From assembly GCA_963823335.1 (NCBI GenBank), contig CAWGLD010000007.1, positions 224,001 to 288,000 on the forward strand: a stretch of 64,000 bases of DNA. Direction: 5' to 3'. The notes beneath the pieces were generated by a model. The model was given only the letters and a program-made list of their open reading frames with translations. It ran no database searches and was not told the origin of the DNA. Position 1 is the stretch's first letter. The number at the start of each line of letters is the position of its first letter. The translations under genes were made by a program, and so were the position numbers. Of the stretch, positions 1-64,000 are shown piece after piece. The DNA is from an uncultured delta proteobacterium. GTDB lineage: Bacteria > Desulfobacterota > Desulfobacteria > Desulfobacterales > B30-G6.

Positions 1-204
1 ATGGCTGTGAGTTTTTTAACAGGAGCCAAATCTTATACATCTGAGGCTAAAATCATTATTACGAGGTTTGAACTCGTTGAGGAGAAGGCTGAAGTTGATG
101 TCTGGCTTAAGGACAAATATTTTGAATCTCTTTTTATGAAAGGTAGCAGTCTGATTAAAGAAAATGGAAATTGGAAATGGTATGGAAATCAAGTTTCAAG
201 ATAA
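1..204 (+). CDS. 3' end of a hypothetical protein (probably truncated by the window edge)
   Basis: Open frame from base 1 to TAA at 204; co-oriented with the downstream cargo genes. Confidence 0.55.
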   Translation: MAVSFLTGAKSYTSEAKIIITRFELVEEKAEVDVWLKDKYFESLFMKGSSLIKENGNWKWYGNQVSR

Positions 205-343
205 CCAATCATCGTATATAGGAAAATGCAGACGGCTATTTGCAGATACTTGCTATATGCTAAACACCAGATGTAGTATGGAGTGATTTCACCAAAGTGT
301 GAAGATTACTGGTATAAATGTTGACCTTGTAGGGTGTTACTAT

Positions 344-500
344 CTCCAACAAAACATTAGATATCAGGCACTTGAAAAATTGCCGATGTGTGAAAATAAT
401 CACAACAGACGAAATCTTGCATTGATAGGCCCTACCGTGGTACCGTGGGTATAATCGAATAGTTCAGTAATTTGAGCAGACCGTTGATCCATGTATCACC
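344..500 (+). repeat. Cassette-delimiting repeat copy R1 (shorter, diverged in its 3' half)
   Basis: ctccaacaaaacattagatatcagg...gccgatgtgtgaaaataatcacaac...aatcttgcattg...tccatgtatcacc; matches R2-R7. Confidence 0.85.
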
Positions 501-669
501 ACCTTGTGTGAGCTTATGACATTGGCAAGCTTAACACTATCTCATTCCTCTGCTTAACCTTTCACACAAGTTATTGACAGTCCATCGAGTTGGAATCTTT
601 ACAATATCAAATTGTGGCATTATTCTTCCTATAGTTTCAGCGAAAACATTGAATGAGAGGAGAACCGAT

Positions 670-978
670 ATGGCAACAATATTATTTGTACGCATCAAAT
701 CCGATCTCGACCCTAAGGAGCTAGAACGTCGATTAATTGAACGCCGACCTCGATTTCATGAGGTGCCGGGACTGGTGCAGAAATTCTATGGACGAGACGA
801 ATCGACCGGTGATGTGTGCGGCATATATTTTTTTGAGGATCAAAATGCGCTCTCAGCTTTTCGCGAAACCGAGTTAGCAAAAACGATTCCGACTGCATAC
901 GAAGCAAAAGAAATTCGACGGGAAGTCTACGAAGTACTCTATCCCTTATATCCTGATCGCGGACCGATTGCAGAATAG
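670..978 (+). CDS. YdhR-like putative monooxygenase (dimeric alpha-beta barrel)
   Basis: ATG at 670 after gagagg; motif 'F.EVPGLVQKFY...GDVCGIYFFED..A...F' typical of the YdhR/ABM superfamily. Confidence 0.7.
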   Translation: MATILFVRIKSDLDPKELERRLIERRPRFHEVPGLVQKFYGRDESTGDVCGIYFFEDQNALSAFRETELAKTIPTAYEAKEIRREVYEVLYPLYPDRGPIAE

Positions 979-1035
979 ATTCTTGTTTGCACCCATATAG
1001 CACATGTTTTTCAGTCCTTTAAAATCTGGTGAAAC

Positions 1036-1201
1036 CTCCAACAAAACGTTAAATATCAACCCCTTAAAATATTACCGGTGTGCGGAAAAAAACAACAAAA
1101 TTTGCATTAATAATGGTCCCCATGCTACCGTGATGATGACCAAATGGTATCGTTAATAATTTGGTTGAGTTTGATAACTGGACATCTCTCCATACATCAC
1201 C
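1036..1201 (+). repeat. Cassette-delimiting repeat copy R2
   Basis: ctccaacaaaacgttaaatatcaacccctta...accggtgtgcg...atggtatcg...gataactggacatctctccatacatcacc; about 7 bp shorter internally. Confidence 0.9.
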
Positions 1202-1329
1202 GGTGGAGGCATTTCAGCATTACTTAGAAACTCTATTGCATTTTGAGCTCTATTGACGTTATAAAAAATAGGGTTATTTTACTTACAGTATTCTTTTTTT
1301 GGAAATAACTTAAACAAAAGGAGGATAAC

Positions 1330-1533
1330 ATGGACTTTGATCATGAGTACGCCAGCTACCTGGATGAAAAAGCTTTGTCTGAAATACAGTTATTGGAGAA
1401 AGAAACTGGCGCAATTATTTTAGCCTATCCAGAACGTCCTTTACATGCTGAACTGCCTAAAACACAATTGGACAAAATTCGATCGTTGGAAAAGAAACTT
1501 TGTGTTAGATTGGTTGCTTTCGAATCGCACTGA
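1330..1533 (+). CDS. small hypothetical protein (67 aa)
   Basis: Strong RBS ggagga before ATG; internal duplication 'L.EIQ.LEK..G..I.AY / L.KIRSLEK.L...LVAF'. Confidence 0.75.
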   Translation: MDFDHEYASYLDEKALSEIQLLEKETGAIILAYPERPLHAELPKTQLDKIRSLEKKLCVRLVAFESH

Positions 1534-1735
1534 AAATTACAGACTCCTCGAACATATGTTAGATCCATGAAGTTTAATGGTTCTTAGCATATCACAACCA
1601 TGGGTATTTTTAGCCCGCCTGCATTTTCAAGTTATCATGGGGAAAGTCGGCCAAGCCGATTTTCCCCTTTTTGCATTTTCGTTAGAAAATTGATATCTGT
1701 AATGGTGATTGTGGCCGGAAAGATTCCTGAATTTC

Positions 1736-1790
1736 ATGGTATCGCAGGATTTTTGAAGGACCTGAAACCGGCTATGTTCTCCATGTATCT
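1736..1790 (+). repeat. Degenerate 3' remnant of the cassette repeat
   Basis: atggtatcg (1736) ... ctccatgtatc (1779); spacing 43 versus 44 in intact copies. Confidence 0.55.
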
Positions 1791-1925
1791 TTATTGCTAA
1801 AATAATTAGTGTTTGTTACTATGACACTCAATTGTTCATGGTCATTGCAAGTCGTTACCAATTAGCCTTAATCATAGGTAACGCATTATTAACTTCTATA
1901 TATTATCTGCGAAGGAGGATGTTCT

Positions 1926-2606
1926 ATGCGAAATGGATTCCCGAAACACCTGAAGATGGTTACGGTATTATTTTGCGTTGGTTTGCTTTTGGCTTTTGTC
2001 CTTAGTTGCAGTGGTGGTAGCGGTGGTGGTGGTGGCGGTGGTGATGATGACGATCAGTCTCTTACAGTCACCGGCAAATCCGGGAATCTTGTTAACTTGG
2101 ATGGTACTTGGGAATCAGAATGTGTAGCCGATATAGCGGATGGTGAGTCAGAAATGTGGGTTATGACTATTTCAGGTTCTACATTTTCACGGAATGATAG
2201 CAATTGGTTTGACTCAACGGACTGTTCTGGAGCATTCGACGTTACAGTGACTATAAGCGGGACAGTCGTTTTGGGGGATGAGCTTACAGTTTCAATGAAC
2301 GGCTCAAATGTTACCGCCACAGAAAATGATATCACACTAAGCTCATATGAAGCCACAATTAATAATCCAGATTTAGTTGCAGGTATAAATGCAGACGAGG
2401 AATGTGGCTTTGATGACTGGGTGGTAGACACTCCCAAGGATCTTCTCGGAACATCTTGTGCGCCTGATTCAGACATAAAGGACGTAGTATATGTCGATGA
2501 CACAGTTGATCCTAACGTTTGGAATAGCGGAGATGGTGAAGGACCAAATGATGTAAATGGCTATCCAGCTGAGATTGATCCAGATACTGCAATGGAGCGA
2601 ATGTAG
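1926..2606 (+). CDS. acidic putative lipoprotein with Gly/Asp low-complexity linker
   Basis: RBS ggagga; signal peptide with lipobox VLS-C followed by poly-Gly and DDDD; very Asp-rich mature domain. Confidence 0.8.
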   Translation: MRNGFPKHLKMVTVLFCVGLLLAFVLSCSGGSGGGGGGGDDDDQSLTVTGKSGNLVNLDGTWESECVADIADGESEMWVMTISGSTFSRNDSNWFDSTDCSGAFDVTVTISGTVVLGDELTVSMNGSNVTATENDITLSSYEATINNPDLVAGINADEECGFDDWVVDTPKDLLGTSCAPDSDIKDVVYVDDTVDPNVWNSGDGEGPNDVNGYPAEIDPDTAMERM

Positions 2607-2638
2607 ATTACTGTGTGGCAGGATGACAATGTGTAATC

Positions 2639-2678
2639 AAATAGTAGCAGCAGGCTTGAACTCCTGCTGCTACTATTT
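2639..2678 (+). terminator. intrinsic terminator-like hairpin
   Basis: Perfect 16-bp inverted repeat aaatagtagcagcagg / cctgctgctactattt just after the 2606 stop. Confidence 0.75.
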
Positions 2679-2824
2679 CAGCAGAGAATCATCAGAATAA
2701 AGATTCTATTTGGTTTGATATATGAGTTAGGGATGTGTGTTTCCATCCATTAAACAGGCGCAGCTGAAGGAGTGATATATCATGGCTCTATTCACTTTTA
2801 TGCTCCTTGTAAAATTGCAGATTT

Positions 2825-2997
2825 CTCCAACAAAACGGTAGATATCAGACCCCTAAAATATTACCGGTGTGCGATTATAATCACAATCGGCCGTTTCTTA
2901 CATTGATGGGTGTTTCCGGTGCACGATTGACATAATTAGATGGTATCGGTAAAATTATTTGATATTCCAAAATGTCAGGTTATCTCCATGTATCGGT
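2825..2997 (+). repeat. Cassette-delimiting repeat copy R3
   Basis: ctccaacaaaacggtagatatcagacccctaaaatattaccggtgtgcg...atggtatcgg...tctccatgtatcgg. Confidence 0.9.
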
Positions 2998-3057
2998 ACT
3001 TGGCTGATATTTGGTTTTCAGACAAGATACCACATGCTTTTCACTTCCAAAAATGAT

Positions 3058-3086
3058 TTGACAATATCAAATAATTGCAGCATAGT
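3058..3086 (+). promoter_or_regulatory. sigma70-like promoter
   Basis: TTGACA-17 bp-CATAGT upstream of the 3309 gene. Confidence 0.45.
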
Positions 3087-3308
3087 TTTTTAAACATACT
3101 TAAAGTTCAGTTGAAACTGGATTAATTTTGTCTTAAATCTACAATTCCTATCGCATCTCTATCTACTGACCTCAATCACAACATCGAGTTGATCTGCAAT
3201 CTGTTCTTCTTTCATTCCTGATCATTTGATTTTCATTACTTTGTGGTGTTGAAAATTCCTTTGGAATTTTCTTTATTGTCAAACAACAAACATTAAAGGA
3301 GTGAAAAA

Positions 3309-3785
3309 ATGAAAGTTTACTCAAGAGTTTTATTCTCTCGAAAATTTATTGTGGTTGTTAGTTTCCTTTTACTTTTTGGTATTTTTATTATGCCTGCCAT
3401 GGCATCTGACCGCTTTGTTAACAATGGCGATGGTACTGTTACAGACACAAAGACTGGACTGATGTGGTCAGCAGCAGACAATGGGAATCACATAAACTGG
3501 AAGGATGCCTGTTCTTATTGTCAAAGTTGCAGTGTTGGCGGCCACACAGACTGGCGAATGCCAACATTGGCAGAACTAAAAAGTCTTTATGCTCCTGTAA
3601 TAACGAACGAATATGGTTACCATATTACTACATTTATAGGTACTACTGCCGAAAGTTGTTGGGCTTCAGAGACTCGTGGCGAGGAAGCTGCCCGTTTTAA
3701 TTTCAGGTATGGGCAAGAGTATTGGCTGCGACAATTTCACTCAGGCTCAGGTAGGGCCTTACCTGTGCGGAATGTTAATTATTAA
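3309..3785 (+). CDS. secreted DUF1566 (Lcl C-terminal domain) protein
   Basis: Signal peptide (AMA-S); 'RFVNNGDGTVTDTKTGLMW', 'W..A..YC', 'GHTDWRMPTLAELKSL' are diagnostic. Confidence 0.9.
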   Translation: MKVYSRVLFSRKFIVVVSFLLLFGIFIMPAMASDRFVNNGDGTVTDTKTGLMWSAADNGNHINWKDACSYCQSCSVGGHTDWRMPTLAELKSLYAPVITNEYGYHITTFIGTTAESCWASETRGEEAARFNFRYGQEYWLRQFHSGSGRALPVRNVNY

Positions 3786-3925
3786 ACCGGATCCTAACAT
3801 TCGGAGATATACAAGTTGTCAGTTGCAGACCGCTCCACGGGGCTGTAACTGTTTTTGATGACACATCACAATTGAATTAGCAGTGAACTTTTAATTTAAA
3901 GAAAAACAGACTTTATGTCGTACAG

Positions 3926-4098
3926 CTCCAACAAAAACAAAGATATCAGACCCCCGAAAAATTGCCGGTGTGCGAAAATAATCACAACAGGTCAAATCTT
4001 GCATTCATGGAGCCTGCCATGCTACCGTGGACATTACCATATGGTATCGGTAAAATTTGCATCGGGCTTGATAACTGGACTTCTCTCCATGTATCACC
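3926..4098 (+). repeat. Cassette-delimiting repeat copy R4
   Basis: ctccaacaaaaacaaagatatcagacccc...gccggtgtgcgaaaataatcacaac...atggtatcgg...gataactggacttctctccatgtatcacc. Confidence 0.92.
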
Positions 4099-4417
4099 AG
4101 TTGACCTATTATTTGACATGCGATTTAGATCTCGTTATATATATTCATCCATATACCGCTACCGCAGAGTCTTACCTGTCATTAACCTGATGACAGGGCT
4201 GATGTGATCCTGATCTTCTGAATTTTCGATCCTCTTGTCATTTTATCCATTATTATATCAACATGTGATCGATATGGAAATTTATCTGATCATAGGATGC
4301 CTGAAGTTTCTGATGTGATGCCTCTGGAGACGATATTATTTCGCTTTGGAGGCCAATTGGGTTGGCAATCATTCGGTCAAATTAGTGAATTTAGGATAAG
4401 AACAGAAGGGGGAAATA

Positions 4418-4765
4418 ATGGCTGACAGCGCTCTATTAATAGGTTGGAATCGCAGTTTTGCAGGTCGAGAACAGCAAGCTATGAAGCTTTTTATGAAAAC
4501 AACTGAATATTACAACCAATTGCAGGATGATGGAAAGATTGAAAACTTTGAACCGGTGTTACTTGAGGGCCACGGGGGTGATTTGAACGGATTTGTATTG
4601 ATAAGGGGAGATTCAGCTAAGTTGGATGAGATCAAAAGGGAGGAAACTTTCATTAGTTATTCGATAGAGGCAAATTTTTGTCTACAAAATTTCGGTATAA
4701 TAAAATGCGTAATTGGAGATGGCTTAACAGATGTATTGACACAATGGTCAAAGCATTTCAGTTGA
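4418..4765 (+). CDS. hypothetical protein (115 aa)
   Basis: RBS aagggg; compact soluble protein 'LLIGW...GRE..A...F...FEPVLL..HGGDLNGF.LIRG'. Confidence 0.8.
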   Translation: MADSALLIGWNRSFAGREQQAMKLFMKTTEYYNQLQDDGKIENFEPVLLEGHGGDLNGFVLIRGDSAKLDEIKREETFISYSIEANFCLQNFGIIKCVIGDGLTDVLTQWSKHFS

Positions 4766-4891
4766 TCAATGAAAGGCATTATCTGTTCGAACAGGCTGGA
4801 GGTCTGAAATGACCTCTGGCCACTGTTCTTTCCAACATCATTTCTGCATCATCTTTATTGAACCAAAAACCCACTGGAAGGTGATCTCAAC

Positions 4892-5020
4892 ATGTCCAAC
4901 AGTGATAGCGAAAAGGTCACACGCAAGCTCTGCTCCATTCTTTCTGCCGATGTTAAGGGGTATAGCCTCCTCATGGCAGATGATGAGGTGCATAGCCGTG
5001 GATATCCAACAAAACGTTAG
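4892..5020 (+). pseudogene. 5' fragment of a class III adenylate/guanylate cyclase truncated at repeat R5
   Basis: Translates MSNSDSEKVTRKLCSILSADVKGYSLLMADDEV, the classic cyclase N-terminus (RKL.AIL.ADV.GYS.LM..DE), then runs into R5 and stops at TAG 5018-5020. Confidence 0.8.
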
Positions 5021-5176
5021 ATATCAGGCACCCTAAAATTTACCGGTGTGCGAAAATTATCACAACAGACGGAATCTTGCATTGTTAAGCCCTACCGTGA
5101 TACCTTCGCGATGACCAGATGGTATCGGTAATTTTATCTGAAAAATTGATAACTGGACTTCTCTCCATGTATCTGT
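5004..5176 (+). repeat. Cassette-delimiting repeat copy R5
   Basis: atccaacaaaacgttagatatcagg...accggtgtgcgaaaattatcacaac...atggtatcgg...gataactggacttctctccatgtatc. Confidence 0.92.
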
Positions 5177-5398
5177 ATTGTGACGAGCTTTGGTTTTACG
5201 ATAATGCGCATCACTGTTTTGATTGTTCTGGAATACCATCTGAAATGGAAGGATAATTTGGGACTATTGATTGCAATGAGAAGGCAGCAAAATCTGCATG
5301 GGGTGATGTGACATATTTCTAAATTAAGTAGCAGTAAACGCCTTGGAAATTCACCATCAAACGCACAGAATATTCTGAGTCACAGCAGGTATCTTTAT

Positions 5399-5974
5399 AT
5401 GATAGATAAAATACCTAACTTATTGAGTGGATTTCGCCTTGTTGCGGCGCCCTTTATGCTTTACCTATCTTGGATAGGTTTACGAAAAACTTTCCTTGCT
5501 TTACTTGTGCTTAGTTTGTTGTCGGATGCAATTGATGGTTTTATTGCGAGAAGACTATACGTTAGTTCTGATATAGGTGCTAAATTAGACAGTTGGGGAG
5601 ATTTGGCAACTTATCTCACAGTGCCGATTTGCATTTGGTGGCTATGGCCAGAGATAGTGAAACGAGAGGCGCCCTTTGTAATAATAATACTCGGAGCATA
5701 TATTGTACCTTTAATAGCTGGTTTCGCAAAGTTTCGAAAACTACCAAGCTATCACACGTGGGGGGCTAAGATAGCTGCAGTTTTGATGGGCATTGCTGTT
5801 TTTGCTCTGCTAATGATAGATATTTCATTGCCTTTCAGATGTGCCGCTTTAGTCCAAGCTTTAGTAGCATGTGAGGAGGTGGCTATTACTTTACAACTGA
5901 AGGAGTTGAAGAGCAACGTTAAATCTATTTGGCACGTTAAACAAATTATTAGCAAAAACCAAAGAGATACATAG
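5399..5974 (+). CDS. CDP-alcohol phosphatidyltransferase family protein
   Basis: 'IPNLLS.FR', 'SDAIDGFIARR....SDIGAKLDSWGD' (D-x2-D-G-x2-A-R...G-x2-LD-x3-D motif). Confidence 0.92.
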   Translation: MIDKIPNLLSGFRLVAAPFMLYLSWIGLRKTFLALLVLSLLSDAIDGFIARRLYVSSDIGAKLDSWGDLATYLTVPICIWWLWPEIVKREAPFVIIILGAYIVPLIAGFAKFRKLPSYHTWGAKIAAVLMGIAVFALLMIDISLPFRCAALVQALVACEEVAITLQLKELKSNVKSIWHVKQIISKNQRDT

Positions 5975-6025
5975 CTCTTAAAAGTTCTTCATAATATTCC
6001 AATTTATGATATCTGGAATTTGGTT

Positions 6026-6056
6026 CAACTGGTAATATTCTCCATCTTTCTGTATT
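6026..6056 (+). repeat. Short degenerate 3' remnant of the cassette repeat
   Basis: caactggtaatattctccatctttctgtatt resembles the R5 end taactggacttctctccatgtatctgtatt. Confidence 0.4.
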
Positions 6057-6152
6057 TCGATGATACTTGGATTATTGACCATATCTCCAAACAGCATTGT
6101 TGGAACAGCAAATAGAGATTAAGAATAAGTAATTTTGTCGAGGGGAAAAACA

Positions 6153-6957
6153 ATGGGTATATTTCAAGATAAGGTAATCATCGTAACTGGAGCGTCCGAA
6201 GGGATAGGACGTTCTTTATGTTTAGCACTTTCTTCTCAGAAACCTAAACTTGTAATGGCCGCGAGAAATAAAGACCGACTTATGCAATTACAGGAGGAGG
6301 TAGAATCTAAAGGGTCAACATCAGTTGTTGTGCCAACTGACGTGAGCGAAGAGAAGGATTGTAAAGATCTTATTGAAAAAACCATTTCAGAATTTGGTCG
6401 TTTAGATGTTCTTGTCAACAATGCTGGCAGAACCATGTGGACAACGCTCGAAGATATGGCAGAACCATCTATTATTGAACAACTTATGCGCATCAATTAT
6501 TTTAGGCGCTGCCTATTGTACATATTATGCACTATCCCACCTGAAAAAAAGTAAAGGACTAATTGTGGGAATTTCAAGTCTTGCCGGTTTGAACGGTGTG
6601 CCAACCCGAACAGCTTATTCAGCGACCAAACATGCCATGTTTGGTTTTTTTGATTCGCTCAGAATTGAATTGATGGGAACCGGCGTTACAGTGACGATGA
6701 TAGCTCCGGATTTCGTTCTCAGTGAAATTCATCGACGTGCATTTGGCAAAGACGGAAAACCGCTTGGATCAAGCCCGTTGCAGGAAGACAAAGTTATGAC
6801 TGCAAATGAATGTGCATCCAGAATTATAAAGGCTATGGAAGACCGGGATCGCCTGGCAATTCTATCATTTAGAGGAAAACTTGGTCGGTGGATGAAGCTT
6901 ATCGCGCCGGGATTTATTGACCAGATAGCTTCAAAAGCAATTCGCGATGCCAAATAG
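6153..6957 (+). pseudogene. short-chain dehydrogenase/reductase (SDR) with a +1 frameshift
   Basis: TGASEGIG and NNAG in one frame, YSATK in another; removing one T from the T run at 6500-6503 restores ...INY-LGA...; could be a sequencing error. Confidence 0.85.
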
Positions 6958-6994
6958 TTGCATGTAGGCAATCTGGCACAAAACCTGGGCACTA

Positions 6995-7157
6995 CTCCTA
7001 TAAAACGGTAGATATCAGACCCCTAAAAATTTACCGGTGTGCGAAAATAATCACAATAGACCAAATCCTGCATTGATAGGGTCTCCCATGTTACGCTGGG
7101 CATGACCAGATGGTATCGGCAATATTTTCAAATTATCGGATAGTTGGACTTGTCTCC
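6995..7157 (+). repeat. Cassette-delimiting repeat copy R6 (interrupted by an IS; remainder at 8938-8950)
   Basis: ctcctataaaacggtagatatcagacccctaaaaatttaccggtgtgcg...ggacttgtctcc|IS|tccattaatcacc. Confidence 0.9.
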
Positions 7158-8937
7158 GAGACTGTCGAAAAAGATCCTCCTATCTAACCTTAAAAGATGT
7201 ATAATTATCTCTATAAACCGTTGACATATCCTACCGTTATGCTAGTCATTGTTTAGGTAAATGAGCAAATGACAATGGCCAAACATACAGGAATTAGGCA
7301 TGGCAAAGTATAAGCACTACGACTACTCTCAAAGTTTATTGATACCTGTTTCCCTCCAAAAACAATTGATGCCAGGGACGTTAGAGTTCGCCATCCACAC
7401 CCTTGTGGAACGGCGGATGGATATGTCCGTATTTGATACGAGGTATCAAAACGACGATACCGGCCGCAGTGCCTATAATCCTAAGATACTACTGAAAGTT
7501 GTCTTGCTTGCTTATTCACGTGGGTTGATATCATCACGCCAAATCGAACGAGCATGTTGTGAGAATGTGACTTTTATGGCGATGTCATGCAACCAACGTC
7601 CTGATCACAGCACCATTGCTTCATTCGTTTCTTCTATGGAAGATCAAATTCAACCTCTGTTCAGCGATATTCTTTTAGTATGCGAGCAAGAGAATCTTTT
7701 AGGCGGAACCTTCTTTGCCATTGATGGCTGCAAGCTATCGTCCAATGCATCCCAAGAATGTAGTGGGAAAATAGATGATTTGAAGAAAAAGAAAGAAAAG
7801 CTTGAACATAAGATTAAGTCATTGGTTCGAGATCATCTTGAAAAAGACCAATCAGACGATAGGGCCAAGACACAGATGGCTGCAAATCATGACAAACAAA
7901 CTGAGAGACTTAAGCGGCAGGCTGAAAAGATTGAGCAATGGCTTTCGGAAAACGACAAAAAAATTGGCGCCTATGGAAAAGAACTTCACAGCAATGTAAC
8001 TGACAACGATTCTGTTAAAATGCATACCTCACACGGAACCGTTCAGGGTTATAACTGTCAGGCGTTAGTCGATTCCAAGCACCAGGTAATTGTTCATGGC
8101 CAGGCAATAGGGAAAGGGCTTGATCATGAAAATCTGCCGCCGGTGATTGATGGTGCCAAAGAAAATATTCAAAGCATCGGCAAGCCAGAGGACTATTTCG
8201 AAGATAAGGTATTAACAGCTGATGCAAGCTACCACAGCATAACGAATATCAATAAATGCAATGACGAAAAGGTAGATGCTTATATTCCAGACAACAAATT
8301 CCGTAATCGAGATGAGAGGTTCTCAAGTCGGATAAACAATCAGTCAAATTCTAAAAAGTTTACATTTGCAGATTTTAAATATGACTGCAAACAGGATCAC
8401 TATGTTTGCCCAAATGGTAAACGGCTTAAGAGAAATGGGAAACCTGGTTTACACAGGGGCAAACTTTTAAAAAGATATATTTCTCGGGAGATAGATTGTA
8501 GGTCCTGTCGACTCAGGGCTAAGTGTCTTAGGTATGAAGATGCAAAACAGCGACATTTTACGTACTATGTGGATGCATCTGGCAAGAATATATCCCATGA
8601 AATGATCAAGAAGATTGAATCTGAAAAAGGTCGTAAAATCTATCCGCGAAGAATTGCCATCGTTGAACCAGTATTTGGAAACATCCGCATCCAAAAACGA
8701 ATGGACAGGCTTAACTTAAGGGGAAAGATAAAGGTAAATATTCAGTGGTTGCTGTACTGCATGGTACACAATATAGAGAAAGTGGCTAATTACGGGCATG
8801 CATAGGCTGTACAGACCAAATAAGTAGGCTGAATCTGTAAAATATGATAGCATCTTGAAGTAAAAAAGATGGATCTATTGAAATCGAGAATGTCGAGCGA
8901 TGAGCCGGTTCGCCGAAATGCCTTTTTCGACAGTCTC
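7158..8937 (+). mobile_element. IS1182-family insertion sequence
   Basis: Perfect 16-bp terminal inverted repeats GAGACTGTCGAAAAAG (7158-7173, 8922-8937); flanking TCC duplication; encodes a transposase. Confidence 0.92.
7300..8805 (+). CDS. IS1182-family DDE transposase
   Basis: 'GRSAYNPKILLKVVLLAYSRG..SSRQIERAC', 'PDHSTIA', 'AIDG.K', 'GYN.Q', 'ADA.Y', 'R...VEPVFGNI...R...RG..KV...W'. Confidence 0.93.
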   Translation: MAKYKHYDYSQSLLIPVSLQKQLMPGTLEFAIHTLVERRMDMSVFDTRYQNDDTGRSAYNPKILLKVVLLAYSRGLISSRQIERACCENVTFMAMSCNQRPDHSTIASFVSSMEDQIQPLFSDILLVCEQENLLGGTFFAIDGCKLSSNASQECSGKIDDLKKKKEKLEHKIKSLVRDHLEKDQSDDRAKTQMAANHDKQTERLKRQAEKIEQWLSENDKKIGAYGKELHSNVTDNDSVKMHTSHGTVQGYNCQALVDSKHQVIVHGQAIGKGLDHENLPPVIDGAKENIQSIGKPEDYFEDKVLTADASYHSITNINKCNDEKVDAYIPDNKFRNRDERFSSRINNQSNSKKFTFADFKYDCKQDHYVCPNGKRLKRNGKPGLHRGKLLKRYISREIDCRSCRLRAKCLRYEDAKQRHFTYYVDASGKNISHEMIKKIESEKGRKIYPRRIAIVEPVFGNIRIQKRMDRLNLRGKIKVNIQWLLYCMVHNIEKVANYGHA

Positions 8938-9005
8938 TCCATTAATCACCAGTTTCAGATTCAAGATTAATTAGCGTCTTCAGTTTCGCCAAATTTCCAC
9001 AACCC

Positions 9006-10918
9006 GTAGAGTCGAGGATGGGCGCGGTAGCCATTGCCCCGTTTCCCATCCCCGCTCATCAAACCGGACGTGCGGAGCTACCGCATCCGGCTTTCCGACT
9101 GGCTTCACCTTAAGGCACACGCCGTGTAGCATATTTCCTCGGCCTGGGTAACATAACACCAAGGTCACCAAAGACTTTCTCCGAAGGAAACTGATGGATG
9201 CCTCGCGAATGCACTTTATGCCGACTGACCAGGAAGCGCCTTACACGGTTGTAGACATTGCGCTCAACAGCACGGTACGCAATCTGTGTGGTACCATAGC
9301 AAAAGTAAGTACACCATCCACGCAATAGGACATTCAGCCGGTCACAAACATCCGGCCACGCACCCTTCTCACCGGGTCTAAGCATGATTTTTACCTTCTG
9401 CTTCAACCGTTTTACGCTTGTTTTCGATGGACTGGCTCCAGTGTACCACGTCCCTTTCTTCCGAAACCATATGCGGCCAAAAGTGTAACCAAGAAAATCA
9501 AAATTGCCCCTGCAGGCATCTCTGACAACGGTCTTATCCTGATTCAGCTTCAGTCCCAGTCTATCCATAACGGCACTGGTCCACTGCAAAGCTTCATCAG
9601 CTTTGCCATGACTCAGAATAACAAAATCGTCGGCATAAGAGACAACATGGGCACGGAATACTTCGTTACACCCTTTAACACGCCAGAATTTCAGAAAGCG
9701 GTTCATGTACAAATTCGCCAAAAGAGGACTGATCACACCGCCCTGCGGTGTCCCTTTCTTGCTTTTGCGGCCACCGCTCATCTGCCCTCGACCATCTTTG
9801 TCTCGATTCTCGACCGGTGCTTTAAGCCAGAGATTGATCAGCCGGAGCACATGACGATCCACAATCCTGCGAGCTACACATTGCATCAGCTCGTTGTGTG
9901 GAATCGTATCAAAATACTTCGACAAATCTGCATCAACAACATCTGTATACCCTTTGCAGAGTAGTTCATGGACCTTACGGATCGCATCCAAGGCACTACG
10001 CTTTGGACGGTAACCGTATGCATTGGGTTCCAGATCTGCCTCAAAGATCGGTTCGAGAACGAGCTTGGCGGCTGTTTGAATCACCCGGTCCCGTATGGTC
10101 GGTATCCCTAAAGGACGCCATCCACCACCCGGTTTAGGGATCTTCACGCGTAAAACTGATTGAGGACGGTACGCCTTTGTGCGCAGCTCCTCCCTGATCC
10201 CAAACAACCACTCATCCACTCCCCCCGACTCTACTTGCTTGAACGTCATCCCATCCACACCCGCAGAACCCCCGTTGGTTTTAGCCAATCGATAGGCGTG
10301 GTTCAGAATGTCAGTCCGATATATCTTGTCGTAGAGCAGATAGAAGCGAAAGTCTGGTTCCGCCTTCGCCTTAAGATAAAGCTTTCTCTGGAAAGTCCGA
10401 ATCTTATCTGGTGTTTGTAGGCTCATCGCCAATCACCTCTTCTCGTCTCCTTTAAAAGCACGCCAGAAGCAAGGGTCCTTCCCTCCACCGGCATTACCCG
10501 GCATCACAGGTAATATGACCCTCTCCGACTCCCGCCTGAATCAACACACGATCGTGTTGTTACGGATCGCAACTCCGTACCCAGGACGGGTCTCCCACGT
10601 TGCCCAAGACACCTTCCTGACATGCTGTCCCCATTACCCCGGTGGATCGAGATGGGCTGGTCGGTTACGTCCCTATCCCGCTTCGGCCTTCCCCGAATCT
10701 TGGGCGGGTCGGCATCCACAACTGTCCTTTCGGGGCCTGCTCAGGGTTCACTCGCGTTACTGCCTGCCAGGTTGCTGCAGCCCTATAGGCTTACATTTGT
10801 CCCCAGAGCTTCAGCAGGAAGGTCTCCCTGTCCCACTGTCTGGGTAGCTACCGGGATGAACCGATAATTTCCCGGACGGAACTTTCATCCGTTGGTGTAT
10901 TGCGCCCTCGTGGCGCAC
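9006..10918 (-). mobile_element. Group II intron (about 1.9 kb, apparently full length)
   Basis: 5' GUGCG at 10918; domain V (AGCCGGAUGCGGUAGCUCCGCACGUCCGGUUU, about 9061-9093) and domain VI ending ...CUCUAC at 9006; contains an RT ORF. Confidence 0.9.
9110..10432 (-). CDS. ltrA: group II intron reverse transcriptase/maturase (no endonuclease domain)
   Basis: RPLGIPTIRDR, DADLSKYFDTIPH, GTPQGGVISPLLANLY, YADD, FDFLGYTF and an X domain; 440 aa, no HNH. Confidence 0.95.
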   Translation of the reverse strand: MAMSLQTPDKIRTFQRKLYLKAKAEPDFRFYLLYDKIYRTDILNHAYRLAKTNGGSAGVDGMTFKQVESGGVDEWLFGIREELRTKAYRPQSVLRVKIPKPGGGWRPLGIPTIRDRVIQTAAKLVLEPIFEADLEPNAYGYRPKRSALDAIRKVHELLCKGYTDVVDADLSKYFDTIPHNELMQCVARRIVDRHVLRLINLWLKAPVENRDKDGRGQMSGGRKSKKGTPQGGVISPLLANLYMNRFLKFWRVKGCNEVFRAHVVSYADDFVILSHGKADEALQWTSAVMDRLGLKLNQDKTVVRDACRGNFDFLGYTFGRIWFRKKGTWYTGASPSKTSVKRLKQKVKIMLRPGEKGAWPDVCDRLNVLLRGWCTYFCYGTTQIAYRAVERNVYNRVRRFLVSRHKVHSRGIHQFPSEKVFGDLGVMLPRPRKYATRRVP

Positions 10919-11086
10919 CAAGATCTTGTGGTTGCAATGTTTCCATTGTTTGCAAGCCACAGATCGTGGTATCAATAATTTAACATAATGGTAATGTTCT
11001 CCTCATCGCTTTAAACCACGTCATAAGCAATAGGATCTGTAAAATATAATACAGGACAGACTTCATAGAATCCAAAGGGGGTTGAT

Positions 11087-11578
11087 ATGGAAAGTGCAGT
11101 AAGGAAAATATTTATATTGGCAATCATCTCAATAGTGAGCTTTATCTTCACTATTCCAGTTTCAGCAGAGGACATTGAGGAGACCGTCAAATACAAAGCA
11201 CCAACTCTGGATCAGACACTTGGCTTCATCCAGGAAATGACATCGGGAACGTTAGGTTTTGAAGAGGGCGAATGCATACTGATCACCAGTGCTGTAATAA
11301 ACAGGGCTACCTTTGAATATAGAATACCGCTAAAGGAGATCAACCCAAGTCCAGGATCTGTAAAACAGCGCCTGACCTATGTTGACGTTGCCGTGGATAA
11401 CTATAAAAATAAAATTCAGCGCATAGGCAAAGATGGGAAAGAGGAATGGAAAAGCAAAGTGAGTATATGGACTGAAAACGAGTTGTCTGCTAAGCAGGTA
11501 GCAAATGCCTTGCGTTATTTGATCAGCATTTGTGGTGGAAAGACTTGTGTCGATTGTGATCCTTTTCCGTGGCAATAA
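11087..11578 (+). CDS. secreted hypothetical protein
   Basis: RBS ggggg; N-terminal signal peptide (VSA-E); Cys-rich C-terminus. Confidence 0.75.
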   Translation: MESAVRKIFILAIISIVSFIFTIPVSAEDIEETVKYKAPTLDQTLGFIQEMTSGTLGFEEGECILITSAVINRATFEYRIPLKEINPSPGSVKQRLTYVDVAVDNYKNKIQRIGKDGKEEWKSKVSIWTENELSAKQVANALRYLISICGGKTCVDCDPFPWQ

Positions 11579-11662
11579 AGATGATACCATATATTGGGGG
11601 TCTTAAGATCAAGATAAACTGGAGACTTCTAACGTAAATCAATTACCTCGCACCGTGGATGT

Positions 11663-11835
11663 CTCCAACAAAAACAAGGTTATCAACCCCCTAAAAATTT
11701 ACCGGTGTGCGAAAATAATCACAATAGCCCAAATCTTGCATTGGTAGGATCTCCCATGGTACCGTGGGCATGACCAGATGGTATCTGACATTTTCACCCA
11801 TTTTCGGAAAACTGTGGTTATCTCCATATATCGGT
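11663..11835 (+). repeat. Cassette-delimiting repeat copy R7
   Basis: ctccaacaaaaacaaggttatcaaccccctaaaaatttaccggtgtgcgaaaataatcacaa...atggtatc...tctccatatatcgg. Confidence 0.92.
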
Positions 11836-12171
11836 AACGCAGCACCTTTGGGTTTTCTGAATATATTGGCCTTTTTAAACGTCCAAAAAACTCATTTCTT
11901 GACCAATCCCCACAGGTCATGTATGTATCTTATATTGCACCCAAATCTCACCTGATCTGAAGCAGCGTCTCCATAACTGGACCTGAACTGACCTGATTCT
12001 CAATCTGTCCGTACCTTTCTCTTCGTATCATCTTATCTTAACCGCAACCTAATGAACTGAAGGCGATCTCCATGCCCACTAAAGAAAATATCACACGAAC
12101 CATTTAAACCAAGATATTCGATAAACAGGGCACTATTCTACAGTTCAAGAAATGAAAAAGCGGAGGCAATT

Positions 12172-13284
12172 ATGAAAACCACAATTCTTCTAAGTCTAAT
12201 AGGCATAATTATATCGTTAGGTTGTGGCATGACGGCGGCTCAGGCCGAGATCAAGGTTGGTATCGCCGGGCCTTTGTCCGGCAGCTCACTCACTGCGGGC
12301 GAGCAGCAGGAAATCGGCGCTCAAAAGGCGTTCGAACATCTGAATAACAAAGGCGGCGTTCTTGGCAAAGAAATTGTTGTCATCTCAGTGGACGATGCGT
12401 GCGAGCCCCGACAAGCCAAGGCGGTGGCGCGGCAGCTGGTGAGCGAGGGCGTTGTTTTTGTTCTCGGGCACCTTTGTTCCGCCTGTTCCCTTGCCGCCAG
12501 CAAGATTTATGAAGAGGCCGGGGTCATCATGATCTCACCGGCTTCGACCAATCCCAAGGTCACCGAGGAAGGGGGTCCCAATGTATTTCGGGCGATAGGC
12601 CGCGACGATCAGCAAGGCACCATCGCCGGCGACTACCTGGCCGACCATCACGGTAACAGCAAGATTGCCATCATCCACGACGGTCAAGCCTATGGCTTGG
12701 GCCTGGCAGAGTTTACAAAACAGCAGCTGAACAAACGCGGCGTTACCGAGGTTATGTTCGATAGTTACACCGCGGATCAAAAGGATTACAAGTTGATAAT
12801 AAACAAACTCGTCAACAATAAAATAGAGGTTCTCTATGCCGGCGGTTATCTATTGGATATTGGAATTATTATTCGTCAGGCCAAAAAAGAGCTGCCCAAT
12901 CTTCGCTTGTTTTCTGGCGACTCTCTGGTGGATGTCCAGTTCCTGTACGTTGCGGGCGAAGCAGGCGAAGGTACCTATTTTACCTTTGGCCCGGATATGC
13001 GTTTAATGCCGGAGGCCCAAGACGTCGCTGCCGCTATTCGCGAAGAGGATGCTTACGAGCCAGACGGTTATACCTTGTATAGCTACGGCGCTGTTCAAGC
13101 CTGGGCGCAGGCCGTTGAACAAGCGGGTTCCTTGACACCGAAGGCTGTCATCAATGCCTTGAGAACCGGTAGTTTTGACACCGTGCTCGGTAAGATTGGC
13201 TTTGATGAAAAGGGCGATATTACCGGTATGAGCACCTTTGTCTGGTATGTCTTCGACAAGGAAAACTACTCGCCAGTAAAATGA
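12172..13284 (+). CDS. LivJ/LivK-like branched-chain amino acid periplasmic binding protein
   Basis: IKVGIAGPLSG, DDACEP.QA..VA, GH.CS, SPASTNP..TE, GRDDQQG, HDGQAYG.GLA. Confidence 0.92.
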   Translation: MKTTILLSLIGIIISLGCGMTAAQAEIKVGIAGPLSGSSLTAGEQQEIGAQKAFEHLNNKGGVLGKEIVVISVDDACEPRQAKAVARQLVSEGVVFVLGHLCSACSLAASKIYEEAGVIMISPASTNPKVTEEGGPNVFRAIGRDDQQGTIAGDYLADHHGNSKIAIIHDGQAYGLGLAEFTKQQLNKRGVTEVMFDSYTADQKDYKLIINKLVNNKIEVLYAGGYLLDIGIIIRQAKKELPNLRLFSGDSLVDVQFLYVAGEAGEGTYFTFGPDMRLMPEAQDVAAAIREEDAYEPDGYTLYSYGAVQAWAQAVEQAGSLTPKAVINALRTGSFDTVLGKIGFDEKGDITGMSTFVWYVFDKENYSPVK

Positions 13285-13362
13285 TCGGATTGACGAAATT
13301 CTCACCCGGTTTCATACAGGCCCGTAGCTCTTCAAGATGCAGACCAAGAAAATTGACGATAA

Positions 13363-15741
13363 ATGAATAGGTCAAACAAAGATACAAGAATGGGTGTTCG
13401 TGGGCGATTGATGCTTGCGTTTCTGGGCATATCCATGTTTTCACTTATCGCGGCGGTCTCAGGTTTGTATTCCCTGTCGCAGGTTGGCGGCGCACTCAGC
13501 AAGATCACTGATCAGCGCGTTCCCGAAGCGCTGTCCTGGCTGGAGCTGTCAAAACGCGTGGAAAGTCTCGTGCGTGCGGCACCCGCCTTGTTGGTAGTAG
13601 ACAACGATAACGCACGGGTCGAAGTCTCGAACGATATCGTCTCGCAAATCGCACAGCTTGAGCCGTTTTTGCAGCGTAACAGAAGCTTTGAGATAATAGA
13701 GGAAAAAGAATCGATGGCCGCAGTCCTGAGACTGGTCGCCGCCATGACCGATAACCTCGAGCGTCTAAATGAGCTTGTGAAAAAAAGGCTTTCCATTGTC
13801 GCGATCCAAAATAAACGGATTCGCGACCTGTCAATAGCCAATAGTGTAGCCAAAAGAATGCTGGCGCCTGGTGAGCGCATACTCAATGCCCAGATGATGG
13901 ATTGGAGCAGACGCAAGGAAACCGCCGAAGCAAATCTATCGTCAAATGAAAAGTCGGATCTTGTAGATTCGATAATTGACTTGATCCCTCAACAACGGGC
14001 TGCACTACTGGTGGACTCCATTCACAATAGCCTCCTGAAAATCACAGATGCTGATAGCGCTGAACGTATCGATGTCTTGATATTTCCTCTGAAAAAATAT
14101 CTTGAAGAACTGTATGAGGTTTCTCTGGTCGTTTCAAAACGCGCAAAAAGACGTCTTGCAAAACAAATTGCGGTACTTGAGGGTCTGACTGTGGGCCCGA
14201 CAAGTCTTTCGCTGATCAGAGAAAATGAATTGGCCGTCATCGCCCAGGGCGAAGAGCTGTTGGCAGTCAACGTGCGACTGTCAAAGTTTTTGACCCACAG
14301 AGTAGAGTTTTTGGTAAAAAGCGCAAGTTCGGATATTGAGAAAGCGAACCTCCAGGCGGCAACGATACAGGCACTCAACCGCAATATTTTGATCGGCATC
14401 GCCGCTCTGAGCCTCGTGAGCTCCTTCCTCATCGTGTGGCTCTATGTCGGGCGTAATCTGATTGCCAGACTGACTGCACTAAGCGACAGCATGCTAGCGA
14501 TAGCTGGTGGCAACCTCAGGGCGCCTTTGCCGGAACCCGGCAGTGGTGACGAGATCGGCCGCATGGCAGAGTCCCTGGTCGTTTTTCGTGATACAGCAAT
14601 CGAAGTTGCAGAAAACAATTTGCGCGACATTGAAACGGCGCGTCGAAGACTGGTCGATGCCATCGAAAATTCATCCGAAGGATTCGCTTTCTTCGATCCT
14701 GATGACCGTCTGGTGCTTTGTAACACCCGGTATAGGGAATTGATTGACCCGAATACGGACATTGATATTGAACCGGGAACGGCGTTTGAGAATATCATTA
14801 GGAGTGCTGCCAAGAATGGACACATAGTTGATGCAGAGGACCGTATAGACGAGTGGGTTGCAGACCGTTTGGCGTTTCATCATGACCCAGGTGAACCACG
14901 GATTCAGCGACGTAAGGGTGGTCAGTGGCTTTTGATCACAGAACGCAAGACCGGGGATGGCGGAACGGTCGCCATTTACTCCGACATTACGGACCTGAAA
15001 CAGCACGAGGAGGAACTCACGGCAAAGTCGAACACGTTGGAAGAAACCAACAAGAGACTCAAAAAAGCCCAGGAACAAATCTCGAAATACCTCGATCCGA
15101 ATGTAACTGAAAAAATATTCAAGGGTGAATTTACAGCAGAGCTGTCTCACAAGCGAACAAAGTTGACGATGTTTTTTTCCGATATCAAGGATTTCACCCA
15201 ATTTACCGATGCGTCTGATCCTGAAGATGTGGCAAGGTTGCTCAATGAATACTTGGGGGAGATGGCTCAGATCGTCCGGACATGGGGTGGAACCATCCCG
15301 CAGTTTACCGGGGATAGCATTTATGCAATCTTTGGGGCACCTGATTCAAAGGGGAGCCGAAGAGATGCTTTGGCGTGTTTACGTATGGCGTTGGAGATGC
15401 AAATGAAGATGAAAACCCTTCGGGAGAAATGGTGGAACGAGGGTATCCAATTTCCTTTCGAAATCCGATGTGGTATTCATACGGGTATGGCCGATGTGGG
15501 CAATTATGGTTCCGAAGGATTTATGGAATATTCAGCCATCGGCCTGAACACAAATCTTGCTTCCCGCCTGGAACAAGCTTGTCAACCTGGTGAGATATAC
15601 CTATCACATACCTCGTGGGCTTTGGTTAAAGAAGAGATACCTTGCGAGGAAGTCGGCACTATTGAGGTTAAAGGGTTCCACTATCCCATTCAGACATACC
15701 GTGTTCTACAGAATGATGAGGAAATAGCTCTTGAAACTTGA
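13363..15741 (+). CDS. membrane sensor class III nucleotidyl cyclase (TM-periplasmic helical sensor-TM-HAMP-PAS-cyclase)
   Basis: Two TM segments, HAMP (DEIGRMAESL.VF), PAS (LVDAIE...EGFAFFD.DDRLVLCN.RY), cyclase (FSDIKDFT, GD, CGIHTG, NLASRLE). Confidence 0.9.
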   Translation: MNRSNKDTRMGVRGRLMLAFLGISMFSLIAAVSGLYSLSQVGGALSKITDQRVPEALSWLELSKRVESLVRAAPALLVVDNDNARVEVSNDIVSQIAQLEPFLQRNRSFEIIEEKESMAAVLRLVAAMTDNLERLNELVKKRLSIVAIQNKRIRDLSIANSVAKRMLAPGERILNAQMMDWSRRKETAEANLSSNEKSDLVDSIIDLIPQQRAALLVDSIHNSLLKITDADSAERIDVLIFPLKKYLEELYEVSLVVSKRAKRRLAKQIAVLEGLTVGPTSLSLIRENELAVIAQGEELLAVNVRLSKFLTHRVEFLVKSASSDIEKANLQAATIQALNRNILIGIAALSLVSSFLIVWLYVGRNLIARLTALSDSMLAIAGGNLRAPLPEPGSGDEIGRMAESLVVFRDTAIEVAENNLRDIETARRRLVDAIENSSEGFAFFDPDDRLVLCNTRYRELIDPNTDIDIEPGTAFENIIRSAAKNGHIVDAEDRIDEWVADRLAFHHDPGEPRIQRRKGGQWLLITERKTGDGGTVAIYSDITDLKQHEEELTAKSNTLEETNKRLKKAQEQISKYLDPNVTEKIFKGEFTAELSHKRTKLTMFFSDIKDFTQFTDASDPEDVARLLNEYLGEMAQIVRTWGGTIPQFTGDSIYAIFGAPDSKGSRRDALACLRMALEMQMKMKTLREKWWNEGIQFPFEIRCGIHTGMADVGNYGSEGFMEYSAIGLNTNLASRLEQACQPGEIYLSHTSWALVKEEIPCEEVGTIEVKGFHYPIQTYRVLQNDEEIALET

Positions 15742-16027
15742 AACTGAATTTAATAAATAGCAGTGTATTACAGCCAAATTATGCAGATCAAAATAGTGCG
15801 ATCCAACTCATCAACGGTGCAGGGGCCTTCTGAAAAGTTGTGATATCCACTTTCTTCTGGAAAAGCGATAAAACCTACCTGCCTTGACAGGTTGACATAA
15901 AGTAGATCTTCCTTGGATCTAACATGCCAATTTACGCGTCATTTCAGCCAGGTGCGTTACTCGCGGCTATCTTACGGATTCAAAATTTTAAAAGAACTAT
16001 GACCGGGAATGAACCTACCCAACTATT

Positions 16028-16252
16028 TTATTCCGCATTTAGCGAAAATACTTGAGCAAGGTTTGGCTCCTCCATTATGGAATCCAAATCTATGTGGCTA
16101 TTAAATATCACCGCTAAATAGACTCGGATCCCATCAGCGCGGGCTTGATCATACTCGCTCTCATAAATTATCTTCATGAGAATACCCTCCATTGCAATGC
16201 CCGTTTCAGCTTCTATTCTCTGTGCTGCCAAATACATGCGTTTCGCCTGCAA
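16028..16252 (-). CDS. small hypothetical protein downstream of the integrase (start uncertain)
   Basis: Open frame that extends upstream to an in-frame ATA just after a ggagg RBS, so the start codon may be mutated. Confidence 0.35.
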   Translation of the reverse strand: MQAKRMYLAAQRIEAETGIAMEGILMKIIYESEYDQARADGIRVYLAVIFNSHIDLDSIMEEPNLAQVFSLNAE

Positions 16253-16496
16253 GTCACTGATTTCAATAATTTCTTCTGATATTTCAAGTCCTCCTATTTA
16301 GTTTTTCCACCCCTCATAATCTCAAGAGCCAGATCCGGTCTAGGCGGCGGCAAACCAAAGCGTGGACCGCACATTATATTACTGACATTGACATTGCTTT
16401 CTGACACTCTCTTGCCATAGTAAATTCTTTAAACAGCTTTGCACAAGCTATCCGGTCCCGTAAGGGCACCTTATCTACCCCTATCCCAGAGAAGCC

Positions 16497-17624
16497 TTAT
16501 TTCTTTCCTGGACTCATGGTTTCATTAAAAATTTCACTAGCCACATCAGCTGCCCGTTTAAGTGCCTCATCTCTTAAGTGTGCATACCGCTGCGTCATTT
16601 TCGGATCTTTATGCGTGAGTAGTTTCTGCAGTGTATATATATCCACTTTACCGCTGGAAGCCATGAAGGAGGCATAAACATGCCTTAGGCCATGGAGCGG
16701 CCTGAATCCCTTCGGCAACCCTGCGGCGATTTTTATTTTATTTGTCGCCTTCCCAATATTTACCCTCTGGCGTCCCCCTCTCCCTGGGAATACATACTTG
16801 CTGGTTTTAGGATGTCCGTTTAAGAGCTTTCTGGTAGACTCGTTCATAGGGATAATCTGATCCGGCCCGCCTTTCGGATCCAAGATTTTAATAAATCCTC
16901 GCTCGAAATCAATATCTCTCCATTTTAATTTGAACATTTCACCGCGCCGCATACCGGTATAAAGAGCCATTTTCATCATAGGTCCGGCTTGGGCATGATT
17001 GTCATTCTCAATCGCTTGAAGGAGCTTCTTGAGTTGCTCCTGTGTCAGATCTTCAGTTTTCTGATTGTCGACAGATGGTATTTTGATACCAAATGAAAAA
17101 TTGCTACATAGTCCATGATCTGACCCGAATTTAACGATCCGCTTAAAGAGCTTTAAAACATGAGAAACGGTTTGGGGGGACCGTTTTTTCAAGAGCTTCA
17201 ATCGCAGACGGTCAACATCCAAAGGCAGAATCTCAGAGGGTTCTTTGTTACTAAATGATGGTTTTATGTGGAGATCATATTGACTGTTATATGTTTTCCA
17301 GCCCTTGAGGTGAGGATTCTGTTTTTTGTATTCTTGCCACAAGCGGTCGATGGTCCACTTACCCTCTTGGGCTTTCTTTTCTTTCTCCATCTTCTCTCTT
17401 TTTTCTTTTCTGGTAAGACGCTTCCCCTCTATAAGCTCTCCACGTATCCGAGCAGCCCTTGCCGGTGTCATGGCATCACGATATTGACATCCGACCTTAG
17501 TTTCGATAGTTTTGCCATCCAATTTATAGACCGCATAATATACGCGCTCTATTCCATGACGACCCTTACGAGTTTTTGTTCTAAAATAAATACCCGGATA
17601 CAGGGTCTTGATTCTTCCCTGCAT
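16497..17624 (-). CDS. tyrosine recombinase (phage/island integrase)
   Basis: Catalytic R (TGMRRGE), K (PKGG), HxxR (HGLRH), H (LLTH) and Y (TQRYAH) all present; N-terminal arm-binding-like region; no obvious IntI-specific insertion. Confidence 0.95.
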   Translation of the reverse strand: MQGRIKTLYPGIYFRTKTRKGRHGIERVYYAVYKLDGKTIETKVGCQYRDAMTPARAARIRGELIEGKRLTRKEKREKMEKEKKAQEGKWTIDRLWQEYKKQNPHLKGWKTYNSQYDLHIKPSFSNKEPSEILPLDVDRLRLKLLKKRSPQTVSHVLKLFKRIVKFGSDHGLCSNFSFGIKIPSVDNQKTEDLTQEQLKKLLQAIENDNHAQAGPMMKMALYTGMRRGEMFKLKWRDIDFERGFIKILDPKGGPDQIIPMNESTRKLLNGHPKTSKYVFPGRGGRQRVNIGKATNKIKIAAGLPKGFRPLHGLRHVYASFMASSGKVDIYTLQKLLTHKDPKMTQRYAHLRDEALKRAADVASEIFNETMSPGKK

Positions 17625-17720
17625 TGCACCTCCAATTTTTGTAGGTATGGACTTACGGCTGGAAAATTCAATAGGACAAATAAAAGCTAAAAACTAAATG
17701 AATAGAGGTTGAAACCATAT

Positions 17721-17742
17721 TTTTCCAACCACTTTTCCAACC
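17721..17742 (+). repeat. tandem 10-bp direct repeat TTTTCCAACC, putative integrase arm-type sites
   Basis: Two copies (17721-17730, 17733-17742) between the integrase start and the tRNA fragment. Confidence 0.55.
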
Positions 17743-17867
17743 TAAAAGGACTATATCAGATTATAAAAAATTATGTCAATATTTTTTAATTTGATTATTA
17801 TCTCTTATTTATAGGTAGTTAAGTATTAGAAGTTATAAAAGAGTACAATAACAAAATGTATATATTT

Positions 17868-17917
17868 TCAGCCTCCGGAGCTGAAGGTCGCGCGCTCAAC
17901 TTGCGCCGGGCGTACCA
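17868..17917 (+). tRNA. degenerate 3' half of tRNA-Arg(CCG); island attachment site (attR-like)
   Basis: Anticodon arm tcagc-ctCCGga-gctga, mutated T-arm gcgcg-ctcaact-tgcgc, acceptor 3' strand and CCA; 5' half absent. Confidence 0.82.
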
Positions 17918-17944
17918 TAATAACAAAAAGGACTTATGATTATT

Positions 17945-18868
17945 TCATACGTCCTTTTTGTTAAATTGGGTAATAAAAATCCCTGTTACGATCAAAACCA
18001 AGGCAATAAGGATATTACCTGTTATCGGCTCTTTTAATATCAGTCCACCAAGCAGCACACCAACAATCGGCATGATAAATATAAAAGTATGTAGGGATAC
18101 GGCGCCATAACGCTGTAAAAGCATATTCCAGGCAACAAAGCCAAAGCTGCCGGTGATCAAGCCTTGATACAAGATAGCCGCAACAACTCCCCCACCCGGC
18201 GCATTCATCATGGGCTTGTCAAAAAAAAATGCACAGATATACAGAAATGGGACGGCGAACAATAGGGGAAAGAAAACCATCTGAAAGGGGCGATAATTTT
18301 GAATGATTTTTTTAGTATACACGCCGCTGCAAGCCCAGAGCAGAGTAGCGCAGAAAATGATGATGTCACCGGTTTTGAGCTCACCCGAAATATCACGTTT
18401 CTGCAAAAATACGAAAAGTATTCCCGAAAAACCCATCAGAATTCCTAACAGCTTACCAAGGGTAATCCGATCATCTCGCGTAAAGAAATGGCTCAACAGC
18501 AGCACCAGAAATGGAACCAGATTAACGATAAGGGCGCCCCGTGAAGCGAATGTTTTACTGAGGCCCACATAGAACAAGCTAATTTGGGCTACAAACAGAA
18601 CTGATATGATTAAAAGTTGATGGGCTTGACCCTTTCTGAAGCGAATGGGTTGGTGAGTGAAACGAGCCCACAGAAATATGGCCACGACGGCGATGCTGAA
18701 ACGTACGGCAGCCGCTGTAAACGTACCCAGACCCGTCAGTGTGAATTTTATGGCCACCGCATTGGCCCCAAAAAGGGTGCACAGAAAAATGGCCAACACC
18801 GACGCCTGTAACGAAAGGGGTCTGTGAGTCGATTCACTTTGGGCGACGATTCCGTATCGTTGAAACAT
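17945..18868 (-). CDS. EamA/DMT family transporter
   Basis: About 10 TM segments with duplicated EamA motifs (LFG.N.VAIK, RF..A, LKEPIT); start uncertain. Confidence 0.88.
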   Translation of the reverse strand: MFQRYGIVAQSESTHRPLSLQASVLAIFLCTLFGANAVAIKFTLTGLGTFTAAAVRFSIAVVAIFLWARFTHQPIRFRKGQAHQLLIISVLFVAQISLFYVGLSKTFASRGALIVNLVPFLVLLLSHFFTRDDRITLGKLLGILMGFSGILFVFLQKRDISGELKTGDIIIFCATLLWACSGVYTKKIIQNYRPFQMVFFPLLFAVPFLYICAFFFDKPMMNAPGGGVVAAILYQGLITGSFGFVAWNMLLQRYGAVSLHTFIFIMPIVGVLLGGLILKEPITGNILIALVLIVTGIFITQFNKKDV

Positions 18869-19180
18869 TGAATTCTCTATTTGCCTGCTTAGACTAAAAT
18901 ACTGACACTTATCATCAACCAACAAGGCCAAGATGTAGCTAAGGCCGAATACAAATCCGACCGATAGTATTATTACTGAGAAGAGTCAAAAGCAGACCCC
19001 ATTAAACTTTTTGGCGTTGGCTTTTGCATGCCCTCCTGTAAACGCCTTTATGTGCACAGGCACTTAAATTTGCAGTTTATAGTTCAAGCAAGTAAAAGGT
19101 TGTTATACGAATCTTGCATGAAATTTGATGAGAAAAAACGACCATCATGCACTTTTCCCATTTTGTGTGATAGATTGTAA

Positions 19181-19861
19181 TCAGGGTGCAAGCAACACCC
19201 GCTGCCATGTGCCATTATTCAAAACATAGAGCTCCCTGAGGTGAATCCAGTCGAAGCGTCCCTCCCAGAATTCCATTTTATCGGGAATCAGGCAATACCC
19301 ACCCCAGGAGCCAGGACAGGGTATGGGTTTTCCCTTGTACCGACGTTTGATCTGATTAACTTTTTCTATCAGATCTTCCCTTCCCTCAATGACACTGCTC
19401 TGGGGAACCGCAGCCGAGGCAGCCTGGTTTTCCCGTCTGCGGGCTCTCCAGTCAGCTTCTGCCTCTTTACGGGAGAGCTTTAAAACCCTGCCATCAATGC
19501 GAATCTGGCGCGGGGGAAAATGCCAGTAAAAAACCAGTACCGCCGACGGGTTAGCACCCAGCTCCTTACTCTTATTGCTTTCATTGTCCGTATAAAAGGA
19601 AAACCCGCCGTGAACAAGCCCTTTGAATAGAACTGACCTGGCAGCAGGTCTGTCTTCAGGCGTTGTGGTTGCCAGAGTAGCAATGTCAGGCCGGAGTAGG
19701 TTAGACCAGGGAAGGATCGCTTCGAACAGACGCCTGATAACCTGGGTTCCCCGGGAGATTACCCGGTTTTTCGGAAACAATCCTCCCTTACCCGTCCGGG
19801 CCTCCTCATGCCATTTGTGGAATAGGTTTATAGGATCCGCTACGGAATCATTACTTTCCAC
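19181..19861 (-). CDS. pdxH: pyridoxine/pyridoxamine 5'-phosphate oxidase
   Basis: LATT, R.VLFKG, FYTD.ES.K, RQIRI.G, WGGY...P...EFW.GR...H.R..Y, W....LAP. Confidence 0.88.
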   Translation of the reverse strand: MESNDSVADPINLFHKWHEEARTGKGGLFPKNRVISRGTQVIRRLFEAILPWSNLLRPDIATLATTTPEDRPAARSVLFKGLVHGGFSFYTDNESNKSKELGANPSAVLVFYWHFPPRQIRIDGRVLKLSRKEAEADWRARRRENQAASAAVPQSSVIEGREDLIEKVNQIKRRYKGKPIPCPGSWGGYCLIPDKMEFWEGRFDWIHLRELYVLNNGTWQRVLLAP

Positions 19862-20316
19862 AGTGACCTCGGTAAAACTTGTTGGTGACCTTATCTTACG
19901 CTTCTGCCCGATTTTCTCGAGAAATTATTTTCAACTGTGTAATACACTTGAAGCAATTATGCGTTGCACAGTCAATGAATTTATTATCATCAAGATTTTA
20001 TTCAACAACTTTTAACTCCGTAATTTCTTTCGTCTGCTCTGTAAACTTAATGTTAAGATGATGTGGATCCATGCTTTGTGCTGGATTGTTTCCGGGATGA
20101 AAACCCTATCCGATTGTCTTTGCAATGGAATATTATTCGCTTATATCAGGTTCGGGTGAAGCGGTTATATCCACTTTTCACTGCAGACTTGCACGAGCGA
20201 TGGTGAACATCTATCTGCTTTCGTTGAAATTGGGGTTTGATGCAGCTAAATCCACTTAAAAGTTCTGCACAACCGTCCCCATCGATGACTTCGCCCCCCT
20301 GTGGTCCTGTAGATCG

Positions 20317-21405
20317 TTAACCCAGGTGACGACCAAGCGCATCTGCCATCCGGATGGCCTCTATGATCCCTTCGGGTGTCAAATCGAATCTCACATTGTG
20401 CAAATAGCTTTGTTTGTTTTCAAAAACCGGATGAATGGCTGCATCCAATTCCCTGTCTGTAACTTCCTCCAGGCCGATTTGCGCCAATGTGGTCGGCAGT
20501 CCGACAGATCTGCAGAATGCGTATACTTCATCTATCAAAGTCTGTGGCCTTGCTTCAAGGAATAGCCCGGCCAGGGTACCGAATGCCACCTTTTCGCCGT
20601 GATAATATGCGTGCGTATCTTCCAGATTGCAGAGGCAGTCATGAATACCATGTGCAGTTGAGAGACCGCCTGATTCGAAACCAAGACCGCTGAGAAGGGT
20701 ATTGGCTTCTACAATGCACTCAAGCGCTGGATTTACCAAATTGTTTTCACACGCGATCTTGGCTGTGCTGCCGTATGTTAAAAGGGTCTTGTAGCATGCT
20801 TCGGCAAGGGACATGATTGCCCTAAGATTGAATCCACCACATACGTTTCGGAAATAAGATCGATCACAGGTCTCCGCTTCAAACCATGTTGCAAGAGCGT
20901 CGCCCATTCCGGAAACAAGAAACCTTGCCGGTGCTTCAGCAATGATCCTCGTATCCACCAGAACATAATCGGGGTTGCTTGTGGTGAAATAGTCGACAAT
21001 CGAACCTTCCTTACTGTAAACGACACAAGCACTTGCGGTGGGTGCGTCTGTAGCGGCGATGGTAGGCGCTGCGATATATTTGACACCCAATTGATTGGCA
21101 ACCACCCTGGCCGTGTCAATGGTTTTCCCACCCCCCATGCCGATGATGAAATCATAAACACCACCTTTTGCTATCTCGAGCACCCTGTTGATCTCATCCC
21201 AGGTGCACGCACCACTGAATTTCTCATATTTGATTTCGCATATACTTTTCCAGGTTGAAAGGTTTTCCGGAATAATTCTCTTAACGGCTGTATTTGTAGC
21301 GAGAATAAAAACTCTTTTCTTTTTAAGTTCTTCAATTTCCCCAAGATTTCGGAGAATATCCTTCCCCTGTATATAACACCCTGGGAAAAAGGCTTTTCGT
21401 ATCAT
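20317..21405 (-). CDS. gldA: glycerol dehydrogenase
   Basis: GGGKTIDTA, PTIAATDAP, SGMGDALATWFEA, EANTLLSGLGFESGGL..AH.IH, HGEKVAFG. Confidence 0.92.
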   Translation of the reverse strand: MIRKAFFPGCYIQGKDILRNLGEIEELKKKRVFILATNTAVKRIIPENLSTWKSICEIKYEKFSGACTWDEINRVLEIAKGGVYDFIIGMGGGKTIDTARVVANQLGVKYIAAPTIAATDAPTASACVVYSKEGSIVDYFTTSNPDYVLVDTRIIAEAPARFLVSGMGDALATWFEAETCDRSYFRNVCGGFNLRAIMSLAEACYKTLLTYGSTAKIACENNLVNPALECIVEANTLLSGLGFESGGLSTAHGIHDCLCNLEDTHAYYHGEKVAFGTLAGLFLEARPQTLIDEVYAFCRSVGLPTTLAQIGLEEVTDRELDAAIHPVFENKQSYLHNVRFDLTPEGIIEAIRMADALGRHLG

Positions 21406-22141
21406 TGGTTAACCCTCCCTTCTCAATATATTGTGGCCAATCGGGATTCCGACCTATGGCGACCCCATACCAGAAAGCCAAACTTCACGGGACTTGTGAC
21501 CTATTGAGAGTATCGCGCCCTCCACGCTCTTGAAAAAATTGCCAGAAATCTACTAATCCAGCAAGAAAAAATATTGTGATACCATCATTTCATTGAGAGC
21601 CTGCTGATTTGTGATACCATGTTTTTCTAATGTTCGTCGAAATGTAATATTCTCTTATCAAATGGTTGGACTGGGCTGTGGTCTGAAGGATATATCTCAG
21701 ATGGAATAGATCCTATTCGTTCATTAATGTAATAAATACGTTCCGGCTTTTGCCTCGGCGGCTAAAGATATTGCGAATAATTCGAGACCGACCACACCCC
21801 AATCCTCGGCTATTAGTCTACAGCTTTTTTAGCAGAATCGACGGCCTCATCCAATTTTTGACCAGCCTTTTCTGCCGGGCCTTTTTCGCAACCAATGGTC
21901 GCGACCGCTACAAACGAACACAAGACACATAAAAAAATGACTTTTTTCAGATTTTTCATTGGCTATTTCCTTTCGATGTTTATTCCAATAAAAAATGGCT
22001 TCCATTTCCGAGTCGGTTATAGACAGCAAGAATCGCTTGACTTCCTGGTTATAAATTATGATATATTTGCGTGTTCAATAAATGAATTGAGTGGATAAAC
22101 CCATCAGAGTTTGAACATTTCAAAAACGATTTCATGTTTCC

Positions 22142-23065
22142 ATGCATATAATTGCTTTCATTGCCAGCCTTGTTGTTGCTGCTCAAATAATCGTAACCAT
22201 CATCGTCGGTTCCAGCATCTGCCCCACGAAAGGGTGTAAGATCGTCGAAGGGCTCACGATTATCTCGCCGCTGCTATTGAACTTTCTAGGCCTGTTGTTT
22301 TTTCAGGCGGTATTCTGGGCACGCAGGTTATTAAAGGGAAAAGAGTTCTGGGGGTTCAATCCACTCGGAGTCATACTGCTTTGCGGTCTTGCTTTCGATT
22401 CAACGCTTATAGCCTATCAAATTTACGTAGCGCAAACTTTTTGCGGTTATTGTCTATTTGTATTTGGGTTTGTACTGCTGTTGAACCTGTTGAACGGGCT
22501 CAAACAGGTGTTCTTGGGTTTGTCCATCATAGGAGCGATTCTCTTTTCATTTTCCATATTGAGCTTTGTGCCAGGAGGGTCTGTTTCAAAGATGTTTTCG
22601 TTAAAACAGGCAGCCTACGGCTTGAAATCATGCTCGGCGCCCACTAAGGAGATCTACCTCTTATTTTCATCCAATTGCCCTCACTGTCAATCGGTCATAA
22701 AAAGTCTGAACCAATGCAATAGCTGCGACCTTTACCTTAACCCAATCGATGACATTAAAAAGTTGGATATCGACGGGATAACGTTGAACGAAGGATTTTC
22801 ACCACGCATCAACGGTCACATTCTTACGGTGCTGGGCATAGACACGATTCCGGTTCTCATTTCAAAAGGACCTGACACCTACAGTATCATTAAGGGTGAG
22901 AAAAATATTCTGAACTACATCCGCCACACCTGCTTCACGTCCGATGATGTGATCTTCCTGGACAGGTCGATCAGCACAGATGATGAGGAGATAAGCGTAT
23001 TTAGCGAAGAGTCCGGGGAGTGTTCCGTAACTGTAGACTGTGCTGAAAGCGAATATCCCAATTAA
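22142..23065 (+). CDS. VKOR-like membrane protein fused to a thioredoxin-like domain
   Basis: Loop C-x4-C, TM helices with CGYC, then soluble 'LFSSNCPHC'. Confidence 0.75.
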
Positions 23066-23200
23066 ATTAGCTGAATTATAAAGGCAACATCTGAAATAAT
23101 CTCCGGAAAAGGCCTCTCCCACCTCCTTGTTTGTGCCCAGAAGAGCTACCATCTCCTGAAAAATCTCTTTACAGAGAACAACAACGGATTTTGCCCCGGG

Positions 23201-23380
23201 AACATTAGACGCGGCAGGACCTTTTGGCCCTTGCTCTATGTCAAAGGAAACTTGATCGCCTTCATTGAGGGATTTAAAACCATCAGCGTTTATTCCTGAA
23301 TGATGAACAAATACATCCGATCCATTTTCCTGCTCAATGAATCCGAATCCTTTGTGGTCGTTAAACCATTTAACAATTCC
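23201..23380 (-). pseudogene. cold-shock protein (CspA-like) remnant lacking start and normal stop
   Basis: Translates [60 protein letters not shown]; no in-frame start nearby; absent from the ORF track. Confidence 0.85.
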
Positions 23381-23396
23381 ATATTTATGGCAGTTG

Positions 23397-24329
23397 TTAT
23401 TGTGACACCATCGATTCGGTTTTATGTATTCCGTATCGCCCTATCAGACTGGATGATTTTATTTTACCCACTTCTTTTCCGGGTATAAACACTGCTTTAA
23501 TATGAAGTGGTTCGGCCTGGTCCAAACCTGAGGGACAAAATTGCCCGGTTAAGATTCCCACACGCCAGCCGTTAAAATCAAGGTATCGAGTGGCTTTCTT
23601 GTAACCATAGACGCTGGTTTTATCTGCAGAGACTTTTACCTGTAGTTCCGCCGAGGGTGAAATGCGATCCAGAAGAAACACGAAGACTGCATACTCGACG
23701 ATTTCTTCCGTTTTTTCTGAAGATGGAGAGACAGCCTTACTGCCGGCAAATTTAAAAAGCGCCATATAGGAATCAGGAAAGAGGTTTGCACTTTTCGGTA
23801 GAAAGGTAGCCGGTACGATAAACATTACCGGTTCGGGTTTGGTTGAGTATAAAGGTTCTACCCGGGTCTCTTTTACGACGATATTGTTTTTTTCAGATCT
23901 ATATCGACTTAGAAACAGGGCCGATGCTCTGCGACCCAGAGGTCCTTCAAAATCGATCTTTCCTGCAATGGTTTTTTCTGACGGGATGCTTTTTTCTGTT
24001 TGGTAGATATAGAGCTCGGTTCCTGAAAATTTCAATTCCTTTCCGATCAAAAAAGAACCTGCGTCGATCTCTTTTTCAAACCTGACATTATTGGATCGGT
24101 ATTGATCGGCCATGATAATTTTATTATGGATGGCCACAGTGACTGCAGCTGCATCTTCCGGCATTTGGTCCAGGGAAACGGCAATTGGATCCGGGAGATT
24201 GATTTGACCCAATTGAGCCATTTTCTGTTTAAAGTTTTCTAGTTGTTCCTGCATTCCTGCACAGCCGAAGGTAAGGAACATCATAACTGCCGGTATAACA
24301 TAGCGATATTTCAATAAAGAAGAAAACAT
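23397..24329 (-). CDS. hypothetical lipoprotein, paralog of 24467-25723
   Basis: RBS ggagga; lipobox TFG-C; shares motifs with the neighbouring gene. Confidence 0.8.
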
Positions 24330-24466
24330 GTCTGTCCTCCAAAGAAAAAGGTAACGAGACCTTTATAAATCAATACGTTTCTTTTTTTACTAAAATTGAA
24401 GAATCTCGCATCATGCGAAGCACTGCCGCAGGCAGAACCCACGGGGAATGCCCTCACTGTTGCGGT

Positions 24467-25723
24467 TCAGGGTGCCGTTAATTCGTTGGGCCACATCTTT
24501 GCCTTAAGAGTATCCCTTAAACGTTTTTGCTCGGGTGATAAGGGAGTCATCTTGAGTTCGCCGGGTTGGTAACCCTTTTGGCCAGGTCCCGACGGCGCTG
24601 CTTGAATTTGATCACGAGCAGGTTTTGCCAAGGCTTTTGGTTTTTGATCCATTTTATACTGGTCTATAGCCTGATGCGTTTTTCCCCCCATGAACCCGTC
24701 GGCAGGACCGGGGTTATAGCCCGCATCGATCAAAGCAAGCTGTGCCTTTTTTATCAGAGGATCCGAAACTGGCTTTGCTAAACGCGTGTGAAAAAGACCG
24801 GCCAGAACAGGTTTTCCCAGTTCGAGCGTATTGTTTTGTTTTCTTCCGGCCTTAAATATCGCCTTGATATAAAGCTTCTCACCGGTAAGAGAGATTCTGC
24901 ATCGGGCGATGTCGACGTACCAGCCGGAATGGTCGAGGTGCACCCTGTTAAACCCGGTTTTGGCAATTCCGTCCGGTCCCCGGAAGATTAGTTTCTCTCC
25001 CTCCAAGCCATCTGGTGTTCCACTTAGTCTGAGTTCGGTTTGATCGTCAGGGCTTAGACGGTCGAGATAAAAGGCGAAAACATAATAATCCCGAATTCCC
25101 TTGGGTATTTGACCGGGCTTTCCCGCAGGAACGGCGTTATCGAGTATAAAACCCAATGTTAATGCGTTGTTTGAAAATGAATCGAAATCATTTTTTGTTA
25201 GCTTTTCTGCCGGTACAAAAAAAAGATTCAACTCCGGTCTGACCGGATATATCGGTCTTGTTTCCGCCTTGTTGATGATGATATTTTTAGAGGTTAATTT
25301 GTATTCGGTCTCCAGGGCTACGATGGTCCTCCTATTGGCTGCGTCAAGAAAATGAAGAAGCCCTTTAAGCCGTGCAAAACCGTTGTTTTTATCCGGAGTC
25401 AGGTACTCGTCTACAATGGTTTGCAAAAGCTCAAAACCGGCATATCTGAATTGGGGTTCCAACAGCTTTTGGGTTATGCCCGGGGAAAAAACGATTTCAG
25501 GCCAGTCTCCCTTGGGCTGAGGCTGACCATGCATTTCAAGTACAATGGCGGATATAACCATGACAAGCTCGGGGGGTGCTTTGTCGGTGTCCATACTGAT
25601 AAGCTTGCCCGGGAGATTTTCCGCTCCGGTCGAAATGCATATTCCAGGAAGCATGAAGAACGGCAGGAACAAAATAACTAGATATATGGTCATTCTTTGT
25701 GATTTCATCGTGTGCAACCTCAT
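24467..25723 (-). CDS. secreted protein with a C-terminal peptidoglycan-binding (PG_binding_1-like) domain
   Basis: Signal peptide; 'IKKAQLALIDAGYNPGPADGFMGGKTHQAI..Y'. Confidence 0.8.
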   Translation of the reverse strand: MRLHTMKSQRMTIYLVILFLPFFMLPGICISTGAENLPGKLISMDTDKAPPELVMVISAIVLEMHGQPQPKGDWPEIVFSPGITQKLLEPQFRYAGFELLQTIVDEYLTPDKNNGFARLKGLLHFLDAANRRTIVALETEYKLTSKNIIINKAETRPIYPVRPELNLFFVPAEKLTKNDFDSFSNNALTLGFILDNAVPAGKPGQIPKGIRDYYVFAFYLDRLSPDDQTELRLSGTPDGLEGEKLIFRGPDGIAKTGFNRVHLDHSGWYVDIARCRISLTGEKLYIKAIFKAGRKQNNTLELGKPVLAGLFHTRLAKPVSDPLIKKAQLALIDAGYNPGPADGFMGGKTHQAIDQYKMDQKPKALAKPARDQIQAAPSGPGQKGYQPGELKMTPLSPEQKRLRDTLKAKMWPNELTAP

Positions 25724-25737
25724 TCCAATTTAATTTA

Positions 25738-27018
25738 TCACCAAGGTTTATATCCCGGGCTATGACCGGTAATTTCTTTTGTCGTTTGGTCCGCAACAAC
25801 GTTGCCGTAATTTTTGAGGGCAACTTCCGTCACAACTTTACCCGTTTTACCGTATACCGCGCCAATTGATTTCTCATAGGGTTCTAAATGCTTTCCTATC
25901 TTAGTAACGACAAAAGCATTGGTAGCTGCCTGTCCCGTACCGGTAAGTATAGCCTCGCCCTGTGAAGCACCGCCTTCAAGTTCTGCTCCATACGCATCGG
26001 CACCAGCACGCAAAGCCTGAATGCCTGTTGTCGCCCCCCACACAGCTGTAGTGGTTTTAACTCCGCCACTAAGTAAAGCCCCGGCAGGTGTCACGGTAAG
26101 AGCCCATCCTGCAACGGTTCCGGCTGCTGCGGTAACTTCTAAGGCCGTAATTATAGCGTCTAAAGCAGGATTTAATGAGCCTCCGGTATGGATGTATTCT
26201 CTTCCCGGCCGGATTACCGTGCCTGAATCAAGAACAACACTAACCTCATGGGTACCGTCCGGATTAACAGTCGTGTGTACCCATGTATCGTTTGAGTATA
26301 TAGCCCATGTAGATATGGAACCGTCTTCGTTTTTTTCTGGGTCTAATATTTGATCGAGCGTGGCGCTCTTAGTGCCCGGCAATGTTCCCTGGGATCCAAT
26401 CAGGCCCTGGCCGGGGTTCGGCTGCCCGGTCGTTGCATCTTCCTGGGTACTGCCTTGAGGGTCTATATCGTCAACCGATGTTGCAACTTCTGTCTTTTTG
26501 TCCCCCTGGTCTTCAGATGTGGTTCCCCCGGCAGAACCATTGCTATCGCCAGCAACTTCCCCTTCTTGGGCAGTTTCTCCCGGGGAACTCCCTTCCTCGA
26601 CCTGTTCCTCAGCCTCTTCCTCCGTGCCAGAGGTGGTTTCCTCGTCAGAATCGTCACTGTTGCCCTCAACGTTTCCTTCTTCGCTGTCGTCGTTAGTCTC
26701 GCCCTCAACGTCCCCTTCCTGGGCAGTTTCTTCCAGGGAGTTAACTTCCTCAACCAGCTCCGCCACCTCTTCTTCCTTACCCGGATCGGTTTCGGAAGAC
26801 GTTGCGATTTCGGAATCGGCACCTTCCTGCGTAACAGGTGTGAACCCGGAGGGAGGTTTTGTTTCATCAGAGCTGGTGCTTCCTGTTGCGGTCATAGGAT
26901 CGCCATCGTCACTGCTTTCGTCTCTGCCGCCCCCGCCATCGCCATAAGCGTAGACGGATGTCGCCGGTATGGTCAGACCTAAAACAAGAAACAGAATTAT
27001 GCACAGACAGTTTCTCAT
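25738..27018 (-). CDS. secreted acidic low-complexity protein with a hydrophobic Gly/Ala-rich C-terminal domain
   Basis: RBS aggaga; signal peptide (VYA-Y); E/D/S-rich duplicated segment (ETAQEG.V); hydrophobic helices near the C-terminus. Confidence 0.78.
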   Translation of the reverse strand: MRNCLCIILFLVLGLTIPATSVYAYGDGGGGRDESSDDGDPMTATGSTSSDETKPPSGFTPVTQEGADSEIATSSETDPGKEEEVAELVEEVNSLEETAQEGDVEGETNDDSEEGNVEGNSDDSDEETTSGTEEEAEEQVEEGSSPGETAQEGEVAGDSNGSAGGTTSEDQGDKKTEVATSVDDIDPQGSTQEDATTGQPNPGQGLIGSQGTLPGTKSATLDQILDPEKNEDGSISTWAIYSNDTWVHTTVNPDGTHEVSVVLDSGTVIRPGREYIHTGGSLNPALDAIITALEVTAAAGTVAGWALTVTPAGALLSGGVKTTTAVWGATTGIQALRAGADAYGAELEGGASQGEAILTGTGQAATNAFVVTKIGKHLEPYEKSIGAVYGKTGKVVTEVALKNYGNVVADQTTKEITGHSPGYKPW

Positions 27019-27054
27019 GATGTCTCCTTGGCTGAAAGTTTAAAAATAAATGGT

Positions 27055-28716
27055 TCAGTCGCTTGTCAACTGTATCTCTTGAATGGCACCCGGCTCTATA
27101 TTGACGAATTCCGGGGCAATGCAAGCCAGTTTATGGCCACTGAACCTCGAAAGAAGCACCGGCGTGCTGTCATAACCTTGTTGATCGATATGTGTTAGGA
27201 ACAATTCCGTATAGGGTGTATTAATCTTTGAACTGAATACGAGCCAGCGGCTGTTCGGAGACCAGCTGTGCCAGGAATTCATGATGTCCGTATTGCATTG
27301 CATGCGTCTGGCGTTGCCGCCTTTGGCGGGTATGATGTACAGTTCACTGCCTGGCTGTATGGCCAGACCGGTCTCACACTGGGTAAAAACAATCCATTTG
27401 CCGTCAGGTGAAAAGCGCGGGAAATAGTTGCTCATGCCGTTATGACTTGCACCCGCCACGGGTTCTGGCACACCACCCCTACCATTATTGAACGGCACTC
27501 GATATAAATTATATTTGATCTGATACTTTTTGTTGAGGTCTGCAATTCGTACATCTGACCCGACATTGATGTAATTCTTTCCATCTAGTGCGTCAAGAAG
27601 TTGTTTCTCTACTTTCGCCCTTGAGAAAACGATGTATTTGCCGTCGGGGCTCCACACCGGGCAGGTCTGAACATATTGCGGGTCATCGGCCCCGGGCAAG
27701 GGAAAAAATCTTCTGTCTTCAATGGAATAAAAGGCGAGCAGTCCCTGGGCAGGAAAGAAGAATTGGGAAAATTCGAGATCCGACAGCATGGCGAAAAAGG
27801 ATTGTTCCTTGACAGTACTTATGACATGTTTTCCATCCGGTGAGATTTTTGAGAAAAAGCCTTGGCTTTTCCTCTTTACAGGATTTTGAAAATCGTTCCA
27901 TGTGATCAAATCCTTCCGGGTTAACAGCATGTGTTCTCTTGTCGGGGCCAACGCATAGCCACCCTTGTCATTCATGTAGTCTACATCCATGCCAAATATC
28001 CGGCCGTTTTTCGAAAAATGATGGCAGTTCCCGCAAAACATGAGATTCTTCATTATGACACGCGGGGTCTCGTATGATGCAACAGTGCCGAAACGCCATA
28101 CCGATCGTTCAGGATACTGCTTGGCCCGTGCAAAAGGAAGAGGCATCTGCAGGTAAAATATGGGAGCCCCGACCGCGTCCTGTGAGGTTGATATGGTGAT
28201 CGCTGCCCTGGTGACCGTCTTGTAAGATCTTCTTGTATTGACACCTGCTATTGTTACGGTGGCCTTACGACCGACTGAATTGGCCTTCACTATTTCCCAG
28301 ATATCTCTCCCGGGAGTCCATGTTGTGGCATCCGTTACGATGTGGATTCCGTTTCCGTTGTTTTCGAATCTAATTGTGATGAGCCATAAATCCGAGTGGA
28401 GGTACTGATCGCTCCAGGTAAACGTCGGCGAAGCAATATCCCGGGGGAAGAGGGCTTCATTGTAGGGATTCAGAATGTCAAATTCCGGATAATATGTATT
28501 GGGGTCAAATCCGGCATTTATAGACCGTATGATCTCGGTCGCATTGTCGATTGAATGTGTCAGTTTGTGAGACCCGCTCACAAGATAGATGTCGTGGCGC
28601 AGCAAGGCTTTTTGCGGAATGATTTTGAAAGTGCAGGCACAAAAAAAAACCAAACTGCACAACACTATAGCCAAAGGAGTCCTGCGTATTTCTTGAAACC
28701 GCCTCATGTCATTCAC
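27055..28716 (-). CDS. TolB-like (PD40) beta-propeller lipoprotein with a CxxCH motif
   Basis: Repeated SPDGK/WSPNS motifs; CGNCH; N-terminal hydrophobic segment with Cys. Confidence 0.82.
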   Translation of the reverse strand: MNDMRRFQEIRRTPLAIVLCSLVFFCACTFKIIPQKALLRHDIYLVSGSHKLTHSIDNATEIIRSINAGFDPNTYYPEFDILNPYNEALFPRDIASPTFTWSDQYLHSDLWLITIRFENNGNGIHIVTDATTWTPGRDIWEIVKANSVGRKATVTIAGVNTRRSYKTVTRAAITISTSQDAVGAPIFYLQMPLPFARAKQYPERSVWRFGTVASYETPRVIMKNLMFCGNCHHFSKNGRIFGMDVDYMNDKGGYALAPTREHMLLTRKDLITWNDFQNPVKRKSQGFFSKISPDGKHVISTVKEQSFFAMLSDLEFSQFFFPAQGLLAFYSIEDRRFFPLPGADDPQYVQTCPVWSPDGKYIVFSRAKVEKQLLDALDGKNYINVGSDVRIADLNKKYQIKYNLYRVPFNNGRGGVPEPVAGASHNGMSNYFPRFSPDGKWIVFTQCETGLAIQPGSELYIIPAKGGNARRMQCNTDIMNSWHSWSPNSRWLVFSSKINTPYTELFLTHIDQQGYDSTPVLLSRFSGHKLACIAPEFVNIEPGAIQEIQLTSD

Positions 28717-28996
28717 ATATCGTTGGTGGCCTTGATCAAGTCTGTCAAGGCTTTTCCACTTGGCAACGTGCTATACGCATGTCACATATACTCACCTGCC
28801 ATGAAAACAGGGCAGGTGACGAGATGTTGCTTTCAATTCGGGGGAGCATATAAATTGCGTCATACTATGTCAAGGATGTACTTAATAAATATCACAAGAA
28901 AAACTCATAATTATTGGTTCATAATTATGAACGCTTTCCAAGGTTGCTTTTTAAAATAACAGCATGGAAATCGTATTTAAAAAATGAACACAATGC

Positions 28997-29029
28997 TTGA
29001 CAATTGTCACGTGACGGTTTACATAAAAT
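28997..29029 (+). promoter_or_regulatory. promoter with palindromic operator upstream of higA
   Basis: TTGACA followed by the palindrome GTCACGTGAC in the spacer. Confidence 0.55.
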
Positions 29030-29032
29030 GGC

Positions 29033-29332
29033 ATGATAAAAAGAGAACTACCTCCAACACATCCTGGAGAAATGCTCAGAGAAGATTTCATGCCAGACTT
29101 CGATCTGAGTACTTCTTCAATGGCTAAAGCCTTGGGTGTCTCTCGCCAGACAATTAATGAAATTTTAAGAGAACGACGTTCTATAACACCTTCTATGTCG
29201 TTGAGGCTGTCTCGCCTTTTCGGCAATTCTCCAGAATTCTGGCTTAACGTTCAACATGCTTGGGACTTGTGGAATTCAGAACAGCGTTTCAAAAATGAGC
29301 TTGAACAAATTCAGCCTTTAAATGGCGCTTAG
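29033..29332 (+). CDS. higA: HigA-family addiction module antidote (HTH-XRE)
   Basis: PPTHPGEMLREDF, LGVSRQTINEI...RRSITP.M.LRL.RLFGNSPEFWLN.Q. Confidence 0.92.
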   Translation: MIKRELPPTHPGEMLREDFMPDFDLSTSSMAKALGVSRQTINEILRERRSITPSMSLRLSRLFGNSPEFWLNVQHAWDLWNSEQRFKNELEQIQPLNGA

Positions 29333-29456
29333 TTGTGGAATCACCCAAAGTAGACAATCGAAGCACAGTCAAGGTTTCTCAGATTATGTCAACCAATTGA
29401 TACCAAAGGCAATCCAACCTGGTGTCGGTTCTATCCCTAAAAAAAGGAGATTAAAA

Positions 29457-30425
29457 ATGACAACAAGCGACGTATTCGAAAAAAAGCCCCTTTGGTTGCT
29501 GATAGAGGAAAGCATCCTTGCGATCGATTCAAAGGATCTCGATGGGGGAAAACTGGAGCCATCAATTCAACAGATTGCAGGTGAACTTGACAATGCCGGT
29601 TACAATGTTTCGCGTCACGGAGGAAATTTACTTAAATTGAGATGGGCGGTCGATAAAGCGAAAAAGGTCGGACATCCCCTGTTGAAGGATTTCAACACTG
29701 CAATCGCGGCCTTTACACTGGAGGACTTGGCTGACCCTTATAGAGCAACCAGTAAGCTTCTTGACGACATCGCAGATACGTGGCCGGATCTCAGAAACTC
29801 CGAGGTCAGGGCAGATGTAATTCAGATTGTCGAGAAGACCAAGCTCGACCTGCTGATCGCCAAGGCAAAAGACCTGTCAGGCGATGCAGGTATCCGATTA
29901 CTCATTAAAGAACAGGTGGCTTCCCAGGTCATCACCCGTGCCTTGGAGATTTCCGATGAGAAACTGAAACAGGTGAGGGCTGAGATAAAGAAAGAGCTTG
30001 CCGAAAGGGAAAGAGTAGCGACCCTGCTTGAGGCGGTAGCGGGTAAATCCGATGAAGAAAAGGTCAGACACCTGTTTGAGAAAAACGTCTCCGTAGAAAT
30101 GATGATTGAGATGGCCAAAATTGACCAGGTCGTAATCGATGCCGCCAAACAGGCCATGGAAGAAGAGCTAAAGGAAAAACAAAGGCTGGCAGAAGAGGAA
30201 GCCGCACGGAAAAAGGCGGAGGCAGCAGGGCCGGCCTTGGAAGATATACCTTCGGATGAGTTGATCGGTTACATTGAATCCATCCGCGAGATTATGGAAT
30301 TCAGCGAGGAAGAGAAAGAAATCAGGATTATGTGCGAGCAGAGTTCCATCCCAAAAAGTCTTGTGGATATTGCCGTTTCCGAGCCTGACAAACTGGATGA
30401 ACTTGAGAAAAATGCGGAGGGATAA
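29457..30425 (+). CDS. hypothetical helical/coiled-coil protein
   Basis: RBS aggaga before ATG 29457; long E/K/A-rich ORF. Confidence 0.8.
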   Translation: MTTSDVFEKKPLWLLIEESILAIDSKDLDGGKLEPSIQQIAGELDNAGYNVSRHGGNLLKLRWAVDKAKKVGHPLLKDFNTAIAAFTLEDLADPYRATSKLLDDIADTWPDLRNSEVRADVIQIVEKTKLDLLIAKAKDLSGDAGIRLLIKEQVASQVITRALEISDEKLKQVRAEIKKELAERERVATLLEAVAGKSDEEKVRHLFEKNVSVEMMIEMAKIDQVVIDAAKQAMEEELKEKQRLAEEEAARKKAEAAGPALEDIPSDELIGYIESIREIMEFSEEEKEIRIMCEQSSIPKSLVDIAVSEPDKLDELEKNAEG

Positions 30426-30511
30426 GGGGCCGGTGTTTATATTAAAGGCTGTAAAGAAGACCGTATGTCAGATTGTTCCCGATCAAGAACCGTCCCCCGT
30501 GCTTGATTGAC

Positions 30512-30567
30512 TGAACCGAAAAAGCGAGCTTATTCCCCGTAGCTTGCTGCGGGGTTAGCGAGCGAAT
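30512..30567 (+). repeat. REP-like palindromic element; related copy on the - strand at about 24412-24469
   Basis: tgaaccg...attccccgtagcttgctgcgggg versus tgaaccg...attccccgtgggttctgcctgcgg. Confidence 0.5.
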
Positions 30568-30572
30568 CTAGA

Positions 30573-30746
30573 TTAGAAGCTATCTCAAAAAAGTTTTTTG
30601 GCCCAATTTCTGTGTTGGTCCCTTGCTTCAACTCCTCGGAATACTTGAGTATGCACCCCAAGGGCATTTCCTGCGGGCACCTGCGGGTTGAAGTTCGGGC
30701 CCGCCTTGAACTTGAGCCAAAACCCTTTTTTTGAGATGGCTTCTAA
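30573..30746. mobile_element. MITE-like element (copy 1)
   Basis: 19/20-bp terminal inverted repeats ttagaagcYatctcaaaaaa; no transposase ORF; inverted homolog at 43405-43552. Confidence 0.75.
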
Positions 30747-30823
30747 CAAGACCAGAGATGTTTTCATGCCTTTCCATTACCGGCAACGACCCCGGCAACA
30801 ATTTTAAATTGAAGAAAGATCTT

Positions 30824-31813
30824 ATGAAATACGATGCGATTCTGGTCGCGGGAGAGAGTAAAGGCAGTTACACTGTCTGTAACCAGTACAAGGCTTTGCT
30901 CAAACTGAACGATCGGTATTGTATTGAATACGTGATTGAAGCTCTCCAGAAAGCATCTTCCATCGGGGATATCTATATCGTCGGGCTCAGAAAAAGACTG
31001 ATGGAGGCCCTGGCAAAAACCCGGATCGATTTAAACCAACCCAAGAAAATCCATATCCTCGAACAAAAATCCACTTTGCTGGAGAATGTCTGGCACGCGT
31101 TTCTCGAATCGCTGCCACCGTTGCATGGCCGGAAAGATTCAGCGCTTGCGGCCTTCGTCGACAAGGCCGTTTTAGTGGTACCCTGCGATTCACCATTGAT
31201 CACGGCACATGAAGTGGAGCACTTTATCGCGAATTGCGATTTGAACCGCCATGACTATATACTTGGCCTGACCCCTGAAAAATGCATGCAGTATTTTTAC
31301 CCTACTGAGCATAGACCCGGTATAAAAATGGCCTATCTGCACATGCGGGAAAAGAATTATCGAATCAACAACCTGCACATGGTCCGGCCGGCAAAGGTCG
31401 AACATCGAATTCACATCAACAAGATGTATGAATACCGCTACCAGAAACAGGTCTTCAACATGATCCTGTTGACCATTTACCTCCTTCGATTTCAGAGACT
31501 CAGGAATTTCAGCCTTCTCCTGGGTCTGCAATTCTCCCTCATGTCCGCCAAGCTTGGCCTACCAAGGATCACGGCCATATTCAAACGCTGGGTTCCTCGA
31601 AAGGATTTGGAAAAAGCCATCTCGCATATTCTGAATACACGCTTTACAAGCCAGGAAATTCAATTTCCCGGCGCAGCTCTGGATATTGACAACGATGCGA
31701 GTTATAAAGCCCTGGAAAGCGAGTTTGAGCATTGGCGATCACACCTGGCTGATCTGAAGCGAAACAGCGAGCACATTCCCCCTGGCTTGTCGGGGCGAAC
31801 AGAAAATCTTTGA
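30824..31813 (+). CDS. MobA-like nucleotidyltransferase family protein
   Basis: DAILVAG...KALL.L....IEYVIEAL, VPCDSPLI, LDIDN. Confidence 0.8.
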   Translation: MKYDAILVAGESKGSYTVCNQYKALLKLNDRYCIEYVIEALQKASSIGDIYIVGLRKRLMEALAKTRIDLNQPKKIHILEQKSTLLENVWHAFLESLPPLHGRKDSALAAFVDKAVLVVPCDSPLITAHEVEHFIANCDLNRHDYILGLTPEKCMQYFYPTEHRPGIKMAYLHMREKNYRINNLHMVRPAKVEHRIHINKMYEYRYQKQVFNMILLTIYLLRFQRLRNFSLLLGLQFSLMSAKLGLPRITAIFKRWVPRKDLEKAISHILNTRFTSQEIQFPGAALDIDNDASYKALESEFEHWRSHLADLKRNSEHIPPGLSGRTENL

Positions 31814-31874
31814 TTAGAAGCAATATCGCAAGCGCGTTTTCACTTTTGTGGAAAATGCGTGCTCCATATCCGTT

Positions 31875-32918
31875 TCAGGGTTCATCTCCCTCCAATGCTT
31901 CCATGTCCAGAAGTGCCGAATCGATGTCCCCCCGACCACCTGCCTCATACAGCTGCACAAGACTCTGGCGCATTCTGCGGCTGAAAAAATCCAACTCCCC
32001 CAGTGCCGATGGCGCCAGCGGGACCGACGATTGCCGGGCCAGCATATCAGCATAATTGATCAGTTTTTTTCCGAACACAATATAGAAATTGTAATTGTAA
32101 GGACCGGGAGCCGATGAATCCGTGGGGTCTTCCAGCCAGCCAGCCAGTTCCTGGATCGGTTCTATAAATACTTCCCCGAGACGATCAAGAACCTGTGCCG
32201 CTTCCTGTGGATATATACCGGCGCCCATGGCGGACATGGCCTGCTGCAAAGCATCGGTTATCGCCGATTCCCTGGCGAATGGTTCTAGATTGAATTTCAA
32301 ATCATAAAGATCATAGGAAGGATCCTCTTGAATCCGCTGTTGCCGGTATTGGATTTCGTCATGAAACAACCGCACATCCCTGATAAGTACTTTGTACAGA
32401 TTCAAGGTGTTTTCCATTTCCAGAAAGGTTTTCCTGTTCCTTTCATCTTCAAAATTTAAATACTGACTATCCACCACGGCAGGCTCGACAGTATCCTCCA
32501 GGATATCCTGATAGTGTGACTGGTGGTATTCATCCCAGCGATTTTTTTCTGCCAGCAATGCGCGATAAATCTGCTGGTTTAAAAAAGATTCGTTTTCCAG
32601 GCGCTCCAGGAGATCCTGGGAATGGTTGACTCCTGATTGCCGGGGCTGCCTGGCGGCTTCATTCAACATTGAAAATTGAATGATCCGGCCAACCAGATCT
32701 TTTTTCAGACGCTGGTTCTGTTTTAACAAGCCCTTGATCTCTTCTGTAAGCTCGTCCTTCTCGGTTTTAAGGGTTGTATTGGCTGTCAGCAGATCAGATA
32801 GAATATAGGACCGTAGCATGACCAGCAGGTCTCCTTTGACCACAGAATAAATAACGATTGTGAGTACAATCAGGACCAAAAAAGACCAAGAAGCAACTGT
32901 TCTAGACAGGCTTGCCAT
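31875..32918 (-). CDS. membrane-anchored coiled-coil hypothetical protein
   Basis: N-terminal TM helix followed by a heptad-rich region; RBS aggggg. Confidence 0.75.
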   Translation of the reverse strand: MASLSRTVASWSFLVLIVLTIVIYSVVKGDLLVMLRSYILSDLLTANTTLKTEKDELTEEIKGLLKQNQRLKKDLVGRIIQFSMLNEAARQPRQSGVNHSQDLLERLENESFLNQQIYRALLAEKNRWDEYHQSHYQDILEDTVEPAVVDSQYLNFEDERNRKTFLEMENTLNLYKVLIRDVRLFHDEIQYRQQRIQEDPSYDLYDLKFNLEPFARESAITDALQQAMSAMGAGIYPQEAAQVLDRLGEVFIEPIQELAGWLEDPTDSSAPGPYNYNFYIVFGKKLINYADMLARQSSVPLAPSALGELDFFSRRMRQSLVQLYEAGGRGDIDSALLDMEALEGDEP

Positions 32919-33121
32919 GATGAGCCCCCTGGTGAAACTGGATGTTGAGTTTTGTAATTGAATTATAACCTGCCAGTCCATATAGGGTCAAGCGTCATGA
33001 TCCATCTTGCCCAAATTCATGGACATGGCTATCCCGATGTGTTATGAAAATCCTCCGGCTCAAAGCCGTTGCAGTGTTAACGGGTGCACCATACATCATC
33101 TACTTCAGGAGACTTATTGGC

Positions 33122-33952
33122 ATGACAAGATGGTTAGGTATCTGGGCTTTGTCGATCCTTCTTTTCTGGGACATCTCCACTGGCTGGGCCCTCAGTTTGA
33201 ACCTTCCGGAAACTGCCTACCAGGGGGATATGGTCGTGGGCAGGTCTGACCCGGCAGCCGAAGTCTGGTTCAATAAAGAGCGTCAGGCAGTGGGTCCACA
33301 AGGTTATTTTGTCCTGCCGGTCCCGCGCGGCCAGAAAACAGATTTTCGGGTAACCGTAAAACATGAGACCGAAACTTTGTCGCGCATCATCCGCATACTG
33401 GCCTACCCCTGGCGTACTCAAAAGATCGAGGGCCTGCCTCAAAAGTATGTCAGCCCCCCTCCCGAACAGCAGAAAAGAGTCGTATCGGACAACCGCAAGG
33501 TCCAAAACGTACGAAGCGACCATCCTTACCCCGTCCCATTCTTCATCCGCAAAGGGTTTATCAGACCCGTCAACGGAAGCGTGACCAGCCCCTTTGGCCT
33601 GAAAAGAGTTTTGAACGGCAAACCCAAGAACTTCCATTCAGGCCTCGACATTGCAGCACCTCTTGGCCACCCTGTGCGTTGCCCGGCTGACGGAATTGTC
33701 AGACTGGTCGATTTGGACATGTTTTTAATGGGAAAAGCCCTGATAATCGATCACGGCCTGGGCGTCACTTCCATTTTTATTCACCTGGATTCCATAACGG
33801 TTAACACCGGAGAATTGGTCAGGCAAGGGGAACTCATTGCACGCGTGGGAAAGACAGGCCGGGCAACAGGTCCCCATCTCCATTGGGGTGTCAGTGCCAG
33901 CCGGACACCCCTGGACCCCCTGCGGCTGATTGACCGTCAATTCCTTTACTGA
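33122..33952 (+). CDS. M23 family metallopeptidase
   Basis: Signal peptide; HSGLD (HxxxD) and TGPHLHW (HxH). Confidence 0.92.
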   Translation: MTRWLGIWALSILLFWDISTGWALSLNLPETAYQGDMVVGRSDPAAEVWFNKERQAVGPQGYFVLPVPRGQKTDFRVTVKHETETLSRIIRILAYPWRTQKIEGLPQKYVSPPPEQQKRVVSDNRKVQNVRSDHPYPVPFFIRKGFIRPVNGSVTSPFGLKRVLNGKPKNFHSGLDIAAPLGHPVRCPADGIVRLVDLDMFLMGKALIIDHGLGVTSIFIHLDSITVNTGELVRQGELIARVGKTGRATGPHLHWGVSASRTPLDPLRLIDRQFLY

Positions 33953-34041
33953 GTTCCAACCTGCGGAGCGAGTGGCTCAAGAATCTCCCTCCAAGAAAAA
34001 CTAGCTTCCCACAGAATAACATTGCATGGTATATAACCATC

Positions 34042-34356
34042 ATGCCTGTATACGAATATGAACATATAGAACATTCCTGTACCATGGGTCGGATATTTGA
34101 AGTCACCCAGCGTCTGGAAGAGCGCCCCCTCAGCAATTGCCCTCGATGCGGCCGGCCCATAAAAAAACTGATCTCGCTTGTGGGCGTCAGTACGCCCAAG
34201 ACCAACAGCGAACTCAGGGATCTGGGGTTTACAAAACTGGTCAAGCGAGATGACGGTATCTATGAAAACGTTACCGCCAGAAATGGGGATAGCCGCTATA
34301 TGGAGCGGGGAAAGCCGGAAACAGTGCCGAATGTTGCCAATGTTAAAACCGATTAG
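34042..34356 (+). CDS. FmdB-family zinc-ribbon protein
   Basis: MPVYEY...C...FE..Q......L..CP.CG....KLIS. Confidence 0.85.
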   Translation: MPVYEYEHIEHSCTMGRIFEVTQRLEERPLSNCPRCGRPIKKLISLVGVSTPKTNSELRDLGFTKLVKRDDGIYENVTARNGDSRYMERGKPETVPNVANVKTD

Positions 34357-34400
34357 TCTCTTAACTGAAATATTTGTGTCCGTTGTGCCCAAAAAAAGCA

Positions 34401-34480
34401 ATCACGAAAACACGAAATCTGAAAAACACGTAATTTTTAATAACCTTTTTCGTGGTTTCGACCTTTCGTGATTTCGTGAT
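34401..34480. repeat. long imperfect palindrome built from CACGAAA units
   Basis: atcacgaaaacacgaaa ... tttcgtgatttcgtgat. Confidence 0.65.
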
Positions 34481-34550
34481 AAATGCAATAAGCGGTTGAC
34501 TGCTTAAAGCTTACCGCTTATGGCTTACAGCTTGTCAAGGAGACCCCACC

Positions 34551-35342
34551 ATGGCGGATTTGATGCGCCAGGTCGAAGAAGTTGCCAGCCTCATCACAGA
34601 TGCAGAACGCGTGCTAGTGTTCACCGGTGCCGGTGTCAGCACGGAATCCGGGATTCCCGATTTCAGGGGAACAGATGGTATCTGGCAGAAATACGACCCC
34701 GAAGATTTTACCATTCAGAAATTCCTGTCCGATAAGCAGGTCAGAAAGACCCAGTGGCAACTGCTCTCCAACGGCGACCTTGCCATGTCAAAGGTTCAGC
34801 CCAATCCAACCCATTACGCCATCACCGAACTGGAAAACATGGGAAAACTCTATGGGGTCGTCACCCAGAATGTGGACGGCCTCCATCAAAAAGCCGGTGT
34901 ATCCCAGGAAAAGGTATTTCAACTTCACGGCGACCTGAGTCACGCCGTCTGTCTGGGATGTGGACGCCGGTATCCCATGGACATGGTTGCCGAATGGTTA
35001 AACCAGGGCATGGAAGACCCCGCATGCCATTTATGCATGGGCATGCTGAAGCCGGATGCCGTTCTGTTTGGTGAACAGCTGCCAATCAAAGTTCTTCTGG
35101 AATCTGAACGCCGCTCCAGGAAATGCGACGTCTGCATGGTGCTGGGGTCAACCCTGTCGGTATACCCGGCCTGTCTCATCCCTCAATATGCTGCCCAGGC
35201 AGGTGCCACCCTGGTAATCATCAACATGGGCCCCACCGAACTGGACCATCTGGCACATATCCGAATCGAGGGTAAAACCGGTGATGTCACCACGGAGATC
35301 GTCCGTCTTGTCAAGGCAAACTTGGGGGGCAAACATGATTGA
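34551..35342 (+). CDS. cobB: Sir2-family NAD-dependent protein deacylase
   Basis: TGAGVSTESGIPDFRG, TQNVDGLHQKAG, HG, two CxxC pairs, LKP..V.FGE, GS.L.VYPA. Confidence 0.93.
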   Translation: MADLMRQVEEVASLITDAERVLVFTGAGVSTESGIPDFRGTDGIWQKYDPEDFTIQKFLSDKQVRKTQWQLLSNGDLAMSKVQPNPTHYAITELENMGKLYGVVTQNVDGLHQKAGVSQEKVFQLHGDLSHAVCLGCGRRYPMDMVAEWLNQGMEDPACHLCMGMLKPDAVLFGEQLPIKVLLESERRSRKCDVCMVLGSTLSVYPACLIPQYAAQAGATLVIINMGPTELDHLAHIRIEGKTGDVTTEIVRLVKANLGGKHD

Positions 35343-35664
35343 ACGCAGAAAGCATCCACGTACAAAAATCCACTGTCGTGTCTTTTTCGAATGTAGCGAT
35401 GCGCATGGCCAAGAGGTCTCACAGGACATGGGCGTGGCCCTCGACATCAGCGAAAAGGGCATGCTCCTCGAAACCAGCGTCCCCATTCACGCCTCCACCA
35501 TCAAGGTGATGCTGCCGGTCAAAGAAAAAGATGTCATGGAAGTCATGGGAAATATCATATATTCCATACCCATGCCTGACAACCGCTACCACAACGGTAT
35601 CATATTCCATGAGGCAGTAGATGACCTGGCCGGGTTGGTTGAAACACTTAGCCGTAGGCAGTAA
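35335..35664 (+). CDS. PilZ domain protein
   Basis: ERRKHPR (RxxxR) and DISEKG (DxSxxG). Confidence 0.85.
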   Translation: MIERRKHPRTKIHCRVFFECSDAHGQEVSQDMGVALDISEKGMLLETSVPIHASTIKVMLPVKEKDVMEVMGNIIYSIPMPDNRYHNGIIFHEAVDDLAGLVETLSRRQ

Positions 35665-35683
35665 GCCGTAAACCGCTTAGCGC

Positions 35684-38107
35684 TTACGGCTTATTGCTTA
35701 CCGCTTTATTCGCCAATACCATGAGAGCGGGCGCTATAAAATAGTCCGAAAGAAGAGCCAGGACGATGGTGAGCCCTGTGAGAAATCCAAAATTGAAAAT
35801 ATTTTTCATGTCGGCAAACATAAATATGAAAAACCCAATGGACAGAACGACCGTCGTCACCAGCATGGCTCTACCGGTGGTGTGAAGTGTTTCCTGAACA
35901 GCCCAGACAGGGTCCCCTTTCTCTTCGTAGTATCGCCTGAAATTGTGCATGAAGTGGATGGTATCGTCCACGGCCAGTCCGATGGCAATGCTCCCCACCA
36001 TCATCGTGAAAGCATCCATGGGGAATGAGAGTGCTCCCATAACACCCAGCATGACAAGAATCGGTGTGATGTTGGGGATCATGCTCAGAAGACCGATGCG
36101 GAGGCCTCCGATCAGCAGTATCATCAGCAGGGTAATGATGACAAATGCGATGACATAGCTCATGGCCATGCTGACCATAACATTCGAGAGCGTTCTGAAC
36201 AGCAGTGGCATCATACCGGTAATCTGAAGCGTAACATCCTGAAAAACTTCATCAAAATAGCTGCCGACGTCCATCATGAGCTGCTGGTATTTAAGGGCGT
36301 CTGTAAAAGGTGCTTTGACCGTAAATCTGGCTATGGAAAACTGGCTGTCCACCATATCTTCGAGATCATCTGACCCGCTGTTTTCAAATAGAAGATATTC
36401 CTGGGCGATAACGTCACGGTTCTGCGGTATACGGTAATAGGCAGCCTGATTTTCATTCAAGGCCTGGTTGATCTCTTTCAGGATTGCCGTCAAAGACCAG
36501 GCCTTTCCGGCAAACACTTCCCCATAATCAAGAGTTTCAATATGTGTTGCCGCCTTTTCCAAGCGGTTGAGAATCAGGGGGTCATACAGACCGTTTTCCT
36601 TCCCGGTATCGATGATGATCTCCAGGTTGACAGTTCCCCGCATTTTCCGGTCAATCTGTTCTGTTGCCACTCTGACGATATTGTTCTCCGGGAACCAGCG
36701 CAACACGTCGTGTCCGAATCGTATCCTGAATATCATGGGAATCGACACCGCCAGGACCAGGCACGCAATCACCAGGATCAAAACCGGTCTCTGGGTTGAA
36801 AAACGAGCCACCCACTGTAGACTTCGGTCCATGATTGCCGGTTCGCTCCCGCCGGCGAGGGGGCGGCGTTGTTTCAAGGGCAGGGCCGCCAGCAGTGCCG
36901 GCAGCAACACCAGTGTGTAGACAAGGGCGATCACGACTCCGAAACTGGCGTACAGCCCGATGTCCGCAATAGGAGCAATTTGGGAAGTGGAAAAGGAGAG
37001 CAGGCCTGCGGCGGTGGTAATGTGGGTCATAATGCACGCCAGCCCTGAGTGACCAAGGGCATAGGCAATGGAAGTTTCTTTGTCTCCCGTTGCCTGAAAA
37101 CGGTGAAAAAAGATAGCCAGGATGTGTACTGAGGCCCCCACACAAACAGCCAGCAGAAACGATGGCAGAATCTGGGTCGGAAGCTTGATGGGTGTTCCAA
37201 GAAACGCCATCAGACCGAGGGTTGAGATGAGAGAACAGACCACAACCATCAACGGCAGGACAACACCCGATATCCGGCGAAACATGACAAACAGAAAAAC
37301 AGCAATGGTCATCACCGCCAGCATCACGAATTTCCGCATATCCCGCATCATGGAGGCTTTGAGACTGTGGGTGACGGCGGGTGACCCGGCTAGATACATC
37401 CTGGTGTCATCCCGGGCATGTTTTTCCATAACAGACTGAATGGCCATGATGACGGCGCTGTTTTCTTCATTGCTCAGATAGGCACTGGTGACGGACTGCG
37501 GGTCTGTACTCCCCATATCATCATCACCCGCTTCAAATCCTGCCAGCACATCTGTTTCTTTGCCAATACTCGAATAGTTCTGGGTCTTGATGACCATGGC
37601 AGTGGTGCCGCCGTCTTCAGAAATGAGAAGATTTTTGTACATGGGGTTGCTGACAACACGTTGTTTGAGCGACGCCATGGCAGTATCGTCGGTTGGAAAT
37701 GTCTCCAGCAGATCCTCGACAATGAGTTCGTCATCGTTACCCCGGGTATTGCGGGCATTGATCATGCTGGTAACATCTTCGAGATAGGGGACGTTTTCCT
37801 CGATATCCTCGTGCAGGGTTTTCAACCATGTGAAGAAATCCGTGTTGAATACCTGCGGTGGTTCAATGGCGATGATGACCACTTCGTCACGACCGAACTG
37901 ATCACGGAAAGCATTGTACGTCAGAATAGAGGGGTCCTTTTTATGAAGAAATCCCTCCGTTGAAAAATCGAGGGTAATCTTGGGAACCTGCGATGCAAAG
38001 GCAACCACGATCACCATCACACAAAATATCGACAGGAGTCGATGCCTGAAAGTCGTGTGGGCCAGTTTTTCTAAACTGTTTTCCAGTCGATTTCTGATAC
38101 CTGCCAT
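35684..38107 (-). CDS. MMPL/RND family transporter
   Basis: Two repeats of TM, periplasmic loop and TM bundle; GLAVDDTIH. Confidence 0.9.
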   Translation of the reverse strand: MAGIRNRLENSLEKLAHTTFRHRLLSIFCVMVIVVAFASQVPKITLDFSTEGFLHKKDPSILTYNAFRDQFGRDEVVIIAIEPPQVFNTDFFTWLKTLHEDIEENVPYLEDVTSMINARNTRGNDDELIVEDLLETFPTDDTAMASLKQRVVSNPMYKNLLISEDGGTTAMVIKTQNYSSIGKETDVLAGFEAGDDDMGSTDPQSVTSAYLSNEENSAVIMAIQSVMEKHARDDTRMYLAGSPAVTHSLKASMMRDMRKFVMLAVMTIAVFLFVMFRRISGVVLPLMVVVCSLISTLGLMAFLGTPIKLPTQILPSFLLAVCVGASVHILAIFFHRFQATGDKETSIAYALGHSGLACIMTHITTAAGLLSFSTSQIAPIADIGLYASFGVVIALVYTLVLLPALLAALPLKQRRPLAGGSEPAIMDRSLQWVARFSTQRPVLILVIACLVLAVSIPMIFRIRFGHDVLRWFPENNIVRVATEQIDRKMRGTVNLEIIIDTGKENGLYDPLILNRLEKAATHIETLDYGEVFAGKAWSLTAILKEINQALNENQAAYYRIPQNRDVIAQEYLLFENSGSDDLEDMVDSQFSIARFTVKAPFTDALKYQQLMMDVGSYFDEVFQDVTLQITGMMPLLFRTLSNVMVSMAMSYVIAFVIITLLMILLIGGLRIGLLSMIPNITPILVMLGVMGALSFPMDAFTMMVGSIAIGLAVDDTIHFMHNFRRYYEEKGDPVWAVQETLHTTGRAMLVTTVVLSIGFFIFMFADMKNIFNFGFLTGLTIVLALLSDYFIAPALMVLANKAVSNKP

Positions 38108-38310
38108 TTTCAGCTGTTCCCCCTGTTTTCGGCTGCTTTATCAAGGTGTTTCTTATCATAAAATATCGCTTATTCAAAGAAAAACAGCGGAGCAATAAGC
38201 AGTAAGCTCTATGCTTTAAGCCGCTTATAGCTTAAAGCTATGCCTATGCGTGATCTAAAATTGCAGGCTATCTACAAGACTGGTTCCTGCTTTTCATATG
38301 ACAAAAAAAT

Positions 38311-38354
38311 ACCCGGCAGAATTTCACCGGATCAGGTGGTGAATTTCTGCCGGG
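38311..38354 (-). terminator. terminator downstream of serC
   Basis: cccggcagaatttcacc...ggtgaatttctgccggg hairpin, with a U-tract on the - strand. Confidence 0.7.
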
Positions 38355-38372
38355 CCACGACTTGTGGGATCT

Positions 38373-39458
38373 TTATCCTTTTTTCCGCTCAAAGGCCTTC
38401 ATAAAATCACAGAGAGCCTGGACCGCCGCCAGGGGTGTTGGATTGTATATGGATGCCCGGCACCCACCCACCGAACGGTGCCCCTTCAGTCCGCCGAGCC
38501 GGTTTTCAAGGGCCTCTGCGACGAAGGTCTTTTCCAGATCTTCGTCTGGAAGACGAAAGGTCACGTTCATTGTGGAACGACTGTCCAGCGCTGTCGTCCC
38601 GCGGTAAAAATCACTTTCATCGATGGTCTTGTACAACAAGGCTGCCTTTTCCCGGTTGGTCTGGGCCATTTTTTCGAGTCCGCCAACTGTCTCTTCGATC
38701 CATTTCAGGACCAGCTGCACCGTATAAATTGCAAAACAGGGTGGGGTGTTGAACATGGAGTTCTTTGCTGCAAAGGTCGAATATCTCAAGATGGTGGGTA
38801 TGGATTCCGGTACCATTTTAAGAAAATCATCCCGTATAACCACGACGCAGACACCGGCGGGCCCCATATTTTTCTGGGCGCCGGCATAAAACATGCCGAA
38901 TTTACCGGCATCGAATGAACGGCTGAGGATGTCGGATGACATATCTGCGATCAGCGGCACACCGCCGGTATCCGGGAACTCCGCCCACTGGGTCCCCTTG
39001 ATGGTGTTGTTGGAAGTAATATGCGCGTACACGGCGTCCGGATTGAAAGAAATGTCCCTGGGTATATAGGAAAAGTTCTTGTCCTCTGAAGAGGCCACCA
39101 CACGGATGGGCTTGCCCTGAATCTCGGCCTCCTTGATGGCCTTGGTAGACCAGGTACCGGTATTGACATAATCGGCAGCCCCCCCCTGAGACAGAAAATT
39201 CATGGGCACCATGCAGAATTGCTGACTGGCGCCCCCTTGCAGAAAGAGCACATGAAAGGTTTCGTCCAGGTTCAAGAGACGCTTGATTCTCTCCACGGCA
39301 TCATTGATGACATCATCGAACCATTTTGACCGGTGACTCACCTCGGTAATGGACATACCCGACCCCTTGAAATCCAGAAAAGAGGCCTGTATTTCTTCCA
39401 GCACACTGATCGGTAACGCTGCAGGCCCTGCGTTGAAATTGTAAATCCTGTTTGTCAT
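38373..39458 (-). CDS. serC: phosphoserine aminotransferase
   Basis: NFNAGPA.LP, SHRS, QGGA, TGTWS, NNTI.GT, DMSSD, AGAQKN.G, NTPP, GHRSVGG.RAS. Confidence 0.96.
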   Translation of the reverse strand: MTNRIYNFNAGPAALPISVLEEIQASFLDFKGSGMSITEVSHRSKWFDDVINDAVERIKRLLNLDETFHVLFLQGGASQQFCMVPMNFLSQGGAADYVNTGTWSTKAIKEAEIQGKPIRVVASSEDKNFSYIPRDISFNPDAVYAHITSNNTIKGTQWAEFPDTGGVPLIADMSSDILSRSFDAGKFGMFYAGAQKNMGPAGVCVVVIRDDFLKMVPESIPTILRYSTFAAKNSMFNTPPCFAIYTVQLVLKWIEETVGGLEKMAQTNREKAALLYKTIDESDFYRGTTALDSRSTMNVTFRLPDEDLEKTFVAEALENRLGGLKGHRSVGGCRASIYNPTPLAAVQALCDFMKAFERKKG

Positions 39459-39603
39459 GCGTGTTTCCTCCGTTTTTTTGCACCGGCACAAGGCTTTAGT
39501 GTTTCTTAATAGACTGGCGCTTATTAGCACAGAATTGAATCCATATGTCAATACAATCATGTTACCAGATTGTTGTTTCCAACTCAATGCCGTTAACTTA
39601 CTG

Positions 39604-39667
39604 ATGTAGCGCAGAGCTTCAGCTCTGCTTGCTCACGTCTTGGCAGGTCTAAAGACTTGCGCTACAT
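39604..39667. repeat. REP-like palindrome pair
   Basis: atgtagcgcagagcttcagctctgc ... gcaggtctaaagacttgcgctacat. Confidence 0.65.
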
Positions 39668-39827
39668 TACTTGGAACCGGTTAGCACCTTAAGTTAACGA
39701 CATTGGTTTTCCGCTTGATATATTGACAAACATGCCGGTTTCAACATAAAGATACCATCATAAATTTTCATGCGCCACCGCACCCAACGAAGCGTGAAAA
39801 AAAAGAGTGATAAAGGACATGACCGAC

Positions 39828-41129
39828 ATGAAAACCTACACCTACCCGTCCCCGGCAGCGGAAAAAAGACTAGCAGCAATCGAAAACAGGACCATCGGGT
39901 TCAAAAAAAAAGATATCAGCGCGGTCAACCGCATCATCGAAAATATCAGAAAAAACGGGGATGCCGCTCTGGTGGGTTACACCCATCAATTCGATTCCAC
40001 GGCTGTGACAACGTCCTCCATCCAGGTAAGCCCACAGGAAATAGAGGCTGCCCAAAAAAATATTGATGCATCCTTTTTAAAGGCCCTCAATCGCGCGACA
40101 AGACAGATCAAGGTCTTCCATAGTAAACAACTTCAAAAATCATGGATCAGCACGGACCGCGAGGGTGTTCTTCTGGGACAACTGATCAACCCCGTAGGTG
40201 CTGCGGGTATTTATGTGCCCGGTGGCAGGGAAGGCAAAACACCCCTTGTTTCGACGGTGTTGATGTGCGCCATCCCCGCGGTACTGGCAGGCGTGAGTAG
40301 AATATCCATGCTGACCCCGCCCATGAAAAATGGTGCCGTCAACCCGCACCTGCTGGTTGCCGCAAAAAAGGCCGGTGTAAAGGATATTTACAAGGCGGGC
40401 AGTGCTTGGGCCATTGCCGCTCTGGCCTATGGTACCGAAACAATACCCAGGGCCGACGTCATCGTCGGTCCCGGCAATATCTACGTAACCCTGGCAAAGA
40501 AACTGGTCTCGGGAGATGTGGGCATCGATATGCTGGCAGGTCCCAGCGAAATCCTGATCGTGGCCGATGACAGCGCAGTGCCGGCCTACATCGCCGCAGA
40601 CCTTTTGTCACAGGCAGAACACGATCCATTGTCATCTTCGATCCTGGTGACGACATCTTCAGATATCGCCAGGCACGTCACCATGGCGCTGGAAGAACAG
40701 TTGAAACCCCTGAAGAGGAAAAACATTGCTGTGGCAGCGCTCGAAAAATTCGGGGCCATCCTGGTAGTCCCGGACATCTCCGTGGCTATAAGTATTGCCA
40801 ACCGGGTTGCCCCTGAGCACCTCGAACTGCAAATCAGAGACCCGTTCAGCATCATCGGAAACATCCGTCATGCCGGGGCTGTTTTTGTTGGAAACCATAC
40901 ACCGGAACCCGTGGGCGACTATATTGCCGGGCCAAATCACGTACTCCCCACAGCCGGAACTGCACGTTATGCGTCAGCCCTTTCCGTCGACCATTTTGTC
41001 AAGAAGACCAGTCTCATCCACTACACCGAAGCGCCTTTTAAAAAAGAGGCCCGAGACATCATGCGTCTGGCGGAGGTGGAAGGACTCGATGCGCACGTCA
41101 ATTCGGTGGGAATTAGGCTAGTAGACTGA
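39828..41129 (+). CDS. hisD: histidinol dehydrogenase
   Basis: YVPGG, GPGNIYV, IDM.AGPSE, DLLSQAEHD, APEHLE, GDY.AGPNHVLPT, E.L.AH. Confidence 0.96.
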   Translation: MKTYTYPSPAAEKRLAAIENRTIGFKKKDISAVNRIIENIRKNGDAALVGYTHQFDSTAVTTSSIQVSPQEIEAAQKNIDASFLKALNRATRQIKVFHSKQLQKSWISTDREGVLLGQLINPVGAAGIYVPGGREGKTPLVSTVLMCAIPAVLAGVSRISMLTPPMKNGAVNPHLLVAAKKAGVKDIYKAGSAWAIAALAYGTETIPRADVIVGPGNIYVTLAKKLVSGDVGIDMLAGPSEILIVADDSAVPAYIAADLLSQAEHDPLSSSILVTTSSDIARHVTMALEEQLKPLKRKNIAVAALEKFGAILVVPDISVAISIANRVAPEHLELQIRDPFSIIGNIRHAGAVFVGNHTPEPVGDYIAGPNHVLPTAGTARYASALSVDHFVKKTSLIHYTEAPFKKEARDIMRLAEVEGLDAHVNSVGIRLVD

Positions 41130-41250
41130 TAGGCTGTAGACTATTAGGTTGCTAAATGCTATCGGCTGTGGGCTGTTAGACTGTAGGATAAAAGCCTGTG
41201 AAACTGTGCAACGCCTAACAGCCTAACAGTCTACAGCCTAAACAACCTAA
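41116..41250. repeat. inverted arrays of 7-8-bp units (AGGCTGT / ACAGCCT) between convergent genes
   Basis: aggctgtagactattagg... facing ...cctaacagcctaacagtctacagcct. Confidence 0.65.
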
Positions 41251-41262
41251 GTCGCTGCAAAG

Positions 41263-43215
41263 CTACACCGCTACAACCGCTACCCGGTAACACCTCAGAC
41301 AGCGTTTGGCTTCGGCGATGGCTTCGGGTGTTGAATAACCCTTTTCCACCTCATCAAAGCTTGTCTTACGTGTTTCCGGCGGCAACATCTCAAGGTGCTT
41401 CCTGCTCGCCTTGCCGATGCCACCAAGCACTTCTTCCCGGTCGTACACCTTAACATCCTTGTAAAACCGGTGAAAACAGTCTTCGCGGGTATATTCCAGG
41501 GGCCGACCATTGATAAGGTGGTCGATGCTCTGGGCGGCTTTCCGGCCGCCTGCGCAGGCTGTTATCAACGCACCCGGTCCGGTCTCACAATCCCCGGCAG
41601 AAAAAAACTTGGGCCGGGATGTCTGTTTGGTGACATCATCCACAATAAGGGTCTTCCAGGCTGTTGTCTCTATCCCCTCCATTCCTTCCAGAAGAGACAG
41701 ATCCACGCGCTGACCAATGGCCGGCACTACCGTATCACAATCGAATCTAAATTCGGACCCCTCGATGGGAACCGGTCTCCTGCGGCCACTCTTGTCGGGT
41801 TCGCCCAGTTTCAAGCGGATGCATTCGAGTCCGACCACCCGTCCATCCTCGGCAATAACACGGACCGGCGTGGTCAAAAAGTGGAATTCAACCTTCTCTT
41901 CTTCGGCATCCCTGATTTCCACCTCATCGGCCGGCATCTCGTTGCGGGTTCTGCGGTAGACCAGGTTAACATCCTCCTTCTTGACCCTGAAGGAGCTTCG
42001 CACACAGTCAATGGCAACATTTCCGCCGCCGATCACGACAACTCTGCGCCCTTCAGGATAGGGATCCCGTCCTTGGTTGATGTCCAGGAGATATTTGACA
42101 CCCGGAATGAACCCTTTGTACCCTTTTTCTTCCCCCTCGACTCGCATGGACGTGTTGTCCTGTGCCCCTATTCCGATAAATACCGCATCGAAATCATTTT
42201 CCAGCTGCTCAAGGGTGATGTCCTTTCCCACGGTGGTGTTGTAGTGAATGGTAACCCCCAAATTCTGAATCTGCTGGACCTCCCGGCGAAGAATAGCCCG
42301 GGGAAGCCGGTAGTCGGGTATACCCACTGCCGACATACCACCGGGCTCAGACAGGTGTTCATATATGGTGACGGCATGCCCCTTCAGGGCAAGATGATAG
42401 GCACAGGTAACACCTGCCGGTCCGGCACCGACAATGGCAACCTTGCCTGTCTTGGAAGACGGGACAATCCCATAGGCGGGTCCCTTATGTTTGGCCAGTT
42501 CCTGATCCGCCACAAATCGTTTAAGGTATTTTATGGACACAGCCTCGTCCAGGTTGGCTCTGCGGCAATTTTCCTCGCATGGACGCACACAGACACGCCC
42601 GACGATTCCCGGGATGGGCAGACGTGCACGAATGACATCCAGCGAATCCTGAAACCGGCCTTCCTTGATGCATTCGACATAGCGGGGAATGTCCAGATGA
42701 ATGGGACAGGCTTCCATACACGGTGCCGTGACGCTGGCATGATACTGTCCGGACGTTATGGCTTTCTTTTCGTCAACCAGTTTTGCAAACTGCTCCGGGA
42801 AATGGGTCAATGCATCCAAAATCGGCAGAGGGCCGGTCTTCCCGATACCACACTTGGCTGTGCAATGAACCGTCTCGGCAATGTCTTTCAGATAAACGAT
42901 GTCTGATGGCCTTCCCTGGCCGTTGCAGATCGTCTCCAGTGTTTTTGCCATGACGGTCGTTCCGGACTGGCACGGGATACACTTTCCACAGGACTGATTC
43001 CGGACAGCCTCCATGTAAACCCGGCAGAGGTCCACCACATGCACATCTTCTGAACGAAGAACAAAACCATCCCAACCCATAAAGGCCTTGATTGGTCCTG
43101 TTTCATTCAGTTTTTCAGGCCATCGAATTTCTTGGTGTGCTTTGGAATCCGTTTTTGAGCCGTCACGATTATCGACGACCTGGCCTTCCCAGGAACTGAA
43201 TATGACATCTTTCAT
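41263..43215 (-). CDS. FAD/Fe-S oxidoreductase (NuoF-type 4Fe-4S domain plus GltD/NfnB-like module)
   Basis: SCGKCIPC..GT, PC..ACP, GRVC..PCE..C, GAGPAG, GGGNVAIDC, C-terminal EA.RCL.C. Confidence 0.88.
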   Translation of the reverse strand: MKDVIFSSWEGQVVDNRDGSKTDSKAHQEIRWPEKLNETGPIKAFMGWDGFVLRSEDVHVVDLCRVYMEAVRNQSCGKCIPCQSGTTVMAKTLETICNGQGRPSDIVYLKDIAETVHCTAKCGIGKTGPLPILDALTHFPEQFAKLVDEKKAITSGQYHASVTAPCMEACPIHLDIPRYVECIKEGRFQDSLDVIRARLPIPGIVGRVCVRPCEENCRRANLDEAVSIKYLKRFVADQELAKHKGPAYGIVPSSKTGKVAIVGAGPAGVTCAYHLALKGHAVTIYEHLSEPGGMSAVGIPDYRLPRAILRREVQQIQNLGVTIHYNTTVGKDITLEQLENDFDAVFIGIGAQDNTSMRVEGEEKGYKGFIPGVKYLLDINQGRDPYPEGRRVVVIGGGNVAIDCVRSSFRVKKEDVNLVYRRTRNEMPADEVEIRDAEEEKVEFHFLTTPVRVIAEDGRVVGLECIRLKLGEPDKSGRRRPVPIEGSEFRFDCDTVVPAIGQRVDLSLLEGMEGIETTAWKTLIVDDVTKQTSRPKFFSAGDCETGPGALITACAGGRKAAQSIDHLINGRPLEYTREDCFHRFYKDVKVYDREEVLGGIGKASRKHLEMLPPETRKTSFDEVEKGYSTPEAIAEAKRCLRCYRVAVVAV

Positions 43216-43404
43216 GAATATCCATCCAAGTTTAAAAGGTTAACAATTCTGGTTCGATTCCGTATTAGCTGTAAGCTTTAAGCGGTAAGCAGCTTATTGC
43301 TTAAAGCCTAACGCTTACAGCTATCTCTTCACGAATGCCCATAAAATTCGATTTGCACAATAATGTCAAGCATCTTGACATGGAAATTTTCTGAAATCTG
43401 CATA

Positions 43405-43552
43405 TTAGAAGGTCTCTCAAAAACAGGATTTTGGTTCAAGTTCAAGGCGGCTGAGCAATTCAAACCGCAGGAATACTATGGTATTTTGAGGAGTTGAATT
43501 GCTCAGCCAACACAGAAATTGGGCCAAAAGACATTGTTGAGATGACGTCTAA
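43405..43552. mobile_element. MITE-like element (copy 2, inverted), overlapping the purH-C stop codon
   Basis: Shares ttggYtcaagttcaaggcgg and ccaacacagaaattgggccaaaa with 30573-30746; ttaga..tctaa ends. Confidence 0.7.
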
Positions 43553-44799
43553 TGTTTGAAACTTCGTTGGCCCGTATACACCATGGTCACGCCGGCGGCA
43601 TTGCATGCTTCGATGGACTGATAATCATTGGTTGAACCACCGGGTTGGATCACCGCAGAAACACCCTCCCGAATACCCACGTCAATCCCATCTCGAAAAG
43701 GAAAGAACGCGTCACTCACCATCGCAGATCCCATCAGACCACCCTTTTCTCTTGACACGCGCTGGTCGATTTCAGACAGCGCTGCAGCATCTTTCATGTC
43801 GTTGTAGGACGTCTTGAATGTCTCAAAACAGTATCGATCCGCCAGTTTCCGATAGGCTTTATCCCGTGCGATCTCGGCAACACCCACCCTGTCCTGCTCA
43901 CCTGTTCCGATTCCGACGGTAACCAGATCCTTGACATAGATCACCGAGTTGGAAGTGATACCGGATTCCACCAACCAGCCGAAAAGCAGGTCCTGGTATT
44001 CCTTTTCCGTGGGCATCCGATGGATTTTGTAGGTTTGTCCCTGATAGGTACATTCCGCCGGTATCAGATCCTCTTTTGAACGTGCCGCGGGAACAAAAGA
44101 CCATTGGGCGATAAAACCACCATCGATGAGGCTTTTGAACTCAACGCAGCGCTTGCCCACAAAATTTTGAAGTCTGTTGATATTGTCGATCCGGATGACC
44201 CGCAGATTTTTCTTCAGAGAAAATATCTCCATGACACCTTCTTCGAACTCCGGGGCCACGACGACTTCTGAATACTGGTTGGAAATGGCTTCTGCCGTGG
44301 CTTTGTCCACAGGTCGATTGAGAGCGATACAACCGCCGAATGCCGCTACCCGGTCCGCCATATTGGCCTTGATGTAAGCTTCGGCCAGGGTGTCCGCCTG
44401 GGCAACACCGCACGGATTGTTGTGTTTGACAATCACGACCGTTGGCTTGTCCACAAAATAGCGCAGAATATTCAGTGAATTGTCGGCATCCGTGAGGTTT
44501 GTTTTCCCGGGGTGTTTACCCGATTGGAGCAGTTCGACATCTGAAGCAAGATACTGACCCGGCTGGATGGTTTCCGTTTCACCCAGCATGAGATTACCAT
44601 TCACCAGTTTGAAAAGTGCAGCTTCCTGACCTGGGTTTTCTCCATACCGCAAACCTTTTTGAACCCCATCGATCACCCAGGTGACCTTTTCATAAAACAG
44701 GGTCTGACGTTTATCCTTGTCGACAAAGCTTATTTCCATGTTGGCAGGAAAGCTGTCCTCGACGATGGTACTGTACATTTTTTTCAAATCTTCAGACAT
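43549..44799 (-). CDS. purH: AICAR transformylase (stand-alone PurH C-terminal domain)
   Basis: LRYGENP.Q.A, KHNNPCG, AFGG, SN, G.G...RV, SDAFFPFRDG, QPGGS, R.FKH. Confidence 0.9.
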   Translation of the reverse strand: MSEDLKKMYSTIVEDSFPANMEISFVDKDKRQTLFYEKVTWVIDGVQKGLRYGENPGQEAALFKLVNGNLMLGETETIQPGQYLASDVELLQSGKHPGKTNLTDADNSLNILRYFVDKPTVVIVKHNNPCGVAQADTLAEAYIKANMADRVAAFGGCIALNRPVDKATAEAISNQYSEVVVAPEFEEGVMEIFSLKKNLRVIRIDNINRLQNFVGKRCVEFKSLIDGGFIAQWSFVPAARSKEDLIPAECTYQGQTYKIHRMPTEKEYQDLLFGWLVESGITSNSVIYVKDLVTVGIGTGEQDRVGVAEIARDKAYRKLADRYCFETFKTSYNDMKDAAALSEIDQRVSREKGGLMGSAMVSDAFFPFRDGIDVGIREGVSAVIQPGGSTNDYQSIEACNAAGVTMVYTGQRSFKH

Positions 44800-45018
44800 G
44801 GCTGGCTCCTTTTGACGCGATATGGGAATAAAATTACAGAGACATCTCTTAAACTTCCAGTTTTCCCAAAAATGGGAGCAAGGGTCCAAGGGTTCGGGGG
44901 TAGCTGACGGCCATAAGCTGATAGCTACCCTCGAACCCTTGTATCACCCTCGGACCCTCGAACCCTTCATTTGGATCAACCCATTCGGCATGAGTCTTCT
45001 ATTATTCATACGCCGTAC

Positions 45019-45696
45019 CTATATCTCATAGCAACCCTCGACTTCCCCCTGACTCTTGGATGCCAGAAAGTCCGCAATGGTACGATCATAAACCGCCGTA
45101 TGTTCAAAGGCCTTCCGGGCGAGTCGGAAACGAAGGCCCAATGATGTAACGCCGGCGTTTTTCTCCATCTCCGCGATAACCATATCATAATCCCCCGGAT
45201 CAACGACCGATGCTACCCGGATAAAATTTTTTGCCGAAGCCCTGATCATACACGGTCCACCAATATCGATATTTCCTCGAGCCTGTTCCGGGGTCACATC
45301 TTCCCGTGAAATGGTTTCCTTGAACGGGTAGAGATTCACCACCACCATATCGATGGGCACACTGTTTGTCCTGGAGAGATCCCCCTTGTGAGCGTCATTG
45401 TAGGTCTCGGTCAGGAGCCCGAGGTATATTTTGAAATCCAGGGTCTTCACGAGCCCACCCTGGGTCTCGGGTTGGCCGGTGTATTCGGACACCTGTTTCA
45501 AACAGGCGGACGATTTCTCACCAAGGATCTCTGTGAGCCTCTGATAGGTTCCGCCGGTGGAAAAAAACTGAATCTCCGGGTTGATCTGTATCAGCCGGGG
45601 AACGAAAGTGTCCAGCCCCTGCTTGTCGGAAACGCTCAAAAGAACATGATTGATCTTAACGGCATCGTCGATTTTTTCTACGACATTGATTCCCAT
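45019..45696 (-). CDS. purH: IMP cyclohydrolase (stand-alone PurH N-terminal MGS-like domain)
   Basis: LLSVSDK, STGGT, TG.PE..GG.VKTL, VVVNLYPF, IDIGGP.M.RA.AKN. Confidence 0.9.
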   Translation of the reverse strand: MGINVVEKIDDAVKINHVLLSVSDKQGLDTFVPRLIQINPEIQFFSTGGTYQRLTEILGEKSSACLKQVSEYTGQPETQGGLVKTLDFKIYLGLLTETYNDAHKGDLSRTNSVPIDMVVVNLYPFKETISREDVTPEQARGNIDIGGPCMIRASAKNFIRVASVVDPGDYDMVIAEMEKNAGVTSLGLRFRLARKAFEHTAVYDRTIADFLASKSQGEVEGCYEI

Positions 45697-45717
45697 TGTC
45701 AGCCTACCTCCTCATTG

Positions 45718-45854
45718 ACACTTCGTGTGACATTTGCACTTCGTGCGTCATTTATCCTTCGGATGTCATTTGCCCTGCGGGCGATATTTGTCCTTCGGAC
45801 GACATTTGCGCTGTGCGCGTCATTTCGCCTGCGGCTGTCATTTGCCCTACGGGC
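45718..45854 (-). repeat. tandem 18-bp units, each an 11-nt mini-hairpin plus a 7-nt linker (8 units)
   Basis: e.g. gcac-ttc-gtgc, atcc-ttc-ggat, gccc-tgc-gggc, gtcc-ttc-ggac, separated by gWYattt. Confidence 0.85.
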
Positions 45855-46048
45855 GTAATTCATTGTCGCTGAAAGCTCATAGCTTACCTAAAATTTAAAA
45901 CATAAAACGATCTATATGACGCGTAGCAAATGACAATTGTTTCCCCTCCAAACCTTTGACCCTTTGTTTTTCCCCTCGAACCCTCCAACCCTCTGCCCCT
46001 TGGTTTTCCCCTCGGCCCCTCCAAACCTCCAACCCTCCAAACCTTCTT

Positions 46049-46699
46049 TTACCTCTCCCCCTCATGCTCGGACAGAAAGCGGTCGAAAAAAGAGACCATA
46101 TAAGCATCCCGATCCACTGCCAGACGTTTACCTTCATTCGTCAGAATTCGATCTTTGATTTTTGAAAGCTTCAGTCGATACTCGCGATACCCGGTATCTT
46201 CCTTGGAGTATGGTTGGGTATCCTCAATATCCTCATGCAAATTGTGAAGACGGGCTCCCACTTCACCGGCAAAAAGAAATGCCCTGCCAATACCCACCGC
46301 TCCGATGGCATCCAGTTTGTCTGCATCAAAAAGAACCCGTGCCTCGATGGTCCTGGGCGAACCATTCCCCCGGAAGCGGTGCGATCGAATACAATGTAAA
46401 ATATTTTCTTTCCTTTGTTCAGATAGGAGAAGCGGTTGAATCAGTGGTTCAGCCAGTTCCGCCCCCTTTTCCGCATGGCAGATTCTGCCGTTTGACGCAT
46501 CCTGATAACACCTGCCGATGTCGTGGAGACAGGCCGCGATAAGCAGCACATCCATGTCCGCCCTTTCTGCCTCGCCGATCCGCCGGCACAGACGAAACAC
46601 TCTGAGGGTATGTTCCCAGTCATGGCTCCCTTTGGCGGCCGCAAACATTCTTTCGGCAAGAATCTTGATTTTTTCCACAGATGATGGACCGTTCACCAT
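46049..46699 (-). CDS. HD-domain phosphohydrolase
   Basis: H..EH..RV, LHDIG, H...G, HRFR, DADKLDA.GA.GI.R. Confidence 0.9.
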   Translation of the reverse strand: MVNGPSSVEKIKILAERMFAAAKGSHDWEHTLRVFRLCRRIGEAERADMDVLLIAACLHDIGRCYQDASNGRICHAEKGAELAEPLIQPLLLSEQRKENILHCIRSHRFRGNGSPRTIEARVLFDADKLDAIGAVGIGRAFLFAGEVGARLHNLHEDIEDTQPYSKEDTGYREYRLKLSKIKDRILTNEGKRLAVDRDAYMVSFFDRFLSEHEGER

Positions 46700-46997
46700 T
46701 CCAGACACCCTGTTTGGCACAAAAGACTTTTTTGAAATAGGTTCTATCAATCCTGAGGAATTGTTGTCAAGCCACAAGAAGCATCGGCGATACCCGTTCC
46801 AATAGGGAGACAACAGCAGTTCAGGCCTGGCCCATGGACATGGATAGGGATGTCATTCAAATATCATCCACAATCCACCACTAAAAAAAATCTATTGCAA
46901 AATTATATTAACATTCGTAAATTATTATAAATAATTTATTTATATCTTAATTTTTTTACTTGACTTTCTACCAATAATATACTTTTATGCATCAAAA

Positions 46998-47022
46998 GTG
47001 GATAAATGTGGATGTTAATGGT
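46998..47022 (+). promoter_or_regulatory. putative MraZ-binding direct repeats
   Basis: GTGGA..GTGGA..ATGGT at about 10-bp spacing directly upstream of mraZ. Confidence 0.55.
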
Positions 47023-47027
47023 GATTT

Positions 47028-47474
47028 ATGTATCGCGGCAGTTCTTTTCATACCATCGATGTCAAGGGTCGTATCATTATTCCTAAACGCTTTCGGGATG
47101 TCATTTCCGACCGGGATGGTCACCGTCTAATGGTATCCCGCATGGACTTGAGCCTGGTGGTCTATGCCTTGAGGGAATGGGAAAAAATCGAAGCTAAAAT
47201 TCTTTCCTTGGCTGAGAAAAACGATAACATGCGCCGGTTCAGAAGGGTTTTTATCGGCGGTGCGTTTGAGTGTATCTGGGACAAACAGGATCGTATCCTT
47301 GTTCCGCCAACGCTGAGAGAATATGCCGGTCTTGACAAAGAAATCGTTCTGGTGGGTGTCCTGGACCATTTCGAGATATGGTCTCGGGAGAATTGGGACA
47401 AGGAGAATGCAACCATGGAAAAAGACATGAAAAAAGAGGAGGTTCGAAACGAAATTGCCAAATTAGGAATTTGA
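47028..47474 (+). CDS. mraZ: division/cell wall cluster transcriptional repressor MraZ
   Basis: D.KGR..IP..FR, D.Q.RI..P..LR.YA.L, EIW; first gene of the dcw cluster. Confidence 0.95.
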   Translation: MYRGSSFHTIDVKGRIIIPKRFRDVISDRDGHRLMVSRMDLSLVVYALREWEKIEAKILSLAEKNDNMRRFRRVFIGGAFECIWDKQDRILVPPTLREYAGLDKEIVLVGVLDHFEIWSRENWDKENATMEKDMKKEEVRNEIAKLGI

Positions 47475-47478
47475 TCTC

Positions 47479-48417
47479 ATGCCCTATCGACACACGCCAG
47501 CGATGTTACCAGAAGTTGTTGAATTTCTGAATTGCCAACCAGGCAAAACGTATTTAGACGGCACACTCGGCGGCTCCGGCCACGCCTCGGCAATTCTGGA
47601 TCAAATTCATCCTGGTGGCTGTCTCGTCGGTATTGATCAAGATCTGGATGCAATCGAAAATGCCAAAACCGTGTTGCAGAATTCCAAAGTTGCAACGCAC
47701 CTCTTCCATGGAAACTATTCCCAATTCCCCGAATTTCTAGCGCAACTGAATATCCTGGCGGTGGATGGCATGCTGCTCGACCTGGGTGTCTCCTTTCACC
47801 AGCTGGAATCGAGCGGAAGAGGATTCAGCTTTAAACGTGAAGAACCCCTCGACATGCGTATGGATACCCGGTCAGGCACGCGTGCAGAAGCCTTGGTGAA
47901 CTCGCTGGACGAAAAAAAACTCGCCCATCTTTTCAAAACATATGGAGAAGAGCGCTGGGCCAGACAGATTGCCAGACAGATAGGAATTGCCCGGAAGAAA
48001 TCAACGATCTGTTCCAGTCTTCAACTGGCGAATATCGTTTCCGAGGCTGTTCCAAGAGCCAAATGGAAACCCGGGCGTCATCCTGCCACACAGGTTTTCA
48101 TGGCACTGAGAATCGCTGTAAACCATGAATTGGAGCGACTGACACAGTTCATGGAGATGTTTACAGAGTTTCTCAATCCCGGCGGGCGTGTCTGCATCCT
48201 GACGTTTCATTCCCTTGAGGACAGAATCGTCAAACACGGCTTCAAAACCTTGGAAAAGACCTGTACGTGTCCGCCTGATTTTCCAATATGCGTCTGTCAA
48301 AAAAAACGCCAGCTCCGCATTCTGGTAAAAAAGGGATTGCGACCGACCCCGGAAGAAATCTCGGCCAATCCCATGGCAAGAAGCACCACATTACGGGTTG
48401 CTGAAAAATTGTCATGA
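47479..48417 (+). CDS. rsmH: 16S rRNA m4C1402 methyltransferase
   Basis: D.TLG..GH, DLGVS..QL, RGFSF, PLDMRM, HPAT..F.ALRI.VN, FHSLEDR.VK. Confidence 0.96.
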   Translation: MPYRHTPAMLPEVVEFLNCQPGKTYLDGTLGGSGHASAILDQIHPGGCLVGIDQDLDAIENAKTVLQNSKVATHLFHGNYSQFPEFLAQLNILAVDGMLLDLGVSFHQLESSGRGFSFKREEPLDMRMDTRSGTRAEALVNSLDEKKLAHLFKTYGEERWARQIARQIGIARKKSTICSSLQLANIVSEAVPRAKWKPGRHPATQVFMALRIAVNHELERLTQFMEMFTEFLNPGGRVCILTFHSLEDRIVKHGFKTLEKTCTCPPDFPICVCQKKRQLRILVKKGLRPTPEEISANPMARSTTLRVAEKLS

Positions 48418-48701
48418 CGAACACAGGCAAACGCAAAGTCAAAGCAACGGGTATGTGGATGGTCGTGATGTTCATTTTTATCGTAGAACTTCTTTTCTAT
48501 ACCTGGTGTCGGGTTCAAAATGTACAGCATGGATATGAAATTTCCAGAGAAACCCACAACCAAAATCAATTGATAGCGTATCAAAACAACCTGAAAATTG
48601 AGCTTGCGCGTTTGAAATCTCCCGATCGCATCGCTCAAATCGCAAAACAGCAGCTGGGTTTGATCATGCCTACAACCGACAAGACGATCCTGATACCATG
48701 A
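48414..48701 (+). CDS. ftsL: cell division protein FtsL
   Basis: TM plus coiled coil, 'L.SP.RI..IA...LGL..P'; position between rsmH and ftsI. Confidence 0.85.
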   Translation: MTNTGKRKVKATGMWMVVMFIFIVELLFYTWCRVQNVQHGYEISRETHNQNQLIAYQNNLKIELARLKSPDRIAQIAKQQLGLIMPTTDKTILIP

Positions 48702-50452
48702 AGAAAAAAATGCCAAAAAACTACATCAAAATGCGCATTACCTTTGTAGGTATCTGTTTTTTTCTTTTAATATCAGTTATCTGTGCCAAAGCTATCTATC
48801 TGCAGGTATTCTGTGGGTCGTGGTTGTCAAAAAAAGCGGCCAATCAATACGAGAAATCGTTTGTCCAGGAAGGCAAGCGGGGAACCATCTATGATCGGGA
48901 TGGAAACGAACTGGCCGTCAGTATTGAAGGGACATCCATTGCCGCCTATCTGAATCAGATCGAGGACAAGACATCGACATCCCGGGCACTCGCCGGTATC
49001 CTCAACATGGACAGGCGTAAATTGCTGAAGCAGTTCCAGGCCAGGCAGGGGTTTGTCTGGGTAAAACGGCAGGCCACACCCAAAGAAGTCAGTGCCATCA
49101 AAACGCTCGATATAGAGGGTATCGGTTTCATCCCCGAATACAACCGGTTCTATCCCAACAAATCGGTTGCGGCACAGGTAATTGGTTTTACGGGTATCGA
49201 TGGTAACGGCCTCGAAGGGGCCGAGTATTATTATGACCAGGTTCTAAGCGGAACCGAAGAAAAATACACCGTGCTGAAGGATGCCCTGGGTCGAGGCTTT
49301 TCAAAAGACCTGGAAACAGAGGATCCTGTGTACCGATCGATTCACGGTGGCAAAAACATCGTCCTGACCATCGACCGCAACATTCAGTACATCACCGAGA
49401 CCGCCCTTGAAACTGCGGCAAAGGAATTCTCCGCCAAGTCCGGCATGGCCATCGTCATGGACCCGGGAACAGGCGAGATCCTGGCCTTGTCTCACTATCC
49501 ATCCTTCAATCCAAATGTTTTTGAACAGTACCCGCGCCATCTGTGGCGTAACCGGGCCCTGACAGATCCTTTTGAGCCCGGCTCCACCATGAAAATCTTC
49601 TCTGCAGCGGCTGCATTATCATCTGGAATCTGCAGCCCCAGCACCATTTTCTACTGTGAAAACGGTGCTTACAAGATCGGCTTGAACACCGTCAATGACA
49701 CACATCCCAGGGGCTGGCTCTCCCTGCAGCAGATTGTAAAATATTCCAGCAATATCGGGATTACCAAGGTTATCGAGATGGTGGGTTCTGAAACCCTGTA
49801 CAGCACATTGAAAAAATTCGGGTTCGGAAACAAGACCGGTCTGGATTGCCCGGGGGAAACCTCCGGAATCCTTACACCCAGCAATAAATGGTCTAAAATC
49901 GATACCAGCGCCATCGCATTTGGCCAGGGGATATCGACTTCGGCCGTACAGCTGGTGTCAGCGGCCGGCGCCATTGCAAACGGCGGTACACTCATGAAGC
50001 CTTTTATCGTGCAGTCCATCACCAGCGATAATGGCCGGGTTTTGAAACGGACAACACCCGAAATCACCGGTCGCGCCGTATCACCCGAAGTGGCATCCAT
50101 CGTCAAACGGATCATGCAAACCGTCGTCACAGAGGGCGGTACCGGCACCAGCGCTTTCCTCGATGGTTATACGGTTTGCGGTAAAACCGGAACCGCTCAA
50201 AAAACAGATCAAAGCGGCAACTACGCCCAGGGTAAATACACCTCATCCTTTTTAGGGTTTGCACCAGCCGACAACCCCAGGCTCGTTATTCTGGTGGTTA
50301 TCGATGAGCCCACCGGCGATCACTATGGCGGCATCGTGGCGGCACCGGCATTTCAGCAAATTGCCCATGAAACATTGCAACATCTGAATGTTCCGCCGGA
50401 AACGCCAAAGGGCGCCATCAAGGCCGTGCTGATCACGGGGGGCAACGGTTGA
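48698..50452 (+). CDS. ftsI: peptidoglycan transpeptidase PBP3
   Basis: RG.IYDR.G, EPGSTMK, SSN, KTGTAQ. Confidence 0.94.
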   Translation: MKKKMPKNYIKMRITFVGICFFLLISVICAKAIYLQVFCGSWLSKKAANQYEKSFVQEGKRGTIYDRDGNELAVSIEGTSIAAYLNQIEDKTSTSRALAGILNMDRRKLLKQFQARQGFVWVKRQATPKEVSAIKTLDIEGIGFIPEYNRFYPNKSVAAQVIGFTGIDGNGLEGAEYYYDQVLSGTEEKYTVLKDALGRGFSKDLETEDPVYRSIHGGKNIVLTIDRNIQYITETALETAAKEFSAKSGMAIVMDPGTGEILALSHYPSFNPNVFEQYPRHLWRNRALTDPFEPGSTMKIFSAAAALSSGICSPSTIFYCENGAYKIGLNTVNDTHPRGWLSLQQIVKYSSNIGITKVIEMVGSETLYSTLKKFGFGNKTGLDCPGETSGILTPSNKWSKIDTSAIAFGQGISTSAVQLVSAAGAIANGGTLMKPFIVQSITSDNGRVLKRTTPEITGRAVSPEVASIVKRIMQTVVTEGGTGTSAFLDGYTVCGKTGTAQKTDQSGNYAQGKYTSSFLGFAPADNPRLVILVVIDEPTGDHYGGIVAAPAFQQIAHETLQHLNVPPETPKGAIKAVLITGGNG

Positions 50453-52008
50453 AACTGAGCGATTTATATACGGCCCTTCATGAGGCCGGCATCAAGGTGG
50501 CTGAGGCTCAAAACAATGACACGACGATACCCAGGCAGGAGATCCAGGTGACATCCCTGCATTACAATACACGCAATGTAAGACCCGGCGGTCTTTTCGT
50601 TGCCATTGAAGGCTTTGCCACCGACGGTCACCGCTACATTCAGGACGCCGTCAAAATGGGAGCAGTGGCAGTGATCTCACAAAAACCGTCTGCAGCCCCC
50701 ATACCCGTTTTTCAGGTGCCTGACTCCCGAAAAGCCCTGGCTGTTCTGGCCGATCACTTTTTTGGAAGTCCCAGCAGGCACATGACCCTTATCGGCATCA
50801 CGGGGACCAACGGCAAGACAACCACTGCCTATCTTGTGGAAAACATCCTTCTCGCAGCCGGTTTCCACGTGGGTGTCATTGGAACCGTCAACTACCGCTA
50901 CAAGGGAAAAATATTTGAAAATCCCGTGACCACACCGGAATCCCTGGACCTCCAGCGAATTCTTGCAGAAATGCTGTCCGCGGGTGTCACCCATGTTGTC
51001 CTGGAAGTTTCTTCCCATGCCATCGACCTGTCGAGAGTCGAGGGCTGCCGGATGGACATGGGTGTATTTACGAATCTCACCCAGGACCATCTGGACTATC
51101 ATGGTGATATGGATCGATACTGGGCGTGTAAAAAGAAACTGTTTACCAAATACCTGGGGGTCGATAAAAAAGCCTTGGCAGTTATCAATACGGACAACCC
51201 GCAGGGTCTGGAACTTGTTTCAGACCTGACCTACCCATGCATGACAACAGGTTGCTCACCAGACAGCATGGTTCATGCCGAATCGATGACCATCGATTTA
51301 GACGGTATCAGGGGCAGTATTGCCACCCCCCAAGGTTCCATTCAATTCGATTCCGCCCTTGTCGGCCGGCACAATCTGGAAAATATTCTAAGTGCCACAG
51401 GTGTGGGATCAGCGCTGGCCCTGCCACCCGATGCAATACAGACCGGCATCGACCGGACACGATCGGTGCCGGGGCGGCTTGAGCGTGTTCCCGGGAGCCC
51501 GGGCCTGCCGGTCTACATTGATTACGCCCACACACCGGATGCCCTTGAAAATGTGCTCACGGCCCTGAAACAGCTGGCACCTGAACGCATCATCTGTATT
51601 TTTGGCTGCGGAGGCAACAGAGACAGGACCAAAAGGCCCCTGATGGGACAGATTGCAGCGGCCTTGTCCCATCTCACCATTGTCACCTCCGACAATCCGA
51701 GATCCGAAAATCCAGGAGACATTATCGACCAGATTCTGCCGGGCATCCGACATGTCTGTCAAAAAGAGTACGCCGTCAAGGAACTGAAGCAAGGTTTCAA
51801 AGACAGGGGTTTCTGCCGGGAACCCGACCGGAAACGTGCCATTGAAACAGGTATCCGGGCCGCAAAACCGGGTGATATGGTTCTCATTGCAGGCAAAGGC
51901 CATGAAACGTATCAGATTATCGGAGATACATCCAACCCCTTCGACGACCGGGCTGTGGCACAGTCCGTGTTGTCTGCACTACATGCGGAGGTAGATAAAC
52001 AGCGGTGA
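50449..52008 (+). CDS. murE: UDP-MurNAc-dipeptide:meso-DAP ligase
   Basis: GTNGKTT, TTP, EVSSH, DYAHTPD, DNPR, AGKGHE. Confidence 0.95.
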   Translation: MKLSDLYTALHEAGIKVAEAQNNDTTIPRQEIQVTSLHYNTRNVRPGGLFVAIEGFATDGHRYIQDAVKMGAVAVISQKPSAAPIPVFQVPDSRKALAVLADHFFGSPSRHMTLIGITGTNGKTTTAYLVENILLAAGFHVGVIGTVNYRYKGKIFENPVTTPESLDLQRILAEMLSAGVTHVVLEVSSHAIDLSRVEGCRMDMGVFTNLTQDHLDYHGDMDRYWACKKKLFTKYLGVDKKALAVINTDNPQGLELVSDLTYPCMTTGCSPDSMVHAESMTIDLDGIRGSIATPQGSIQFDSALVGRHNLENILSATGVGSALALPPDAIQTGIDRTRSVPGRLERVPGSPGLPVYIDYAHTPDALENVLTALKQLAPERIICIFGCGGNRDRTKRPLMGQIAAALSHLTIVTSDNPRSENPGDIIDQILPGIRHVCQKEYAVKELKQGFKDRGFCREPDRKRAIETGIRAAKPGDMVLIAGKGHETYQIIGDTSNPFDDRAVAQSVLSALHAEVDKQR

Positions 52009-53441
52009 TTACCCAGCAACCGACAGTCTGGTCCGTACGTGACATCATGGATGCCACCGGTGGTATTCTTTATGCCGGCAGCAAATCATCACGCTTTAAC
52101 GGGTTCAGCATCGATTCCAGGACCATTGGTCAGGATCAGTGCTTTATCTGTCTGACGGGTGATATCCATGACGGTCATACATTTATTCCGGATATTATCA
52201 GACAGGGTGTTTCGGGAATCATTCTTCACCAAGAGAAAACTGAACCGGCGCTGCTTACAAGCCTGGAAAAAGCCGGTGTCTTCTGTGTGGCCGTAAAAGA
52301 CACCCTGACAGCCCTCGGAGATCTTGCCTCGTTTCACCGGTTTCGATGGAATCTCTCTGTGATCACCCTGACCGGATCCAACGGCAAGACAACCACGCGT
52401 ACCATGATCACAGAGGTCGTCAACCGCCGATTCAAGACCCTGTCGCCGTTTGGCAACTTCAACAACCTGGTGGGGGTTCCCCTGACACTCCTGAGAGCCC
52501 GCCGGAGCCATGAATGGGCCATTCTGGAACTGGGGATGAATCGTCCCGGTGAAATTCGTCGATTAGGTCAGATCTGTTCGCCGGATATTGGTGTGATTAC
52601 CAACATCGGCCCGGCACACCTGGAAGGGCTGGGTTCTCTGGAAGGCATCATGAATGCCAAAGGTGAAATGCTCGAAACATTGTCATCAAAAGACAGGTTA
52701 ATTCTCAATGCCGACGACCCCATGGTTATGCGTCTGATCAAGCGGGCACCGTGTAAACCCATCCTGTTCGGTCTGTCCAAAAATGCGGATATCAGGGCAA
52801 CCGCCCTGAAAAACAACGCATCCAGCGTCTCCTTTCGGCTCCACGTCACCGGCGGCGATATCCAGGTGACCCTGCCCATCCCCGGAGCGTTCAACGTATC
52901 CAACGCGCTGGCTGCCGCTGCTGTGGGGCTGTGTCTCGAGATACCCTTAAACCAGATCAAAGCAGCCCTGGGGTCATTCATACCGGTCAAGGGAAGAATG
53001 AACATACTGCGGACGGTTGCCGGACCTCATCTCATCGATGACACCTACAATGCCAACCCGGAGTCGGTCAAAGCAGCCATTCGCACACTGGCCGGTCTCC
53101 GAAAAAAGCAGCGGGGAATGGCCGTGCTGGGAGACATGCTCGAACTCGGCCAGGCTTCCATGGACCTGCATGCCCAGGTCGGCAGGTTTGCGGCGGCATC
53201 GGGTCTGGCCAGGCTCTATGTAACGGGTAGTTTTGCCGATGCCGTCCGAAAAGGTGCCATAGATGGCGGAATGGCGACAGCAGACATCCTTTGCGGATCA
53301 AAAGATGACATTTTTGATGCACTCAAGAAAACCATCGAACCGAAGGACTGGATTCTGATCAAGGGATCCAGGGGTATGCGTATGGAAACCCTGGTTCAAG
53401 CACTTCAGGCCGAATACGGCCGAAGGGAAGTGTCAGCATGA
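52005..53441 (+). CDS. murF: UDP-MurNAc-tripeptide:D-Ala-D-Ala ligase
   Basis: GSNGKTT, N.NN..G.P, ELGMN..GEI, DD.YNANP.S, GDMLELG, KGSRG. Confidence 0.95.
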
Positions 53442-54517
53442 TTTACCACCTGCTATATCCGTTGCATACATCCATATCGGCTTTCAATGTGTTTCGGTAC
53501 ATAACGTTCCGGACGATTTATGCCAGTCTAACTGCCTTCATCATCTGTTTTTTGCTGGGGCCCTGGATCATACGGCGGCTCAGAATGCTTCAGGTGGGTC
53601 AATACATTCAGGAAGATGGTCCCGACACCCATCACACCAAGGCCGGCACACCCACCATGGGCGGTATCCTGATTCTATTTTCCATTCTGGTCTCGACGCT
53701 GCTGTGGGCCAATCTGACCAATGCCTACATCTGGGTCGTACTCCTGATCGTCGTCGGGTACGGGAGCATCGGCTTTGTGGATGACTATCTGATGCTCATT
53801 AAAAAACGTAACAAGGGACTATCGGCCAAAAGCAAGTTTTTCGCCCAGGCAGCCCTGGCTGCGGTGGCCGGATTCCTGCTCTATCTGAACCCGGACTTCG
53901 ACACCCGGGTGACCCTCCCGTTTTTCAAACAGATCTCCCCGAACCTGGGTCTCGGGTATATCGCCTTCGCTGTTCTGGTGATCGTGGGAACGTCCAATGC
54001 CGTCAATCTGACGGATGGACTGGATGGACTGGCCATCGGTCCTGTCATCATTGCAGCGGCCACGTATATGATTTTTGCCTATGTCACCGGTCATGTCAAA
54101 CTGGCAGAGTATCTCCAGATAAACTATGTGTCCGGCGGTGGAGAACTGGCCATCATGTGCGGTGCTATAGCCGGTGCCGGTCTCGGGTTTCTCTGGTTTA
54201 ACGCATACCCTGCCCAGATATTCATGGGTGACGTGGGCTCTCTTTCCCTGGGGGGTGCCCTGGGATCCATCGCCGTCATCACCAAACAGGAAATCCTGAT
54301 GGTTATCGTGGGCGGTCTTTTTGTCATCGAGGCGCTCTCGGTGATATTTCAGGTAAGTTTTTTCAAAATGACCAATGGGGGTCGCATATTCAGAATGGCG
54401 CCTTTGCACCATCACTTTGAATTGAAAGGGGTCCCGGAACCCAAGATCATTGTTCGATTCTGGATAATTGCCATCGCCCTGGCACTGATTTCCATGAGCA
54501 CATTGAAATTGAGATAG
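53438..54517 (+). CDS. mraY: phospho-MurNAc-pentapeptide transferase
   Basis: [39 protein letters not shown]. Confidence 0.97.
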
Positions 54518-54520
54518 GCA

Positions 54521-55924
54521 ATGGAACTTGCACACACAAAAGCACTGGTGGTTGGCATGGGGCGATCCGGCTTCGAGACAGCCTCCTTTCTGGCCCAACG
54601 GGGCGCAGCGGTCACAATTTCGGAAATGGCGGGAGAAAATGAAATGGGTGAAGCCGCCCGTAAATTTCGTGAACTGGGTGTACGGACCGAGTTCGGAGGG
54701 CATGCCGCGAAAACCTTCACCGAGGCTGACTTCATTGTCATCAGCCCCGGGGTACCCCATACGATTCCGCCTGTTCGGGCTGCGCAAGAAAAGGGAATCC
54801 CTTTGATGGGTGAAATCGAACTGGCATCCCGCTTTATCAAAGAGCCGATGATCGCCGTGACAGGGACCAATGGGAAAACCACAACCACCCGGCTCATCGG
54901 CGACATGCTGGAACACTCGGGACAGACCGTATTTGTGGGCGGAAACATCGGCAACCCATTGATCGGCTACCTGACCGGTCCTAAAAATGCCCATCGCCTG
55001 GTGGTGGAAGTCAGCAGTTTCCAGCTCGATACGATCACATCGTTCCGACCGGACATCAGTCTGCTTTTGAACATTACCGACGACCATCTGGACCGCTATT
55101 CAGACATAGAGGCCTATGCAAAAGCCAAGGGCCGTATCCTGGAGAACCAGAACAAGAACGACATCACTGTGCTGAACGGTGAAGACAGACGCATCAGGAA
55201 ACTCTGTGTCACCTGCAAACCCGAGAAGGTGTTTTTCGCGGGTCGCCTGGAAAAGGAAAAAGGGGCTGATATCGGGACACATGCCATCACATTTCACGGT
55301 CTGGATCGTCTCCAGGGAAAAGACCCGCAAAAAAGAAAACCCGGTCAGCACTTACACGAAAACCGGGCGGCCATCGCGTTGGAACGTGTAGCAGTGAAAT
55401 GCCGGCACGAGCTGGAAAATATTTCCGCCGCCGCTCTGGCAGCACTGGTTGCCGGCGGAACACTGACCGGAATACAGAAAGCTCTTGAAGCATTCAGGGG
55501 ACTGCCCCATCGCATGGAACGTGTGGCCACCCTGGATGGCATTGTCTTTTACAATGACTCCAAGGCCACCAACGTGGACGCGGTTCTGCGGGCAATAGAA
55601 TGTCTGCAGGGCCCTATCCACCTAATCATGGGCGGACGGGACAAGGGCGGGCAGTTTCATTTGCTTGAAGCGTCTGTCCGAGAGAAGGTCAAAAACCTGA
55701 TTCTGCTGGGTGAAGCATCAGGGGAAATCAAAACCGCTCTGGGGAACCTGACCACCACCAGAATCGTTAAGACCATGACAGACGCCGTGGCGTTTGCGCA
55801 TGCCGCAGCATCTTCGGGTGAAGTGGTTCTCCTGTCACCCGCATGTGCCAGTTTCGATATGTATCGAGATTACAAGGAACGCGGTGACGCGTTCCGCAAG
55901 ATCGTATGTCAGCGGAATAAATGA
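54521..55924 (+). CDS. murD: UDP-MurNAc-L-Ala:D-Glu ligase
   Basis: G.G.SG, SPG.P, GTNGKTT, GGNIG, EVSSFQL, DHLDR, NDSKATN, SPACASFD. Confidence 0.96.
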   Translation: MELAHTKALVVGMGRSGFETASFLAQRGAAVTISEMAGENEMGEAARKFRELGVRTEFGGHAAKTFTEADFIVISPGVPHTIPPVRAAQEKGIPLMGEIELASRFIKEPMIAVTGTNGKTTTTRLIGDMLEHSGQTVFVGGNIGNPLIGYLTGPKNAHRLVVEVSSFQLDTITSFRPDISLLLNITDDHLDRYSDIEAYAKAKGRILENQNKNDITVLNGEDRRIRKLCVTCKPEKVFFAGRLEKEKGADIGTHAITFHGLDRLQGKDPQKRKPGQHLHENRAAIALERVAVKCRHELENISAAALAALVAGGTLTGIQKALEAFRGLPHRMERVATLDGIVFYNDSKATNVDAVLRAIECLQGPIHLIMGGRDKGGQFHLLEASVREKVKNLILLGEASGEIKTALGNLTTTRIVKTMTDAVAFAHAAASSGEVVLLSPACASFDMYRDYKERGDAFRKIVCQRNK

Positions 55925-57033
55925 AAAATTCAGAAACCACAGCATTGACCTATGATATCACGCTCCTTTTCTCGGTGCTTTTCCTGGTTGGCATCGGGAT
56001 CGTGATGGTCTACAGCGCAAGCTCGGCGCTTGCACTCAAGAAATTCAGTTCAGACTACTATTTTCTGAAGCGGCAGGCCTTTTTTTCTCTGATGGGCATG
56101 ATTGCGCTGGTGGCCTGCGGACACATCCCCCTGCCTGTTTACAGATCCCTGGCGTATCCTCTGCTGGCCACCGCTCTTATTCTCCTGTTGCTGGTGCCCT
56201 TCAGTAACTTTGGTGTCACAGCCGGGGGGGCCAAACGGTGGCTCAGCATCATGGGTATTTCGTTCCAGCCGTCAGAAATCGCCCGTCTGGCCATGGTCGT
56301 ATACCTGGCCTTTTCCTTGAGCAAAAAGCAGGATAATATCAAAGACTTTTCCATTGGATTCCTGCCCCATCTTATCGTTCTGTGCATCTTTACAGGTCTC
56401 ATCCTCCTGCAACCGGATTTTGGGTCTGTGGTTATTCTCGGCACCATTACCTGGATTTTGCTGTTCGTGGGCGGCGTCCGGCTGAGATACCTGTTCTCTT
56501 TTGTCCTGCTGATTCTGCCCATGATCTATTACGTCATGCTTAACGCCGACTACCGACTCCGCCGAATTACCAGTTTCCTGGATCCCTGGCAGTATCCAAC
56601 AGAAGATGGCTATCAAATCATACATTCACTCATGGCTTTCGGCACAGGAGGTGTCTGGGGAGCCGGAATCGGCAAGGGGTATCAGAAACTCTTTTATCTG
56701 CCGGAACCGCACACGGATTTTATTTTCTCGGTGATCGGAGAGGAACTCGGTCTTGTGGGCATCTTGGTAATCGTATCTCTATACGCGCTCATTCTGTGGC
56801 GAGGCGTCAGCATTGCACGAAATGCTGGGGATTCTTTCTCGGTCTTCATGGCCACCGGTATTACGGCGTCAATTCTGCTGCAGGTATGCGTCAACATGTG
56901 CGTTACCCTCGGTCTGCTTCCCACAAAAGGATTGACGCTGCCGTTTCTAAGCTACGGGGGCACATCACTACTGGTCAACATGGCTTCCATAGGTATTCTT
57001 ATGAACATAGGGGCACGACATGCTGCAAAATAG
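55921..57033 (+). CDS. ftsW: SEDS peptidoglycan polymerase FtsW
   Basis: MVYSAS, A.RW, QPSE, QPD.G, PEPHTDFI, P.KG..LPF.SYGG. Confidence 0.95.
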   Translation: MKNSETTALTYDITLLFSVLFLVGIGIVMVYSASSALALKKFSSDYYFLKRQAFFSLMGMIALVACGHIPLPVYRSLAYPLLATALILLLLVPFSNFGVTAGGAKRWLSIMGISFQPSEIARLAMVVYLAFSLSKKQDNIKDFSIGFLPHLIVLCIFTGLILLQPDFGSVVILGTITWILLFVGGVRLRYLFSFVLLILPMIYYVMLNADYRLRRITSFLDPWQYPTEDGYQIIHSLMAFGTGGVWGAGIGKGYQKLFYLPEPHTDFIFSVIGEELGLVGILVIVSLYALILWRGVSIARNAGDSFSVFMATGITASILLQVCVNMCVTLGLLPTKGLTLPFLSYGGTSLLVNMASIGILMNIGARHAAK

Positions 57034-58174
57034 AACCATCCGGATGATTTCCCTGGTAATTGCCGGCGGAGGTACGGGCGGACATTTATTTCCAGGCATT
57101 GCCGTTGCGGAAGAAGTTCTGGCCGCCGACACGCACAGCCATGTATGCTTCATCGGTACTGGGAATCGTTTTGAAACCAGCGTTTTAAGTGCTAAAGGTT
57201 TCGAACAGAAGCACATCCGGGTCCAGAGCCTGAAGGGGAAAACCATCCTCCAGCAGATCAAGGCCCTGGCTTTCCTTCCCTGGAGTATTTTGGCGGCAAT
57301 ATGGTTACTCAAGAAACCCCGTCCGGATGTCGTGCTGGGTGTGGGAGGATATTCTGCCGGTCCTGTGGTAATCGCTGCCTGGATTCTGCGCATTCCCAGA
57401 GCGCTTCACGAGCAGAATGTGATTCCCGGTATGACCAACCGTATGCTCTCATATTTTGCAGACCGGATTTATGTGTCCTTTGCGGGCACCCGAATCAAAG
57501 CGCCGGCAAATAAAATCCATCTGACAGGGAATCCTGTGAGAAAAGAAATACTGTCCTGCTTGAAAAGCACCCCCCCCGCCACAAGAGCTTCCGTGACCCC
57601 TGACAAGCCCTTCACCGTCTTCATCGTCGGTGGGAGCCAGGGAGCGCACCGTATCAACACGGCTGTCATGGCGGCCCTGTCACACATCACGTCTAAGGAC
57701 AGGATCGTCTTCATCCATCAGACAGGCGCTGCGGATGAAGATCTTGTTAGAGAAGCATACCGTCGGCACAAAATTACCGGAACAGCAAAAACCTTCTTTC
57801 ATCACATGGAAAAGCATTATCGAAAAGCAGATCTGGTAATCTGCAGAGCCGGGGCATCGACCATCGCCGAGCTGACGGTGCTGGGGAAAAGCGTTATCTT
57901 CGTTCCCTATCCATTTGCAGCCGATGACCACCAGGCCCTCAATGCCCGCCAACTCGTTTCCGTGGGAGCGGCGGAGCTGATCCTTGAAAAAGACCTGAGC
58001 GGAGAGCTTCTGGCCAAAAAAATCGAGCACTATGCATCGTCGCCGGATAAACTCGCCATCATGGCCGCCAACATGCGAAAACAGGCCCAGCCGGATGCGG
58101 CCAGAGCTATCGCGCAGGATTTATACGAACTCGCAGCTTCGAAGGAAAAAGCGGTGAGTGGTGTTAGGTTTTAG
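57020..58174 (+). CDS. murG: lipid II GlcNAc transferase
   Basis: GGGTGGH.FP, GGY, HEQN, GNPVR, GGSQGA, RAGAST, HQ..NA. Confidence 0.96.
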   Translation: MLQNRTIRMISLVIAGGGTGGHLFPGIAVAEEVLAADTHSHVCFIGTGNRFETSVLSAKGFEQKHIRVQSLKGKTILQQIKALAFLPWSILAAIWLLKKPRPDVVLGVGGYSAGPVVIAAWILRIPRALHEQNVIPGMTNRMLSYFADRIYVSFAGTRIKAPANKIHLTGNPVRKEILSCLKSTPPATRASVTPDKPFTVFIVGGSQGAHRINTAVMAALSHITSKDRIVFIHQTGAADEDLVREAYRRHKITGTAKTFFHHMEKHYRKADLVICRAGASTIAELTVLGKSVIFVPYPFAADDHQALNARQLVSVGAAELILEKDLSGELLAKKIEHYASSPDKLAIMAANMRKQAQPDAARAIAQDLYELAASKEKAVSGVRF

Positions 58175-58200
58175 GTTGGCTTACAGCCAAGAGCGACAAT

Positions 58201-58261
58201 AAATGACGCGCGTAGCGCAAATGACGTCCGCAGGACGAATATAGCCCGAAGGGCAAATGAC
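58201..58261 (+). repeat. second array of the 18-bp mini-hairpin unit (3 units)
   Basis: aaatgac-gcgcgtagcgc-aaatgac-gtccgcaggac-gaatata-gcccgaagggc-aaatgac; reverse complement of the 45718-45854 family. Confidence 0.8.
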
Positions 58262-58338
58262 ATCTGAAATAATGGATGAACTGAAATTATAACAAGCAAC
58301 TAAACATCGTTCGGCAAAACGAGGAAACAGGCAAGTAA

Positions 58339-59721
58339 ATGTACCATAAACAATATCATATCCATTTTGTCGGAATCGGCGGCATCGGAATGAGTGGAAT
58401 TGCAGAGTTGTTGATCAATCTTGGATACACGGTGTCCGGCTCAGATATTACACTGTCCGATATTACCAGTCGTCTTGAGACACTCGGCGGCACCATATAC
58501 CGTGGTCACAGCGGAGCGAACATCCAGAATGCTGACGTGGTGGTCACATCTTCGGCCGTGAAAAGCAGCAACGCTGAAGTTCTGGCAGCAGAACAGCTCG
58601 CCATTCCCGTGATCCCCAGAGCAGAAATGCTTGCCGAGCTCATGCGTCTGAAATACAGCATCGCTATTGCCGGCGCCCATGGCAAGACATCCACCACATC
58701 TATCGTTTCATCTATTCTGGCCGAGGGAGGGCTGGATCCCACGGTGGTCATCGGAGGCAGGTTGAAGAGTATCGGGTCCAACGCGCTGCTCGGGCAAGGA
58801 GAGTACATCGTTGCCGAGGCCGATGAAAGTGATGGTTCCTTTCTCAAGATGTCCCCGGCCATTGCCGTGGTTACCAATATCGACCGGGAGCATCTGGATT
58901 ACTATCCGGACATCTCCGCAATTAAAAATGCATTTTTGGAATTTATCCAGAAGGTTCCCTTTTATGGTTTAGGGGTACTCTGTCTGGACAACGAGCATAT
59001 TCAGGAACTCTTACCGGCCATCAAGAAGCGGTTTGTCACCTATGGCATGAGTTCCCAAGCCGATGTGCAGGCCAGAAATGTCCGTTTTGAAGGGCTGAAA
59101 AGCCGATTCGATATCTATTCTGAGGGTGAAACCCTAGGAGAAATTTATCTCAATCTGCCTGGCAACCACAGTATCGCCAATGCCATGGCAGGTATTGCCG
59201 TCGGACGCGAGTTGGGTATCCCTTTTCCTGTCATCAAGACAGCACTCGAAAAGGTTGAAGGTGTCCAGAGACGACTTGAAATCAAAGGCGAGCAGAACGG
59301 TATCACCGTGGTGGATGACTATGGACACCATCCCACCGAAATCAAGGCCACGCTCCAGGCCATCAAGGATGCCTGGCCGAACCGTCGAAAAGTAGTGGTG
59401 TTTCAGCCGCACCGGTATTCGAGGACCCAGGCATTGTTTCATGAATTCACGCGTTCTTTTTATCAATCAAATGTTCTGCTGGTGCTGCCCATTTACTCGG
59501 CAGGTGAACAGATTATTGAGGGCGTCAACGGACACGACCTGTGTGAAGGTATCATGGCCCACGGCCACAAAGAAGTCATCAGCACGGACGGTATCGACAG
59601 CGCCGTTGGTCACTTACAAAAAATACTGCGCAGGGATGACGTCCTGCTGACCCTCGGAGCCGGAGATGTCTGGAAAGTGGGTGAGGCAGTGTTGACGAGG
59701 GTTGGAGGGTTGGAGGGTTGA
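58339..59721 (+). CDS. murC: UDP-MurNAc:L-Ala ligase
   Basis: HFVGIGGIGMSGIA, GAHGKTSTT, EADESD, DDYGHHPTE, FQPHRY.RT. Confidence 0.97.
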   Translation: MYHKQYHIHFVGIGGIGMSGIAELLINLGYTVSGSDITLSDITSRLETLGGTIYRGHSGANIQNADVVVTSSAVKSSNAEVLAAEQLAIPVIPRAEMLAELMRLKYSIAIAGAHGKTSTTSIVSSILAEGGLDPTVVIGGRLKSIGSNALLGQGEYIVAEADESDGSFLKMSPAIAVVTNIDREHLDYYPDISAIKNAFLEFIQKVPFYGLGVLCLDNEHIQELLPAIKKRFVTYGMSSQADVQARNVRFEGLKSRFDIYSEGETLGEIYLNLPGNHSIANAMAGIAVGRELGIPFPVIKTALEKVEGVQRRLEIKGEQNGITVVDDYGHHPTEIKATLQAIKDAWPNRRKVVVFQPHRYSRTQALFHEFTRSFYQSNVLLVLPIYSAGEQIIEGVNGHDLCEGIMAHGHKEVISTDGIDSAVGHLQKILRRDDVLLTLGAGDVWKVGEAVLTRVGGLEG

Positions 59722-59742
59722 AGGGTAGCTTAATGCTCAAAC

Positions 59743-60699
59743 ATGAATATGCTAATCAACAAAACACATAAACAGTGGCTGACGGAAACATTCGGAGCCA
59801 ATGTACGATTTGAAGAACCCATGTCCCGGCATACGTCTCTTCGGGTGGGGGGACCGGCAGATGCCTATGTCACACCCCAAGAACAATCCGATCTGGTACT
59901 ACTTGTTCGATGGATACAGGAAAACACTCTGCCCTGTTTCATCATCGGCAATGGCTCCAATCTGCTGGTCCGGGACAAAGGCATGCGAGGGATTGTTATC
60001 TCTATGAAACACTGCCTGCAGGATATCCAACACACGGAATTGAACAAAAAAACCGTCACCGTGACATCGGGCGCCGCCGCCGGGCTCAACACCCTCTGCA
60101 AATACGCCACCGGCAACGGCTTCAAGGGAATGAATTTTGCCCTGGGCATCCCCGGGTCGGTGGGAGGCGCCATTGTGATGAATGCAGGAACAAGCCACGG
60201 AAGCATGGCAGACGTGACCACTGCCGTGTCAATACTCTGTCCCGATGGTGAGCCTGTAAGAATCGAAAAGCATGCTTTGCGGTTCCGATACAGGGAACTC
60301 GATTGGAAGGAGATTCCCGGGGTGTCAGGAATGAAAAACCCCATCATCCTTGAAGGAGAATTTCTGTTATCTGTGGCGGACAAGCATGAAATTGAAAAGG
60401 AAGCCAAGGCCATTCTACAGAAAAGAAGTGCAATACAGCCATTGCACCAAAAAAGCGCGGGATGCTTTTTTAAGAACCCGGCCACAGGAAAATCAGCCGG
60501 GGAACTGATCGATATGGCCGGTTTGAAGGGAAAGCAGATCGGAGATGCCCAAGTGTCCACCATACACGCCAACTTCATTATTAACAAAAACAGGGCAACC
60601 GCTGCGGACTTCCTTGAACTCAAGGAGTTGATTCAGGAAACCGTGTTAACGACATTCAATGTAACGCTTGAACCCGAGGTTAAAATTGTTGGCACATAA
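59743..60699 (+). CDS. murB: UDP-N-acetylenolpyruvoylglucosamine reductase
   Basis: HT..RVGG.A, G.GSNLL, GIPG.VGGA..MNAG, SAG..FKNP, HANF, LE.EV. Confidence 0.95.
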   Translation: MNMLINKTHKQWLTETFGANVRFEEPMSRHTSLRVGGPADAYVTPQEQSDLVLLVRWIQENTLPCFIIGNGSNLLVRDKGMRGIVISMKHCLQDIQHTELNKKTVTVTSGAAAGLNTLCKYATGNGFKGMNFALGIPGSVGGAIVMNAGTSHGSMADVTTAVSILCPDGEPVRIEKHALRFRYRELDWKEIPGVSGMKNPIILEGEFLLSVADKHEIEKEAKAILQKRSAIQPLHQKSAGCFFKNPATGKSAGELIDMAGLKGKQIGDAQVSTIHANFIINKNRATAADFLELKELIQETVLTTFNVTLEPEVKIVGT

Positions 60700-61540
60700 A
60701 AAAACCCGAAAAAATTTCTATAAAAACAGTGCCGCAAGAAGACGGACCAGAAGAATCCAGTATGCGCTCGGTCTTTTGAAAATCATATCCGGTTTGTCCC
60801 TTGTAGCCGTTATGAGTTTCGCTTTCATCTTTGGATACGATCTTTTTACCCAGTCCGGCTACTTTGAAACCGTTTATCTCAACGTGGAGGGCTGCAAGAC
60901 CCTGGATGAAAAAACGGTTATCGCCCAGGCAAAACTGTCCCAGGGGCTCAATATTTTCTCCGTGAATCTGGGCACTACCCGCAAAAGGCTTCTGGCGCAT
61001 CCATGGATATCAGAAGCTGAAGTCAGCCGGGAGATTCCTTCCGGTATCCGTATCCGTATCAAAGAACACGAGCCTCTGGCGATTATCGATGTCAATCGTA
61101 AATTTTTGCTCAACTTCCAGGGTGACCTCTTCAAGGAATGGGAAGTTACCGATCCGGTCAATCTGCCGATTGTGGACGGGCTGGCATTTTCCGATCTGAA
61201 TGTCGGGGCCAGGCCCTACAGTCAGCCATTCAATGCCGTCATGACGGTTTTAAAGCTGGGTCAGATTGAAGGCAGCATCCTCGCCAACGAGAAGATACGA
61301 AAAATAGAGGTGGACAAGGATATCGGTCTGACAATTCATGCAAACAACAGTCTCGGGACACTCAAACTGGGGTATGATAATTACGCCAGCAAATACAAAA
61401 GACTCCAGGAAGTCCTGTTTTATCTCAAGAAAAATAAAAACATACCGATATTGAACTCAATAGATCTGAATAATCCCAATCGGATTGTTGTCAACCTGAA
61501 TCTGGAAAAACAACCCGTCACGGGTCACAAGGAGGTGTAA
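60689..61540 (+). CDS. ftsQ: cell division protein FtsQ/DivIB
   Basis: Basic N-terminus, TM, POTRA-like 'HPWI..A.V.R..P....I.I.E..P'; TTG start after gaggt. Confidence 0.85.
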   Translation: MAHKKTRKNFYKNSAARRRTRRIQYALGLLKIISGLSLVAVMSFAFIFGYDLFTQSGYFETVYLNVEGCKTLDEKTVIAQAKLSQGLNIFSVNLGTTRKRLLAHPWISEAEVSREIPSGIRIRIKEHEPLAIIDVNRKFLLNFQGDLFKEWEVTDPVNLPIVDGLAFSDLNVGARPYSQPFNAVMTVLKLGQIEGSILANEKIRKIEVDKDIGLTIHANNSLGTLKLGYDNYASKYKRLQEVLFYLKKNKNIPILNSIDLNNPNRIVVNLNLEKQPVTGHKEV

Positions 61541-61541
61541 G

Positions 61542-62768
61542 TTGCAGGGTCACGAAAATATCGTCGTCGGTCTTGATATTGGAACTACGAAAATATGTGC
61601 CGTGGTAGGAGAAGTTTCCAACGACGACATCAGCATCATCGGTATCGGAACAAGTCCATCCATCGGACTTCGAAAAGGGGTGGTCGTCAATATCGAGTCG
61701 ACGGTGGACTCCATCAAGAAAGCGGTTGAAGAGGCTGAATTGATGGCCGGCTGCGAAATCTCATCCGTATACGCCGGCATCGCCGGTGGACACATCACCG
61801 GCTTCAACAGCCGCGGCATTGTCGCCATCAAGGGTTCGGAAATTACACAGACCGATGTGGATCGCGTCATCGACGCGGCGCGTGCCGTCGCCATACCCAT
61901 GGATCGGGAGGTCATACATGTCCTGCCACAGGAATACATCGTCGACGAACAGACGGGTATTCAGAACCCGGTGGGCATGGCCGGTGTCCGGCTGGAGGCA
62001 AAGATTCATATCGTGACAGGCGCCGTCACATCCGCCCATAACATCGTTAAATGTGCCAACCGCTCCGGACTCGATGTCTGTGACATCGTTCTGGAATCCC
62101 TTGCTTCCGGAGAAGCCGTGTTGACCAATGAAGAGAAAGAACTCGGCACAGCCCTGCTGGATCTGGGGGGCGGCACATCTGACCTGGCCATTTTCTCGGG
62201 GAAAAACATAAAACATACCTTTGTATTGAGTCTGGGGGGCAACAACCTGACCAATGATATTGCCATCGGGTTACGGGCCCCCCTGGCCGAGGCTGAAAAA
62301 ATCAAGACCCGCTACGGCACCTGCTCTTCTCACAGTATCAGCAGCGACGAAACCATAGAGGTTCCAGGAATGGGGGGGCGGGAACCCAAAAAACTACCCA
62401 GACAGATTCTGGGAGAAATCCTCGAACCACGGATGGAAGAAATTTTCACTCTTATCCAGAGAGAAATCTACCGGGCGGGTATGGAGAATATGATCAACTC
62501 GGGCATGGTCATGACAGGCGGCACAGCCCTTTTAGATGGAATCGGTGATATCGCCGAATCCATATTCAATCTGCCCGTCCGGATCGGGAAACCCAGCGGT
62601 ATCAGCGGCCTCGTGGACGTCGTCAACAACCCCATGTATGCCACAGGGGTAGGTCTGGTCATGTATGGGGTCAGGAACCAGGTGACCAAAAAATTCAGGA
62701 TACGGGACAAACATATTTTCAACGGCGTCATGGGTCAAATGCGAAAATGGTTCAAGGATGTCATATAG
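61542..62768 (+). CDS. ftsA: cell division protein FtsA
   Basis: GLDIGTTK, EAELMAG, P.GM.G.RLE, DLGGGT.D, GG...T.DI, AE.IK, TGG. Confidence 0.97.
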   Translation: MQGHENIVVGLDIGTTKICAVVGEVSNDDISIIGIGTSPSIGLRKGVVVNIESTVDSIKKAVEEAELMAGCEISSVYAGIAGGHITGFNSRGIVAIKGSEITQTDVDRVIDAARAVAIPMDREVIHVLPQEYIVDEQTGIQNPVGMAGVRLEAKIHIVTGAVTSAHNIVKCANRSGLDVCDIVLESLASGEAVLTNEEKELGTALLDLGGGTSDLAIFSGKNIKHTFVLSLGGNNLTNDIAIGLRAPLAEAEKIKTRYGTCSSHSISSDETIEVPGMGGREPKKLPRQILGEILEPRMEEIFTLIQREIYRAGMENMINSGMVMTGGTALLDGIGDIAESIFNLPVRIGKPSGISGLVDVVNNPMYATGVGLVMYGVRNQVTKKFRIRDKHIFNGVMGQMRKWFKDVI

Positions 62769-62797
62769 GTAACAATAATCTACTAACGGGAGGAAAC

Positions 62798-63985
62798 ATG
62801 TTTACTTACGTAGAAACCGACAAAACAGCTAAAATCAAGGTCATTGGGGTTGGCGGTGCAGGCGGCAACGCAATCAACAACATGATTGAGGGCAATCTGC
62901 AAGGGGTGAAATTCATCTGCGCCAATACGGATGCCCAGGCGCTCGAAGTGTCCAAGGCGGAAATCAAACTCCAATTGGGGGAAAAACTCACCGAAGGGCT
63001 GGGTGCCGGAGCCAATCCAAACATCGGCCGGGATGCGGCCCTGGAGAACAGGGACGCCATTCGCAAATCCCTTGAAAACAGCCATATGGTTTTTATCACC
63101 GCGGGATTCGGGGGTGGCACGGGAACAGGGGCAGCACCCGTGATTGCAGAAATCTGCAAGGAAATAGGTGCCCTCACGGTTGCCGTGGTTACACGACCCT
63201 TCTCCTTTGAAGGCCAAAAACGTGCCCGGCAGGCAGAGGAAGGCATCGAAACCCTGAAACAAGTGGCCGATACGGTTATTACCATACCCAACGACCGTCT
63301 CAGGGCTCTGGCTTCCAAGAACGCAAAAATGATTGAAATGTTCAAGAAGGCCGATGAAATTCTGCTCCATTCCGTCAAGGGCATCACGGATCTGATCATG
63401 ATGCCGGGGCTGGTCAATCTCGATTTCGCCGATGTCAGAACCACCATGTCCAGAGCGGGTCTGGCCATCATGGGCATCGGGGTTTCAAGGGGAGAAAACC
63501 GGGCTATAGAAGCCGCTGAGCGTGCCATATCCCATCCCCTCCTGGAGGATATCGCCATCTCCGGAGCCAAGGGTGTCCTCATGAACATCACCTGCAACAG
63601 CGAGCTGACCATGGAAGAGATGACAGAAGCTTCCGAGCGCATCTACAACGAGGTAGGCGAGAATGCAGATATCATCTGGGGGGCTGTGGTCGACGATTCC
63701 ATGGGTGACGAAATGAGTGTTACGGTCATCGCCACGGGTATCGGCGAAAAATCAGACAAGAAGACCAAGCCCGACAATGTCATGGATCACCCCTCCCGCG
63801 GCAGGGTCCGGGACATCATCCCCTCAGACCTGGAAAATATTGTGGACTATGACGAACCCACTTTTATCAGGAGAAAGGAAGCCGTTGGCGAATCAGGTGG
63901 CGCATCTTACCGTGGATACAAAGGTATCGTCATCGACAACAGTGATCTCGAGGTGCCGACTTTTTTGAGACGCAAAGCAGACTGA
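62798..63985 (+). CDS. ftsZ: cell division protein FtsZ
   Basis: GVGGAGGNA, NTD.QAL, GLGAGANP, GGGTGTG, NLDFADV, C-terminal PTFLR. Confidence 0.98.
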   Translation: MFTYVETDKTAKIKVIGVGGAGGNAINNMIEGNLQGVKFICANTDAQALEVSKAEIKLQLGEKLTEGLGAGANPNIGRDAALENRDAIRKSLENSHMVFITAGFGGGTGTGAAPVIAEICKEIGALTVAVVTRPFSFEGQKRARQAEEGIETLKQVADTVITIPNDRLRALASKNAKMIEMFKKADEILLHSVKGITDLIMMPGLVNLDFADVRTTMSRAGLAIMGIGVSRGENRAIEAAERAISHPLLEDIAISGAKGVLMNITCNSELTMEEMTEASERIYNEVGENADIIWGAVVDDSMGDEMSVTVIATGIGEKSDKKTKPDNVMDHPSRGRVRDIIPSDLENIVDYDEPTFIRRKEAVGESGGASYRGYKGIVIDNSDLEVPTFLRRKAD

Positions 63986-64000
63986 AACAAGACAACCCCA

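Follow-up and report, generated by a model that had tools for sequence, protein, structure and literature searches.

We describe here a direct repeat of ~172 nt that is rather likely to be the junction site of an integron-like gene-cassette system built from different parts. Seven copies lie in a 64,000-nt stretch of DNA (the window) from an uncultured delta proteobacterium, a sulfate reducer of sediments, and the whole 36-kb array holds 19 co-oriented copies. Between successive repeat units lie bodies, a body being taken as the stretch from the R point of one unit to the L point of the next, where L and R are two fixed points of the repeat at which homology between bodies stops. To our knowledge, integrons are the only well-understood platform for capturing single-gene cassettes, resting on a single clade of enzymes and a single kind of site, an unusual hairpin, and our literature search found no published description of the present system. 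The array and its surroundings in the window contain the following features.

341..512, + strand, junction repeat copy 1, R core degenerate (GATCCAT), nhmmer E=5.3e-44
574..978, + strand, cassette body: YdhR-like gene (PF08803)
1034..1215, + strand, junction repeat copy 2, nhmmer E=8e-45
1330..1533, + strand, cassette body: small ORF of 67 aa, no family; terminator-like hairpin downstream (1639-1667)
1735..1796, + strand, R-arm remnant of the repeat, R core intact (TCTCCAT at 1778), nhmmer model positions 120-182, E=0.01
1926..2606, + strand, cassette body: putative lipoprotein without a Pfam family
2822..3013, + strand, junction repeat copy 3, nhmmer E=2.5e-50
3014..4095, + strand, unit of recent duplication, made up of a leader, the Lcl_C/DUF1566 gene (3309-3785) and the entire next repeat
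3923..4113, + strand, junction repeat copy 4, nhmmer E=4.9e-56
4418..4765, + strand, cassette body: ORF of 115 aa, no family
5002..5192, + strand, junction repeat copy 5, nhmmer E=5.9e-56
5399..5974, + strand, cassette body: CDP-alcohol phosphatidyltransferase (PF01066)
6026..6106, + strand, weak remnant, R arm and core (TCTCCAT at 6039), from the repeat search and nhmmer (E=0.37 only)
6406..6957, + strand, cassette body: truncated SDR (PF00106, profile positions 109-189 only)
6993..7167, + strand, junction repeat copy 6 (nhmmer), R core split by an insertion sequence (IS)
7156..8950, + strand, IS bounded by terminal inverted repeats, DDE transposase of 501 aa (7300-8805)
9006..10885, - strand, group II intron with RT/maturase ORF 9110-10432, 5' limit at or beyond 10885 (RF02005, RF00029; PF00078, PF08388)
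11087..11578, + strand, cassette body: ORF of 163 aa, no family
11659..11850, + strand, junction repeat copy 7, which closes the array, nhmmer E=1.1e-54
12172..15741, + strand, periplasmic binding protein and HAMP-PAS adenylate/guanylate cyclase, no repeat behind
16497..17624, - strand, tyrosine integrase of the tRNA-Arg island, 375 aa (PF00589)
17863..17917, + strand, 3' half of tRNA-Arg(CCG), the distal direct repeat of the island

An earlier note on this DNA had reported the seven copies and two 3' remnants, and all seven were recovered on the + strand by nhmmer (E=5e-44 to 5e-56) and by a repeat search. Its first remnant (1736-1790) is supported; the second (6026-6056) retains the core word TCTCCAT, but the nhmmer match, at 6056-6106, is weak. 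The array continues past the left edge of the window, as the note expected, with 12 further co-oriented copies (C7:199781-224341). When the genome and its relatives were searched with a model of the repeat, as the note had proposed, the genome gave 84 matches, 59 of them full length, which a 15-kb gap rule placed in 17 groups, about 10 being multi-copy arrays; among 14 genomes in the same family, 11 also carry the repeat. Identity between copies is 65-85%, and the arrays have a GC content of 41.6-45.3% vs 48.8% for the genome. Across this genome and the relatives' loci examined, which were sampled only at places with repeat matches already known, 134 of 141 adjacent pairs are co-oriented. TCTCCAT occurs 12 times on the + strand and never on the - strand in window positions 1-18000, vs four times on each strand in the other 46 kb. 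This one-sided count and the co-orientation of the repeats are far beyond chance.

When bodies are compared in different contexts, within and between species, homology stops at the same two points. L reads TCTCC/AACAAAA, followed by GATATCAG, with breaks at or after TCTCC; R reads TCTCC/AT-NN-ATC, lies 159 nt beyond L, and is broken inside TCTCCAT-NN-ATC. The distance is exactly 159 nt in 84 of the 110 copies with both edges located. The duplicated unit at 3014..4095 matches C7:213.6-214.7 kb with ~99.7% identity, beginning and ending in TCTCCATGTATC; the identity spans one R core to that of the next repeat, and the repeats upstream are only 69% alike. Among pairs of copies, 33 (~7 independent families) share only the downstream flank, four only the upstream flank, two the upstream flank and the repeat, and one the repeat and the downstream flank. 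Not one pair has both flanks in common; the order of genes is thus completely shuffled. Between species, the unit's interior is co-inherited with neither neighbor, a pattern that also suits a model with the unit itself as the mobile entity. Bodies common to this genome and genomes G001, G005, and G007 are 94-99% identical; the identity of the housekeeping adk-rpsU-Mur ligase genes with relatives is 82-91%. Cargo content and order, whose variation between strains the earlier note had wanted examined, differ completely between relatives. Metagenome contigs gave no recombination product, only short-sided repeat-repeat joints of a kind that cross-matching copies can yield. Relatives of one cargo gene are encoded at 80 metagenome loci, 0 of which contain the repeat, so this one-gene comparison added no independent contexts.

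Bodies have a median length of ~1.9 kb and usually hold one gene or a short operon behind a leader of median ~196 nt. In 103 bodies, ORFs of at least 100 aa run along the repeat direction in 184 cases and against it in 26 (94.7 kb vs 16.5 kb). The promoters of their own (TTGACA) once attributed to some cargo genes find no statistical backing, as promoter-like sites are at chance level (36 found vs 29.6 ± 5.7 expected), and so are terminator-like sites (9 vs 9.3). Some proposed cargo assignments need revision. The SDR gene does match PF00106, but as a fragment, and the binding protein and cyclase cannot be counted as an established cassette, since no repeat lies behind them and the pair in G007 occupies another locus free of repeats. 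A group II intron at ~9006-10885 on the - strand, absent from the earlier gene list, lies ~55 nt downstream of the IS-split R core, antisense to the array. The presumed secreted protein at 7300-8805 is in fact the DDE transposase of that IS, which is inserted in the R core with a duplication of TCTCC. Both genome copies of the IS occupy the identical R-core position (2/2); the IS is a parasite of the site and not cargo.

The entire array lies inside a ~43-kb tRNA-Arg(CCG) island, whose tRNA-Arg direct repeats confirm the location first proposed. The intact tRNA gene is at C7:198846-198921, ~25 kb left of the window, and the 3' half at 17863-17917 is identical to it in the anticodon arm and acceptor end and different in the T arm. 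The integrase beside this 3' half is intact, as reported. Its homologues were found in 0 of the 14 same-family genomes, 11 of which bear the repeat, so it probably does not operate the array. The best reading is that it serves the island as a whole and has no link to the repeat family. The earlier interpretation is supported as to a platform for gene cassettes or accretion whose site is not attC, and unsupported as to the enzyme.

The repeat sites probably belong instead to a ~277-aa Xer-like tyrosine recombinase whose gene, at C1:163.8-164.8 kb outside the window, lies antisense inside one repeat copy. At both ends this copy agrees with the short unit; the difference is an internal segment (model positions ~66 to ~112), and some other copies hold other inserts at the same two internal positions. 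The gene is nested between repeat arms in four genomes of three families (G000, G001, G015, and G210), and arm similarity declines along with recombinase identity. The complete genome G392 encodes a recombinase 71% identical, and the sequences on either side of its gene form a repeat family in their own right (L arm, at least 40 matches; R arm, at least 17); diverged recombinases appear to be accompanied by diverged sites. The recombinase carries an N-terminal SAM-like, core-binding domain and a catalytic domain but no arm-binding domain, which makes it a simple (Xer-like) tyrosine recombinase in the classification of PMC8138268. A 278-aa homologue with a continuous frame matches PF00589 and PF02899. 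The best NCBIfam match is archaeal XerA (124 bits, under its cutoff of 220), and the best solved relatives are XerA and XerD, with IntI not among them. Against the IntI model TIGR02249 (cutoff, 265 bits), the nested locus scores 21.2 bits, its 225-aa ORF 28.3 bits, and a full-length homologue 52 bits, over profile positions 16-179 only.

Full reading of the recombinase requires a one-base slip on an A9 run. A homopolymer run is at the same place in 23 of 30 recombinase loci, the frame change at the run was verified in seven genomes, and three homologues without the run have a continuous frame. The run could also mean that most recombinase copies are switched off or decaying instead of recoded. 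Homologues of at least 57% identity are present in 7 of 13 repeat-bearing relatives, three of them partial or interrupted (a partial match in G004, stop codons in G011, and one TGA in G015), and among 27 relatives that lack this repeat, seven have homologues of at least 49% identity. No homologue was found in G003, G005, G013, or G014, and G012 has fragments only; across the order, 72 of 401 genomes have a member of the family. In G000 the recombinase-bearing master copy stands first, upstream, in its sub-array, and in G001 it opens a contig; no distinct attI was recognized.

From these features we infer how the system may work. The nested recombinase, with its core-binding and catalytic domains, would exchange strands at matching points of two units, pairing R with R or L with L, and so excise a circle of one body and one unit, which would re-insert at any other unit. 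Arrays would thereby grow, shrink, and reshuffle, and with either point usable, a unit would keep neither neighbor over time. The slip on the conserved A9 run, presumably transcriptional, would hold the recombinase level low.

Several known kinds of site do not describe the repeat. It is not attC, as the non-attC reading had held: RNAalifold gave no consensus structure on either strand for 59 copies, its ends are direct and not inverted copies of TCTCC, and no IntI is encoded in the genome, where the best TIGR02249 score (88.5 bits) falls at a Xer gene. Its single-stranded DNA folds are no better than those of shuffles (z = +0.40 and -0.24), and no Rfam family matches it. The marks of a MITE or insertion sequence are missing as well. 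Terminal inverted repeats are lacking (one end vs the reverse complement of the other, 6.5; shuffles, 5.76 ± 1.32; 46 copies), the words flanking the unit are conserved rather than variable, and 0 of 110 in silico unit-removed queries found a clean empty site in G000 and ~0.7 Mb of relatives' loci. In accretion anchored at tRNA genes, junction repeats duplicate the tRNA 3' end or the att site of the island integrase; here 0 of 46 tRNA genes match any repeat copy, and the island integrase was found in none of the 14 same-family genomes. Neither L nor R has a clear inverted pair of binding arms or an 11-6-11 dyad visible by eye, and the body-side flanks are nearly information-free.

The most serious rival, which we nonetheless consider unlikely, makes the unit itself mobile: a gene-less miniature of a ~1.1-kb recombinase-only element, related to it as a MITE is to its parent IS, that inserts site-specifically between passive genes of already variable islands. 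The recombinase copy with the ends of the short unit, the other inserts at the same internal positions, and the strict 159-nt length all suit such an element, as do two edges that are both junctions around an interior that follows neither neighbor between species. Yet no clean empty site was found in G000 and ~0.7 Mb of relatives' loci, and the sole match spanning any of the 110 unit-removed joints is 76% identical and overlaps another repeat copy. Nor would free insertion give the polarity of the arrays (184 vs 26 ORFs, 134 of 141 neighbors co-oriented), and the genes themselves are reshuffled at these edges, with no pair sharing both flanks. Recent duplications, moreover, took gene and unit together, and the unit has no terminal inverted repeats.

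Two further explanations are weaker. In the first, which seems very improbable, a selfish or structural repeat in dispersed copies would make the arrays hot spots for ordinary homologous recombination, and no site-specific enzyme would be dedicated to them. The copies are numerous and 65-85% alike, and the contigs examined gave no recombination product; but such identity over ~170 nt makes a poor substrate, breaks would be expected anywhere in the repeat whereas all pairs inspected break at its two conserved edges, and in four genomes from three families the unit holds a nested recombinase gene. Slighter still is the chance that the repeat is a regulatory module (promoter, terminator, insulator, or 5' leader RNA) of an accessory-gene regulon. 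It does stand upstream of each gene, co-oriented, and a few copies have good downstream-pointing sigma-70-like matches (e.g., window 2927-2955 and 4028-4056). Against this, 59 copies gave no consensus RNA structure on either strand, single-strand folds were no better than those of shuffles, Rfam had no match, the numbers of promoter-like and terminator-like sites stay within what chance gives, a cargo gene has relatives at other loci that do without the repeat (0 of 80), and the break points and nested recombinase would be left unexplained.

The preferred reading, an integron-like cassette system, can be set beside known systems. Integrons consist of IntI, attI, and an array of attC cassettes, with sedentary chromosomal integrons and CALINs included. 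attC is an imperfect single-strand hairpin with complementary R''/L'' and L'/R' boxes, IntI has a characteristic extra segment in its catalytic domain, and attI and a common promoter Pc lie beside the integrase gene, with promoterless cassettes. The present arrays resemble integrons in their long runs of unrelated, co-oriented, mostly single-gene units with one site family between them, duplicated and reshuffled with boundaries at a fixed point of the site. The candidate enzyme is likewise a simple tyrosine recombinase without an arm-binding domain, its gene running against the cassettes, and arrays occur, like CALINs, also in genomes where the recombinase was not found. Unlike attC, the site is not a hairpin, its ends are not complementary, its sequence and length are conserved, and it has two break points where attC has one. 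The candidate enzyme resembles Xer and reaches 21-52 bits against the IntI cutoff of 265, its gene lies within a site copy and not beside attI, and it needs the A9 slip; bodies are larger and leaders long. The reference for integrons, including sedentary chromosomal integrons and CALINs, is PMC4889954. Integron sites are also parasitized, by the IS1111-attC and group IIC-attC elements that PMC3001079 describes; here, too, other mobile elements specialize on the site, the IS lying in the core in 2/2 copies and the group II intron close to it and antisense to the array.

Other comparisons are more distant. CIME/ICE accretion and tycheposon-type islands arise by tandem accretion of integrative elements at tRNA genes. 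They too align integrase-less gene blocks head to tail with direct att-site repeats between, and the array likewise lies within a tRNA-bounded island, but here the junction repeat is not tRNA derived, the units are single genes and not multi-kb elements, and the island integrase is unlinked to the repeat. In IMEX elements and Acinetobacter plasmid pdif modules, the host's XerC/XerD act on dif-like sites of 28 bp, in which an arm for XerC and one for XerD flank a 6-bp spacer; the sites are often paired in inverse orientation. The likeness is that simple Xer-type recombinases move small gene modules between short sites; here, however, a dedicated candidate exists besides two Xer genes (on C3 and C5), and the site is ~172 nt and in direct order. 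IS/MITE pairs share the pattern of a gene-bearing master and many short gene-less copies with the same ends, but terminal inverted repeats, variable target duplications, and empty sites are missing here, and the candidate enzyme belongs with the tyrosine recombinases instead of the DDE or DEDD transposases.

The findings point to a second, undescribed way of gathering and shuffling genes in bacteria. We are evenly balanced on the fuller claim that Desulfobacterales possess a second, independently built gene-capture system, in which an A9-throttled Xer-like recombinase gene inside its own site would act on a double-stranded ~172-bp site with two alternative crossovers 159 bp apart (~15 helical turns), and self-expressed cassettes would be exchanged between species. 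Recoding of a tyrosine recombinase at an A9 run is unusual; slippage-controlled expression is known mainly from IS transposases (PMC1088944). The system offers testable parts for recombination tools, namely one small recombinase and two short core words, and if true could be a source of new, sequence-defined tools. Integron-finding software would miss it entirely. If the reading is true, cassette capture evolved more than once, and much of the strain-level variation in gene content among abundant sediment sulfate reducers would be explained. With the recombinase family in 72 of 401 genomes of the order and apparently diverged sites in G392, this could be a major unnoticed route for accessory genes in marine sediments.

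The earlier note had listed seven copies of the junction repeat, a direct repeat of ~172 nt with two fixed break points, L and R. All seven are genuine: repeat finding assigns them to one family on the + strand, and a profile built from the copies matches them with E values of 5e-44 to 5e-56.

Junction repeat copies in the window, from the profile built from the copies
341-512, + strand, repeat copy 1
1034-1215, + strand, repeat copy 2
2822-3013, + strand, repeat copy 3
3923-4113, + strand, repeat copy 4
5002-5192, + strand, repeat copy 5
6993-7167, + strand, repeat copy 6
11659-11850, + strand, repeat copy 7

Two remnants had also been proposed; the one at 1735-1796 (+ strand, E = 0.01) was recovered, and that at 6026-6106 is weak (core word at 6039, profile E = 0.37). 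The array was expected to run past the left edge of the window, which spans C7:224001-288000 of the studied genome (G000), and 12 additional copies lie there, giving a complete array of 19 copies in the same orientation at C7:199781-235850. A genome-wide profile search of G000 returned 84 matches, 59 of them full length, which a 15-kb gap rule places in 17 groups; about 10 of these hold several copies in an array and lie on contigs C1, C4, C5, C7, and C9. With one copy as the BLAST query, the repeat was present in 14 of 41 genomes, namely G000, 11 of 14 other family members, and 2 genomes from other families of the order; three members of the same genus (G006, G008, and G009) gave no match. 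Copies are ~75-86% identical, within genomes and between genomes alike, so the repeat is not the recent burst of one element.

Array statistics cover G000 and ~0.7 Mb of loci from its relatives. Neighbouring repeats share their orientation in 134 of 141 pairs, and the 103 inter-repeat bodies (the gene or genes lying between one unit's R point and the following unit's L point) hold 184 open reading frames (ORFs) of at least 100 aa along the repeat direction and 26 opposed to it. Bodies have a median length of 1,940 nt; the first co-oriented ORF starts a median of 196 nt past the R core, and the next repeat follows the last stop codon after a median of 96 nt. A promoter and terminator scan scored only at chance level and lends nothing to the idea that cassettes carry their own promoters.

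The repeat is neither an attC site, nor a MITE with inverted ends, nor a tRNA-derived att repeat, as established by tests of its structure, its ends, and the tRNA and integrase genes of the genome. A structured RNA or attC hairpin was rejected: RNAalifold found no consensus fold for either strand in 59 copies, and a single copy treated as single-stranded DNA had z scores of +0.40 and -0.24 relative to shuffles. Rfam yielded no family for the repeat at the gathering or E-value threshold, the sole match being to a group II intron. The repeat ends are TCTCC in direct, not inverted, copies, and none of the genome's tRNA genes matches the repeat. An integron integrase was not found in G000, where the top TIGR02249 score (88.5 bits; cut-off, 265) belongs to an Xer gene. 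Lacking both a consensus hairpin and an integron integrase in its genome, the repeat is non-attC, as originally described.

The array was also correctly placed within a classical tRNA island, ~43 kb long, with an intact tRNA-Arg gene and a distal 3′ half.

Ends of the tRNA-Arg island
C7:198846-198921, intact tRNA-Arg(CCG) gene, between the adk/rpsU/Mur ligase housekeeping genes and the first repeat
Window ~17863-17917, second copy of the tRNA-Arg 3′ half, with identical anticodon arm and acceptor end and a different T arm

The 3′ half adjoins a 375-aa tyrosine integrase, which had been put forward as a possible array enzyme and was rejected on its distribution. None of the 14 family genomes, 11 of which carry the repeat, encodes a homologue of this integrase (E ≤ 1e-20), which makes it an improbable driver of the arrays; its relatives occur in other families. 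The binding protein and cyclase reported after the last repeat are present as a pair, but with no repeat behind them they are not counted as a cassette of the system. The pair (a periplasmic binding protein and a PAS-cyclase, window 12172-15741) is 94% identical in the relative G007 at another locus (L053, G007:C13:15075-18703), which has no junction repeat and whose flanking genes are neighbours at G000:C1:483840-497912, arguing that the pair moves by some other route. A different repeat of ~180 nt at window 23203-23383, with many matches in both orientations in G001, G002, G004, G005, and G007 (72-87% identity), is probably an unrelated MITE-like element.

The cargo of the C7 array is functionally unrelated and comprises a URO-D-like enzyme, a SUI1 protein, a GDSL lipase, a pentapeptide protein, an MFS transporter, a DnaJ-domain protein, a nickel superoxide dismutase, a YceI-rhodanese protein, an acyltransferase, two Lcl_C proteins, a DUF2141 protein, two serine-hydrolase-like proteins, an alpha/beta hydrolase, a thioesterase, YdhR, a CDP-alcohol transferase, a truncated SDR, and several family-less ORFs. 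The SDR cargo (window 6135-6957) is a fragment in two overlapping ORFs covering only Pfam profile positions 109-189, and contigs of three sequencing runs omit one base at 6500; either this cassette is decaying or the assembly is in error there. The array also contains mobile elements, one of which, earlier taken for a secreted protein, is an insertion sequence (IS) transposase whose element has inverted ends and interrupts the R core with a duplication of TCTCC.

Mobile elements associated with the arrays
Window 7156-8950, IS with inverted ends and a 501-aa DDE_Tnp_1_6 transposase, in the TCTCC/AT core, TCTCC duplicated
C4:535468-537262, sole other copy of this IS in G000, 97% identical, in a lone core at the identical position, TCTCC duplicated
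Window 9006-10885, - strand, complete-looking group II intron with Rfam D1-D4 and D5-6 matches and a 440-aa RT/maturase ORF
C7:217467-218663 (L022:5468-6661), IS110-family (DEDD) transposase gene, inside one long body between two hydrolase genes

Because both G000 copies occupy the same core position, the sequences suggest an IS specialised on the junction core, much as IS1111-attC elements are on attC. The settling of mobile elements in integron attC sites is known (PMC3001079), and the elements in the junction site recall those. The group II intron lies ~55 nt downstream of the IS-bearing core, antisense to the array. The body with the IS110-family gene may mark the loss or splitting of a junction unit.

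Several partial repeat matches are interrupted at ~66 and ~110 of the model, and one repeat copy on contig C1 contains an Xer-like recombinase gene, whose product is the candidate enzyme of the arrays.

Recombinase gene nested in the repeat
C1:163769-164846, antisense to the repeat, tyrosine recombinase gene (PF00589) between the two repeat halves

Its terminator and upstream region fall inside the repeat arms, and a truncated second copy on C9 has the same left joint. The same nesting occurs in G001 (recombinase 98% identical) and in two genomes of other families, G015 (84%, with one TGA in the copy) and G210 (87%). G375, G087, G392, and G264 show only a weaker R-arm match, beside recombinases that are 69-88% identical. 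The flanks of the recombinase of G392, a complete genome, form a repeat family of their own, with at least 40 L-arm and 17 R-arm matches, several as L-R pairs ~160-200 nt apart and some in small clusters, which suggests that enzyme and site diverge together. At G000:C1:110103-110345 and C4:176404-177042, the repeat centre (model positions ~67-110) is replaced by 105 and 499 nt, respectively; as these are the same two internal positions that bound the recombinase gene, the unit centre is a replaceable slot.

Across the order, the recombinase family reaches E ≤ 1e-60 in 72 of its 401 genomes and 47 of its 174 genera. Only some of the repeat-bearing genomes yielded the recombinase. The gene changes frame after a run of A's in G000, G001, G002, G015, G037, G007, and G010; 23 of 30 recombinase loci have such a run, of 8 to 10 A's, at the same position, and three homologues without it have a continuous frame. 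A natural continuous homologue of 278 aa comprises a SAM-like core-binding domain and a catalytic domain and falls under every curated NCBIfam cut-off (XerA, 124 versus 220 bits; IntI, 52 versus 265 bits); the closest solved structures are archaeal XerA and XerD. The enzyme is a "simple" tyrosine recombinase in the terms of PMC8138268, where the rejected IntDes subgroup is a separate group that occurs in Desulfovibrio and has an arm-binding domain. An HU-like gene was dismissed as a fixed partner of the recombinase, being present at only 2 of 33 loci (in G024 and G007) and beside the truncated C9 copy. At the latter (L020, G000:C9:36155-37800), the recombinase is followed by a lysine/alanine-rich histone-H1-like ORF with 87 aa of AAKKP-type repeats and by the HU-like gene.

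The Lcl_C/DUF1566 cassette of the window has a second copy 13.4 kb upstream. The two are ~99.7% identical from the TCTCCATGTATC ending one repeat to the TCTCCATGTATC of the next, a stretch that covers the leader, the gene, and the entire following repeat; the repeats upstream of them are only 69% alike. Both edges were located in 110 copies, using TCTCCAAC as the L word and TCTCCAT as the R word, and are 159 nt apart in 84 of these. When all pairs of copies were scored for a shared upstream flank, interior, or downstream flank, 33 had the downstream flank alone in common (~7 independent families, one 9-copy family giving most) and 4 the upstream flank alone. Upstream flank and interior were shared by 2 pairs, both recent duplications inside one genome, and interior and downstream flank by 1 borderline pair; no pair shared both flanks, and gene content and order differ completely between relatives. 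On base-by-base inspection, shared downstream bodies start inside TCTCCAT-NN-ATC and shared upstream bodies stop at or just past the TCTCC of TCTCCAACAAAA. The clearest case is a methyltransferase-like body, 99% identical between contig C4 of G000 and G001, which is bounded at these points and flanked by repeats of background similarity only. From the break points and pair classes, we infer that genes are reshuffled as units reaching from the R point of one repeat to the L point of the next, that the downstream repeat travels along in recent copies, and that gene order is wholly unconserved between species of one genus. A module of ~250-800 nt that begins exactly at the R core (from G000:C1:96373; also in the fetched loci L049, L037, L059, L060, and L035) recurs in 9 or more cassettes from four genomes, with differing genes behind it, and in G000 overlaps an antisense ORF of 131 aa.

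Most likely, two junction units undergo site-specific exchange at like points. This exchange would release circles of one body and one unit, which could re-enter at any junction unit, and either L or R could serve as the exchange point. This choice of points would account both for the downstream unit retained in recent duplicates and for older comparisons, which tie the unit to neither neighbour. TCTCC is followed by AACAAAA at L and by AT-NN-ATC at R; if these are overlap regions, exchange of L with R would be disfavoured, which fits the lack of tandem units (closest spacing, 492 nt). Clear dyad symmetry was not seen in either site. The main rival explanation, that the short unit is itself mobile as a gene-less derivative of the recombinase-bearing copy, accounts for the two active edges but explains neither the polarity of the genes, nor their complete reshuffling at the unit edges, nor the lack of any clean empty site in G000 and ~0.7 Mb of relatives' loci.

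Parts of the window are contained in public reads of 20 runs from 9 studies. In contigs of 4 runs, the joints between repeats extend just 20-32 nt to each side, a pattern that cross-matching copies or other organisms can yield. The repeat was absent from 80 metagenome loci encoding relatives of the Lcl_C cargo (≤81% identical), kept from 113 confirmed loci in a set that possibly leaves out records of this genome or very near ones. In the openly available full-text literature, no description of such arrays or of a recoded nested recombinase was found.

Between genomes, shared bodies reach 94-99% identity, against 82-91% for the adk-rpsU-Mur ligase genes of the same genomes, and the arrays have GC contents of 41.6-45.3%, versus 48.8% for the genome. 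The excess of body identity over housekeeping identity, together with the low array GC content, points to recent horizontal exchange of the bodies.
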